Positions 1-64,000 of a stretch of 64,000 bases of DNA are shown here, one piece after another; positions within the stretch are counted from its first letter, which is position 1; every line of letters begins with the position of its first letter. The position numbers and the translations under genes are program-made. Under the pieces are notes generated by a model that was not told where the DNA came from, made no database searches, and saw only the letters and a list, made by a program, of their open reading frames with translations. Location of the stretch: NCBI GenBank assembly GCA_964035545.1, contig OZ037770.1:11552463-11616462 (forward strand), written 5' to 3'. This stretch comes from Bugula neritina. Lineage: Eukaryota > Animalia > Bryozoa.

Positions 1-3000
1 CCACCAGAAGATGACCATCTCGGACTACAGAATACAAGCCAAGAGACTGGAGAAAAGAATTTGTCCCAAACACACAGCATATCCCTACATACAAGGATGT
101 AGAGTCTGTGCTCAGCTGTTCTGTGTGCAGTGTGTATCTCGGACTAACTTTTGTGTTGGAGGTAAAAGAATCTACTGAAAGTTATTTGCTAAACGTTGGG
201 AAATTTGACAAACTATATTACTTATCTCAGTAACTCTTGTAATAAAGCTGTCTCCTCCAGCAATCAAACTTCAGTCCTCCAACTAGCAAGCTAACGCGCT
301 ACCCATTACACTATGAGGGCTACTAGGGTGTCACAACACTAAAAATCTGAAGCTAGTATAGAGAAATGGTTTGCTAACTTTACTTATGGTAGAATTATCT
401 AACTCGTTATTTTTAAACTAGAGATTCAGCAGTAGGTAAATAATTTTTGAATTATAAAATGTAGTCAATTGAACATTTAAAATAAAAATTAGAGATAATG
501 AATGTAGGACAATAGTAAGACATTTATGATGATATATATTAATAATTATTTTATGTAGCTAGTATTATGTCTATTAGTATAGATAAAAACCCCTCATTTC
601 GTCAAGTCCGCACATTTAATGCAAAAGCTGTACAAGTAGTGGTTATGAGTGCTGTATTCCGTCAAATCTGAGTGAATTTTTGTAAATTCAAATGTCACTC
701 ACTTATACAGCCTGTCTAAGCTTTGTCACGATTTTGCCACGGTGAAGTTTAGTTTTTATTTTCATTTTAGACTCACCACACCACATGGTTAATCTAGATG
801 ATTTAATCAAAGAGCTTATCAAAATAGATGATCTTCTCACCACTGAAGACAAGATGTCTGCTTTCTTCAAACACCTTTCTAAAACTGTGTCAGACTTTGA
901 TAATGAGACGGAGGAATTGCTGAATATTCTTCATACACAGCGTGATGAACAGGTTGTGTGTTTATAGAAAATACTTTCTGTTACTCTGTAATCTACATTC
1001 TGTAGTCAGGTGTTAGTAAAGCATTGTAATACTAATACTTAGGAGTAAAATTTAGGTAATTAGCTACTATTCTATGTGAATTATACCACTATTTTTTGTT
1101 TAAGGATTTAGGAATGTTATGCGAAATTATCTATGCTGTTTTTTGACATAATTCTGAAACACTTTCTCTAATTTGTTGTCCACTTTCTACAATGTGCTGA
1201 TACAATGTATGATGTAGTTGACTGAAATGAGACTAAAGTATGAGAAACTGGAGAAGGAATTCTTAGCTAGTAGAAAGAAGACTAAAGAGGAACTGAACAG
1301 ATACATGGAGAGAGAAGTTGGAACTGTTTTGTCTCAACTGAGTAACAGTAGAATGAAGATAGACGCTCAACTTAGACAAAACCATCAGGTGAGCAGTGTT
1401 CACCATCTGTTTATATTTAGAATATATTTAGAATATATTTAGAATATTGTTTTTATAGGTCTTTAAGAATGGCTATCGTGTGGCCCTATGCTAAGTTTAT
1501 CTTTTTCGTTTATTTCTGTTTCAGCTGTCCTACGATATTGAAAAATAAAATGAAAATAAAAGAATTTATACAAGTTATTATTTTACATTTGCAGCAATTT
1601 TCTTCACACCAGTCTTGATTATTTACTTCTTTTACAGGTCTATGGTTTTATGCAAAAGTGTAAACAATCTGCAAGCTATGACATCATAGCTGTATAGCTA
1701 TGACATCACATATGTATAGCTATGACATCATAGCTGTATAGTTATGACATCATAGCGGTATAGTAATGATGTCATAGCTGTATAGTTATGATGTCATAGC
1801 TGTCTAGTTATGACATCATAGCTGTATAGTTATGGCATCATATCTGTATAGTTATGGCATCATATCTGTATAGTTATGAAATCAGAGCTGTATAGTTATG
1901 ACATCATAGTTGTATAGTTATGACATCATATCTGTATAGTGATGATATCATATCATTTAGTTATGACATAGCTGTATAGTTATGACATCATAGCTGTATA
2001 GTTATGACATCATGATTATACAAATTAGTTAGACCAAGTAAAGTTGTAGTGATTAAAACCAGACCTAAAGAAAGACTTGAATTTGTTAATATCACAATTT
2101 CCACCTCCAGATTTTACCTTACAACTACACCTAGAAATAGATTACTATGTATAGTTTATATTAGTATTTGTTTGTCACCACATTTCTGTTCCGTGTGCAC
2201 CATATGTATTGTAATTAAGTGAAATTATCTCCACATAACTCTGTATGCTGATATTTGTTATATACTGTAGGTGGATCTGGTTGAAGGATTTGCAGAGATT
2301 AAAGACAGAATACAGAGACTGATATCTGTTGAGATACCTAAACTAAAGCTATGTGATGTCATGTCTCTAGAGGTCAAAGGTTAGTATACTAAACTAGAGC
2401 CGTGTGATGTCATGTCTCTAAAGGTCATTAATATTTGGCATTTTATTTGAAAAGTAACCTCATGTGTGTGAAACTATTGGTTTGAAAATTTTAGTTTCTG
2501 TTGAAATAGCTCTGTGTCTAGGTTTACTCAGAGCTTCTATTAATAGAATTTATACACATACTCACTATTATATGACATACATATTTTATATACATACTCA
2601 CTTATATATAAGTATACACACATACACACATATTCACATGTATATTGTAGAAGAGAAGAGAGATGTAGAAGTAGACTTGGTTCCTGCAGCAGACATGATT
2701 ATTAGTTTAAACCAAGGAGTGACAACTCCTACTCTTCCTAAATCAGCAGACATGATTATTAGTTTAGATCCTCCTGAATCTCTCAAACTCTTACAGTCTG
2801 TTGATGTTTCTAGTTACTGTTATTCTGTCTGTAAATATGAGGGTAACACTTATGTAGGGCTGAGTGGTGCAGGGATAGACAGAATAGATGAGAGTTTCAG
2901 TGTTTCCAAGTCATTTGTTTCTTTTACTGACTGGGTAACTGGAGTCACAGTACATAGGAATAAGCTGTATGCTCTACAGGGTATCAGCAGCACTAATAGG

Positions 3001-3669
3001 GAGGTACATGTGTATGATCTTACTGGGAAACAGGTGACCAGCTGGTCCCATCATGATAGTAGTGGGTATGTAAACAAACTTGCTATTGTTGATGATCAGG
3101 TTGTGGTTCCTAGTAGACACAGTAAAAGACTTACAATCTACTCTCTTACTGGGGAGGTAATTAAACATGTCTCCTGCCCTCTACTCAGTAGTTACCCTGT
3201 AGCAATATGTGCAGCAGACAGACATTGTGTAGTAGTTTCTGAAAAAGCTTCCTCTCAAGTATTTAAATTAGACTTGACAACAGAGAAAGTCATCTGGACA
3301 TGCAAGGATATATCTCGACCAGAAGGTGTGACCTGCTATAGAAGTAAATATATTCTTGTGACTAACCGCAGCAGTAAAACCACCATCTGGATACTGGATG
3401 TGGAAACAGGTTAGTATTAGATTGGTTAGTTAACTACTGTTACCAATATATTAGTATTTCTCACAGTCTCACACTATAAAATATACTATGCTATGTACTA
3501 GTGATGACACACTAATACATCATTTCCTGTTACAGGTACACAACTGTCCAAAGTAGAAGATCCAACTGATAGAGCTGAGAGTACTGTGTATGATCTTCAT
3601 GTGTATAAAGACACTCTGATTGTACCTAGATGTAATGAGAAGAAAGTTCTGTTTTACAAGCTAAACTAA
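1..3669 (+). CDS. TRIM-like gene copy 1 (5' end outside window): B-box2, coiled coil, NHL-like beta-propeller
   Basis: Exons <1-161, 771-952, 1218-1388, 2271-2379, 2651-3409, 3536-3669; GT-AG introns with consistent phases; ends ...KKVLFYKLN*. Paralogous to the complete copies downstream. Confidence 0.88.
245..320 (-). mobile_element. Degenerate tRNA-derived SINE head in TRIM intron 3 (paralogous copies ~26240-26315 and ~36080-36155)
   Basis: Minus strand GCCCTCATAGTGTAATGGGTAGCGCGTTAGC... has an A-box-like TAGTGTAATGG and only a decayed B box. Confidence 0.4.
1674..2015. repeat. 22-bp minisatellite (GCTGTATAGTTATGACATCATA)n in intron 5
   Basis: About 15 units here, about 3 units at ~17305-17365 and about 7 at ~37432-37580. 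Confidence 0.9.
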
Positions 3670-4577
3670 ACAGGTGTGTGACAGGATATTATTCCATATT
3701 GTGGTACATTTATTATATTGTTTATCACACTAGACTCTGTTTGAATACATTTGGTGCTCAACTCTGTGTTTTCTACTAATGTACATATTTGTAATGATAT
3801 GTCTGAGATGTACAACTTCTACATATACACTGTGTCTGTTATTTCTAGATGATTCTCAAAGTTGACTCTGTGGACTGAGTTCTTTAACACAGAGCTATGA
3901 TACAGTGTGGAAGGCTGTATGACGTCCCAGTAACTAACTTATGCACCTTAATATGACTAATTTCAAGTAATAATTTTTTTTCCACTTGTACCAAGCCTCT
4001 TCCACACAACCTGCAAGACTTCACGGTATTAACTAGCCTGTAACTTTTTATATATCTAACATGATTTGCATTGAATGGTCATGTAGAGATCAATGTATTT
4101 ATAATGGTAACTCTAAGTCTACATTTCCTACAGCCTGAAATACTATTACATCACAATGTTTATTGTTTATTATCAAATATCAACCACTACTACTACATTA
4201 ATTTTGCTGTTGAAAAGTTGTGTATTTTGACTGATGGCCATAATACATGATTTATTACTTGATTTTTGTCCTAACAAGAATTGAATCCATATTGCTAATT
4301 AGATTGTATGTTTCAATTTGATTTTTATTTTCTTTAAATATTCTGTGAAATAAATTGCCTTTTTTTGTAGGCTATAAATATTCTTGATTGGATCTCTGAA
4401 TGCAATATCACAGAGTTATGTAATAGTTGACTGTATGGTTGTTTTACAGGAAGTTTTGAAACATTACATGCCATGACATCCTTGTTCGGAAACCGATTTA
4501 GGCAGCAAAAAGTTTGGGGTCACTGAGTGTATTTGCCAAGGACTTCTCGAGTTTGGGTATGGACCTCGAATGATATT

Positions 4578-5355
4578 CACCGGCTTTCCATGTACCGATC
4601 TCAGCGAGATCGATCCATGGAAAGATGTCAAAGATCGATCTCAGTCGTTCTGAGCTGGTCGGTCTGTAGAGCTCGAACTCAGATCGATCTCAGTGAGATC
4701 GATCCATGGAAAGACTCCAGATCGATCTGAGAAGTAGAAAAAGACTGTTCGCTAAAATGTTGTCTGCTGATAAAAATGACAACTTATTGATAATTACTAA
4801 GCAAATTACTTAATAGTTACGATAGCCACATTTTCAGATGCCAAAACTTTGACTTTCAGTACTATGATTAAAAAAACTCAATTATATAAAATTATAGTCC
4901 ATAGAAATTACAAAAAATTGGAGCATTTAAATTGAATTTAAATGACTAGTAAAACTTACTTTCATCAGTTATTTGCTGCGTAATTTCAAGCTTAACAATC
5001 CTGTAAGTTTATGAATAATCTGCAAGATAGCTATTAATTTTATTTAAGCTGTTGAGCTAAAAAATTAAAAGTGATTATCTTAAATTGGCTATATTACTTT
5101 ACACTAAAAGCTTTGTTGCGTATTGTTTACAAGCACCATTAATTTTTAGACATCAACAATCTTGTTTTTTAACCTCAGCAGCTTTAATCATCCAGATTTG
5201 TGAACAAATTATACTATTAAAGTACTCTTCACTTAAGAGGAGGCAACTCCGTGAGATCGATCTGACACTTCTCATGGAAAAACGATCGATCTGAGAGGTA
5301 TGCTCAGATCGATCTCAGCGAGATCGATCTGAGATCGGTACATGGAAAGCCGGTG
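4578..5355. mobile_element. Non-autonomous DNA transposon family A (CAC...GTG termini, 3-bp TSD; CMC/EnSpm/Chapaev-like)
   Basis: TIR CACCGGCTTTCCATGTACCGATCTCAG / CTGAGATCGGTACATGGAAAGCCGGTG; TSD ATT; empty site in the paralogous spacer at ~21615; many subterminal AGATCGATCT palindromes. Confidence 0.9.
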
Positions 5356-5570
5356 ATTGTTCACTGAACAATGAACTCAGTGACCTTGAACTTTGTGCTA
5401 CCCTTAACCATAATTTATTATTTCCAACCATAGTGAATAGTTTACTACATAGTTCAATGAACTAAAAACTAAAACATATAGTTCAATGGTTATGATGTGT
5501 ACTAGAGGTGTCCAAATCTAGGTACCAAAGCCGCAAGTGATGCCAAGCCCTTAAACCCCCCTCCCCCCCC

Positions 5571-5787
5571 TGTCGGTGAAAGGTTCTAGAAGTCCTTTGT
5601 TCTACTAGTATAAAAGGACACACATTTTAGAGCTTCAGTCACTTGCGGACTGGAGCTCACACTGGCTACTTCTCTCTACTACAATAAAGTACTGCAAGCA
5701 CACGGCAACCTCTCTCTCTTGTCTCTTCTATAGCAAGGAGTTATGTTCTCTGCCTGATTTCATTCTATAACCCACAAAACTACTACA
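5571..5787 (+). mobile_element. Probable solo or partial LTR
   Basis: TGT...ACA ends, TATAAAA at ~5608 and AATAAA at ~5683; absent from paralogous spacers. No TSD; it sits at the break of a deletion relative to the other spacers. Confidence 0.5.
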
Positions 5788-6391
5788 ATACTAATTGCAC
5801 ACAGGTTTTGTTTGGAAAGATAACTCTGAAGGAGGAACCGATACGTACATGGTGCTGCAAAGCTTATCAATAGTGTTATTACCATTGAACTATAACTATA
5901 GTTTCAGTTCAGTGTTATTACAGCATGGGTTAGTAAAGTATTCCCTAATTATCTATTATCCTGCTACTACATTATGAGATTGATTGGATTATTAACAATG
6001 TGTTAACTGACTATACACTGATAAACCCCACAAGAGCAAATTCATAACACTATTGTAAAGCATAGAAGTGAGATTGTAAAATGATGGACAAACATAAAAT
6101 GATGGGCAAACTACAATGGCCTGAAGCTATCAGCACATAATATACAGTGCACCCTCTTTATCTCACTAAGCGACAGGTGTAAAACCTCAATACACACATC
6201 AGCAACAAAACAGGGTCCAAGCTCTTCTCGTGACCTATAGAAATTCGTGAGAAAGGGGTCCTTGAGATCCACTGTATTAAATACTATCTATTGGGCACAG
6301 GTTTTGTTTGGAAAGATAACTCTGAAGGAGGAACTGATACGTTAATGATGCTGCAACGCTCATCAATAATGTTATTACTGCGTGTGTTAGT

Positions 6392-6403
6392 GGGGAATTC
6401 CCC
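6392..6403. promoter_or_regulatory. NF-kB/Rel-type palindromic site upstream of copy 2
   Basis: GGGGAATTCCCC inside a conserved CpG-richer ~270-bp module about 1.3 kb upstream of the ATG; GTAAGT donor-like sites follow at 6413 and 6541. Confidence 0.65.
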
Positions 6404-7693
6404 CAGTCCAGGGTAAGTGTTATTTTAATCCCGCATCTGCGCAGAAAGGTCTAACACTGACAGGAACTATAAGTAGTTCCATAGGTCTTCCATGACGAGG
6501 TGAAGTTTGCCCCATTAATTGTTTACCAACAGCAATAACTGTAAGTGTTAGCAAAATTTTAGTTTTAAAGTCAACTTATTGTAGTTCTACTATCTCTAGT
6601 TTCGGATAGTTATACTGTTAGTGACGCTGATACTCATAGAGTGATAGTCATAGTGATACTCTGATGGACTTTCACTTAGACTTAGAGTATCATAGTCAGA
6701 CTCATAGTCATACTGATACTCATAATCATAGTGTTTAACACAGCCTCACTCACTTGACTCATAGTGATAGTCAGTGACAGTCACACTGACACTCACTTAC
6801 AGTACCACGCTTAGTCTTGCTGTCACACTCACTGCCACAGTGTTTTGATAATGACAATCACAATGATTATGATAACATTTCTCACCATCAGCAACTGCAA
6901 GATACTTGTGATTTAGTTACTATTTGTCAGTCTCGTGATCATCTTCACCTTGAGTTTGTACTTATCATCATGAGAACGTAGATGCTGATAATCATAGTCA
7001 TAATCATAATGATGTTGAAGTTTAAATTATCAAATGATACAAATTAAAGTATTAGCAAAGCATATGTTTTGTAATTTAATAAAACTGCTCAACAGAATTT
7101 ATTAAACTTACAGGGCCTCTGCTGTAGACTGTAGAGGTGGATGTAGTAACAGAAGCATTAGAAACCACATATATTTATAACTATTTACAATACAATAATT
7201 CCAATTTCTCCACATTCTATTAAATGTCAATAAAATGCATCATTTTTTGGAATATTGAGTGAACTGCAAGGAAAACCTAATTCAAGAACCTTCATAATTT
7301 TTTTGGCTACAAGTCCCAATTCTTAGAATAATTATTAAGAAAATTCCTCTTGTTACTAATTGATTTATTATGTAATAGCTCTGGACTATTATCTGCAGGT
7401 ACTGCAGTATGCAAATGTGTATTTAAATCATGGTATTGCACTATATAGTTTATTATACAGCAAATGTTCATTATTAAAAAGATCTTTTTTAAATGTTAGA
7501 GAGTGCTTGAAATACATTATGTCTGCACTGCAGTTTTATAGCTGAGTCACATTCTACATTGTTTAAAGATATCAAGTAGTGAGTCAGAAGAGACAAACAT
7601 AAACTACTAAATTCTCTCATTACAGTGAACTACATGGAATCTGAATACATTTTATAATATGTTCTCCTGTTTTATAATATAGAGTTGAGTGAA

Positions 7694-10600
7694 ATGGCTG
7701 CAGCAGAAGAAGTTGAGTGTGGATTCTGTTTACTAAAAGAAGGTTTAGAGAATCCCAAGTGTCTACCATGTGGTCATGTACACTGTTTACTGTGTCTTAC
7801 TCGTAATGTTGATGTGAATGACATGATCAGGTGTCCCTGGTGTAGGTAGGTTAGTTTTCTATAGGCAGAGCTGAGACATATTGTTGGTAAAAAAATAGTG
7901 ATTGACATCATGTGTTTTAACTTATACTGAATTTTTACATTACGTTATATATATTTTTAATTACTACTAAATAATTTTGTGTCTTGTCACAGGGAAGTGT
8001 TTGATGAGAGAGTGGAAAGTCTTCCATCTGCTGATGTAGCAGACAACTCCGTATCATGTGACGTCTGCACTAAAAAGGGACTGAAGAAAGTGCCAGCCAT
8101 CATATACTGTACTGTGTGCCGTAAACTCTTCTGCAGAGAACATGATGAGGTGATACTTTCATTAAATATTTCTTCAGTTGATGTTCAACACTGCATACTC
8201 TAACTCAGCCTCTGATTACATGTTGTTGTACTTGAATGTTGATTTATAAGAAAGCACTGAGAGATCATGTTTCACTTTTATCTGTTTTATCTGCTGTCAT
8301 GTAAACTGCACATTTATTTCTATACTTTGTGTTAGTATGGAATTTTTATGTTCCTATAGATATTTGTAAATGTTTATATCATGTATTTGTAAGTTTCGTT
8401 TTTTTTCCACAATATGGATAGTTGAGTTATATTTCTCAGTAAAGATGTATTCTGCTATATTCAGTCACATGATGACACCAATGATGACCACCAGAAGATG
8501 ACCATCTCGGACTACAGAATACAAGCCAAGAGACTAGAGAAAAGAGTTTGTCCCAAACACACAGCATATCCCTACATACAGGGATGTAAAGTTTGTGTAC
8601 AGCTGTTCTGTGCGCAATGCACATCTTGCACTAACTTTTGTTTCGGAGGTAAGAAAGTGCTGCTGAAAATTATTTACTAAATATTGATAAATCTGATAAG
8701 TTGTATAACTACCTCAGTAACTCTTGTAAGAAAGCTGCCCTCACCATGAATTGAACTGCAGACCTCTATCATGCAACTTCTACTATATGGGCTACTGGGT
8801 AATCACAGCACTACAAATTTGAAGCTAGCATAGATAAATGGTGTATTTTGAGTAGAACCTCTGTTCAAAGTGTACTTCATTATTTATTGAGAAATTTAGA
8901 AATAGGTGAATAATTCTTAAAATACAAAATAAATTAATTGAACATTTAAAATTGAAAAAGAGGTCAGAAGTCAGTGAATTGAAGTGCCTCTCACTCGCAC
9001 AGCGTGTCCAAAGTTTTATATTTTGTTTTTCAATGGCCACGCTGGAGTTTAGTTTTTCATTGTCATTTTAATTTTAGACTCACCCCATCACATGGTTAAT
9101 CTAGATGATTTAATCAAAGAGCTTATCAATATAGATGATCTTCTCTCCACTGAAGACAAGATGTCTGCTTTCTTCAAACACCTTTCTAAAACTGTGTCAG
9201 ACTTTGATAATGAGACGGAGGAATTGCTGAATATTCTTCATACACAGCGTGATGAACAGGTTGTGTGTTTATAGATAATACTTTGTGTTACTCTGTAATC
9301 TACGTTCTGTAGTCAGGTGTTAGTAAAACATTACAATACTAATACTTAAGAGTAACAGCTAGCTAACTAGCTACTATTCTGTGTGAATTAAACCACTATT
9401 TTTTGTTCAAGAATTTAGGAATGTTATGCGAAATTATCTATGCTGTTTTTTGACATAATTCTGAAACACTTTCTCGAATAAGTTGCCGATATTCTACAAT
9501 GTGCTGATACAATGTATGATGTAGTTGACTGAAGTGAGACTGAAGTATGAGAAACTGGAGAAGGAATTCTTAGCTAGTAGAAAGAAGAATAAAGAGGAAC
9601 TGAACAGGTACATGGAGAGAGAAGTTGAAACTGTTTTGTCTCAACTGAGTAACAGTAGAATGAAGATAGAAGCTCAACTTAGACAAAACCATCAGGTGAG
9701 CACTGTTCACCATCTGTTTACTAAATATATTTAAATTATTTTGTGCGTGTGAATGTTTAATAATGCACTAGCATGCTGTGTATACGTGAAATGCAACAAA
9801 ATTTTGAAGAACTTGTGACAGACTTAGATTGACCATCACAATGCTTGATTTATATTCATTTCTGTTTTAGCTCTATAGTTGTGTGCTTACAGAATTCGAT
9901 GTCCTCCAATATAGTAATTAAAAGAATTGTTTTATAGTTGTATTCTTCTAAGTTTGTATAGTTCACAACTTTCACCAAAATCTATATGTTCCTAAGTAGT
10001 ATACTAACTATAGTTTATCTAGATGGTTGATTCACTGCCATATGTTTGCACCAAGCTTTTTGCCCATTTGTAGCTTCATTTAAACTCACACACAAGAAAA
10101 AGTAGGAAGTTGTAACTAAAAAGGCTGTCTTTTTATTCCCACTTGCCAATGCTATGGTTATGTACTGTAGGTAGATCTGGTTGAAGGATTTGCAGAGATT
10201 AAAGATAAAATACAGAGACTGGTATCTGTTGAGATACCTAAACTAGAGCTGTGTGATGTCATGTCTCTAAAGGTCAAAGGTTAGTATACTAAACTAGAGC
10301 TGTGTGATGTCATGTCTCTAAAGGTCAAAGGTTAGTATACCTAAACTAGAGCTATGTGATGTCATGTCTCTAAAGGTCAAAGGTTAGTATGCTAAACTGC
10401 AAAATACTTGCACTATTATGTTTATATAAAACCTGTTATATCTGCATTGCATGATGTAAAATTCAGTATATTATCTGAAAAGTGCCCTCCATATGTGTGA
10501 AACTACTGGTTGTTCAATTTGAATATCTGTTGGAATAGCCTTGTGTGTAGGTTTACTCAGAGTTTCTATTAATAGAATTTATACACATACTCACCTTTAT

Positions 10601-11668
10601 ATGACATAAATATTTTATATACATACTCACCTATATATAAGTATACACACATACACACATATTCACATGTATATTATAGAAGAGAAGAGAGACATAGAAG
10701 TAGACTTGGTTCCTGCAGCAGACATGATTATTAGTTTAGATCAAGGAGCGACAACTCCTACTCCTCCTAAATCTCTCAAACCCTTGCAGTCTGTTGATGT
10801 TTCTAGTTACTGTTGGTCTGTCTGTAAATATGAGAGTAACACTTATGTAGGGCATGGTGGTGGTGCAGGAATAGACAGAGTAGATGAGAGTTTCAGTGTT
10901 TTCAAGTCTTTTATTTCTCTTACCAACTCTGTAACTGGAGTCACAGTACATAGGAATAAGCTGTATGCTCTAGAGCATATCAGCAGCGCTAGTTGGAAGA
11001 TACATGTGTATGATCTTACTGGGAAACAGGTGACCAGCTGGTCCCATCATGATAGTAGTTGGAGTGTAAACAAACTTGCTATTGTTGATGATCAGGTTGT
11101 AGTTCCTGATAGAGGCAGTAAGAGGCTTACAATCTACTCTCTTACTGGGGAGGTAATTAAGCATGTCTCCTGCCCTTTACTCAGTAGTAATAGTAATACA
11201 GCAATATGTGCAGCAGACAGACATTGTGTAGTAGTTTCTGACTGGGGTTCCTCTCAAGTATTTAAAATAGACTTGACAACAGCGAAAGTAATCTGGACAA
11301 GCAAGGATGTATCTCAACCACAAGGTGTGACCTGCTGTAGAAGTAAATATATTCTTGTGACTAACTGCAGCAGTAAAACCACCATCTGGATACTGGATGT
11401 GGAGACAGGTTAGTATTAGATTGGTTAGTTAACTACTGTTACCAATATATTAGTATTTCTCACAGTCTCACACTATAAAATATACTATGCTATGTACTAG
11501 TGATGACACACTAATACATCATTTCCTGTTACAGGTACACAACTGTCCAAAGTGGACGATCCAACTGATAGAGCTAGGAGTAGTGTGTGTGATCTTCATG
11601 TGTATAAAGACACTCTGATTGTACCTAGATACAATGAGAAGAAAGTTCTGTTTTACCAGCTAAACTAA
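7694..11668 (+). CDS. TRIM-like E3 ligase copy 2 (RING-Bbox-Bbox-coiled coil-NHL-like propeller), ~605 aa, intact
   Basis: Exons 7694-7845 (MAAAEEVECGFC..LPCGHVHCLLC..CPWCR, C3HC4 RING), 7993-8149 (CDVC..YCTVC..FC..H), 8465-8648 (CPKH..CKVCVQLFC..C), 9078-9259, 9525-9695, 10171-10279, 10680-11408, 11535-11668; total 1818 nt, in frame, all GT-AG. Confidence 0.92.
10229..10387 (+). repeat. 51-bp tandem repeat of the exon-6 3' end including its splice donor
   Basis: Unit TATACTAAACTAGAGCTGTGTGATGTCATGTCTCTAAAGGTCAAAGGTTAG; donors at 10280, 10331, 10383; 1-4 units in the other copies. Confidence 0.9.
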
Positions 11669-14600
11669 ACAGGTATTTGACAGGATATTATTCCATCTTG
11701 TGGTACATTTATTATATTGTTTATCACACTAGACTCTGTTTGAATACATCTGGTGCTCAACTCTGTGTTTTCTACTAATGTACATATTTGTGATGATATG
11801 TCTGAGATGTACAACTTCTACATATACACTGTGTCTGTTATTTCTAGATGATTCTCAAAGTTGACTTTGTGGACTGAGTTCTTCAACACAAAGCCATGAT
11901 AGAGTGTGGGAGGCTGTATGACGTCCCAGTAACTAACGTATACACCTAAACCTAACTAATTTCAAGTAATAATCCATTTTCTTTTTTATCAAGCCTCTTC
12001 CACACAACCTGCAAGACTTCACGGTATTAAATAGTCTGTAACTTTTTATATATCTAACATGATTTGCATTGAATGGTCATGTAGAGATCAATGTATTTAT
12101 AATGGTTAATCTATGTCTATATTTCCTACAGACTGAAATACTATTATATCACAATGCTTATTGTTTACTATCAAATACTAACCACTACTACTGCGTTAAG
12201 TTTACTGTATGGTTTATATGCTAGTTTCAACTCACTGTATTTGTATGTCAAGTTATTATATTATATAATGTATTATATAACCCGTTTGATATTGTGTGAT
12301 CATCTCATCATTTGATTGGCTGTCATAGAATATAATAGTCAAAGTGACTAATTATTCCAGTATATTCTATAAACAGTGAATAAATTAGAGTGATAATGGT
12401 TACTAATGGCAACATATTTTGCTATAGATAACATCACCATGTCTCATTCCAGTAAAATAGTTTACAGCAATTCTACTCTGTGTAGAGTATAACATTAGCA
12501 ATGCTGTAGTTACTTGTAGATGCAGAGTTGTAGATTCTTACTTGAGTTAGAACTTGAGTTATTAGAAAAGTTGGCTTACCTTGACATCTTGCTATCAGCA
12601 AATTTATCATGTAGACTTCCTTTTATTCTTGTTCAGTAAAATGTTTATAATGGATAGAAAAAAAATTACTATTAAAATATTGGTAAAGCATGTAAATTCT
12701 TGCTCATGTTGGGTTATTGGACAAGCAAAGTGCTTTTACGTCTTGCTATTAGAAAAATTGTCATAAATTGATCATTGCTTTAACATAGGATGACTAAGAG
12801 TTATGTAATACACCACTTTTATACATGCCCAGCCAGTTTCAAGGGCATGCATGAGATGGACACGAGTCAAAGCTGATGTCAAGTATAACGTTGCTTTATT
12901 ACTTGCTTATGTTGGATTATTGGATAAGGAAGCTTAGCGCTGTTTCGTCTTTTTGATATTAGAAAAGTTATCAGGCAGATCACTGCTTCAACATCAGAAG
13001 ACTGAAAGCTATGTGGTAGACTACCCTTTAAACATGTCCAGTCAGTTTCTAGGGCACGAATGAGATGAACACAAATGAAAGCTGATCTCAAAAACGTTGC
13101 TTTATTATGGCAAAACTTCAAACTGAAATTTAAGGGAAAAATAATTTATCTCTGGGATTTCATTTCAGTGGAAATGCAGAGCTCAAAATTTAATACTAAT
13201 ATCCATGTCATGTAACAAAAAATTTAATTTCTCCCTGCAGCCAACAATAATATATTATGTTATACAATATATTCTTTTTGAAATATTTCTCATAAAAGAT
13301 CTATACACAGTATTTGATTTAATCATTAAATAATATTGCTAGACATTATTTTATAAGTTACCCGTATAAGTTACCTGCAAAAGTCACCTGCATAAGTTAC
13401 CTGTGTAAGTTCTAGCAGCTCCATTTTGCCAGCGAATTTATTTGTTATAGGCAGTGGAACTACATACATGTCTCATAAACCTGTTCAAAAGTGTTAATAG
13501 ATAAGCAATAGCTCTATATTATGTAGTCATTTTAGACTATAAGATGACAACTATAATATTGAAATGTAATCTGAGTTCAATATCATTGATTTTAAGTTAT
13601 GGGCACAGAGATTGAACAGCCTCTGACTGTGACATATGTTATGAAAGACGGACTTCATAGTATAATATGCATGGAACTAGTTTATTTGTGACAATTTGAT
13701 GCGTAAAACGCAGCTGTTCATGCTTGTATTGTTGTAAGGGTTTATTTACATAACACCCAGTGCAAATTATAGTTTTATTTGGAGCGTTATGTCGCTTGGT
13801 CACGTGGCCGTATAACCATAGAGACTTGTCATCGTGATGTGCAGCTAGAATCGTCACCCGAGCAATTATCAGTTTTAACTTCATTAATATTTGTACGAAA
13901 ACAAGAGGGGGTAACCCTGAGGACATACTTTCGACTTGCTAAACGTCATTTCCGAAAGAGGCGTTGCCCGTTCCAGGCAAAGTACTACCTTGAGTTCGAC
14001 TGCAATGTGCCGTCAGGCAGTTTTTTAGACTCAAAGCGTCTGCCTGAAGAACAGGTTTTAAGTTGACGATTCTTGGTTCTATTGTGTTGGATTGGAAACT
14101 CTTACAAAACTTGGGTTTGTTTGATTTGCTATATTTTTATTTCTATAACCATAACTGATAACTATGAGGGTGTCATTCAATTTCACAAAAGAATGCCTTG
14201 GACAGTTTGATTTTGAATACATAGAACATTTGGGAACACTCAAGGTGATAGAAGTGCCTCATTTGTTTTACAGTGTAGACTAATGTTAGATGGTTATTGT
14301 GTTGATTTTTTGTTTTATACGCTCCTTCTGGTGTCTCTACTAGTTCTTGGTGAGAAGCGGTCATCGTATACTTTTGGGTTTGTGTTTATAGTTGTTAGCT
14401 CTCTGCGAGTAGCAGACTTGGTGTTTATTTACATTTGCATTTAGCTAACCACGAGTAACAGACCTGGTTGTTATTTAGATGTTTTGGTGATCTCGTGTGA
14501 TTTAATCATATGCTATTGCCAATATCGAGTGTTGTTTTTCTTCCTGAAAATTTTCCATGAGAAGATTTAGTCGATGAGTCTTTCGTCTTTGTTTAAAAGA

Positions 14601-15876
14601 CTGAAGGCCAAGCTGAGAGCATGCCTCGGTGAAACTTCATTGTCCCTTTAATACAGTAATATACCTAACCACCCTGTGCTGTAGCATTTCTAGAGACTCC
14701 ATGTCAGAAGAGACACAAATATAAACTACTGAATTCTCTCATTACACTGAACTACATGGGATCTGAATACACTTTATAATATGTTCTCCTGTTTTATAAT
14801 ATAGAGTTGAGTGATATGGCTGCAGCAGAAGAAGTTGAGTGTGGATTCTGTTTACTAAAAGAAGGTTTAGAGAATCCCAAGTGTCTACCATGTAGTCATG
14901 TACACTGTTTACTGTGTCTTACCCGTAATGTTGATGTGAATGACATGATCAGGTGTCCCTGGTGTAGGTAAGTTAGTTTTCTATAGGCAGAGCTGAGACA
15001 TACTGTTCGTAAAAAAATAGTGATTTACATCATATGTTTTACTTTATACTGAATTTTTGCATTCCGTTATATATAGTTTCAATCATTACTAAATAATTAT
15101 GTGTCTTGTCATAGGGAAGTGTTTGATGTGAGAATGGAAAGTCTTCCATCTGCTGATGTAGTAGACAACTCCGTATCATGTGACGTCTGCACTAAGAAAG
15201 GGATAGAGAAAGTACCAGCAGTCATATACTGTACTGTGTGCCGTAAACTCTTCTGCAGAAAACATGATGAGGTGATACTTTCATTAAATATTTCTTCAGT
15301 TGATATTCAACACTGCATACACTAACTCAGCCTCTGATTACATATTGTTATACTTGAATGTTGGTTTGTCAGAAAACATTTAGAACTCATATTTTACTTT
15401 TGTTTTTTGTTTTTCAATAAATGTATATTCTGCTATATTCAGTCACATGATGACACCAATGATGACCACCAGAAGATGACCATCTCGGACTACAGAATAC
15501 AAGCCAAGAGATTGGAGAAAAGAGTTTGTCCTAAACACACTGCATACCCCTACATACAAGGATGTAAAGTCTGTGTTCAGCTGTTTTGTTTGAAGTGTGT
15601 CTCTTCAGGCAACTTGTGTGTTGGAGGTAAGAAAGTTCTGCTGAAGGTTATTTGATATTTAGTTTAGTATATCTAATAAACTATATAACCTCTTCAGTGT
15701 GGGAGAAGTGGGTGCAGTGTTGGAGAAATTGAGAATAGCCTGTGTTCTAGATTAGAAATATATCATGAGAAGTTATGCTCTAGCGAGAATTTCAACCTGC
15801 GCCCCAAACCAAAGTTTAGCAACAAAATTAAAGAGCTTAGTTTGCCTCAATTTCTCTACTACTAAATGATGTGCAA

Positions 15877-15975
15877 GCAGCTGTGGTGGTTAGAGCACTG
15901 ATATTAGTTTGAATCTCAGAAATAGTCAGTGGTTGAATTCCGAAGGTTATGATGTCAGGAATGGCTTCCCTGCAC
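15877..15975 (+). mobile_element. Degenerate tRNA-derived SINE in copy 3 intron 3
   Basis: GCAGCTGTGGTGGTTAGAGC head and TGATGTCAGGAATGGCTTCC core resemble the SINE at 56645-56824. Confidence 0.4.
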
Positions 15976-17888
15976 TTAGCCTACTTTAAACATCTATTTA
16001 ACGAGGGGTTCTCACACCCCTGAAACCTACATATTTCATTTGGAACTCTCACACTAATGGCAACTATAAAGTCATGTGAATTTTATGACCTCTTCAGTAA
16101 ATCTATGATTAGATAAAAACAGATAGACAGTAGAGTTTAAGTAGAAGTGCTATGAAACAATGTGTTTTATTATTACTTTGAGATCTATTATCTTCTCATA
16201 ACCTGTACATCTTGTCTGGAACTTGCCATTTCTATAACTCATTACATTTCTACTGTAGTCAGTGTTGCTTCAAATGTTGACTGCTTAAACAAAGAATTCA
16301 CTGACATATTAAACTTTATCCAGTGAGAAGAAATGAAAAGAACTGTTTCTATATATAATATTAGTTTGTTGTTTGTCCAGTAGTCATAGCATACCATATG
16401 GTGACATTTCAGCTTCTCACTACCTTCTTGTAGTACTGGCCTTTTAACTGTCTAACTACTGTGAGGTTATATTACTGTAGTGCTATCAGGTTAGTGAAAT
16501 GTGGGCTATTTTTCATTTACTCTCATTTCAATTTTAGACTCTAAACATGACATGGTTAATCTAGATGACTTAATCAAAGAGCTTATCAATATAGATGATC
16601 TTCTCACCACTGAAGACAAGATGTCTGTTTTCTTCAAACACCTTTCTAAAACTGTGGCAGACTTTGATAATGAGACGGAGGAATTGCTGAATATTCTTCA
16701 TACACAGCGAGATGAACAGGTTCTGTGTTTATAGAAAATACTTTGTGTTACTCTGTAATCTACATTCTGTAGTCAGGTGTTAGTAAAACATTGCAATACT
16801 AATACTTAAGAGTAACAGCTAGGTAACTAGCTACTATCTGTGTGAAGTATACCACTATTTTTTGTTTAAGGATTTAGGAGTGTTATGCGAAATTACCTAT
16901 GATGTTTTTTGATCTAATTCTGAAACACTTTCTCGAATATGTTGTCCACTTTCTACAATGTGCTGATACAATGTATGATGTAGTTGACTGAAGTGAGACT
17001 AAAGTATGAGAAACTGGAGAAAGAATTCTTAGCTAGTAGAAAGAAGACTAAAGAGGAATTGAACAGATACATGGAGAGAGAAGTTGGAACTGTTTTGTCT
17101 CAACTGAGTAACAGTAGAATGAAGATAGAAGCTCAACTTAGACAGAGTCACCAGGTGAGCAGTGTTCACCATCTGTTTATGAAATATGTATATAATCTTG
17201 TTTTCTTTCTCCCAATCTCTAATCATTTACTTTCTTCATCCAGCCTTGATCATTTACTTCTTTTACAGCGTCATGGTTTTATGCAAAAGTGTAGACAATC
17301 TGCAAGCTATGACCTCATAGCTGTATAGCTATGACATCATAGCTGTATAGTTATGACATCATGATTATACAATTTTGTCAGCCCAAGTAAAGTTATAGAG
17401 CTTAAAATTTGGCTTAAAGCAAGATCTAAATTTGTGAATGTCACAATTTCCACCTCCAAATTTCACCTTACAACTACACTTTAAAATAGAATATTATGCA
17501 TAGTTTATATTAGTATCTGTTTGTTACCACATTTGTGTTCGGTGTGCACCATATGTATTGTAATTGCGTAACATTATGTAAACATGCACAGCGCTGAGGT
17601 TTCTAATTAAGTGAAGTTATCTCCACATAACTCTGTATGCTGTTTGTTATATACTGTAGGTGGATCTGGTTGAAGGATTTGCAGAGATTAAAGACAGAAT
17701 ACAGAGACTGATATCTGTTGAAATACCTAAACTAGAGTTGTGTGATGCCATGTCTCTAAAGGTCAAAGGTTAGTATACTAAACTAGAGCTATGTGATGTC
17801 ATGTCTCTAAAGGTCAAAGGTTAGTATACTAAACTAGAGCTGTGTGATGTCATGTCTCTAAAGATCAAAGGTTAATATACTAGACATG

Positions 17889-19411
17889 CACGGGCTTTCC
17901 ATGTACCGATCTGAGACATGTGCTCAGATCGATCGTTTTTCCATGAGAGTGTCAGATCGATCTCGCGAAATTGCCTCCTCTTAAAGGATTGCTCTATCTT
18001 AGTTTATTACAATCACATTATAATTATGAACTATAATCTAATGTGTATGCAAACAATTGTGACTTTGCAAAGGGATATATGCCTAGAAAACAGCTTTTCA
18101 AAATTCCAATTTTGAGGGAGGTAAAATTTTCAGCCATGAAAAAGAATAGCCTAATACGTGACGTGTGAACGCCAGTAACTATGCTGCACGTGCTAACAAT
18201 AACGCTAGTATTCAAGGTTGCTGAGCTCAGCATCAACCAATCACGCTCAAGCAGTTACAGTGTGCTATATAGGTTAGCTTTGGTGCGCCCGTAATATTGC
18301 ACAATCTGACCTAGTTTAGATCGATCGCAGGCATTCATCCTAAAGAATGCATGTTTTTGCAATGCTTTTTTCTATGCTTACAAGCAAAATATGGCCTAAT
18401 GTTATCACATACATGTTATTTAACATGTCAAAAAACTATAGATTGAGATAATTCACATTTGCACTTCTATAAATATACAAATTACGAGCTGAAAGATCAC
18501 ATCTCACAGTCATATTTCTATAGTTATTCATTTGTATAGTCACGTGACCAGCAGGAATGCTGGCGTTGTTACGTCACACTTCCCAGCTCATTTCAAAATC
18601 GGCGTTTTGGCTGTTACCAATCTACACCCTCAACTTCAACTAACTTTTTCTACCTTTGGTCATATGCTTTTTGTCAATGCATGCTTAGAAAAACACAATA
18701 TTATGTGTGTTTGACCTAAATGGCCATTTATTAGACAAGATAGAGCAATCCTTTAAGTGAAGGATACTTTGAAAGTATAATTTGTTCACCTATTTGAGTG
18801 ATTAAAGCTACTACTGTTGAAAACAAGGTGGTAGTAATCTAAAATTTAATCCTAGCTATAAACTATACGCAGCAAAGCTTTCAGTGTATGGTAATTTGGC
18901 CAATTTAAAATAAATAATTTTAATTTTTTAGCTTGACAGCTTATATAAAATTAATGGCTGTCTTGCAGATTATTAATAAACTTACAGGACTGTTAGGCCT
19001 AAAATTACAAAGAAAATAGCTAATGAAACTAAGTTTTAATAGTCATTTAAATTCAATTTAAATTCTCCCATTTTTTTTACCTTCTGCTGCATATAATTTA
19101 GTTTTCTTAATCATAGTACTGAAAGTCAAAGTTTTGGCATCTGAAAAAGTGGCTATCATAATTATTTAATATTTTGCTTAGTAATTATCAATAAGTTATC
19201 ATTTTTATTAGCAGACAACATTGTAGCACACAGTCCTTTTCTACTTCTCAGATCGATCTAGCGTCTTTCCATGGTCTTATTGACATGAGATCGATCTGAG
19301 TTCGAGCTCCACAGACCGACCAGCTCAGATCGACTGAGATCGATCTTTGGCGTCTTTCCATGGATCGTTCTAGCTGAGATCGATCTGAGATCGGTACATG
19401 GAAAGCCGGTG
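17889..19411. mobile_element. Family A DNA transposon (opposite orientation to the 28026 copy) in copy 3 intron 6, with a nested element
   Basis: CACGGGCTTTCCATGTACCGATCT ... AGATCGGTACATGGAAAGCCGGTG, flanked by ATG on both sides; followed by a residual extra TIR end GAAAGCCCGTG (19415-19425). Confidence 0.88.
17985..18752. mobile_element. Non-autonomous TTAA-targeting transposon with AGG...CCT ends (Kolobok-like), nested in family A
   Basis: TIR AGGATTGCTCTATCTT / AAGATAGAGCAATCCT, TTAA on both sides; the other family A copies have a single TTAA at this site. Confidence 0.85.
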
Positions 19412-22400
19412 ATGGAAAGCCCGTGCATGTTTCTAAAGGTCAAAGGTTAGCATACTAGACTGTAGAATTCTTGTACTAGTGCACTTTTGTTAAAATATTT
19501 AAAATAATCATGTATCTGCATTGCATCTGATAAGTGCTCTTCATGTGTGTGCAACTGCTGGTTAGAAAATTTGAATATCCGTTGAAATAGCCCTGTGTGT
19601 AGGTTTACTCAAAGTTTCTATTAATAGAATTTATTCACATACTTACTTTTATATGACATACATATTTTATATACATACCCACTTACATATAAGTATACAC
19701 ACGTACACACATATTCACATGTATATTGTAGAAGAGAAGAGAGACATAGAAATAGACTTGGTTCCTGCAGCAGACATGTTTATTAGCTTAGATCAAGGAA
19801 TGACAACTCCTACTCTTCCTAAATCTCTCAAACTCATACAGTCTGTTGATGTTTCTAGTTACTGTTGGTCTGTCTGTAAATATGATGGCAACGCTTATGT
19901 AGGGCTGAGTGCAGGGATAGACAGAATAGATGAGAGTTTCAGTGTTTCCAAGTCTTTTGCTTCTTTTACCAACTCAGTAGTTGGAGTCACAGTACATAAG
20001 AACAAGCTGTATGCTGTAGAGCTTATCAGCAGAACTAATTGGGTGGTACATGTGTATGATCTTACTGGGAAACAGGTGACCAGCTGGTCTCACCATGATA
20101 ATTGTTGGGGTATAAACAAACTTGCTATTGTTAATGCTCAGATAGTAGTTCCTGATAGACACAGTAAAAGACTTACAATCTACTCTCTTACTGGGGAGGT
20201 AATTAAACATGTCCCCTGCCCTCTACTCAGTAGTCTCACGGTAGCAATATGTGCAGCAGACAGACATTGTGTAGTAGTTTCTGACTGGGGTTCTTCTCAA
20301 GTATTTAAATTAGACTTGACAACAGAGAAAGTCATCTGGACATGCAAGGATGTATCTAAACCACTAGGTGTGACCTGCTATAGAAGTAAATATATTCTTG
20401 TGAATAACAGCAGCATTAAAACCACCATCTGGATACTGGATTTGGAGACAGCTTAGTTTTACATTGGTTAGTTAACTACTGTTAGCAATATATTAGTATT
20501 TCTCACAGTCTCACACTATAAAATATACTATGCTAAGTACTAGTGATGACACACTAATACATCATTTCCTGTTACAGGTACACAACTGTCCAAAGTAGAA
20601 GATCCAACTGATAGAGCTGAGAGTACTGTGTATGATCTTCATGTGTATAAAGACACTCTGATTGTACCTAGATGTAATGAGAAGAAAGTTCTGTTTTACC
20701 AGCTAAACTAAACAGGTGTGTGACAGGATATTATTCCATATTGTGGTACATTTATTATATTGTTTATCACACTAGACTCTGTTTGAATACATTTGGTGCT
20801 CAACTCTGTGTTTTCTACTAATGTACATATTTGTAATGATATGTCTGAGATGTACAACTTCTACATATACACTGTGTCTGTTATTTCTAGATGATTCTCA
20901 AAGTTGACTCTGTGGACTGAGTTCTTCAACACAGAGCTATGATACAGTGTGGAAGGCTGTATGACGTCCCAGTAACTAACTTATGCACCTTAATATGACT
21001 AATTTCAAGTAATAATTTTTTTTCCACTTGTACCAAGCCTCTTCCACACAACCTGCAAGACTTCACGGTATTAACTAGCCTGTAACTTTTTATATATCTA
21101 ACATGATTTGCATTGAATGGTCATGTAGAGATCAATGTATTTATAATGGTAACTCTAAGTCTACATTTCCTACAGCCTGAAATACTATTACATCACAATG
21201 TTTATTGTTTATTATCAAATATCAACCACTACTACTACATTAATTTTGCTGTTGAAAAGTTGTGTATTTTGACTGATGGCCATAATACATGATTTATTAC
21301 TTGATTTTTGTCTACACAAGAATTACCTCCATATTGCTAATTAGATTGTATGTTTCAATTTGATTTTTATTTTCTTTAAATATTCTGTGAAATAAATTGC
21401 CTTTTTTTGTAGGCTATAAATATTCTTGATTGGATCTCTGAATGCAATATCACAGAGTTATGTAATAGTTGACTGTATGGTTGTTTTACAGGAAGTTTTG
21501 AAACATTACATGCCATGGCATCCTTGTTCGGAAACCGATTTAGGCAGCAAAAAGTTTGGGGTCACTGAGTGTATTTGCCAAGGACTTCTCGAGTTTGGGT
21601 ATGGACCTCGAAGGATATTGTTCACTGTACATTGAACTCAGTGACCTTGAACTTTGTGCTGCCCTTAACCATAATTTATTAATTCTAACCATAGTGCATA
21701 GTTTACTACATAGTTATGACCTATACTAGAGGTGTCCAAATTCAGGCACCAAAGCTACAGGTGATGCTTAACCTTTAAACCATGATACTGTAAAAGTGTC
21801 TAATTTCAATCACAACAGGTCTGTGTGGGCCAACTAATATCTGTTTGTAAACCAAGTAGTGATTAGAAGCAGTAAAAGTTAGGATATAGTTACTTCCTGT
21901 TTAAACCCGGTTTCCAATAGCAACAATGTTACATGAATATCAGTCATGTATTGTGAGGGTACACGAAACCTGTATAAGTGTAGTTGTAAAGTAATTACTA
22001 ATGTGGCAGTAGCACATAGTATTGGACAGTCTCTGATATATTAGTAACATCTTTGAGTTGCTACACCTGACTTCTCCATATGGTTATCTGTAAGATTTTT
22101 TAACCTCAGGTCTAGCCTACTGACAATTTGTAGGACTTTTGGTTTGAGTGACAGTTTGAGATCCTTGAGTGGCAACAAAACCATCATAATCATTTGATTG
22201 GCTGTGTTAGAATAATAGTCAAAATGATTAATTATTCCAAGATATTCTATAAACAGTGAATAAATTAATAAATTGAAGTGGTTACAGCTACTAATAGCAA
22301 AATATTTTACTATAAATCACCATGCCGTATTCCTGCAATAACATTTACAGAATTTATATTCTGTGTAAAGTATAATATAAACAATGTAGCAGCCTGTTAT

Positions 22401-23579
22401 ATAGAGATGCTTGGATATTCTTGCTGAGGTTATGTTCAAGTTTATTGGCTCAGCACTTCGGTTTGTAAGAAGGTTGTTTTATTACATTCCCAGACAGTAT
22501 TTCACATTCTGTCGAATTTGAAGTAACTACACAGTGTAACTGTACCAAGTATTCACAACTGTTTCCTGTGAAGAGAATAATCACATTGTGATAAGAAGTG
22601 AGACTGGTATATCACTAAATACACCTAACAGGACTATAATTTTATAATGATGCTGGATATAAATAACTCAGACATCCTCTGTGGGGAGACAACACCCTGT
22701 ATTATAAACTCATGATCTTTCTGACAGCATATCTTAGTGCTGATGCACTTTTTGCTATATTGACGTCTGTATTCTGTTTCATTTGTATCTCAAAGAGTTG
22801 GATTTAATTTTGAATGCAGAAAGTTATGTATAGCAGGCTGCAATAAAGCTTAATGACGCAGTGGCTGATTTATGTACATTTTTTATATACATGCATTTCA
22901 ACCAATTACTATACTATTATTTATTACAGCAGATATCGAAGCTACAATAGATCATGACAATTGTTTTATTATAGATAAAATTAAACCTAATTAGCCAAAT
23001 AAATGATAGACCAAGACCATTTTCATCACAGAAATATTAGTGCTTTCAAGGTTGAAAAAATTGAGTATACTTACGAAGATAAAGGGCATGGTAACATACA
23101 CAACATATAGTTTGTTGGCCTTTAAACTGCATATCTAGAAACCAGATCACAATATAATACTACATCTACACTAGTTTGAACACAACTTTATAGTTTATAT
23201 GCATATATATTGAAAGGTTAAATTCCACGCCCATTTCTATATATCCATCCATATTCCAATTAATATTATTCTTCCCAATAATTGTGGAGTAATTCATCTA
23301 TACTTTAAAGTTTAAAACCCAGTTCTCATTTATAAACAGTTAAGAGTCACTATTTAAGAAACAGTTGTAGTCTGTATTGGTTAGTAGTGTCATAGCTGCT
23401 CCACTGCTAGTACAAACAGAAGCTGCACTCAAACCCAAAATTGCCAACATGGTGACAACTAGTCCCTTTGTTTTAAGGGCTGTCACATGGATATCCAATG
23501 TAAAGCATAAAAGTGAGATTCATGAAATGATGGGTGAACAAAAATGGCATGTGAAGCTTTCACAGCACATTATAACATA

Positions 23580-23778
23580 CAGTGCTCCCTCTGTATCTCA
23601 CTAAGCGACAGGTGTAAAACCTCAACTCGTGATATATTAGAATGCCAGATTCAACTCACGGATCATTTGAAATTGGTGATTAGGTTCCCATACACACATA
23701 CATCAGCCACAAAGCAGGGTCCAAGCTGTTCTCGTGACCTATAGAAATTCGTGAGAAAGAGGTCCTTGAGATCCACTG
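23580..23778. mobile_element. Decayed Tc1/mariner-type MITE (TA-CAGTG termini); paralogous copies ~6145-6273 and ~33001-33199
   Basis: TA-CAGTGCTCCCTCTGTATCTCACT ... CCACTG-TA; same terminus as the MITE at 62967. Confidence 0.65.
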
Positions 23779-23895
23779 TATCAAATACTATCTATTAGGC
23801 ACAGGTTTTGTTTGGAAAGATAACTCTGAAGGAGGAACCGATACGCTAATGATGCTGCAACGCTCATCAATAGTGTTATTACTGCGTGCGTTAGT

Positions 23896-23907
23896 GGGGA
23901 ATTCCCC
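23896..23907. promoter_or_regulatory. NF-kB/Rel-type site upstream of copy 4
   Basis: GGGGAATTCCCC in the same conserved module. Confidence 0.65.
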
Positions 23908-25202
23908 CAGTCCAGGGTAAGCGTTATTTTAATCCCGCATCTGCGCAGAAAGGTCTAACACTAACGGGAACTATAAGTAGTTCCATAGGTCTTCCGTGAC
24001 GAGGTGAAGTTTGCCCCATTAATTGTTTACCAACAGCAATAACTGTAAGTGTTAGCAAACTTGAAAGCGATGTTGATTGTTTTCAAATTTTAGTTTTAAA
24101 GTCAACTTATTGTAGTTCTATTATCTCTAGTTTCGGATAGTTATGCTGATAGTGACACTCATAGTCATACTCATAGAGTGATAGTCATACTGATACTCAT
24201 ACTCATAGTCATGCTGATACTCATACTCATACTGTTTCACACAGTCTCACTCACTTGGCTCATAGTGATAGCCAGTGACAGTCACACTGACACTCACTTA
24301 CAGTACCACGCTTAGTCTTGCTGTCACACTCACTGCCACAGTGTTTTGATAATGACAATCGCAATGATTATGATAACATTTCTCATCATCAGCAACTGCA
24401 AGATACTTGTGATTTAGTTACTATTTGTCAGTCTCATGATCATCTTCATCTTGAGTTTGTACTTTACGTTCTCATGATGATGATGCTGGTTATCATAGTC
24501 ATAATCATAATGATGTTGAAGTTTAAATTATCAAATGATACAAATTAAAGTATTAGTAAAGCATATGTTTTGTAATTTTATAAAACTGCTCAACAGAACT
24601 TATTAAACTTACAGGCCTCTGCTGTAGACCGTAGAGGTAGATGTAGTAACAGAAGTGTTAGAAACCACATATATTTATAACCATTTACAATATAATAATT
24701 CCAATTTCTCCGCATTCTATTAAATGTCAATAAAATGCATCATTTTTTGGAACATTGAGTGAATTGCAAGGAAAATCTAATTCAAGAACCTTCATAATTT
24801 TTTTGGCTACAAGTCCCAATTCTTAGAATAATTATTAAGAAAATTCCTCTTGTTACTAATTGATTTATGATTTATTATTTAATAGCTCTGGACAATTATC
24901 TGCAGGTACTGCAGTACACAAGTGTGCATTTACATCTTGGTATTACAATGTATAGTTTATTATACAGAAAGGGTTCATTATTAAAAAAATCATTTTTAAG
25001 TGTTACACAGTGCTTCAAATGCATTATCTCTGCACTGCAGTTTTATAGTTGAGTCACATTATAGAATGTTTAAATTCATTTATTAGTGAGTCAGAAAAGC
25101 CACAAACATAAACTACTAAATTCTCTCATTACAGTAAACTACATGGGATCTGAATACACTTTATAATATTTTCTCCTGTTTTATAATATAGAGTTGAGTG
25201 AA

Positions 25203-28200
25203 ATGGCTGCAGCAGAAGAAGTTGAGTGTGGATTCTGTTTACTAAAAGAAGGTTTAGAGAATCCCAAGTGTCTACCATGTGGTCATGTACACTGTTTACT
25301 GTGTCTTACTCGTAATGTTGATGTGAATGACATGATCAGGTGTCCCTGGTGTAGGTAAGTTAGTTTTGTATAGACAGAGCTGAGACATACTGTTGGTAAA
25401 GAGTTAATTATTTACATCAGCTGTTTTACCTTATACTAAACTAAACTTTTATATTTTTCTGTTATAATATAGTTTCAATAGTTATGTGTCTTGTCATAGA
25501 GAAGTGTTTGATGAGAGAGTGGAAAGTCTTCCATCCGCTGATGTAGCAGACAACTCCGTATCATGTGACGTCTGCACTAAAAAGGGACTGAAGAAAGTAC
25601 CAGCAGTTATATACTGTACTGTGTGCCGTAAACTCTTCTGCAGAAAACATGATGAGGTGATACTTTCATTAAATACTTCTTCAGTTGATGTTCAACACTG
25701 CATACTCTAACTCAGCCTCTGATTACATATTGTTGTACTTGAATGTTGATTTATAAGAAAGCACTGAGAGATCATGTTTCACTTTTATCTGTTTTATCTG
25801 CTCTCATGTAAACTGCACATTTATTTTTAGACTTTGTGTTAGTGAGAATTTTTATGCTCCTATAAATATTTGTAAATGTTTATATCACGTATTTGTAAGT
25901 TTCGTTTCTTTTCCACTATATGGATAGTGGAGTTATATTTCTCAGTAAATAAATATTCTGTTATATTTAGTCACATGATGAAACTGGAGATGACCACCAG
26001 AAGATGACCATATCTGACTACAGAATACAAGCCAAGAGACTGGAGAAAAGAATTTGTCCCAAACACACAGCATATCCTTACATACAAGGATGCAGAGCTT
26101 GTGTTCAGTTATTCTGTATGCAGTGCACATCTCAGACTAACTTTTGTGTTGGAGGTAAAAGAATCTACTGAAAGTTATTTGCTAAACGTTGGGAAATTTG
26201 ACAAACTATATTACTTACCTCAGTAACTCTTGTAATAAAGCTGCCTCCTCTAGGAACCAAACTTCGGTCCTCCAACTAGCAAGCTAACGCGCTACTCATT
26301 ACACTATGAGGGCTACTAGGGTATCACAACACTATAAATCTGAAGCTAGTATAGAGAAATGGTTTACTAACTTTACTTATAGTAGAATTATCTAACTCGT
26401 TATTTTTAAACTAGAGATTCAGCAGTAGGCAAATAATTTTTAAATTATAAAATGTAGTCAATTGAACATTTAAAATAAAAATTAGAAATAATGAATGTAG
26501 GACAATAGTAAGACATTTATGATGATATATATTAATAATTATTTTATGTAGCTAGTATTATGTCTATTAGTATAGATAAAAACCCCTCATTTCGTCAAGT
26601 CCGCACATTTAATGCAAAAGCTGTACAAATAGTGGTTATGAGTGCTGTATTCCGTCAAATCTGAGTGAATTTTTGTAAATTCAAATGTCACTCACTTATA
26701 CAGCCTGTCTAAGCTTTGTCACGATTTTGCCACGGTGAAGTTTAGTTTTTATTTTCATTTTAGACTCACCACACCACATGGTTAATCTAGATGATTTAAT
26801 CAAAGAGCTTATCAATATAGATGATCTTCTCACCACTGAAGACAAGATGTCTGCTTTCTCCAAACACCTTTCCAAAACTGTGTCAGACTTTGATAATGAG
26901 ACGGAAGAATTGCTGAATATTCTTCATACACAGCGTGATGAACAGGTTCATGTGTTTATTGAAATACTTTCTGTTACTCTGTAATCTACATTCTGTAGTC
27001 AGGTGTTAGTAAAACATTACAATACTAATACTTAAGAGTAACAGCTAGCTAACTAGTTACTATTCTGTGTTTATTAACTCAATTTTGGAAAACTTTTTCT
27101 AATAAGTTGTCAATATTCTACAATGTGATGATACAATGTATGATGCAGTTAACTGAAGTGAGACTAAAGTATGAGAAACTGGAGAAGGAATTCTTAGCTA
27201 GTAGAAAGAAGACTAAAGAGGAACTGAACAGATACATGGAGAGAGAAGTTGAAACTGTTTTGTCTCAACTGAGTAACAGTAGAATGAAGGTAGAAGCTCA
27301 ACTTAGACAAAACCATCAGGTGATCAGTGTTCACTATATGTTAGCATAAGAAATTTAGGCTATGTCTTTTGTGTGAATCTTTAATAATGCACTAGCATGC
27401 TGTATATGCATGAAATGCGTTGAAAATTAAAGGAAATAATGTAAGACTCACGTTGACCATCTCCATGCCTAATTATTTATATTCGTTTTAGCTCTATAGT
27501 TGTGTGCTTACAAACTTCAATGTCTTCCAATATGGTGGGTAAAAGAATTGTTTTAAAGTTGTATTGTTCTAAATTTGTGAAATTCACAACTTTCACCAAA
27601 ATCGATATGTTCCTAAATAGTAGGTATACTAACTATAGTATATCTAAATAGTTGATTTGGTGCAATATGCTTGTACCAGGCACACCAAGCTTTTTACCCA
27701 TTTGTTACTTTATTGGAACTGTCGCACAAAAGATTAGGAAGTTCTCACTAAAAAGACTGTTTTTTAGTCCCACTGACCAATACTATGCTTGTTCACTGCA
27801 GGTAGATCTGGTTGAAGGATTTGCAGAGATTAAAGAGAGAATACAGAGACTGATATCTGTTGAGATACCTGAACTAGAGCTGTGTGACGTCATGTCTCTA
27901 AAGGTCAAAGGTCAGTATACTAAACTAGAGTTGTATGATGTCATGTCTCTAAAGGTCAAAGGTTAGTATACTGGACTAGAGCTGTGTGATGTCATGTCTG
28001 TAAAGGTCAAAGGTTAGTATACTAACACCGGCTTTCCATGTACCGATCTCAGATCGATCTTAGCGAGATCGATCCATGGAAAGACTCCAAAGATCGATCT
28101 CCGTCGATCTGAGCTGGTCGGTCTGTAGAGCTCGAACTCAGATCGATCTCATGTCAATAAGACCATGGAAAGACGCCGGATCGATCTGAGAAGTAGAAAA

Positions 28201-30115
28201 AGACTGCGCGCTACAATGTTGTCTGCTAATAAAAATGATAACTTATTGATAATTACTAAGCAAAGCATTAAATAATTATGATAGCCACCTTTTCAGATGC
28301 CAGAACTTTGACTTTCAGTACAATGATTAAGAAAACTCAATTATATGCAGTAGAAGGTAAAAAAATGGGAGAATTTAAATTGAATTTAAATGACGAATAA
28401 AACTTAGTTTCATTAGCTATTTTCTTTGTAATTTTTAGCCTAACAATCCTGTAAGTTTATTAATAATCTGCAAGACAGCCATTAATTTTATATAAGCTAG
28501 TCAAACTAAAAAATTAAAATTAATTATTTTAAATTGGCCAAATTACCATACACTGAAAGCTTTGCTGCGTATAGTTTATAGCTGGGATTAAATTTTAGAC
28601 TAGGACCATCTTGTTTTCAACAGTAGTAGCTTTAATCACTCAAATAGGTGAACAAATTATACTTTTAAAGTATCCTTCACTTAAGAGGAGGCAACTTCGA
28701 GAGATCGATCTGACACTCTCATGGAAAAACGATCGATCTGAGGACATTTCTCAGATCGATCTCAGCGAGATCGATCTGAGATCGGTACATGGAAAGCCCG
28801 TGTAAACTAGAGCTGTGTGATATCATGTCTCTAAAGGTCAAAGGTTAGCATACTAGACTGTAGAATTCTTGTACTAGTGCACCTTTATTAAGATATTTAA
28901 AATAATCATGTATCTGCATTGCATCTGATAAGTGCTCTTCATGTGTGTGCAACTACTGGTTAGAAAATTTGAATATGATCAGTTGAAATAGCCCTGTGTG
29001 TAAGAGTCAGAGTTTCTATTAATAGAATATATATACATACTCACTTTTATATGACATACATATTTTATATACATTCTCACTTATACATAAGTATGCACAC
29101 ATACACACATATTCACATGTATATTGTAGAAGAGAAGAGAGAAATAGAAATAGACTTGGTTCCTGCAGCAGACATGATTATTAGCTTAGATCAAGGAGTG
29201 ACAACTCCTACTCTTCCTAAATCTCTCACACTCTTGCAGTCTGTTGATGTTTCTAGTTACTGTTGGTCTGTCTGTAAATATGAGAGTAACACTTATGTAG
29301 GGCTGAGTGGTAGAGCAAGGATAGACAGAATAGATGATAATTTCAGTGTATACAAATCATTCATTTCTCTTACCAATTCTGTAGCTGGAATCACAGTACA
29401 TAGGAACAAGCTGTATGCTCTACAGGGTATCACCAGCACTAATTGGACAGTACATGTGTATGATCTTACTGGGAAACAGGTGACCAGCTGGTCTCATCAT
29501 GATAATTTTGGGTATATAAACAAACTTGCTATTGTTGATGGTCAGGTTGTAGTTCCTGATAGAGGCAATAAGAGGCTTAAAATCTACTCTCTTACTGGGG
29601 AGGTAATTAAACATGTCCCCTGCCCTCTACTTATCGATGGTAATACAGCAATATGTGCAGCAAACAGACATTGTGTAGTAGTTTCTCAGTATGGTTCCTC
29701 TCAAGTATTTAAACTAGACTTGACAACAGAGAAAGTCATCTGGATATGCAAGGATGTATCTCAACCAGAAGGTGTGACCTGCTATAGAAGTAAATATATT
29801 CTTGTGACTAACCGCAGCAGTAAAACCACCATCTGGATACTGGATGTGGAGACAGGTTAGTTTTACATTGGTTAGTTAACTACTGTTACCAATATATTAG
29901 TATTTCTCAGAGTCTCACACTATAAAATATACTATGCTAAGTACTAGTGATGACACACTAATACATCATTTCCTGTTACAGGTACACAACTGTCCAAAGT
30001 AGACGATCCAACTGATAGAACTGTGAGTGGTGTGTTTGATCTTCATGTGTATAAAGACACTCTGATTGTACCTAGATGTGATGAGAAGAAAGTTCTGTTT
30101 TACCAGCTAAACTAA
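25203..30115 (+). CDS. TRIM-like E3 ligase copy 4, ~604 aa, intact
   Basis: Exons 25203-25354, 25500-25656, 25971-26154, 26764-26945, 27149-27319, 27802-27910, 29130-29855, 29982-30115; in frame, GT-AG. Confidence 0.92.
28026..28802. mobile_element. Family A DNA transposon in copy 4 intron 6
   Basis: CACCGGCTTTCCATG... / ...CATGGAAAGCCCGTG, TSD TAA, inserted within a 51-bp repeat unit. Confidence 0.9.
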
Positions 30116-33100
30116 ACAGGTGTGTGACAGGATATTATTCCATCTTGTGTTACATTTATTATATTGTTTATCTCACTAGACTCTGTTTGAATACATCTGG
30201 TGCCCAACTCTGTGTTTTCTACTAATATACATATTTGTGATGATATGTCTGAGATGTACAACTTCTACATATACACTGTGCCTGTTATTTCTAGATGATT
30301 CTCAAAGTTGATTCTGTAGACTGAGTTCTTCAACACAGAGCAATGATGGAGTGTGGGAGGCTGTATGACGTCCCAATAACTAACTTATACAGCTATACAT
30401 TGTGCGGAGGGCTGTATGACGTCCCAGTAACTAACTCACGCACCTAAAAATAACTACTTTCAAGAAATAATTTATCATCACTTTTACCAGGCCTATTCCA
30501 CACAACCTGCATGACTTCACGGTGTTAACTAGCCTGTAAATTTATTTATCTAACATGATTTGTATTGAATGGTCACGTAGAGATCAATGTATTTATAATG
30601 GTTAATCTATGTCTGCATAATTTCCTACAAACTGAAATATTATTATATCGCAATGTTTATTGTTTACTATCAAATATCAACCACTACTACTGCTACATTA
30701 ATTTTGCTGTTATAAAGTTGTGTATTTTGACTGATGACCATAATACATGATTTATTACTTGATTTTTGTCTACACAAGAATTAACTCCATATTGCTAATT
30801 AGATTTTATGTTTGAATTTGATTCTTATTTTCTTTAAATATTCTGTGAAATAAACTGCCTTTGTTTGTGGGCTATAAATATTCTTGATTGGACCTCTGAA
30901 TGCAACATCACAGAGTTATGTAATAGTTGACTGTATTGTCGTTTTACAGAAAGTTTTTTAAACATTACATGCCATAGCATCCATGTTTGGAAATCGATTT
31001 AGGCAGCAAAAAGTTTGGGGTCACTGAGTGTCTTTGCCAAGGACTTCTCCAGTTTGGGTATGGACCTCAAATGATATTGTTCACTGAACATTGAACTCAG
31101 TGACCTTGAACTTTGTGCTGCCCTTAACCATAATTTATTAATTCCACCCATAGTGCATAGTTTACTACATAGTTATGACCTACACTAGAGGTGTCCAAAT
31201 TCAGGTACTAAAGCTACACGTGATGCCCAACCTTTAAACCATGATACTATAAAAGTGTCTAATTTCAATCACAATAGGTCTGTGTGGGCCAACTAATATC
31301 TACTTGTAAACCAAATGGTAGAGTCTAGAACCAGTATAAGTTATGATAGCATTACTTCCTGTTTACCTGGTTACCAATAGCAACAATGTTGCATGAATAT
31401 CAGTCAGGTATTGTGAGGGTACACGAAACCTGTATAAGTATATTTGTAAAGTAATTACTAATGTGGTAGTAGTATATAGTATTGGACAGTCTCTGATATG
31501 TTAGTAACATCTTTGAGTTGTTACACCTGACTTCTCCATATGGTGATGGTAAGATTCTTTAACCTCAGGTCTAGTCTACTGACAATTTGTATGACTTTCA
31601 GTTTGAGTGACTGTTTGAGATCCTTGAGTGGCAACATAACCATCATAATCATTTGATTGGCTGTGTTAGAATAATAGTCAAAGTGATTAATTATTCCATT
31701 ATATTCTATAAACAGTGAATAAATTAATAAATTAAAGTGGTTACAGCTACTAATAGCAAAATATTTTACTATAAACGCATCACCATGCCGTATACCTGCA
31801 ATAAAATTTACAGAATTTATATTCTGTGTAGAGTATAATATAAGTAATGTAGCAGCCTGTTATATAGAGATACTTGGAGACTCTTGCTGGGGTTATGTTC
31901 AAGTTTATTGGCTCAGCACTTTGGGTTTCTTTTATTGCATTCCCAGACAGTATTTCACATGATGTAGAGTTTAAAGTATAGCTACACCAGTGTAACTGTA
32001 CCAAGTATTCACAACTGTTTTCTGTAAACAGAATAACCACATTGTGATAAGAAGTCAGTCTGATATGTCACTAAGTACAACTAACAGGACTTTATAATGA
32101 TGCAGGATATAAATAACTCAGAGACCCTCTGTGGGGGAGACAACACCCTGTATTATGAACTCATGATCTTTCTGACAGCATATCTTAGTGCTGATGTACT
32201 TTCTGCTATATTGACATCTGTTTTCTGTTTCATTTGTATCTCAAAGACTTGAAGTTTGTTTTGAATACAGAAAGTTATATATAAGAGGCTGCAATAAAGC
32301 TCTATGATGCAGTAACTGGTTTATGTACATTTTCTTTTATACCTGCATTTCAAATAATTACTATACTATTATTTATTACAGCAGATATCGTAGCTACAAT
32401 AAATCATGGCAATTGTTTTATTATAGATAAAATTAAACCTAAGTAGTCAAATAAATGGTGGACCGATACCATCTACGTCACGAAAATGTTATTAGTGCTT
32501 TCAAGGTTGGAAACATTGAGTATACTTACGAAGATAAAGGGCATGGTAACATACACAACATAGTTTGTTGGCCTTTAAACTGCAAATCTAATAGCTTATA
32601 GCTTATATATGCATATATATTGAAAAACTAAATTCCACACCTAATTCCATTTTTATCCATATTCTATTTAATATTATTCTTTCCAATAATTGTGGAGTAT
32701 TTCATCTACAGATTACTTTAAAGTTTAAAACCTAGTTCACACTTATAAATGGTATAATAGAAGAATCACTATCCAAGGAACAGTTGTAGTCTGTATTGGT
32801 TAGTGAAGTCATAGCTGCTCCACTGCTAGTACAAACAGAAACTGCACTCATGCAAACCCAAAGTTGCCAACATGGTGAGGGCTAGTCCCTTTGTTATAAA
32901 GATTGTCACATGGCTATCTATTGTAAAGCATAAAAGTGAAATTCATAAAATGATGGACAAACTACAATGGCATATGAAGCATCCAGCACATTATAATATA
33001 CAGTGCTCCCTCTGTATCTCACTAAGCGACAGGTGTAAAACCTCAACTCGTGTCATATTAGAATGCCAGATTCAACTCACGGATCAGTTGAAATTGGTGA

Positions 33101-33315
33101 TTAGGTTCCTATACACACATACATCAGCCACAAAACAGGGGTCAAGCTGTTCTCGTGACCTATAGAAATTCGTGAGAAAGGGGTCCTTGAGATCCACTGT
33201 ATCAAATACTATCTATTGGGCACAGGTTTTGTTTGGAAAGATAACTCTGAAGGAGGAAGCGATACGTACATGGTGCTGCAACGCTCATCAATAGTGTTAT
33301 TACTGCGTGCGTTGT

Positions 33316-33327
33316 GGGGAATTCCCC
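33316..33327. promoter_or_regulatory. NF-kB/Rel-type site upstream of copy 5
   Basis: GGGGAATTCCCC in the same conserved module. Confidence 0.65.
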
Positions 33328-33442
33328 CAGTCCAGGGTAAGCGTTTTTTTAATCCCGCATCTGCGCAGAAAGGTCTAACGCTAACAGGAACTATAAGTAG
33401 TTCCATAGGTCTTCCGTGATGAGGTGAAGTTTGCCCCATTAA

Positions 33443-33840
33443 CCCTTTCATGCATGAATTATCTTTTAACAGCAAATTTCTAAATATTTTTGCTGAATAT
33501 AATTGATTTCATGTCTCTCAACATAAAATAACAACTTTTTTCAATTTTCATCCAGTAGATGCGAAAAAAAGATTAGTATCTACATAGGTGGACGCCATGC
33601 ATTTACTATAGAAATAGTCTACAAGGGAAAACAAGGAAAGCTTGCAAGTGAAACAGCAATTCGAAATTTTCTTTTAATTAGTTGACCTTGATCTTTTTAC
33701 ACAAAGTTATTTTATAGTAGAATGAAAAACCCTTAAACAATGCTGAAAAACTTATTAGAAAATGTGAAATATCAAAATTTTAAGCTATTTTGGTGCAACA
33801 AAGGCAGCGTCCACATATGTGGACGCTGCGCATGAAAGGG
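33443..33840. mobile_element. piggyBac-like MITE in the upstream module of copy 5
   Basis: TIR CCCTTTCATGC / GCATGAAAGGG, TTAA TSD; empty sites (CCCATTAATTG) at ~6515 and ~24019. Confidence 0.9.
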
Positions 33841-35041
33841 TTAATTGTTTACCAACAGCAATAACTTTTAGTGTTAGCAAACTTGAAAGCGATGTTCATT
33901 GTTTTCAAATTTTGGTTTTAAAGTCAACTTATTGTAGTTCTATTATCTCTAGTTTCGGATAGTTATGCTGATAGTGACACTCATAGTCATACTCATAGAG
34001 TCAGAGTGATAGTCATACTGATACTCATACCCATAGTCATACTGATACTCATACTCATACTGTTTCACACAGTCTCACTCACTTGGCTCATAGTGATAGT
34101 CAGTGACAGTCACACTGACACCCACTCACAGTACCACGCATAGTCTTGCTGTCACACTCACTGCCACAGTGTTTTGATAATGACAATCACAATGATTATG
34201 ATAACATTTCTCATCAGCAACTGCAAGATACTTGTGATTTAGTTACTATTTGTCAGTCTCATGATCATCTTCATCTTGAGTTTGTACTTTACGTTCTCAT
34301 GATGATGATGCTGGTAATCATAGTCATAATCATAATGATGTTGAAGTTTAATTTATCAAATGATACAAAATAAAGTATTAGTAAAGCATATGTTTTGTAA
34401 TTTTATAAAACTGCTCAACAGAACTCATTAAACTTACAGGGCCTCTGCTGTAGACTGTAGAGGTAGATGCAGTAACAGAAGCATTAGAAACCACATATAT
34501 TTATAACCATTTACAATACAATAATTCCAATTTCTTCACATTCTATTAAATGTCAATAAAATGCATCACTTTTTGGAATATTGAGTGAATTGCGAGGAAA
34601 ACCTAATTCAAGAACCTTCATAATTTTTGTGGCTACAATTCCCAATTCTTAGAATAATTATTAAGAAAATTCCTCTTGTTACTAATTGATTTATTATGTA
34701 ATAGCTCTGAACCATTATCTGCAGGTACTGCAGTACACAAGTGTGTTTTTACATCTTGGTATTTCAATATATAGTTTATTATACAGCAAGGGTTCATTAT
34801 TGAAAAGATCGTTTTTAAGTTTTAGAGAGTGATTGAAATACATTATATCAGCTCTGCAGTTTTATAGTTGAGTTACATTCTACATTGTTTAAAGATATTA
34901 AGTAGTGAGTCAGAAGAGACACAAACATAAACTACTAAATTCTCTCATTACAGTAAACTACATGGAATCTGAATACACTTTATAATATGATATAATATAA
35001 TATAATATGTTTTCCTGTTTTATAATATAGAGTTGAGTGAA

Positions 35042-38000
35042 ATGGCTGCAGCAGAAGAAGTTGAGTGTGGATTCTGTTTACTAAAAGAAGGTTTAGAGAA
35101 TCCCAAATGTCTACCATGTGGTCATGTACACTGTTTACTGTGTCTTACTCGTAATGTTGATGTGAATGACATGATCAGGTGTCCCTGGTGTAGGTAAGTT
35201 AGTTTTGTATAGGCAGAGCTGAGACATACTGTTGGTAAGGAGTTAATGATTTACATCAGATGTTTTACCTTATACTGAATTTTTACATTACGTTATATAT
35301 ATTTTAGATTATTACTAATTAATTATGTGTCTTGTCACAGGGAAGTGTTTGATGTGAGAGTGGAGAATCTTCCATCCGCTGATGTTGCAGACAACTCCGT
35401 ATCATGTGACGTCTGCACTAAAAAGGGGCTGAAGAAAGTACCAGCCATCATATACTGTACTGTGTGCCGTAAACTCTTCTGCAGAAAACATGATGAGGTG
35501 ATACTTTCATTAAATACTTCTTCAGTTGATGTTCAACACTGCATACTCTAACTCAGCCTCTGATTACATATTGGTGTACTTGAATGTTGATTTATAAGAA
35601 AGCACTGAGAGATCATGTTTCACTTTTATCTGTTGTATCTGCTCTCATGTAAACTGCACATTTATTTTTAGACTTTGTGTTAGTGGGAATTTTTATGTTC
35701 CTATAAATATTTGTAAATGTTTATATCATGTATTTGTAAGTTTCGTTTCTTTTCCACTATATGGATAGATGAGTTATATTTCTCAGTAAATAAATATCCT
35801 GTTATATTCAGTCACATGATGACACCAATGATGACCACCAGAAGATGACCATCTCGGACTACAGAATACAAGCCAAGAGACTAGAGAAAAGAGTTTGTCC
35901 CAAACACACAGCATATCCCTACATACAAGGATGTAGAGTCTGTGTTCAGTTATTCTGTATGCAGTGCGTATCTCAGACTAACTTTTGTGTTGGAGGTAAG
36001 ATGGTCTACTGAAATTTATTTGCTAAACGCTGGGAAATTTGATAAACTATATTACTATCTCAGTAACTCTTGTAATAAAGCTGCCTCCTCTAGGAATCAA
36101 ACTTCAGTCCTCCAACTAGCAAGCTAACGCGCTACTCATTACACTATGAGGGCTACTAGGGTATCACAACACTAGAAATCTGAAGCTAGTATAGAGAGAT
36201 GGTTTACTAACTTTACTTATGGTAGAATTATCTAACTCGTTATTTTTAAATTAGAGATTCAGCAGTAGGCAAATAATTTTTAAGTTATGAAATGTAGTCA
36301 ATTGAACATTTAAAATAAAAATTAGAAATAATAAATGTAGGACAATAGTAAGGCATTTATGATGAAATATAATAATAATTATTTTATGTAGCTAGTATTA
36401 TGTCTATTAGTATAGATAAAAGCTTCCCATTTTGTCAAGTCTGCACACTTAATGCAAAAGCTGTACAAATAGTGGTTATGAGTGCTCTATTCCGTCAAAT
36501 CTGAGTGAATTTTTGTAAATTCAAATGTCACTCACTTGTACAGCCTGTCTAAGCTTTGTCACGATTTTGCCACGGTGAAGTTTAGTTTTTATTTTCATTT
36601 TAGACTCACCACACCACATGGTTAATCTAGATGATTTAATCAAAGAGCTTATCAATATAGATGATCTTCTCACCACTGAAAACAAGATGTCTGCTTTCTT
36701 CAAACACCTTTCTAAAACTGTGTCAGACTTTGATAATGAGACGGAGGGATTGCTGAATATTCTTCATACACAGCGTGATGAACAGGTTCTGTGTTTATAG
36801 AAATACTTTCTGTTACTCTGTAATCTACATTCTGTAGTCAGGTGTTAGTGAAGCATTACAATACTAATACTAATGAGTAACAGTTAGGTGACTAGCTACT
36901 ATTCTGTGTGAATTAAATCACTGTATTTTGTTTAAAAAGTTGCAACTTTTAAAATCAAATCTGAAAACTTTTTCTAATAAGTTGTCAATATTCTGCAATG
37001 TGCTGATACAATGTATGATGTAGTTGACTGAAGTGAGACTAAAGTATGAGAAACTGGAGAAGGAATTCTTAGCTAGTAGAAAGAAGACTAAAGAGGGACT
37101 GAACAGATACATGGAGAGAGAAGTTGGAACTGTTTTGTCTCAACTGAGTAACAGTAGAATGAAGATAGAAGCTCAACTTAGACAAAACCATCAGGTGAGC
37201 AGTGTTCACCATCTGTTTATAAAATATATTTAGAATATTGTTTTTATAGGTTTTTAAAAATAACTAAGCTTGCCTTTGTCATTTATTTCTGTTTCAGATT
37301 TACTTCAATATAAAAAAAAGTGAAAATAAAATAATTTACACAACTTATTGTTTTACATTTGCTGCAACTATCTTCACACCAGCCTTGATTATTCACTTCT
37401 TTTACAGCTGTAAAAGTGTTAACCACCTGCAAGCTAGGACATCATATCTGTATAGTTATAACATCAAATCCGTATAGTTATGGCATCATATCCGTATAGT
37501 TATGGCATCATATCCGTATAATTATGACATCATAGCTGTATAGTTGTGACATCATAGCTGTATAGTTATGAAATCATGATTATACAATTTTGTCAGCCCA
37601 AGTAAAGTTGTAGAGCTTAAGACTTGGCTTAAAGCAAGACTTGAATTTGTGAATGTCACAATTTCCACCTCCAAATGTCACTTTACAAACACACTTTGAA
37701 ATAAAATATTATGTATAGTTTATATTAGTATTTGTTTGTCACCACATTTGTGTGTAACATATGTATTATAATTGGTAATGTTGACATTTTTATGCATATC
37801 GTTATGTAAACATACACAGGGCTGACAACAGTTATTAAATGAAGTTATCTCCACATATCCCTGCATGCTGATGTTTGTTATATACTGTAGGTGGATCTGG
37901 TTGAAGGATTTGCAGAGATTAAAGAGAGAATACAGAGACTGATATCTGTTGAGATACCTAAACTAGAACTATGTGATGTCATGTCTCTAAAGGTCAAAGG

Positions 38001-39369
38001 TTAGTATACTAAACTAGAGCTGTGTGATGTCATGTCTCTAGAGGTTAAAGGTTAGCACACTAAGCTGGAGATTCTAGCGCACACACAGTATTATACTACT
38101 AATATTTTTAAAAGCTTCTAATAATCATGTATCTGCATTATATAATATAACGTATGAACTTTAACATTTGGCATCTTATCTGAAAATTAACCCCATGTGT
38201 GTGAAACTATTGGTTGGAAAATTTGAATATCTGTTCAGATAGCCCTGTGTGTAGGTTTACTCAGAGTTTCTATTAATAGAATTTATACACATACTCACTT
38301 TTATATGACATACATATTTTATATACATACTCACTTATATATAAGTATACACACATACACACATATTCACATGTATATTGTAGAAGAGAAGAGAGATGTA
38401 GAAATAGACTTGGTTCCTGCAGCAGACATGATTATTAGTTTAGAACAAGGAGTGACAACTCGTACTCTTCCTAAATCTCTCAAACTCATACAGTCTGTTG
38501 ATGTTTCTGATGAATGTTATTCTGTCTGTGAATATAAGGATAGCACTTATGTAGGGCTGGCATATGGTGCGGGGATAGACAGAATAGATGAGAGTTTCAG
38601 TGTTTCCAAGTCTTTTATTTCTCTTACTTCCTATGTAACTGGAGTCACAGTACATGGGAATAAGCTGTATGCTCTACAGGGTATCAGCAGCACTAATTGG
38701 GTGGTACATGTGTATGATCTTACTGGGAAACAGGTGACCAGCTGGTTTCACCATGATAGTAGTTACTGTGTAAACAAACTTGCCATTGTTGATGATCAGG
38801 TTGTGGTTCCTGATAGACACAGTAAAATACTTACAATCTACTCTCTTACTGGGGAGGTAATTAAACATGTCTCCTGCCCTCTACTCAGCGATAGTAATAC
38901 AGCAATATGTGCAGCAGACAGACATTGTGTAGTAGTTTCTGACTCTGGTTCTTCTCGAGTATTTAAATTAGATTTGACAACAAAGAAAGTCATCTGGACA
39001 TGCAAGGATGTATCTCATCCAGAAGGTGTGACCTGCTATAGAAGTAAATATATTCTTGTGACTAACTGCAGCAGTAAAACCACCATCTGGATACTGGATG
39101 TGGAGACAGGTTAGTTTTACATTGGTTAGTTAACTACTGTTACCAATATATTAGTATTTCTCACAGTTTCACACTATAAAATATACTATGCTATGTACTA
39201 ATGATGACACACTAATACATCATTTCCTGTTACAGGTACACTACTGTCCAAAGTAGAAGATCCAACTGATAGAGCTAGGAGTGGTGTGTGTGATCTCCAT
39301 GTGTATAAAGACACTCTGATTGTACCTAGATACAATGAGAAGAAAGTTCTGTTTTACCAGCTAAACTAA
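35042..39369 (+). CDS. TRIM-like E3 ligase copy 5, ~604 aa, intact
   Basis: Exons 35042-35193, 35341-35497, 35812-35995, 36604-36785, 37024-37194, 37891-37999, 38384-39109, 39236-39369; in frame, GT-AG. Confidence 0.92.
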
Positions 39370-40456
39370 ACAGGTATTTGACAGGATATTATTCCATCTT
39401 GTGGTACATTTATTATATTGTTTATCACACTAGACTCTGTTTGAATACATCTGGTGCTCAACTCTGTGTTTTCTACTAATGTACATATTTGTGATGATAT
39501 GTCTGAGATGTACAACTTCTACATATACACTGTGTCTGTTATTTCTAGATGATTCTCAAAGTTGACTTTGTGGACTGAGTTCTTCAACACAAAGCCATGA
39601 TAGAGTGTGGGAGGCTGTATGACGTCCCAGTAACTAACGTATACACCTAAACCTAACTAATTTCAAGTAATAATCCATTTTCTTTTTTATCAAGCCTCTT
39701 CCACACAACCTGCAAGACTTCACGGTATTAAATAGTCTGTAACTTTTTATATATCTAACATGATTTGCATTGAATGGTCATGTAGAGATCAATGTATTTA
39801 TAATGGTTAATCTATGTCTGCATTTCCTACAGACTGAAATACTATTATATCACAATGTTTATTGTTTACTATCAAATATCAACCACTACTACTGCATTAA
39901 TTTTGCTGTTGAAAAGTTGTGTATTTTGACTGATGGCCATAATACATGATTTATTACTTGATTTTTGTCTACACAAGAATTAACTCCATATTGCTAATTA
40001 GATTGTATGTTTGAATTTGATTCTTATTTTCTTTAAATATTCTGTGAAATAAATTGCTTTTTTTGTAGGCTATAAATATTCTTGATGGGACTTCTGAATG
40101 CAACATCACAGAGTTATGTAATAGTTGACTGTATGGTTGTTTTACAGGAAGTTTTGAAACATTACATGCCCTGGCATCTTTGTTTGGAAATCGATTTAGG
40201 CAGCAAGAAGTTTGGGGTCACTGAGTGCATTGGCCAAGGACTTTTCAAGTTTGGGTGTGCACTCTGGGAGCTGAACAATGAACTCAGTGACCTTGAAGTT
40301 TGTGCTTCACTTGACCATAATTTAATAATTCCAACCATAGTGCATAGTTTACTACATAGTTATGACCTATACTAGAGGTGTCCAAATTCAGGGACCAAAG
40401 CTACATGTGATACCTAACCTTTAAACCATGATACTATAAAAGTGTCCAATTTCAAT

Positions 40457-41145
40457 CACCGGCTTTCCATGTACCGATCTCGGCGAGATCGATCCATGGA
40501 AAGACTCCAGATCGATCTGAGAAGTAGAAAAAGACTGTTCGCTAAAATGTTGTCTGCTGATAAAAATGACAACTTACTGATAAATACTAAGCAAATTACT
40601 TAATAATTACGATAGCCACATTTTCAGATGCCAAAACTTTGACTTTCAGTACTATGATTAAAAAAACTCAATTATATAAAATTATAGTCCATAGAAATTA
40701 CAAAAAATTGGAGCATTTAAATTGAATTTAAATGACTAGTAAAACTTACTTTCATTAGTTATTTGCTGCGTAATTTCAAGCTTAACAATCCTGTAAGTTT
40801 ATGAATAATCTGCAAGATAGCTATTAATTTTATTTAAGCTGTTGAGCTAAAAAATTAAAAGTGATTATCTTAAATTGGCTATATTACTTTACACTAAAAG
40901 CTTTGTTGCGTATTGTTTACAAGCACCATTAATTTTTAGACATCAACAATCTTGTTTTTTAACCTCAGCAGCTTTAATCATCCAGATTTGTGAACAAATT
41001 ATACTATTAAAGTACTCTTCACTTAAGAGGAGGCAACTCCGTGAGATCGATCTGACACTTCTCATGGAAAAACGATCGATCTGAGAGGTATGCTCAGATC
41101 GATCTCAGCGAGATCGATCTGAGATCGGTACATGGAAAGCCGGTG
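40457..41145. mobile_element. Family A DNA transposon
   Basis: Same TIRs; near-identical to the 4578-5355 copy apart from a shorter left subterminal region; flanks AAT/ATT; empty site TTCAATCACAA at ~21805. Confidence 0.9.
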
Positions 41146-43044
41146 ATTCACAATAGGTCTGTGTGGACCAACTAATATCTGCTTGTAAACCAAATGGTAG
41201 AGTCTAGAACCAGTATAAGTTATGATAGCATTACTTCCTGTTTACCTGGTCTCCAATAGCAACAATGTTAACATGAATATCAGTCAGGTATTGTGAGGGT
41301 ACATGAAACCTGTATAAGTGTATTTGTAAAGTAATTACTAACGTGGTAGTAGCATATAGTATTGGACAGTCTCTGATATGTTAGTAACATCTTTGAGTTG
41401 TTACACCTGACTTCTCCTTATGGTGATGGTAAGATCCTTTAACCTCAGGTCTAGTCTACTGACAATTTGTAGGACTTTCGGTTTGAGTGACAGTTTGAAA
41501 TCCTTGTGTGGCAACATAACCATCCTAATCATTTGATTGGCTGTTTTAGAAAAATAGTCAAAATGATTAATTATTCCAATATATTCTATAAGCAGTGAAT
41601 AAATTAATAAATTAAAGTGGTTACAGCTATTAATAGCAAAATATTTTACTATAAATACTTCACTATGTCTTATTCCTGCAATAAAATTTACATAATTTAT
41701 ATTCTGTGTAGAGTATAACATAAGCAGTGTAGCAGCCTGTTATATAGAGCTGCTTGGAGATTCTTACTGGGGTTATGATCAAGTTTATTGCTTCAGCATT
41801 TCGGTTCGTAAGAAAGTTGCTTTATTACATTCCCAGACAGTATTTCACATTCTGTAGAGTTTGAAGTAACTACACAGTGTAACTGTTACCAAGAATTAAC
41901 TCACAAATGTTTTCTGTAAATAAAATAATCACATTGTGGTAAGAAGTGAGACTGGTATATTACTAAATACAACTAACAGGACTAATTTTATAATGATGCT
42001 GGATATAAATAACTCAGACACCCTCTGTGGGGGAGACAACAGCCTGCATTATGAACTCATGATATTTCTGACAGCATATCTTAGTGCTGATGTACTTTCT
42101 GCTATATTGACATCTGTTTCATTTGTATCTCAAAGAGTTGGACTTTATTTTGAATGCATAAAGTTATATATAACAATAAGGCTCTATGGTGCAGTAACTG
42201 GTTTATGTACGTTTTCTTTTATACCTGCATTTCAAATAATTACTATACTATTATTTATTACAGCAGATATCGTAGCTACAATAAATCATGACAAATAGTC
42301 TATTATACATGTGATTAAACCTAAATAGTCAAATAAACCGATACCATTTTCGTCACAAAAATGTTAGTGTTTTTAAGGTTGAAAAAATTGAGTATACTTA
42401 TGAAGATAAAGGTCATGGTAACATACACAACATATAGTTTGTTGGCCTTTAAACTGCAGATCTAAATGTCAGACCACAACATAATACTACATCTACATTA
42501 GTTTGAACACAAGTTTATAACTTATATGCATATTATATATTGAAAGACTAAATTCCACACCCATTTCCATATATCCATCCATATTCTAATTAATATTATT
42601 CTTCCCAATAATTGTGGAGTAATTATTCTATATAATACTTTAAAGTTTAAAACCATCTATAATATAATGCGCTTTAAAGTTAAAAACAGAAGAGTCATTA
42701 TTCAAGGAACAGTTGTAGTCTGTATTGGTTAGTAAGGTCATAGCTGCTCCACTGCTAGTACAAACAGAAACTGCACTCAAACCCAAAGATGCCAACATGG
42801 TGAGAGCTCCCTTTGTTTTAAAGGCTGTCATATGGATATCTACTGTAAAGCATAAAAGTGAGATTCACAAAATGATGGGCAAACTACAATGGCATGAAGT
42901 TTTCACCGTTTAATATACCTGAGGGAGCACTGTCTCTAATACTAATTGCGCACAGGTTTTGTTTGGAAAGATAACTCTGAAGGAGGGGTTCGATGCGTAA
43001 TGTTGCTGCAACGTTTATCAAGAGTGTTATTACTATGCGCGTTA

Positions 43045-43054
43045 GGGAATTCCC
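43045..43054. promoter_or_regulatory. NF-kB/Rel-type site upstream of copy 6
   Basis: GGGAATTCCC retained in a more diverged version of the module. Confidence 0.6.
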
Positions 43055-43860
43055 CCAGTCCAAGGAAAGTTTTATTTTAATCCCGCGTCTGCGCATAAAG
43101 GTCTAACACTAACAGGAACTATTACAAGTTACTAGTTACTAAGGTTACCAAGTACTAAGGTCGTCCGTGACGAGGTGAAGTTTGCCTCATTAATAATTGT
43201 TTACCGACAGCAATAACTGTAGGTGTTGGCAAACTTGAAATTGATCTTCATTGTTTTCTAATTTCAGTTTTAAAATCAACTTATTATAATTTTATCATCT
43301 CTAGTTTCAGATAGTTATGTTCATAGTGGCACTCATACTCATAGTCATACTGATACTGTTCCACTAAGTCTCACTCACGTGACTCATAGTGATACTGATA
43401 GTCAGTGACAGTCACACTGACACTCACTCACAGTACCACACTTAGTCTTGCTGTGGCAGCAACTGATCTAGTGTCAGTCACTGTGCCACACAGTTTTGAA
43501 AACGACAATGATTATGATAACATTTCTAATCACTAATCAGCAAGATACTTGTGAATTAGTTACTATTGCTCAATCTCAGGATCATCTTCATGTTGAGTTT
43601 GTATTTCACGTGCTCATGATGATGGTGATCATAGTCATACTCATAATGATATTGAAGTTTAAATTAATAAATAATACAAAGTAAAATATTAGTAAAGCAT
43701 ATGTTTTGTAATTTTAATAAAACTGCTCAACAGAACTTATTAAACTTACAGGGCCTCTGCTGTAGACTGTAGAGGTAGATGCAGTAAGTGTAACAGAAGC
43801 ATTAAAAACCACATATATTTATAACTATTTACAATACAATGATTCAAATTTTTTCACATT

Positions 43861-44225
43861 TGTTATATTGTCAGATTTGAATAAGCAATCCAATATAATT
43901 TGCAATCAAATCAAGTATAATTTATTTCAATCGAACTAAAATTCTCACGCATGAGTTTAACTAACTAGCTGAAATGTAAGGTCCTACTTACTCGACAGTC
44001 TGCGCAAGAGTCCCCTCGTGCAGTCTTTACTTTTACTTTTACTCTCACAATAGCCAATATCCAAGCCGTACAAGCTGGTAGGAAATCTGGTAGGGAATCC
44101 GAATGCTTGTAAGGCAGTTAGCCAATCGCCTCAGGTTAGCTTGTAGCTTATCTGCTAAAGACTATAAACCACATTATATTTCACTAGCGTGCTTAACTAA
44201 CTAGCGTAACACCACGCATGCTCTT

Positions 44226-44303
<78 letters not shown>

Positions 44304-44700
44304 CTCTAAATTACAATATAACCTCGATGTAAGCACAACATCCCTCCAGGACTATTAAAGAAAACAAAACATATGTAAACTACATATTACATGAGTACTT
44401 ATTAATGTAAACAACATATTACATGAGTACTTATTAATGTAAACAACATATTACATGAGTACTTATTAATGTAAAAAACATATTACATGAGTACTTATTA
44501 ATGTAAACAACATATTACATGAGTACTTATTAATGTAAACAACATATTACATAAGTATTTAAAACGAACAAGTAAAGTAAGCAACATATTACATGAAAAT
44601 TTAAAAATGAACAAAAACTACAGGTCACATGTACCCAGAACTAGTACATGTGGTTATCTTGAAATCGTACTGGCATTCTCCGCTCGCGGACTCTAACACC
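43861..44700 (-). mobile_element. 3' fragment of a Ty3/gypsy-like LTR retrotransposon (integrase tail, PPT, 3' LTR 44340-43861)
   Basis: Minus strand: ...VRERRMPVRFQDNHMY* (typical integrase C-tail), a 32-bp tandem repeat at ~44375-44560, purine tract GGAGGGA directly before TGTTG, LTR ends TAACA and contains AATAAA and a (TA)n tract. Confidence 0.7.
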
Positions 44701-45149
44701 GATACTAATATAAACTATGTATAGTTTATATTAGTATCGGTTTGTTATCACATTTGTGTTCCGTGTGTACCATGTGTATTGTAATTGGTAATGTTGACAT
44801 TTTTATGTGTAACGTTATGTAAAACATACACAGCGTTAAAGACTCTAATTAAGTGAAGTTATCTCCACATAACTCTGTATGCTAATGTTTGTTACATACT
44901 GTAGGTGGATCTGGTTGAACGATTTGCAGAGATTAAAGATAAAATACAGAGACTGATATCTGTTGAGATACCTAAACTAGAGCTGTGTGATGTCATGTCT
45001 CTAAAGGTCAAAGGTTAGTATACTAAACTGTAAATTCCTTGTGCTATTTTTCTAGTGCTGAATTTGTTATAAACTTTAGGTTGGGTAAGCTGTAACATCT
45101 CTATTATAGTGATATAATGTGATATTGTTCTAGAGCAGTCACACACTTT

Positions 45150-46995
45150 TACATCACTGATATTATTAAAATGTTTGTATTAATCATGTACCGCCGTGGT
45201 CCTGCGCGGGTGGCAAGTTTCTGCTTGATACCAAGTTCTACCAGACATCTCCATCGAACTCGATCTTCAGCATCTGCGCCATCTAGATCAAGATCAAGCC
45301 ATCTAAAGTCTGAGTTTATTATATCATACCATCTTTGCTTTGGTCTACCCCTAAGTCGAGCTCCTTCAACTGTCATCTCTGACACTCTCCAGATGCCATC
45401 CTCACTTTCTCTCTGTCAAAAATGCCCATACCACTGCATTCGTCTCTTCCATATCAGGTCTTTAATCGGCATCACTCTGGCCTCTGCTGCTATTTCCTCA
45501 TTTGGCTTATGATTTTCTAAACTGATATTCAAGCAGTGTCACAACATGTGCATCTCACAGAATGACATCTTATCAGCCAGAGATCTTGTGATGGGCCATG
45601 TCTCATTTTCATATAGCAAGGTTGATCTGGTAGCTATTTTATAAATCAGCACTTTCAGTTTTGCGGGCATTTTCTTGTCACAGAGCACACCAGACAGCTC
45701 TCTCCACTTATTCCAAGCTTTGGATATTCTCAGCTCAATCTCCCTCCAGCAACCTCCCTCTTGGTGGATTGTTGTACTTGAATTTGGAACCTTTAGGCAG
45801 GCTTTCCATTTCTTGACAACCATACTTCTTTATCCTGATATTTTCTTGGGCTCCAACTGCTGGCAAATGCTCTGTTTTCTTTCGGCTTACTTTCAATCCC
45901 GCTGCCTCTATTTTCTCTCTGCAGATCTCAAACCTTCTTTCTAATCTCTCTATTACTATCGCAAAGGACCAGATCATCAGCAAGTAGCATTGCCCATGAG
46001 CTGTCCTCATTGATATCTTCTGCTAGAACATCCGTAATTATAATAAATAGCAGTGGGCTTAGTGCCAATCCCTGATATAATCCAACTTCAATATGGATTT
46101 TGCTTGTCAACCTGGAGTTTGTCCTAACACTGGTGCTGCAGTCTTCGTACATGTCCTTTATGATGTTGTTGTACTGCTCTGGAACCAACCGTTTCCGTAA
46201 GCAGTACCATATTAGCTCATGCGGTGTGGTGTCATAGGCTTTTTCAAGGCCCATGAACACCATATGAAGCGCTTTGTTGTACTCTCTGTGCTTTTCTTGC
46301 AGTATTCTGAGGCAGAACATAGGTTCTGTAGTTGATTTCCCCTTCTGAAATCCATACTGGTTTTGCTTGATTGTGACTAATTCTCAGATTCTCTGTGCAA
46401 TGATCCTTTCTAATAGTTTAAGGCAGTGGCTTAGCAGTTTTGTCCCCCAGTAGTTTCAACAGTCTAGAGGGTCTCCTTTTTGCTTATATATTGGAAGTTA
46501 TCGTGCGCTCTCTCCAGTCTGGTGGTATCTTTTCAGAGATGATATTGTTCAAACACGCTGTTATCCAGGTGTTTCCTCTCTCTTTCAGCAACTTTATGAT
46601 GTCAATTGGTAGCTGGGCTAGCCCTGTGGTTTGTTGGTTTTCATCTTTCCTATCACGGTGTTGACTTCGTCTTCATGGATTTTGGGTATTGGTCTTTGCA
46701 CTGTTGACTGCCGGGCAGTTCCTCCCTGCTGTTCTCATTATTTAGTAGACCATTGAAGTGCTTTTTCCATATCTTTTTGATTTCCTCATCTTCAGACAGG
46801 ATCTTTCCATCTACGTCCTTGACAAAAGGTATTCTGTCAATATCCTTAGATCTCCAGTGTCTAGTTTTAGCTAGGCAGTGGATGATCTTTGGTCCATTCT
46901 TGTCTAATTCATCATATAAGTTTTCTGATGCTGCTTGTTTTGCTATGGCTACCTTTTCCTTGCTTGTCCTGTTCAGGCTGGTGTATCGTTATATA
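45150..46995 (-). mobile_element. 5'-truncated, frameshifted RTE-clade non-LTR retrotransposon (RT fragment) in copy 6 intron 6
   Basis: Fragments HMVFMGLEKAYD, GLYQGLALSPLLFII, WAMLLADDLV, AWNKWRELSGVLCDKKMP, GARLRGRPKQRW are characteristic of RTE ORFs; split over several frames. Confidence 0.9.
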
Positions 46996-47976
46996 TTGTA
47001 ATATATGAACATAAATATTCAGGCATATTATCTAAAAAGGGCTGTTCATGTGTGTGAAACTACTGGTTAGATAATCTGATTATCTGTCGAAATAGCTCTG
47101 TGTGTAGGTTTACTCAGAGTTTCTATTAATATAACTTATATACATACTCACTTTTATATGACATACATATTTTATATACATACTCACTTATATACAAGTA
47201 TACACACATACACACATATTCACATGTGTATTGTAGAAGAGAAGAGAGATGTAGAACTAGACTTGGTTCCTGCAGCAGACATGATTACTTGTTTAGATCT
47301 TCCTAAATCTCTCAAACTCTCAAAGTCCGTTGATGTTACTAATAGGTGTTCTTCTGTCTGTAAATATGAGGGTAACACTTATGTAGGGCTGTATGGTGCA
47401 GGGATAGGCAGGATAGATGAGAGTTTCAGTGTTTCCAATTCATTTGCCTCTATTACTGACAATGTAAATGGACTCGCAGTACATAAGAACAAGCTGTATG
47501 CCGTACAGCAGATCAGCTACAATAATTGGATAGTACGTGTGTATGATCTTACTGGGAAACAGGTGACCAGCTGGTCCCATTATGATAGTGGTGGTGTAAA
47601 CAAACTTGTTATTGTTGATGGCCAGGTTGTAGTTCCTGATAGAGGCAGTAAAAGACTTACAATCTACTCTCTTACTGGGGAGGTAATTAAACATGTCTCC
47701 TGTCCTATGCTCAGCTATAGCAGTACAGCAATATGTGCAGCAGACAGACATTGTGTAGTAGTTTCTGACTATGGTTCCTCTCAAGTATTTAAATTAGACT
47801 TGACAACAGAGAAAGTCATCTGGACATGCAAGGATGTATCTCATCCGCAAGGTGTGACCTGCTATAGAAGTAAATACATTCTTGTGACTAACAGCAGCAG
47901 TAAAACTACCATCTGGATACTGTATGTGGAGACAGGTTAGTTTTACATTGGTTAGTTAACTACTGTTACCAATATA

Positions 47977-48915
47977 TGTGATGGCTGCTGTCATTTTTGG
48001 TCTCTTGGGGGTCATCCAAGATTTTTACTTTTTAATGTGGATGAATAGAGTAGGACTTTGTGATCACATTGCACTTTAAATTTTTAACATCAGTCAAATA
48101 GAACCAGAAATATGCTAGGTTATACACACAGCGGTCCACAACAAACGACTTTTATTATTGCGAGTAATTAACAGTCAAAGTTCGGCGACTCAAAATTGTA
48201 CTAAATTCGTTGTTTATCTACCTAGCAACAGTGTCTTCAATTAGCTCCATCAGCCCAAAAGTTAATTACCAGGGGTGGTTTTTTATGCTGATCATGAAAA
48301 TATTAATTTAAAATTCATATCTGCAATGTCTTAATCAATATTTCAGAGTTGAGTTCAGTATAATGAGAACATTTTGATGATTATCCTGAGAGATTAATAC
48401 TATAATGCCACGTGGTTTCATAATAAAATCAAACTATTTTGCATCACTGTTGTCACTAAGTTCATCATTACTATTATCACCACTACTCTTCAGTCCTTGT
48501 CCTTAATTTTCAATGTAGAAACATTCTTTTAAATTGTCAATATCTGTTATCTATTAACTTGCAGCGCGATCCAGTCGCCATGTTTATTACTAGTAACAAT
48601 TCTCAGTCAAATTATACCTAACTACGTTGCGCTCTACACTACGCCGCTATTTTAACTATTGTTAAAGGTCGCGCTATTATGCTCTAATCACGTGACCAGC
48701 TTGCCTACCATGGAATGGCTCATTAAAACACCAATCATTTCTAAACCATAGCAGATATCACAAAACTGATTGGACAGCTGGAAAGAGCACATGTTAATTG
48801 ACTATTGCACACTAAAAGCAAAAATTCACCTATTTATGAGAACTATAGATAAAACCCCTTATAACTAACAATAGCGAATAATGCCAAGAGACCAAAACTG
48901 ACGGGAGCCATCACA
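47977..48915. mobile_element. Non-autonomous DNA transposon (TA TSD) in copy 6 intron 7
   Basis: TIR TGTGATGGCTGCTGTCATTTTTGGTCTCTTGG / CCAAGAGACCAAAACTGACGGGAGCCATCACA; empty site ACCAATATATTAGT in other copies. Confidence 0.88.
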
Positions 48916-50868
48916 TATTAGTATTTCTCAGAGTCTCACACTATAAAATATACTATGCTATGTACTAGTGATGACACACTCATACACCATTTCCTGTTAC
49001 AGGTACACTACTGTCCAAAGTAGAAGATCCAACTGGTAGAGCTGAGAGTAGTGTGTGGGATCTTCATGTGTATAAAGACATTTTGATTGTCCCCAGACGT
49101 AAAGAGAAGAAAGTTCTATTTTACCAGCTAAACTAAACAGGTGTGTGACAGGATATTATTCTATCTTGTGGTACATTTATTATACTTTTTATCATACTAG
49201 ACTCTGTTTGAATACATCTGGTGCTCAACTCTGTGTTTTCTACTAATGTACATATTTGTGATGATATATCTGAGATGTACAACTTCTACATATACACTGT
49301 GTCTGTTATTTCTAGATGATTCCCAAAGTTGACTCGGTCGACTGAGCACTTTAACACAGAGCTATGATAGAGTGTGAAAGACAGTATGACTTATAGACAA
49401 ACATATTTAATTTCAACTTTCAAGTAGAAGTTATTTTATTTATACCTAACACAATTGGAATGATTTCAACGTATAAGCTAAATCAACTGGAACTTGAGAA
49501 TGTCTATAAAATCTTGAAGCTGAACGTAAAGATGGTGGTAACTTTATATCTATTGAACCAGAACCCTTTAGTTCAGCGGTGGTAACTCTATTTCTATATC
49601 TACTTCGACGTATTGGTTTATATTGAAAGTCATTTAGAGTAGTAATAGTTGTAACTTTTAATTTGTATCTGTAAAGGCTGAAATGCATCGTATTGAAGAC
49701 TTTTTTTTAAAATATCAACTATCTGTGTTTTTTTATCAAAAGCTAAATTAATGTTTCCTGTAACATACCAACATGTTGTACATTGATTACGTAATGCTGC
49801 GTAACTACTCTATCAACAAATACCAACCACTGCTACATTCTTATTCTTATATTTTTGGCAAGACAACATTATACCTAACATATTTATTTTGAAATGTTAA
49901 AGGTAGTAGTTGATGTGATAAAATAAAATCAGAACGCAATGTTTGTGCTCAGAAGCTTCCCTATGCAATACCTACTAAGTGGCAACCACTAGTACATTCA
50001 ATTCACTGTGACTGTTTTACATATAATTTAGCTTTGAAACTGTAAGGCTCATGTGATAAAGTGCATATTAGGAAGTTACCCATATTTTCTTTATTACAAT
50101 GCAAGGTCAATAGATCTTAAGTTTCCTGTAATGTGGAGTCTAGGGCCTTTATCTATGGCTATAAAGATTATCTGATTGGGTCTCTCAATATAATCATACA
50201 GGTTAATATGACAGTTTAATGCATAGCTGCTTTTTTCACACCAAGTTGGTGAATAATGGCATGCTATCTTTTATAAGTATAGTGCATAGTTGTCACTATA
50301 CATAAATTTTATCATCCATATATGAAGGGTACTGTGATTTGTCATATTTTTCAGACTCACTCCAAAGAAATCAATTCAGTGAAAAACATCGCATTTAGCT
50401 ACCTTTTTCTAACAACCTTTTGGTTCTTTTAGGACTTTGAGGGCACCTAAGAGACCTCTGATAAACTTTAGGAACTGTATAAAATGCAAAGATAGGTTAA
50501 TATGATGTCCAATTTCAATATCAGCAATCCCAAACTTTTTGATGTAAGTAGAGTTGTCTACACCAGAAAAACGAATGATTTTGTATTGGTGCGGTAATTT
50601 ATCGGTTTGGCTATAAAACTAGAACGATAGAAAGCTCTTTGGTTAAATTTTACTAGATTTGACTCTTTTATGCCAAAGGCCGTAAATCTTTCTTTGTGCC
50701 AATCATAATAAAAAATACGCTAGTACAATAGTATCATTATGTGGTAGTACTAGTAGAAGTATAGTCAGACTCATGGTGTAACTGTAATTAATTAATAAAT
50801 TCCATCATTATAACATTATGATTATAAATAAATATTATGTGTGCACACAAAAGTTATAGTTAACTATC

Positions 50869-53800
50869 TGTTGTAATATTTACACAGTTTATGTAAACTT
50901 GGAGTTACCTTTTCTTGATGTTTTAGCTGATCAATTATTATTCTGTTTTTGTAAAAGATAGTCACTTCCTGTTTGGCAAACTGCAGTGCTTGATTAAAAT
51001 AAACTGAAGATTAAAACTAATCCACTAATAATTGCTAGATAAATAGACATCTAAAGAATAAAACATGGTGGCAGCGTAATTTAATGGTTAGTTTAAAAGA
51101 TGGAAGGCATTTCACCACCTGGACAATTGAATTTAAGGGCAGAAGATTTGTCAGGAGAATGGCGGCGTTGGATTAGGTCATTTGAGGATTATTTGCTAGC
51201 AATAGACCTAACTGCTAACTCAAGAGCCGCAGAAAAAAAGGAAATTAGCCTTATTCAGACATTGTGGTGGTGAAGATGTACGTGAAATTTATTCTCAAAT
51301 GGAATTTAATCTAGAGGTTAGTGGAGAAATTACTGAAATTGAGGAAGGGGTTGCTGGGAGAAAGCTAGAAGATGTAATTAGGCGTTTTCATGAGTACTGT
51401 AATCCTCGCACTAGTATTGTGCTGAATAGATTTCAATTTCACAACAGTAGCCAAAGTGGAGATACAATAGATGTATACTTAATGAAATTGCGAAGGCTGG
51501 CGGAAGGCTGTGAATTTGGCAATCAAAGAGATTCATTGATAAGAGATAAACTGCTTTTTGGAATTGATGATTTTAATGAAAGAGAAAAATTAATGAAAGA
51601 GGTTGATGAAAAACTAAGTTTAGACTTTGTGATTAAGTCACTGAGAGTAGCTGAGAAATCTACAAGGCCTAAAGCGATAACGCTACCAGACCCCAAACCC
51701 GAAGAAGTCAATGCAGTACAAAATGTTGATAATAGGAAGTCAAGAATTCCTTCTGAGGTTACTTATGATAAACGTTCCAAGAACCGATGTGAGCATTGTG
51801 GGAAAAACCATTACAAAAGTCAGAGATGTCCAGCTTATGGAACTAAATGTGCGAAATGCAATCAATTCAACCACTGGGCCAGAGTGTGTAGGAATTTGAA
51901 TAAAGTCAATGAAGTACAGCCAGAAAAGGGTGACACAGATTTTTATTTAGGAGAGACACATCACATTAACTCCATAGGTTCTCAATCCTGGTACACCAAT
52001 CTCAGAGTAAGCACCAACAAACACAAAGGACAAAGGATCAAATTTAAATTAGATACTGGTGCGTCTCTTAGTGTATGTGGTCCACATCATGTCTCAGGGG
52101 AGCTAATCTCAACTAGCAAAAAATTGTACGGCCCAGGGCAGACACTTTTGACATGTTTAGGAACAATAAAGTGCCAGATAACATCAAAAAATGAGCGCAT
52201 AAATGAAGACCTTTATGTTATTCAAGATCAAACCACACCATTGCTTAGCCGTAGTGCATGTGAGAAATTAAACCTCATCTCTGTGGATTCATCTCAATGC
52301 CAAATAGAGAATGTGTGTGTTGATGAGAAGCTGTTCCAAGGATTGGGCAAAGTAAATACAGAGCATGTCATTACGTTGAAAGGAGATGCTAAACCATTTG
52401 CTATCCATGTTCCCAGACCCATACCTTTTCCTAGAAGAAAGTTAGCAGATGAAGCATTGATGAAAATGATTGAGGATGGAGTAATTGTTAAAGTTGATGA
52501 ACCTACTCCATGGGTGGCACCAATGGTAGTAGTTCCTAAACCTGGCCAAAACAAGGTGAGAATTTGCACAGATTATACCGAGTTAAACAAGCATATTTTG
52601 AGAGAGTTCCATCCCATGGCAACAGTAGATAGCAGCTTAGCTCAATTAGGACAAGGACAAATTTTTTCCAAGATTGATGCAAACAGTGGTTTTTGGCAAA
52701 TTCCTTTAAGCGAAGAATCTAGCAAACTAACAACATTTCTGACTCATTCTGGACGATATCGCTATTTGCGACTGCCTCAAGGCCTATGCAGTGCTCCAGA
52801 AATTTTTGTTGCTGAAATGAACAATATTTTGAAGGATGTTGATGGTGTGGTTATACATATGGATGACATACTGGTTTTTGGTGAGAGCAAGGAGCAACAT
52901 GACACAAGATTGCAAATAGTGTTGGAAAAACTTAAAGCTTCAGGCATTACGCTCAATAAAGACAAATGTAAATTTGGAGTACCATCTGTTAATTTTCTTG
53001 GTTATGTCATAGATCAGTCTGGTATACATGTTGGCCCTCGAGTTCAAGGAATAGTAGATTTTCCTACTCCGAAAAATGTAACTTCAGTACGAAGTTTTCT
53101 TGGAATGGCCAACCAGTATGCTAAGTTTTCCGAGGAATTAGCTGCTGTGAGTGAACCAATTAGAATGCTGTTGAAGAAAGATGTTCCATGGCACTGGTCC
53201 AGCAAACAAGAAAACTCCTTCACGAGGATAAAAGAAATATTTCAAAATGCACCAGTTTTAGCAGTCTATGATGTAGACAAAGACACCATAATCACAACAG
53301 ATGCTAGCAATGCAGGTCTAGGAGCAACACTCTGTCAAATTCAACAGGATGGCTCTCGGCGCTTGATATCTGCTGCAAGTCGATCTTTAACAGAGACCGA
53401 AAAGCGTTATGCAGCCATAGAAAAAGAAAGTTTAGCAGTCTGTTGGGCTATGGAAAAGTTTTCTCCATATATACTAGGTATGAAGAATGTGGTTATTGAA
53501 ACTGATCACCGTCCACTAGTTACTTTGTTTGGGAATATCTTTCTAGACAGGCTTCCACCAAGAATTCAAGGGTTTAAACTTAGACTTCAAAGATTTCAGT
53601 ATACTATCAGACATGTGAGGGGGTCTAAGAATGTTGCAGCTGATGCTCTCTCCAGGTATAACACTGCTGAAGCGAACGAGATTGATGCAGCAAGAGAAAT
53701 GGAAATTGAACTTTATATTGATAATATCTACCAACATGGATCTGATAGCAGGTTGGAGCAGCTTCGTTTAGAACAGCATGAAGATGAAATACTGTCAAAA

Positions 53801-55221
53801 GTAATCAAATTAGTAGAAAATGGATGGCCAGGGTATTTGTCCACTGAAGATGTCCTTCTGAAGCCCTATTTTGAAAGAAGATCTCTTTTAACAATAAACA
53901 AAGGATTCTTGACACTTGGCAATCGTTTGGTAATACCGTTAGCTCAAAGAGAACAGGTGTTGCAAGATATACATAGAGGACACTTGGGCATTACAAAATG
54001 TCAAGCACGGGCTAGAGATGGCGTGTGGTGGCCTTCTATGTCAAAGGCTATTGAGGCTATGATCAGCAATTGTGCTGAATGCAAAATCCATGCAGCTAAA
54101 ATTACAGAGCCATTACGTCCTTCTGCAACTCCAGATAGACCTTGGCAACACCTTAGCACCGATTTGTTGACTTATAAAGGCCAAGTATATCTTCTGGTTA
54201 TTGATAATTATTCAAGGTATCCTGAACTTGCCTTGCTGGGAAACTCTGACTTTTCTTCAAGTAAAGTAATAACACACCTAAAATCTATTTTTTCACGACA
54301 TGGCATACCTGAAATACTATTGTCAGATAACGGCCCACAATATGCAAGTGCAGAATTTAAACATTTTTCTGTCGAGTATGGATTTACCCATGTGACTAGC
54401 AGTCCACATTATCACAGAGCGAATGGAGCAGCTGAACGAGGAGTAAGGACCATCAAAAACATGCTTGCAAAAGAGAAAGATCCTTATTTGGCTTTGTTAG
54501 CTTATAGATCCTCACCGCAGTTTAGCTCATACTCTCCAGCAGAATTGTTAATGGGTAGAAAATTGAGATCCACTGTACCCATCCATCCGGATAAGCTTAA
54601 ACCTGAACTCCCTGACCATGACTTATTCAAAAGGAGCAACGATCAGTATAAAGAGAAAATGAAAGAAAATCATGACAAAAATCCTAAAGTGCGCCCCCTT
54701 TTGCCAGTAAATAAAGGAGACAATGTGATAGTGAGAGATATGCAAAGAGAAGGCTATGCTGCCTCTTCTTCAGATGATATTACTCGTCGAACAAATGTCA
54801 TGACTGACACTGGACCTTTAATACGTAACAGAGCTGATATAACTAATATCCCAACACGATGTTCTGAGCGAACCAGAGAAGTGCCACGCTACTTAACAGA
54901 TTTTGATTGTACATAATTTATTATCCACGCCTGTAGTATAAGTTGCACTTGATTTAATTACTGTTGTCAAACCGTTTCTTTTGTGTGTTTTTTTTGTTGT
55001 TGTAGCCTGAAACTAAAGAGGGGATGTTGTAATATTTACCCAGTTTATGTAAACTTGGAGTTACCTTTTCTTGATGTTTTAGCTGATCAATTATTATTCT
55101 GTTTTTGTAAAAGATAGTCACTTCCTGTTTGGCAAACTGCAGTGCTTGATTAAAATAAACTGAAGATTAAAACTAATCCACTAATAATTGCTAGATAAAT
55201 AGACATCTAAAGAATAAAACA
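50869..55221 (+). mobile_element. Full-length Ty3/gypsy (Mag-like) LTR retrotransposon
   Basis: 197-bp LTRs 50869-51065 and 55025-55221 (TG...CA, one mismatch seen), TSD CTATC, PBS TGGTGGCAGCG at 51066 (complementary to the tRNA-Leu 3' end), PPT AAAGAGGGGA before the 3' LTR. Confidence 0.97.
51100..54916 (+). CDS. Gag-Pol polyprotein (two CCHC knuckles, protease, RT, RNase H, integrase); one frameshift at ~51235
   Basis: ORF 51299-54916: CEHC..H..C and CAKC..H..C, LDTGA, HMDD, TDAS, H-H-C-C plus DDE integrase in PR-RT-RH-IN order. The Gag N-terminus MEGISPPGQL..WRRW starts at 51100 in another frame. Confidence 0.93.
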
Positions 55222-55249
55222 CTATCAGTCAGAGTTTTCAATAAATAGA

Positions 55250-55625
55250 TAAATACTAAAATACTAATAGTAATACTAATACTAATAGTAATAGTAATAC
55301 TAATACTAATACTAATAGTAATACTCATACTCATACTGATACTGTCATAGTCATACTGATAGTGATAGTGATAGTCATAGTGATAGGCAATAGCAGATCC
55401 AAATGTGAAACTCAAATAGTTATAGTGAAATGCAATTACAAATTGAAATACTATTACTATTGGTATTACTAATAGTTTACTAATACTACAGTTTTGCTAA
55501 TACTAATAGTTATAGTAATACTAATAGTAATAGTAATACTAATAGTAATAGTAATACTAATACTCATACTAATACTCACACTAATACAATAGTAATACTC
55601 ATACTCATAGTGATAGTCATAGTGA
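55250..55625. repeat. Hexamer microsatellite (TACTAA/TAGTAA/TACTCA variants)
   Basis: Directly visible; related hexamer tracts upstream of TRIM copies (~6630-6790, ~24150-24300, ~33970-34130). Confidence 0.85.
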
Positions 55626-56644
55626 TATCTATCAATATCATCTATGTCATAATCTTTATTTACTTTTAGTTTTAGTGATGGTCATAGTGAATGAAGCTGA
55701 ATCCCAATGACTATCAATATGATGCCTCAAATGACAAGCCTCGTCAAGGGCAGTTGACAATTCTATTTCTACTGCTTAGCCTTATGGCTTATATGTTAAC
55801 TTTAAGTCTCAGTCTTGTTTTTTTTTGTAATTATTATTATTATTATTATATACTATAAATGTAAATGTAACGGCAATATTATTTACATTATGATTATTTC
55901 TGATTAAGTTTAACAGTTATCAATAAAATATATAGCTATGGTTGTACTTAATCTTATACTTATAGTTATACTTATAGTTGAACTTTATGTTATACATATA
56001 CTTATAGTATTATTATCATATAGTAGTATAATAAAATTAAATATTAATACTAATACTAATAGTAATAATCATTAGTTATAAGTTAATTTAATCATAATGT
56101 TATACTAAATTAAAATATAATAATAAAGAATAATTATTAATATTAGTTATAATATTACTATTACTATTTAATAAATAATAAACCAATAATATGTAATGCT
56201 AATGACAATTTACGTTTTATTATAACATAATTATAATATAAATATGTAAAATAAAATAAACTATATAATGTATATATGAATATTTATTTGATAATTTGAT
56301 GTTATCTTTTGTACGAATTTATAATCAGCAATAGTTTGTTATAATAAATGTAGCATGACCACTTTTACTTAAATCTACTTCTAGTTCTAACTAAATCCTC
56401 TGGTTCCAACATAAAATATCAATAATGCAACCAGCCATTATGTGAAAGTTATAACAATGGCAAGTTAGGGTTTGTGATAAATATTCTTGAACAATATGTG
56501 AATGTTTCTCAAATGACTTATACAATCTCAATTTGGAGAAAGTTTCATTTTTTTTGCATTATAGCTTTTTCTATTATATGTTGGTGGAACATTACAAGTT
56601 AATAGCTACAATGACTAATTCATGTAAAATAAAATAAAAAACTC

Positions 56645-56824
56645 ACGCAAGTTTAGTCGCTATCCCCGTGAAAAGCCCCTAATGGAAAAAGATTTTGTTA
56701 AAGCGGCACTGGAGCAATGACTGGATGCTCTTCCTAACACCACCAATGGCTTTTGTCTGGGCTCGAACCCATGACCTCGTGTTCACTAGACAAACGCTCT
56801 AACCCCTAATCCACGGCTGCTCCC
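56645..56824 (-). mobile_element. tRNA-derived SINE
   Basis: Minus strand GGGAGCAGCCGTGGATTAGGGGTTAGAGCG...GGTTCGAGCCC has A- and B-box-like motifs followed by a non-tRNA core; no acceptor stem. Confidence 0.7.
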
Positions 56825-59187
56825 TGTATCGTCAGTAACTGTGAAAATTGAATTTAAAAGAAAGCCAATACATAAAATTTTTGAACTACTAAATATCATG
56901 AATCAAATAGTTCCTATTTCTTTGAGAAAGATTTTCATCCTTTGAGTTAAGAGATATTTTGAACGTTCGAGACTTTATTTGTGCACAGTGCTCTTTACCG
57001 GTACTAATTTGCCCACAAGCTTGACTTCTAAGACTCAATATTTTAAAATAAAAACCAATGTCAAAAATTTGTCAATTTTATAAATTTAGTTGTCAATTTC
57101 AGGACAGCACTGTATTTCACTGTAAGCTTTGTAATATCTGTCCTTATTCTTTCTAGAGACTAAAGAATTGTCTTTCCATGATTCTTTACTCCGGTCATGA
57201 CTAATGGTAAGCAACTGTGTAACTGTGTTCAACTCCAATGGTCTATATAACTTTATCCCGGTTTTTTCTCAAATGATTGTTAGTTTAAAATTCACTATAA
57301 ATAATTCACTCCTTCTGATATTTTATTGTTCATGCCAATAAAATAAAATTTTGAATAATAAATCATGTACTGTATTGTTCTCAGGTAGATGCATGTGTTG
57401 AATGTATTCTTACAGGAGTTGTCTTCTTAACTTCTCCACTTGATATTGCAACACAAATTATTCAGCTATTGAAAGCATTATCATAGTCACTGTTCATTTC
57501 GTAGGTAAATGGTTTTTATGAAATTTTGTAGCCTACTCGTTTGATGGGCTGGTTGTATTTGCTCTCATGTTTATAAGCACATGCGCCTACATTAAAAAAG
57601 TTCCCAAACTCAAGAGCTGGATTTTATCTGAGAAGAAAGGGTTTATGGGAGTTTTTTATAAAGGTTTGTCTGTTGCACACTGTTTTATATTAGTTTATAT
57701 CATTCGCTTGTAACATGACTTGTTGTTTGCTTTTAAAAACTCTTTAAACTTTGGTGCAACTAATAGGACTATCCATGCTATATTTTAAGCATCATTTAGA
57801 TTTCAGCGCATCTGAAGTTGTAGATATTCTGATTGTGCTGATATTACGCCATGGCTAAGATGTTATGCCAACAATTATAAATTAAGAGTATTTATTATTT
57901 AGAATGGAATTTGTCACTACTAACCAGTGCTCATTCTATCATCAGAGTGAAGTAATGGTTTGAAATGAATTGAAATCTATTTTGACTTGAAGATAAAAAT
58001 ATGTAAAGTTGAGTCTTTCTTATCAGCCAGCAAGCAGAAGCAGCAGAAAGTAGTTTCACTCATGGCTAAGATGCAAATAATTTGCAGGGAAAACCAATGA
58101 AACTAGGGGTTATAGCTTGTGTCTTATGTTTTTATTCATTCTATTCAAATGACTACATATCTGTTTCAGCGGCTGTCATTGGCACAAGACTACACATCCC
58201 CGTGTCTTTAGTATCCGCTCTGATGGCTTTCTATTTAATAGTATTGAGGTAGCGTTTGTGGAACTGGAAGATATAATTATAAATTAGCATTGTTTGTATT
58301 TATGTTGCATTATGTTCTTGCAATCTCCTTTCTGTATTGATTTTTATTATTTATATGTTTTCTTATAAAATAAACCCAATTTTAAAAGACGAGGGTTTGA
58401 AAAGCTAAATATTAATTGTTCCATTGGTATCAAAAATAGTATCACAAATAAAATTACTTAAAGTTGCTACTGCAGTTCTGAGTATAATATATGTGGGTAG
58501 TTACCAGCTTTCACTAGCCTTTACTGTTTGGTTATGGAGTTGTGCACTATAATGTACTTCGAATACCAAAAATAAAATTTAGGAGATGAAAAAAGCTACA
58601 GAAATAGTGTATGTTGCAATATTTTAAAATGCCAGCCAAAAACAGTTTCTCATAATAATATAATCCCAATGATACGATACAACAATTAATAGGAGTTGCC
58701 CTACCTCTAAATACAAAATCTTCCTCCGAACCTAACCGAAGTAATGTACTTCAAAAGTATGATTAAAAACACCAGGGGTAGGTAGATTGATTGACTTTGG
58801 TGACTAATCAAGTGTTGTCTAATTATTGCAAAAGAATTTTTATGGCTTTTATCGAATATATCGTTAACTTTTTAGCTAATTTATGGTAAATAAATAATTG
58901 ATGGTTGTAACTTTTAAGAGTACTTGGAGTTATCTTTTCAAACAATTACACTGAAAATATTATTTTGTTTACAAATGCAAAATTTACAATTAATTTTAAA
59001 ATTGGAAAAAATTCACAAAATTATATAAGTTAAATATTTAAAATTCTTTGCCTATGTTGCTGCGCAGTGCCTAACAACGCACAACAACATGGCGCCTATC
59101 CAGTCGGTAGAGCGTGTACTTTTGATTTAAATTTTTGTGTGCATCAAGATATTTTAAAAGTAAATAGTTTATATAGTGGGTTACAAA

Positions 59188-62100
59188 ATGGATGAAAGAC
59201 ACTGGTGGTTAGCAGCCAAAATTCAAGAAAGTTTTGGCATTGGTGGGTACGACAACCCAACATTGCTTGAGGATTTCATGTGCCAGGATGACACCATGAA
59301 CGCTGTAAACAGTTTCCTTAGTATTAATGGGCCGTGTAGAATATTTTTCTTTTGCGCCAAACCTGAAAATACGGAATTATCTGCTAGAAGTCTTCAGTTT
59401 ACGGATTCATTAAGTAAGCTGAGAGGTATAAATTTAGACAAAGTATATATTCTATATTTTCTGAGACGAGATACTCAAAAGGAGGTAGACCTGACTCACT
59501 TTGAAAAAGACATTCTATCTGGCGAGATCAAGAAAAATGCAATAGAACACGTCACCGCATTACTCGGTGACATTTATTTGCCAGCTTTAAAAAATCAAAA
59601 AGACTGGGGACAGTGTGCTGAAGAAAACAAACTATCATGTATTCACACTCTAGAGCGCTTGTCTCTCAATCTTGCCGAATCGGCGTCGAGTGTGCAAGCA
59701 GCAAAACAACAAGTAAGTTATTCTCGGAAATGAATATTAAAATTGAATATTTTTGTAAATATCCTATGCATTTTTATTTATTGTTTTTACCCAATTTGAA
59801 ATCAGTTGGGCAGTGAGACCAATTGTATACTGATACTATTCATTTAATAAAATTAAATATAATAATAATTAGGTAGTAGTAAGTAGAAGTTATAAATAGA
59901 ATAACATGTAAGTTATTCTTCATTCATTGATAATATCATTTCATGCTTTTTGTTCCATTTTTTGAAAATAAATTGAGTATTAAAACTAATCATACTAAGT
60001 TACTATTCAATAGTAGCAATAACTATAATTAGGTAGTACTAGTAGAAATTATAAATAGTGTACTAACATTTCTAGATGCTGCGACAACCAGACAGTATTA
60101 TAAGTAATGACTTCAAGCAGCATCGACTAGCTGCTGCTGACTCAGCAATCATTTCTGAATATGAAGAACTGGTGTCTGATTGGATGAACACTATTGAGAA
60201 CATTTTGATGGACTCATCAGATGAAAGGTGAGATTTTATGCAATAAAATGCATCAACAAGTTCTGCTGTAATATTGTACCAAGCAATGGAATTATGGAGA
60301 GCTGCTTATCTTACATCTACTCCAATTTCTACCTTTTTGATGGCTTCTCATAAGGTTTTAGCTTAGGTTTTTGGCATATGCAATCAGAAACTTTATGTGT
60401 TGCTGCTAGATTTATGGACCCAAGTGCTGGTCCAATGTCGGAACTAGAAAGATGGCGCAGAAGACAAAGACTAATGACGAATATAACTGAGCAGCTGAAG
60501 AGTAAAGAATGTAAGGCAGTTATTGGAGTTCTCATACAGGCTAAGTCTAAGCTTCTGAAGCGGTGGAAAGTCATAGACTGTGGGTGAGTAGTTTCTCCAG
60601 TTCTCAGGCTAACTTTCAGACTATACTGGTTTGTATGTAGTAGGTCTAGGGATGTGCTAATTTAAGTTTGAAATAATAGACCTTTTTGCCATACCTCTGG
60701 TACTCAATTTACAATTAAGAGTTGCTTTCTCTTACTAGGGGTTTAGTTAGATCATAATATAGAGAGCAAACCCATTAAAAATTAAAGGTTTGACTGCTAC
60801 ATGAAATCCCAACTATGCTATCGAATCGTTTTTTTAGGAGATATATATTTTGATAGAGGCATACATATTTAGCAGTTCTGAATATTTTTTTTTAAAAAAA
60901 TGTAACTTGAAAGCATTTTTGTTGTTTTGCTTATTGGGCGATGCTGAAGTGGCAGCTGTGATACAAATCTTTTTAATCACTTGTTATGCTGGCTGTTACC
61001 ATTCAAGTTAGAGCTGTTAATCTTTCAACTCTTTGAATAATAAAATGGTTATTCTATAGCCTATATAATAGCCAGCTCCGTATTGTATAGAATGACAATT
61101 TTGTTATCCAATTATTTTATATAGCAGTCATCCTTTAACTAATTCCCTACTCAAAGAAAACAACTGTTAATTGTAAATTGAGTACCAGGGGTGTTGGAAA
61201 AGGATCTAATGCTTGAAAAGCAGTTCTAACTTTTTCCTTGAGATATTGTTTCGGTCAGTTTACATCAGCTAAAACTTCCCAATCAGCTTTATTGTGTTAA
61301 ATACTTAAGGAGACAGCTAATATTGTTTCAGTATCACTGATGCTGTAAACGAAACCAAAGATAAGGTGAAATACATGGAAGGTTTGAGACGCTACTTGGA
61401 CCAGCTGTACCACGGTGCAACTCCTCAGGCTATCATGCAGACGGCACTCCCTGGTCTTGTAAACAATATCAAGCAGATGGACTCAATCTCCAGGTTCTAT
61501 TCTAGATCTGGATTCCTTGGCCTGTTCTTTACCAAAGTGAGTTGGGGTTGGGGTTGGAGTAATTTGTAATTGTAATTGGTTGTAATTAATTACATTTTTT
61601 CAAGTAATTGAATGTAATTTATAATTGATGTATAAAAATGTAATTGTAATTGAATTTTACAATTACTTTATAATTACATAACAATTAGCTGTGTGTTATG
61701 AAAATTTGGGTCACTTCCTTGTATTTAGTTAGAATGAGATTACCAACATCATATGTATATTATGGTGATGTTTGATGCTTTAGACACATTAAAACTCACT
61801 AGTCTCAATATTAACATTTTTCGATTTGCTAAAAAAATTATTCTTTATGACCAGGTGCTGTTTCAAATTCATTTCAGTATTTTTCATTATTATATTTTGT
61901 ACTTTTGAGCAGGTTAGTGGACTAGTAACTAATCTACACTCTTATGCAGCATGCTGTTTTCAATAGAGGGGGGAGGTTCCTTCCTGAAACATGTTTATTA
62001 GTCTGAATCAGTTAAAAAGCTTAGGCTTAGGATATAAATGACTGACTTCTTGTTGTATGGTTTCTGTTACTCAGTATAATTTATTTTTTGTTATTTCATA

Positions 62101-63586
62101 TTAATATTAAGAATCTTGCACACCTAATAAATCTGAGATATATTCAACCTATATATAGCATAGAGTTGAAAGTTGAATGAAAATGATAATTCATGTGTAT
62201 AAAGCAAGAAAATTGTCTGCAAAACATATTTGTACTTGAATAATTGAAATGTTTGATTTTTAATGTGATGACAACTTAACATCTGACAAGTAGGATATAC
62301 TGGAAACCCTCTATTAAGCCCAATCGTTTGGATTAATGACTTATTCTGTGACTGAGTATGACTTATGCACGTCTGCTTCTGTAGATAACCAATCAGCTGG
62401 TGTTGGCCTGCAAGGAGTACATGCAGCAGGTGACTATCAATGATGAAGGGGTGGACAACTTGTGGAGCATTGTGTCGGAGGAGATCGGCAGCGGCACCGA
62501 CAGTCTTAGCGCTGCCTCTGATGCTCTCTACAAGCAAATGAAGACCCACCTAGAGAACAAACTCAAAGGGAAGACAACTCAACATGGTCACAACAGAGAT
62601 CAAGCTCCAGTTCTTGTTGAGGAGACAACTCTGTTTGGTGAGACAAATTTGTGGATAAGGTGCTCCTCCGTATCTCACTGAGCTATACAGTGCTCCCTCC
62701 GTATCTCACTGAACTATACAGTGCTACCTCCATATCTCACTGAGCTACACAGTGCTCTCTCCATATCTCACTAAGCTACACAGTGCTCCCTCCGTATCTC
62801 ACTAAGCTATACAGTGCTCCCTCTGTATCTCACTAAGCTATACAGTGCTCCCTCCATATCTCACTAAGCTACACAGTGCTCCCTCCATATCTCACTGAGC
62901 TATACAGTGCTCTCTCCATATCTCACTGAGCTATACAGTGCTCTCTCCATATCTCACTGAGCTATACAGTGCTCCCTCCATATCTCACTAAGCGGCGGGA
63001 CCTGAAATTTGTGATATTGCAGAAATTTATACCAGATTTAGTTCACGGAGCAGTTAAATTCAGCCATTTTGTCCCTGTACAAAAATGGGGGTCCGGACCC
63101 TTCTCCGTACCAATGAAATTTTGACAGAATTGGAACAGTGAGATATGGAGGGAGCACTCTATTGTAATTGTATTTTATTGTTTTGGATATAATCATTTTG
63201 AATCACTTGTACACTTGTTATGATTTGATGGCTTGGAATATTATATTTGTTTCATAATATTTCCTTAAACAATTTTAAAATGTGACTTATATCAAAATAT
63301 CTGATGCTTTGATGCTGGCTTGTACACCATTAGTCACAATTCAGTTTGTCATATTATTTACTCTTATTCTTGATTGTTTCAGTTTATGTCTTAGGCGTGA
63401 ATATAATCTAATGTAGCTCTTAAAACTAGTTGGTGTTATTGTAGGTCGAATGAAGGCGTGTTTAGCCTTACTGTCCTACTATAAGGAGTGCGTGCACAAC
63501 GTGCGAGACTCGTTAGGGGTGGGAGCTCACACAATGAGTCACTACCCGTCCATGAGCAGTGTGGCCGCCGACAGTCCGGTCAAAGG
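59188..63586 (+). CDS. Axonemal dynein heavy chain, DNAH5/DNAH8-like, N-terminal exons (DHC_N1 region); continues beyond window
   Basis: Exons 59188-59712, 60076-60227, 60410-60583, 61332-61536, 62385-62637, 63445-63586, and possibly a micro-exon ending at 63737. GPMSELERWRRR..EQLKSKECKAVIGVLIQAKSKLLKRWK..ITDAVNETKDKVKY resembles the tail motif of outer-arm gamma-type dynein heavy chains. Confidence 0.85.
62659..62992. repeat. 31-bp tandem repeat (TACAGTGCTCCCTCCATATCTCACTGAGCTA)n, ~10 units
   Basis: Directly visible in a dynein intron; the unit equals the TA TSD plus left TIR of the adjacent MITE. Confidence 0.92.
62967..63159. mobile_element. Tc1/mariner-type MITE
   Basis: TIR CAGTGCTCCCTCCATATCTCACT / AGTGAGATATGGAGGGAGCACT, TA on both flanks. 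Confidence 0.85.
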
Positions 63587-64000
63587 GTAGGTTTTACACC
63601 TCTAATGTATAAAGAATTTACTATAGAATACAACTACATATCTGTAGTGTAACTGAGTCTTACTGCTTTATTAACCTGTGATTCTTATCTCAGTATACGC
63701 TTACTTTCAGAGACACCCCTCCTCCCGAAACCGAAAGGTATTAATAACACTTGCAGAACTTTTATATGTTTTCATTTTCCTGTTTAATTGCACTTTATTG
63801 TTTTAGAATTTCATTCACATCGGAGACACAATAATAATAATATTTAGAATAGCATTAGTATTAAATAGTGTACCTAAGTTTTTGATATTTGTGTTATTAT
63901 AGTTTGTGATTGATTATAGATCAAAGATGACCAATGAATATTATATTATATTAGCTTGTATTTCAATAGAGGTATTAAAAAATCATGCCTAGTCTTTACA

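Follow-up and report, generated by a model that had tools for sequence, protein, structure and literature searches.

The window, a 64-kb stretch of DNA analysed here as a whole, is the 3' end of a tandem array of 18 TRIM units in a Bugula-type bryozoan, and the patches that distinguish the gene copies are under positive selection on the top face of a C-terminal domain modelled as a propeller. We read these genes, with a probability of roughly 0.6, as a germline-encoded repertoire of E3 ligases for intracellular recognition that is probably inducible by NF-kB. The array continues ~123 kb upstream of the window. One unit comprises eight exons encoding a RING/B-box/B-box/putative coiled-coil/six-blade-propeller protein of ~605 aa. 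Across the whole genome, ~150 exon-7 matches were retrieved, and the TRIM ubiquitin-ligase genes number more than 100. Watersipora also has relatives of the array genes. Among 29 fetched units, 10 were broken and 19 were intact paralogues; this sample does not extend to ~14 units at C6:10.30-10.49 Mb or to any other cluster.

The earlier note on this DNA had described a six-copy array. Six copies are present, but a splice donor is lost in copy 3 and copy 6 lacks exons 1-5, leaving only copies 1, 2, 4 and 5 intact. The copies in the window are as follows.

1..3669, + strand: copy 1, intact, exons 3-8 in the window (exons 1-2 upstream of it)
Copy 1 exons: e3 to 161, e4 771-952, e5 1218-1388, e6 2271-2379, e7 2651-3409, e8 3536-3669
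7694..11668, + strand: copy 2, intact and used as the reference gene, encoding 605 aa, introns all GT-AG, phases consistent, single stop
Copy 2 N-terminal exons: e1 7694-7845 (RING), e2 7993-8149 (B-box1), e3 8465-8648 (B-box2)
Copy 2 helical/coiled-coil exons: e4 9078-9259, e5 9525-9695, e6 10171-10279
Copy 2 propeller exons: e7 10680-11408 (linker and blades 1-5), e8 11535-11668 (blade 6)
10766..11407, + strand: propeller part of copy 2 exon 7, with hypervariable top-face d-a and b-c loops and selected sites; AF2 pLDDT 93.6
14816..20711, + strand: copy 3, probable pseudogene or truncated product, exon-7 donor GT>CT at 20452
25203..30115, + strand: copy 4, intact
35042..39369, + strand: copy 5, intact
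44905..49136, + strand: copy 6, RING-less remnant with exons 6-8 only (e7 47237-47935, e8 49003-49136)

The RING exon of copy 1 lies just outside the window (-791..-640), and its protein is identical to that of copies 2, 4 and 5; the identity of these last three, and a G>S change in copy 3, had been reported earlier and agree with our re-reading. In copy 3, an in-frame stop immediately follows the lost exon-7 donor, so that blade 6 would be lost. Exons 1-5 of copy 6 were deleted between ~43900 and ~44700; its intron 6 holds an RT fragment and its intron 7 is longer by ~0.9 kb. An intact gypsy element with 99.5% identical LTRs occupies positions 50868-55220 of the window, and other LTR elements are found in introns.

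The C3HC4 RING ligands (C9, C12, C26, H28, C31, C34, C47 and C50) and Arg51 are invariant in 18 of the 19 intact copies. One otherwise intact copy lacks one RING cysteine, and the remaining zinc ligands are invariant across the intact copies. The copy 2 match to Pfam zf-C3HC4_2 (E=2e-4) is under the cut-off. The ligand patterns of B-box1 and B-box2 are likewise invariant, with weak Pfam B-box matches below the cut-off, and B-box2 is present as several divergent types. A Watersipora homologue weakly matches TRIM2, TRIM28 and TRIM56 chains. The putative coiled-coil segment, 134 aa with one Pro and one Gly, has a best hydrophobic period of 3.7, a weak signal; homologues give coiled-coil-type Pfam matches. 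The scaffold had been called invariant, which overstates the case: given an omega of 0.2-0.45, divergent B-box2 types and the lost RING cysteine, it is constrained only. By their RING motif, the proteins are putative E3 ubiquitin ligases.

Searches and folds were run exon by exon, and it is a natural homologue from Watersipora that supports the closed six-blade fold. The full propeller model of this homologue has 24 strands and a pLDDT of 96.7, and its top five structural matches, Brat (Z 28.9), TRIM2 (28.8), Mei-P26 (28.6), Lin41 (27.7) and TRIM71 (27.6), are all TRIM-NHL domains. Look-alikes of the propeller in the Atlas carry PF01436, which is also precomputed on two homologues; the Pfam NHL profile gave E ~0.09 in two homologues and no match in copy 2 exon 7. 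According to the models, the C-terminal domain is a six-bladed NHL-type propeller, and it stands in the place of a B30.2 (PRY-SPRY) domain, which was not found at the C-terminus.

The six exon-7 patch series listed earlier for copies 1-6, and the exon-8 series Y/C/Y/F/C/W, all read as described, and the in-frame propeller indels within the window fall in or beside the b-c and d-a loops. Codon models were fitted to the 19 intact paralogues with our own implementation, using proportional branch lengths. The LRT was 218 for M2a versus M1a and 217 for M8 versus M8a, with an omega of 5.4-7.2 on 11-15% of propeller sites. With per-blade trees it was 139-184, and with multi-nucleotide changes allowed it was 139. 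With the top face defined as for Brat (PMC4015489), 19 of the 20 sites with a posterior >0.95 for omega>1 map to it, as the earlier note had proposed in assigning the patches to a single surface of the propeller. The clustering exceeds chance, with at least four amino acids at 24/67 top-loop positions versus 3/36 bottom-loop positions, and scatter of the variable sites over the fold is excluded.

Surface loops of a redundant tandem array could also vary through relaxed constraint or mutational hot spots, in which case the apparent omega>1 would stem artefactually from gene conversion, errors of alignment and multi-nucleotide mutation. Recombination is present, one third of the units are broken, and allowing site rate variation lowers the LRT from 218 to 46. 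Averaged over all top-face codons, omega is only 1.2-1.3 (p ~0.05), so the selection signal comes from ~20-35 codons; the class average for top loops is 1.34 (p=0.06). Nevertheless, an LRT of 44 (p ~3e-10) persists when recombination partitions, multi-nucleotide changes and rate variation are modelled jointly and gap-flanking columns are removed, which excludes dN/dS<=1 at the variable sites and bears out the diversifying selection proposed earlier. Bottom loops are equally exposed and have an omega of ~0.5-0.7, while tree-length dS is similar in top loops (1.27) and strand cores (1.17). Intron 7, within the propeller, diverges by only 5.7%. The pattern repeats in other clades and in a sister Bugula lineage, three clades of which have their variable face on the same top face (p<=1e-3 each). 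Selected sites are biased towards Tyr (16% versus 0.2% elsewhere in loops) and Trp (5% versus 0). The Tyr and Trp enrichment once ascribed to the patches thus stands, but that of Ser and Asn does not, as neither exceeds other loop positions at selected sites. Relaxed constraint or artefact is already largely refuted and highly improbable; the top-face patches evolve under positive selection despite the recombination, multi-nucleotide and rate-variation controls.

Trees of different regions reject one another (AU p<0.01), nearest-neighbour copies differ from region to region, and blade pairs appear to have been shuffled among copies. A PHI-like test gave p=0.0005 on all sites and p=0.89 on synonymous-only codons (46 sites); incongruence among trees is therefore the main evidence for recombination, and convergent changes can exaggerate it. 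The array undergoes birth and death.

At seven loci, strong kappa-B 11/12-mers were found upstream of genes of the family, some of them from subfamilies only 36-49% identical. Those in the window carry no strand assignment.

6392..6403 (copy 2): palindromic kappa-B consensus, 1.3 kb 5' of the ATG
23896..23907 (copy 4): upstream kappa-B palindrome
33316..33327 (copy 5): upstream kappa-B palindrome
43045..43054 (copy 6): kappa-B core within the upstream module that this copy retains, neighbouring donor degraded

The GT donor adjoining the site at 6392..6403 is probably that of a non-coding first exon. No kappa-B module was detected within 3 kb of copy 3 or of half of the fetched copies, and among recent copies site conservation does not exceed that of the flanks (0.95 versus 0.92). 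Rel-domain genes are present in the genome, with a Rel protein encoded at C9:4.69 Mb. As to expression, RNA-like runs contain just 12-17% of words, a hint only. The kappa-B sites lend indirect support to an immune or stress role.

Alternatively, the biochemistry could be the same but the opponent endogenous: in budding stem cells or the germ line, the propellers would recognise proteins or RNPs of retrotransposons or other selfish elements. The array and its surroundings are rich in young LTR elements, although insertions are expected in any birth-and-death array. TRIM-NHL proteins regulate RNA pathways (PMC4015489); however, the net charge of the top face, -3 to +4 as counted from sequence and not from surface electrostatics, is not uniformly basic, unlike that of RNA-binding NHL domains. 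By this count, no conserved electropositive RNA-binding top surface was found, the top face being hypervariable. As the kappa-B sites point to inducible defence, we regard an endogenous opponent as rather unlikely.

JGI proteins were considered as alleles of the array genes and rejected, since non-coding DNA at a family locus present in single copy is only 80-88% identical; this suggests that they come from a sister or cryptic species. Best matches in the present genome to four sister-lineage proteins reach only 80-87%, whereas substrate receptors diversified to serve many endogenous targets (E3s of development or proteostasis, acting without an antagonist) would have fixed orthologues. TRIM-NHL proteins are usually developmental regulators (PMC4015489), yet with such fast turnover and omega far above 1 this role is very unlikely here. 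The animal is colonial, and homologues were found in symbiont-metagenome samples of the host, which would suit a role in telling self from non-self or in recognising symbionts (in colony fusion, in sperm-egg or brooding interactions, or in bacterial symbiont control) in place of pathogen restriction. Such systems are likewise under positive selection. To our knowledge, however, the allorecognition receptors described so far act outside the cell or at the membrane and vary allelically at few loci, whereas the array product has a TRIM architecture with the RING at its very start and varies among >100 paralogues. We consider this reading unlikely.

If the array does encode a repertoire of intracellular recognition E3 ligases, the propeller top face would bind a foreign ligand that changes fast and most likely is a protein of a pathogen or parasite. 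Through its coiled coil and B-boxes the TRIM protein would dimerise and cluster on its target, and the RING would ubiquitinate the target or build signalling chains. Tandem duplication, swaps of blade-sized segments among paralogues, point substitutions favoured by diversifying selection and copy loss would renew the repertoire. A more ambitious version envisages NF-kB-controlled, combinatorially shuffled, antibody-like receptors on the NHL propeller, with >100 germline faces that each link recognition of a different pathogen protein to ubiquitination, and with independent expansions in several lineages of bryozoans; we advance it tentatively, at slightly less than even odds.

Precedents are the finTRIM family (PMC2657112) and antiviral TRIM56, which has an NHL-like domain (PMC6623546). 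Like teleost finTRIM (ftr) and primate TRIM5alpha, the array genes form multigene clusters with a conserved RING/B-box and a positively selected C-terminal binding face. They differ in having an NHL-type six-bladed propeller instead of B30.2/PRY-SPRY, and in their bryozoan host; virus induction is shown for finTRIM, whereas upstream kappa-B motifs make the array genes candidates for it. With TRIM-NHL proteins (class C-VII or subfamily C: Brat, Mei-P26, TRIM2/3, TRIM32, LIN-41/TRIM71) they share the RING and B-boxes, followed by a putative coiled coil and a six-bladed propeller, and their variation lies on the surface corresponding to the top surface on which Brat binds its ligand (PMC4015489). 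However, known TRIM-NHL families have 3-5 conserved genes per genome and a basic RNA-binding top face, in contrast to >100 genes here and a face that varies, is rich in Tyr and Trp and carries mixed charge; identity to them is 13-16%, a filamin domain would not fit, and Pfam NHL matches are sub-threshold. TRIM56 resembles the array proteins in combining a TRIM with an NHL-like C-terminal domain without filamin, and its antiviral restriction needs E3 activity and the C-terminus (PMC6623546), but it is encoded by one mammalian gene, binds viral RNA and forms no multigene hypervariable repertoire.

In the literature searched, which excluded most subscription journals, we found no description of the TRIM-NHL array family, of any family of immune receptors from Bryozoa or of hypervariable recognition built on an NHL propeller scaffold. 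Hypervariable TRIM repertoires have so far been described from vertebrate B30.2 proteins. If our reading is true, a convergent NHL-propeller system in a lophotrochozoan would make a constant E3 with a variable C-terminal face a general design of intracellular immunity. The natural 250-residue propeller, fused to an E3 and tolerating variation in nearly all top loops, may be of interest as a binder scaffold. For a phylum with little-studied immunity, ~20 putative specificity residues are now listed, together with promoters that are candidate NF-kB targets.

Copy 2, one of six tandem TRIM-NHL units in the window, has eight exons, with GT–AG at every intron, agreeing phases and a 605-aa frame. 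Database searches were run per exon, the spliced 605-aa model being confined to scripts.

Features of copy 2 and of the surrounding sequence (window positions)
7694–11668, plus strand: copy 2, intact reference gene
Exon 1 of copy 2: C3HC4 RING
Exons 2–3 of copy 2: two B-boxes
Exons 4–6 of copy 2: probably the coiled-coil region
Exon 7 of copy 2: linker and blades 1–5
Exon 8 of copy 2: remainder of the propeller
45928–46320, minus strand: fragment of a reverse transcriptase, probably of non-LTR type, within intron 6 of copy 6
50868–55220: intact-looking Ty3/gypsy-type LTR retrotransposon, 197-bp LTRs 99.5% identical, with a single 1205-aa ORF (51299–54916) carrying RT, RNase H and integrase
59176–64000: dynein heavy chain gene flanking the array, represented by its 5' exons (DHC_N1 matches at 60408–60581 and 61333–61533)

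The intact units are copies 1, 2, 4 and 5. In copy 3 the exon-7 donor is lost (GT to CT at 20452) and an in-frame stop follows, while copy 6 lacks exons 1–5 and retains the upstream module. The final 51 bp of exon 6, donor included, are repeated two to three times in tandem (10234–10398, 17727–17882, 27872–28025 and 37958–38070); splicing at one of these potential in-frame donors would give a longer linker. Small RNA-like runs taken from three studies of this organism contained 12–17% of the words, which fits spliced paralogue transcripts and proves nothing.

The variable propeller patches listed in the earlier note all read correctly from the sequence. The RING scaffold, which it had called invariant, is constrained but not invariant: pairwise pN rises from 0.018 in the RING through 0.03–0.05 (B-box1 and coiled-coil exons) and 0.08 (B-box2) to 0.097 in the exon-7 propeller, and maximum-likelihood omega of the scaffold parts is 0.24–0.44. 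The B-box2 exon (exon 3 in all copies; 8465–8648 in copy 2) occurs as several divergent types shuffled among copies and has the highest pS of the gene (0.25). Introns 1–2 are about 18% divergent, against 7% synonymous divergence in the RING.

The exon-7 peptide is predicted to fold as a propeller of four-stranded blades (pLDDT 93.6), and a Watersipora homologue as a propeller closed by six blades (pLDDT 96.7). Among 48,161 chains, the five best structural matches of the latter were the NHL domains of Brat, TRIM2, Mei-P26, Lin41 and TRIM71 (Z 27.6–28.9, 13–15% identity). With the top face defined as published, by the d–a and b–c loops (PMC4015489), and strand limits taken from the model (by analogy for exon 8), positions with at least four residues number 24 of 67 in top loops and 3 of 36 in bottom loops.

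GY94 site models (own implementation) were fitted to 19 intact paralogues. M2a was preferred over M1a (LRT 218, omega 7.2 on 11% of sites, near-gap columns removed) and M8 over M8a (LRT 217). The LRT was 139–184 when each blade or blade pair had its own tree, 139 allowing double and triple changes and 46 under gamma rate variation; with all controls combined it was 44 (omega 5.2 on 15% of sites, p about 3e-10). The N-terminal half gave an LRT of only 16. Twenty sites had a posterior >0.95; 19 of them lie in top loops or at the upper ends of strands a, b and c, distributed over all six blades, which bears out the single selected surface proposed earlier. A non-circular class test gave a weaker signal, with omega of 1.34 in top loops (p=0.06), 0.66–0.71 on the bottom face and 0.34 in strand cores. 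dS is about equal in top loops and strand cores. Intron 7, inside the propeller, is only 5.7% divergent; the propeller region is therefore not simply older. That the pattern is an artefact or the product of relaxation is the least probable reading.

Tyr makes up 16% and Trp 5% of residues at selected sites, and two copies differ on average at 13.8 of the 19. Unlike Brat, whose RNA-binding top face is basic, these propellers have a top-face net charge from −3 to +4, a range that suggests ligands other than RNA, such as proteins. We consider diversification towards endogenous substrates quite improbable. Exchange of blade-sized segments is likely, though less firm than selection: the closest paralogue differs by region, pairwise distances of blade pairs show hardly any correlation (rho −0.05 to 0.24), and the scaffold tree and three blade-pair trees are mutually rejected (AU p<0.01). 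A recombination test on synonymous sites alone, which has little power, was not significant.

Exon 7 has 152 matches in the 216-Mb genome, a lower bound that includes fragments. The array extends about 123 kb further upstream (18 units, 12 intact); on the same contig (C6) are a second cluster of 10 units, 6 of them intact, at 9.10–9.21 Mb and another of about 15 at 10.30–10.52 Mb. Stops, a frameshift, insertions or deletions disrupt ten of the 29 fetched units. A 23.8-kb block containing two genes occurs twice at 99.7% identity (C6:11461000–11484776 and C6:11517361–11541144), either a very recent duplication or an assembly artefact; one of its introns, 8.7 kb long, holds an ORF of retroelement size. 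A probable non-autonomous transposon of about 0.7 kb is inserted at differing sites and orientations among units (window 4577–5355, 18749–19412, 28026–28802 and 40475–41148), and exon 7 of an upstream copy (locus L003, C6:11446449–11448891) is split by a 2.4-kb element bearing terminal inverted repeats. Control of selfish elements by the family is an unlikely explanation, if the likeliest of the alternatives.

The closest proteins traced come from a JGI sample tied to a Bugula neritina mitochondrial-genome accession; since its non-coding identity to this genome is 80–88%, it represents a sister lineage, a different population. In three clades of that lineage, too, the top face is the most variable part, with per-site entropy correlated with that in this genome (rho 0.45–0.61). 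Named full-length relatives are all from the bryozoan Watersipora subatra; by these affinities the host is probably a cheilostome of the Bugula type. A quick tree puts a branch with SH-aLRT 98 between the Bugula sequences and all 13 Watersipora proteins, which makes the two sampled expansions lineage-specific. A role in allorecognition or symbiont control is improbable, though less so than endogenous substrates.

No published description of this bryozoan TRIM-NHL family was found in the literature searched. In working pattern it resembles finTRIM and TRIM5 (PMC2657112, PMC3137616), but it falls outside both because its proteins have no B30.2 domain. The C-VII class and TRIM56 (PMC6623546) likewise join a TRIM to an NHL-type propeller, but their face is conserved and basic and their copy number low, neither of which applies here. 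We favour, at a probability of roughly 0.6, a family of TRIM proteins for recognition of foreign targets: the propeller top face of each would bind the target, the coiled coil and B-boxes would cluster the protein, the RING would ubiquitinate the target, and the repertoire would renew itself as genes duplicate, exchange segments, acquire selected substitutions and are lost.

A kappa-B palindrome lies at window 6392, upstream of copy 2, and 13 of 26 fetched copies have a kappa-B consensus 1.25–1.7 kb before the ATG, most with a GT donor beside it. Across the genome the 12-mer palindrome has 63 occurrences and its reversed control 1; for the 11-mer the counts are 300 and 26. With its flank the 12-mer is confined to the window array, and is therefore not a dispersed repeat there. 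Two of 50 non-palindromic 11-mer sites, besides those listed here, lie within 8 kb of RING exons.

Kappa-B sites ahead of family exons elsewhere in the genome
C6:10.35–10.52 and C3:30.84–30.85 Mb: eight 11-mer sites, 1.5–2.1 kb before RING exons
C2:28.55–28.57 and C7:11.63 Mb: three 11-mer sites, 4–7 kb ahead of propeller exons in subfamilies with only 36–40% identity
C5:16.41 and C4:12.83 Mb: 12-mer palindrome ahead of members

Seven loci have kappa-B near family genes, against about 0.6–1.2 expected (Poisson p 3e-6 to 3e-4), an enrichment that is supportive, not final, because the distance window was set after seeing the data and loci were tallied by hand. Rel-homology-domain genes are present at C9:4.69 and C1:16.85 Mb, and the genome-wide list of kappa-B sites can serve directly as a source of candidate NF-kB targets for this bryozoan.

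Follow-up and report, generated by a model that had tools for sequence, protein, structure and literature searches.

How a tandem array of paralogous genes can come to hold copies whose relationships differ from one segment of the gene to the next is the question raised by this locus of the bryozoan Bugula neritina. The window analysed here, a stretch of 64,000 nucleotides (contig OZ037770.1, positions 11,552,463 to 11,616,462), carries six gene copies that a sequence-only reading had described as mosaics, and all of the copy groupings on which that description was built are present in the sequence. Germline exchange between paralogues, mainly in the form of short-tract gene conversion, very probably produced these mosaics, by repeated copying of pieces that range from tens of bases to about a thousand.

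The window holds units 13 to 18 of an 18-unit tandem array (A01 to A18), the other 12 units of which lie upstream. The whole array spans 206 kb, and the order of exons is the same in all 18 units, each an eight-exon RING/B-box/coiled-coil/beta-propeller (TRIM-like) gene. A sister cluster is located at 9.10-9.22 Mb, and the family numbers 100 or more members. The six copies, together with their exons and the tracts described below, are read on the plus strand. Copy 2 (A14, 7694..11668) serves as the reference gene model, with exons at 7694-7845, 7993-8149, 8465-8648, 9078-9259, 9525-9695, 10171-10279, 10680-11408 and 11535-11668, a summed exon length of 1818 nt (605 codons plus stop), and GT-AG boundaries at every intron. 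Copy 1 (A13, 1..3669) is truncated by the start of the window, with exons 1 and 2 just upstream, and is intact exon by exon: exon 3 ends at 161, and exons 4 through 8 occupy 771-952, 1218-1388, 2271-2379, 2651-3409 (the copy 1 reference for exon 7 begins at 2650) and 3536-3669. Copy 3 (A15, 14816..20711) has every exon open, a short intron 2 type and an upstream type of its own; the donor of its intron 7 reads CT rather than GT (bases 20452-20453), and therefore this copy is probably splice-defective. Copies 4 (A16, 25203..30115) and 5 (A17, 35042..39369) are intact exon by exon, and intron 6 of copy 4 contains a transposon fragment (28026-28802). Copy 6 (A18, 44905..49136) is a fragment at the array edge that retains only exons 6, 7 and 8 (44905-45013, 47237-47935 and 49003-49136), with a reverse-transcriptase-bearing insertion in intron 6 and an intron 7 of ~1.07 kb rather than 124 nt.

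From their translations, the array units are predicted to be TRIM-like E3-ligase (ubiquitin-ligase) genes encoding a RING, two B-boxes, a coiled coil, and a beta-propeller of the six-bladed type. Exon 1 encodes 8 of the 8 Cys/His ligands of a C3HC4 RING at canonical spacing. In single-exon scans, it matches seven RING models with E values of 3e-4 to 7e-3, exon 2 matches an ANCHR-like B-box (E 0.004), and exon 3 matches PF00643 (B-box, E 0.008), all under the Pfam cutoffs. Exons 4 to 6 are rich in charged, helix-favouring residues and constitute a coiled-coil region predicted from composition, and the exons follow the expected order of RING, B-box and coiled coil. The sole Pfam match for exon 7 is the YNCE-like family PF21783 (E 0.0015, under cutoff), and the NHL family is absent from the scan of this exon; a precomputed Pfam domain is present in 1 of 57 homologues, and that domain is not NHL. 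A structure model of exon 7 alone, without the part encoded by exon 8, has a pLDDT of 87.6 and 19 strands in approximately five blades. This model superposes on the TRIM3 NHL domain (TM 0.64, rmsd 3.2), and NHL domains (TRIM3, Thin, TRIM2, Brat) are among its best matches (TM 0.59-0.64), although YVTN, YncE and WD40 propellers score as well. The family resembles the TRIM-NHL proteins TRIM2, TRIM3, Brat and Thin in its predicted order of RING, B-box, coiled coil and C-terminal propeller, but it is missing their Pfam NHL match. Classical TRIM-NHL genes are also single-copy and conserved, whereas the bryozoan genes form arrays with hypervariable loops.

Along these genes, incompatible groupings of the copies succeed each other in long runs. 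For the quartet of copies 2 to 5, introns 1 to 4 mostly support 2+3|4+5, the region from intron 5 to exon 6 supports 2+4|3+5 at 64 of 66 informative sites, and the region from intron 7 to the 3′ flank supports 2+5|3+4. The earlier proposal that intron 1 sets copies 2 and 3 against copies 4 and 5 agrees with the prevailing pattern of introns 1 to 4, with the correction that intron 1 of copy 4 differs by 23-27% from every other window copy. The grouping of copies 1, 4 and 5 in intron 3 is recovered in five-copy site patterns. Copies 2 and 3 form no clade in this intron and carry two different, mutually unalignable intron types. The split of copies 1, 3, 5 and 6 from copies 2 and 4 in intron 5 holds at the quartet sites and extends to copy 6, whose intron 5 remnant matches copies 1, 3 and 5 and not copies 2 or 4. 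Likewise, the intron 6 tail joins copies 3 and 4 (2+5|3+4 at 6 of 6 informative sites), and the pairing of copy 1 with 3 and of copy 2 with 5 in exon 8 and its flank is borne out in the five-copy 3′ region.

Some of these differences are deep. Intron 5 of copy 2 (9696..10170) is of a ‘type b’ common to copy 4 (27320-27801), A05, A07 and A11 that is ~40-46% apart from the type found in copies 1, 3 and 5, and its closest relative genome-wide is 80% identical. The short and long types of intron 2 occur in all four combinations with the types of intron 3, which is a homoplasy-free character, and within one set of genes the exons cover a five-fold range of dS, from 0.07 (exon 1) to 0.36 (exon 3). 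A 51-nt minisatellite (10234..10398 on the plus strand, with further sites at 17727-17882, 27872-28025 and 37958-38070) sits at the point where the tree for intron 5 and exon 6 gives way to that for the intron 6 tail. It combines the 3′ terminus of exon 6 with the splice donor and adds 0 to 8 extra repeats to intron 6 depending on the array unit.

The incongruence is highly significant. A PHI-type test gives z = -32 overall, with 0 of 5000 permutations reaching the observed value, and z = -33 for non-coding sites only. The quartet pattern switches 52 times versus 146 expected, where the minimum in 10,000 shuffles was 122. AU tests on 8 blocks bear out the claim that no single tree fits, as every one of the 15 unrooted five-copy topologies fails (p <= 4e-4) in three or more of the blocks: the 3′ block accepts c1c3|c4|c2c5 alone, intron 5 needs copies 2 and 4 together, and the intron 6 tail needs copies 3 and 4 together. 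Giving each block its own tree improves the fit by 80.6 lnL units relative to the best single tree. Because the segments of paralogues on one haplotype can acquire incongruent histories by no other route, the copies must have recombined. A Hudson-Kaplan Rm of 84 for the five copies was dropped as a count of events, since homoplasy and unalignable intron types inflate it, and an HMM ‘painting’ that divides each unit into 21-31 segments serves as illustration only, because it lacks calibration and cuts conserved exons too finely.

The propeller exon carries a weaker, though significant, signal. Its motifs are distributed as the sequence-only reading had listed them: DWG in copies 2 and 3, LQGI in 1, 4 and 5, RHS in 1, 3 and 5, DRG in 2, 4 and 6, and VPC in 3 and 4. 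These motifs could have arisen by convergent or recurrent substitution at positively selected codons, with the recombination signal residing only in introns and flanks. Exon 7 approaches a star phylogeny (AU tests leave 13 of 15 trees standing), its incompatibility within 50 nt is still 0.46, and the loop patches have a dN/dS of 1.99, a value biased upward by the choice of codons for variability. However, incompatibility in exon 7 depends on distance (PHI p ~0.002 with five copies; with 13 copies, 0 of 1000 permutations). Multi-nucleotide loop alleles that differ by 3-5 nucleotides and lie 42-123 nt apart occur in all four combinations once one-base variants are pooled, while the four-gamete test with exactly identical alleles yields no violations. 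Copies that share a loop allele also diverge less in the flanking +/-45 nt (4.96 versus 6.66%, p = 0.005), an effect that is gone past 150 nt (6.31 versus 6.26%). Seven pairs of copies are significant at p < 0.01 within exon 7 where one is expected. Patches in this exon measure 150 nt or less, and long common runs are exemplified by A05/A06 (141 nt) and A04/A06 (214 nt). Between window copies, no pair survives multiple-test correction, and the six copies alone give a modest signal. We consider substitution an unlikely sole source of the motifs. Nevertheless, some motif sharing is probably due to it, because loops P199 and P224 exhibit no flank effect. The proposal that recombination reassorts variable loops thus retains a significant signal but with weaker force than it was given, and recurrent substitution at positively selected codons must also contribute in exon 7.

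The clearest traces of exchange are recent tracts of 0.2-1.1 kb (220-1083 nt) with 99.2-100% identity, whose flanks are 58-96% identical. These tracts are two-ended, and each is specific to one pair of copies genome-wide. Scanning pairwise HSPs for mismatches brought out the short tracts. Identity-filtered megablast was abandoned, as its HSPs extend into diverged flanks and it misses such tracts. Copies 1 and 3 share intron 7, exon 8 and the 3′ flank (3495..4577 and 20537..21619) at 99.2% identity, with 1067 of 1076 positions identical over 3495-4570. Identity falls to 92.3% just upstream, and to 91.7% past the transposon insertion that ends the tract in copy 1. This near-identity had been placed at 3420-4560; it is real but does not begin at 3420. 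Similarly, the near-identity of copies 2 and 5 proposed for 11535-12190 and 39236-39890 is real but perfect only at 11597..12118 and 39298..39819 (522 of 522 nt), between flanks of 95.7% and 74%, and the next best genome match is 94%. A third tract, from intron 3 to exon 4, joins copy 1 (495..822) and copy 4 (26488-26815) with 327 of 328 nt identical and flanks of 95.3% and 88.5%.

Other tracts reach beyond the window. The exon 5-intron 5-exon 6 region of copy 1 (1257..2305) is near-identical to that of A03, which is located ~98 kb upstream, with 381 nt free of differences and 320 nt with one difference on either side of a 22-nt minisatellite. Copy 3 differs from A06 at one of 405 nt from exon 2 to exon 3 (15142..15546). 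Copy 4 is identical to A12 over 341 nt from intron 1 to intron 2 (25375..25715) and differs from A05 and A11 at two positions over 386-427 nt from exon 5 to intron 5 (27152..27578). Indeed, the nearest unit to copy 4 changes repeatedly along its length, from A12 in introns 1-2 (0-1.4% divergence) to copy 1 in intron 3 (2.4%), A04 in intron 4 (3%), A05/A11 in intron 5 (2.3%), A01 in exon 7 (6.3%), and again A12 in the 3′ flank (3.2%). For the most part, the six window copies have not exchanged with one another: the nearest relatives of most of their segments are among the 12 upstream units.

Gene conversion is favoured for the recent events because the tracts are short and two-ended. On a single haplotype, a tract made by conversion would look just like one made by two close crossovers, and non-reciprocity, which is the defining property of conversion, is invisible; this property and the direction of copying are therefore inferred for these tracts. 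The mosaics might have formed with no conversion at all if misaligned units had recombined again and again by unequal, reciprocal crossover and every such event had generated a hybrid unit. Crossovers would fit the variable unit lengths, the truncated units A08 and copy 6, and the two alternating spacer types. Unequal crossover does occur as well, as shown by a 25,185-nt duplication of two units upstream of the window (A04-A05 = A10-A11, 56.4 kb apart) at 99.66% identity, while no multi-unit in-register duplication was found within the window. However, a single crossover should create identity that continues through the following units, whereas the tracts observed are 0.2-1.1 kb long and diverged on both sides. 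Their partners are 2-10 units apart with the intervening units unduplicated, and the exon 7 patches would require very many double crossovers. Crossover by itself is thus an improbable explanation.

We favour a process in which germline non-allelic homologous recombination among array members would generate the mosaic units, with short-tract copying of the gene-conversion type as the dominant mode (0.2-1.1 kb, and patches of ~150 nt or shorter in the propeller exon). Exchange links units that are separated by 2 to 10 positions, or 16-98 kb, with homology presumably provided by well-conserved exons and conserved intron stretches, and strongly differing intron and spacer ‘types’ would be transferred with them as cassettes. 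Copy number changes through unequal crossover or segmental duplication from time to time, which probably gave rise to truncated units too. Short patches in the propeller exon would carry loop alleles from copy to copy, and selection on one face of the propeller may retain new, possibly beneficial combinations. A more elaborate version, which we regard as very improbable, is that truncated and broken units, like the other members of the array, serve as a library of donors for directed loop patch conversion (hotspot-driven, or even somatic), initiated at the exon-6-derived minisatellite or at the conserved framework between loops. If true, it would be the bryozoan counterpart of templated receptor diversification.

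The mosaic might instead be an artefact of assembly, made of chimeric joins between paralogues or of jumps from one haplotype of the array to the other. Such errors might be feared because the region is a tandem array and the assembly is not fully phased, according to the assembly paper. Yet the assembly has 132x HiFi coverage with a mean read of ~9.7 kb, a QV of 53.7, and no Ns across the array. Identical stretches between window copies are at most 1.1 kb, far below read length, and therefore a read should cover an entire junction and almost an entire unit. Mosaicism extends to intron length types and to every level of divergence between 0 and 15%, which mis-joins would not yield, and a haplotype switch exchanges alleles rather than sub-kilobase segments of paralogues. 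An artefact is thus scarcely credible. Among 24 sequencing runs listed, 22 (from eight studies) contain part of window positions 200-6000, with a maximum of 0.49 of the sampled words in any single run. Metagenome proteins were discarded as independent support for the junctions, as the best is only 87% identical to any array copy.

In chicken immunoglobulin genes, an array with non-functional members donates short patches to functional genes and so reassorts variable loops, in a somatic, AID-dependent process. A programmed or somatic diversification of this kind, templated from the array and its broken copies, is hardly plausible here: the truncated or broken units A08, A02 and A07 do have recent tracts or loop alleles in common with intact genes, and a minisatellite does lie at one recurrent switch point, but all of the observed variation is fixed in the assembly, a germline-type consensus, with tract ages that span 0 to 15% divergence, as in evolutionary events, and in this assembly the array exhibits no sign of a somatic or programmed process. 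Germline exchange has parallels in plant NLR clusters, MHC and KIR, which are tandem recognition arrays with mosaic members formed by interlocus gene conversion plus unequal crossover; short patches shuffle variable solvent-exposed residues, and unequal crossover adds or removes copies. Those protein families are unrelated to the bryozoan TRIM-like genes, and the bryozoan case is known from one haplotype.

For the NLR-B30.2 and finTRIM genes of zebrafish, conversion tracts shorter than an exon have been proposed to bring together substitutions from separate parts and thereby add variation (Howe et al. 2016, Open Biol 6:160009, PMC4852459). As in the bryozoan array, a large tandem family encodes intracellular recognition-type proteins, gene conversion acts unequally across parts of the gene, and positive selection affects loops of the C-terminal recognition domain. 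That domain is B30.2/SPRY in zebrafish and a beta-propeller in the bryozoan, which unlike zebrafish is without adaptive immunity, and the zebrafish evidence consists of dS patterns between groups, whereas intron cassettes and dated tracts with two ends form part of the bryozoan evidence. Primate TRIM5/22/6/34 and the chromosome 11 ‘reservoir’ are likewise described as tandem paralogues under C-terminal positive selection (PMC3228819; PMC2151084). In the primate clusters, gene conversion was recognised as a cause of tree incongruence and tested with GARD, but a single breakpoint was found and conversion was judged ‘not extensive’ (PMC3228819). In contrast, every tree is rejected for the bryozoan array, with many breakpoints per 5-kb unit, and the C-terminal fold of the primate proteins differs from the bryozoan propeller.

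The exchange process itself is known and is textbook for immune-type arrays, whereas the gene family is fast-evolving and undescribed. Our literature search found no paper on a bryozoan TRIM-propeller family, and this appears to be the first description of the process in it. The array provides a well-resolved case of a large invertebrate recognition-type family with a constant enzymatic half and a predicted binding face that is reshuffled, and its dated tracts indicate that exchange involves 0.2-1.1 kb at a time and reaches across distances of up to ~100 kb. For the bryozoan TRIM-like family, gene trees, duplication dating and dN/dS analyses are unsafe unless they are conducted segment by segment.

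Six tandem units, each 8-10 kb long, lie on the plus strand of the window (copies 1 to 6), and comparison of flanking DNA identifies them as units A13 to A18 of an 18-unit array at 11.429-11.602 Mb of the chromosome-scale sequence C6. The gene model for copy 2 comprises eight exons with lengths totalling 1818 nt and GT-AG introns, wherein exon 1 encodes a putative C3HC4 RING, exons 2 and 3 carry putative B-box-like zinc fingers, exons 4 through 6 are marked by helix-favouring residues, and exons 7 and 8 are predicted to encode a beta-propeller. Exons were analysed singly, and statements about protein apply to each exon rather than to a joined product. When exon 7 was modelled by itself with AlphaFold (pLDDT 87.6, 19 strands), the structure could be superposed on NHL domains from TRIM3, TRIM2, Thin and Brat. 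Because YVTN, YncE and WD40 propellers match equally well and an exon-by-exon Pfam search returned no NHL match, we call the gene TRIM-like, with a propeller that appears NHL-like, rather than a proven member of the TRIM-NHL family.

Copies 1, 2, 4 and 5 are intact when judged exon by exon. All exons of copy 3 are open, and its intron 7 donor (20452-20453) reads CT rather than the GT of the other five copies. Copy 6 lacks exons 1 through 5 and carries insertions; its intron 6 includes a non-LTR-type element whose reverse-transcriptase ORFs are broken (45149-46355, minus strand). Upstream of the window, a 2.4 kb insertion interrupts exon 7 of A02, A07 has a 10-nt frameshift within exon 7, A08 consists only of exons 7 and 8, and A09 has a stop in exon 1. 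The defective A02, A07 and A08 still have recent tracts or loop alleles in common with other units, and shared tracts and alleles are seen in A09 too. Directly 3′ of the array lies an LTR retrotransposon (50869-55221) with 197-nt direct repeats that are 99.5% identical (50869-51065 and 55025-55221) and an uninterrupted ORF of 1205 amino acids (51299-54916), in which candidate zinc-knuckle, protease, reverse-transcriptase and integrase motifs can be picked out by eye. Also past the array, a 185-amino-acid ORF (59176-59733) is a candidate that we take to resemble the N-terminus of dynein heavy chain.

The sequence-only reading held that the copies are mosaics whose relationships change along the gene, and all of the groupings it listed are found in the sequence. 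For the quartet of copies 2 through 5, informative sites in introns 1 to 4 mostly support 23|45, those from intron 5 to exon 6 support 24|35 (64 of 66), and all six sites in the intron 6 tail support 25|34. Exon 7 displays short, mixed runs, and 25|34 holds from intron 7 through the first 540 nt of the 3′ flank. The five-copy comparison bears out the grouping of copies 1, 4 and 5 in intron 3, as well as the pairs 1+3 and 2+5 in the 3′ region. A 2+3 group in intron 3 is no clade, because the introns of these copies are different, unalignable types. The intron 5 remnant of copy 6, which had been grouped with copies 1, 3 and 5, indeed matches these and not copies 2 or 4. Near-identity of copies 1 and 3 in the 3′ region is present, but its limits are corrected to 3495-4577 versus 20537-21619 (1067 of 1076 positions identical over 3495-4570). 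That of copies 2 and 5 is likewise present, but perfect identity is confined to 11597-12118 versus 39298-39819.

The claim that no single tree fits is upheld. A PHI-type permutation test of four-gamete incompatibility between informative sites within 100 nt gave 0.204 versus 0.579 expected (z = -32; none of 5000 permutations as low), and z = -33 when only non-coding sites were used. Quartet patterns switch 52 times versus 146 expected, and none of 10,000 shuffles gave fewer than 122 switches. When all 15 unrooted trees of copies 1 through 5 were evaluated over eight blocks, the AU test rejected every one of them (p <= 4e-4) in three or more blocks. The only tree accepted for the 3′ block is c1c3|c4|c2c5, the intron 5 block demands copies 2 and 4 together, and the intron 6 tail demands copies 3 and 4. 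Block-specific trees improve on the best single tree by 80.6 likelihood units. Among array units, all four combinations of short or long intron 2 with presence or absence of a 900-nt intron 3 type occur, and these length types represent a homoplasy-free form of the same result. Synonymous divergence is also five-fold unequal among exons of the same genes (0.07 for exon 1, 0.36 for exon 3).

Paralogues on one chromosome share a single duplication tree unless they recombine, and therefore recombination is required to produce this incongruence. For most segments of the window copies, the nearest relative is one of the 12 upstream units. In copy 4, for example, introns 1-2 are nearest to those of A12 (0-1.4% divergence), intron 3 to that of copy 1 (2.4%), intron 4 to that of A04/A10 (3%), the segment from exon 5 to intron 5 to that of A05/A11 (1.1-2.3%), exon 7 to that of A01 (6.3%), and the 3′ flank again to that of A12 (3.2%). 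For copy 3, the nearest relatives are A09 in intron 1, A06 from exon 2 to exon 3, A03 in intron 3, A02/A12 in intron 5, and copy 1 in exon 8 plus its flank (0.2-0.8%). By scanning pairwise alignments for stretches nearly free of mismatches, we detected tracts measuring 220-1083 nt, shared by units that lie 2-10 positions from each other, with identity dropping to 58-96% in the flanks. The tracts shared by copies 1 and 3 and by copies 2 and 5 have no further close copy genome-wide, the next best being 93-94%.

Gene conversion leaves short tracts that are diverged on both sides and link non-adjacent partners without duplicating the intervening units, whereas a single unequal crossover leaves identity that runs on through downstream units. 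From tract shape, seen in one haplotype that shows neither non-reciprocity nor direction, we infer that the tracts probably arose by gene conversion. Unequal crossover or segmental duplication also takes place in the array, given that upstream of the window A04-A05 is repeated as A10-A11 in a 25,185-nt block of 99.66% identity, 56.4 kb apart (C6:11459611-11484776 versus C6:11515972-11541144), and that the truncated units A08 and copy 6 exist. The tract shared by copies 1 and 3 stops precisely where a 780-nt transposon has inserted into copy 1, past which point identity is 91.7%. Transposon-like elements of this type, ~780 nt long with inverted ends of ~39 nt, lie at 4577-5358, 40456-41148, 28026-28802 and, on the minus strand, 19412-18749; the last two are older fragments within intron 6, in copies 4 and 3, respectively. 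Those behind copies 1 and 5 are 99.1% identical but offset by ~190 nt relative to the gene, and are therefore separate recent insertions.

Mis-assembly could in principle generate such mosaics, and the case against it is indirect. The tzBugNeri2.1 assembly (216.00 Mb in 320 scaffolds plus a mitochondrial genome; QV 53.7) is a hifiasm primary assembly from 2.82 million PacBio HiFi reads (PMC11480708), and the genome examined here has 216,009,554 bases in 321 sequences. The HiFi run is listed as ERR12085103, and an alternate haplotype is deposited as GCA_964035465.1. At a mean of ~9.7 kb and 132x coverage (PMC11480708), these reads far exceed the identical stretches between window copies (<=1.1 kb). 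The 206 kb array is without gaps, and mosaicism is seen at every level of divergence and in intron length types.

Recombination was further claimed to reassort the variable loops encoded by exon 7, and this claim is supported, though less strongly. The motifs DWG, LQGI, RHS, DRG and VPC are distributed among the copies exactly as described. Hypervariable codons form ~10 patches, spaced ~42 codons apart in pairs, and strand order in the model (topology, not a surface calculation) suggests that these are the D-to-A and B-to-C loops of successive blades on one propeller face. Values for dN/dS are 0.17-0.32 for exons 1-6 and 0.61 for the framework of exon 7; the patches give 1.99, a value biased upward because patch codons were picked for variability. 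In favour of reassortment, the PHI statistic at 50 nt is matched in 8 of 5000 permutations with five copies and in none of 1000 with 13 independent copies, and shared runs are unusually long (p < 0.01) in 7 of 105 pairs versus one expected. Loop alleles differing by 2-5 nucleotides, at loops 42-123 nt apart, occur in all four combinations (e.g. SWS or SY- with NSN or SLT, in copy 2, A08, copy 5/A12 and A03). Pairs sharing a loop allele diverge less in the framework within 45 nt on either side (4.96 versus 6.66%; permutation p = 0.005), and no such drop is seen beyond 150 nt (6.31 versus 6.26%). Against it, no window-copy pair has a significant shared run singly after correction, a strict exact-allele four-gamete test of the loops found no violation, and the flank effect is absent at two loops. 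Exon 7 of the five copies is nearly star-like in the 15-tree evaluation. We read the pattern as reassortment of the loops by short conversion patches, with a further contribution from recurrent substitution under selection.

Some intron types are old. The closest relative of copy 2 intron 5 anywhere in the genome is at most 80% identical, and this intron is ~70% similar to introns of an inverted sister cluster at 9.1-9.2 Mb, with which the copy 3 intron 3 type also has pieces in common. Within the latter intron lies a ~160-nt dispersed repeat (15704-15863), perhaps SINE- or MITE-like; it has more than 1600 candidate matches genome-wide, and the 40 scored include some of 83-86% identity on nine chromosome-scale sequences. 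The region upstream of copy 3 (14520-14815, promoter side) differs by 36-41% from those of copies 1, 2, 4 and 5 (compared with 7400-7693, 24910-25202 and 34750-35041) and is of a type common to A03, A07, A09 and A12. The spacer 3′ of copy 2 is likewise a second type, and at least two spacer types therefore alternate along the array. Intron 6 contains a 51-nt minisatellite (10234-10398, 17727-17882, 27872-28025 and 37958-38070) in which the final ~46 nt of exon 6 recur together with the splice donor, with 0-8 extra copies per unit, and thus every repeat offers a decoy donor site. The switch in history between intron 5/exon 6 and the intron 6 tail falls within this minisatellite, for which a role in promoting exchange would be speculative. 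A separate 22-nt minisatellite in intron 5 of copy 1 (1677-2013, 15.5 repeats) and copy 5 (37438-37577, 6.4 repeats) explains much of the length difference among introns of that type.

Mosaic paralogues are well known from plant NLR, MHC and KIR clusters. Our literature search turned up no paper that deals with TRIM arrays in bryozoans. The closest published parallel is the zebrafish NLR-B30.2/finTRIM system, for which domain-specific gene conversion was inferred, with tracts shorter than an exon being able to combine substitutions and generate variation (PMC4852459). In primate TRIM clusters, conversion tested by GARD is limited in extent (PMC3228819). The mosaic structure of the Bugula neritina array is real and well supported, and the process itself is of a known kind.
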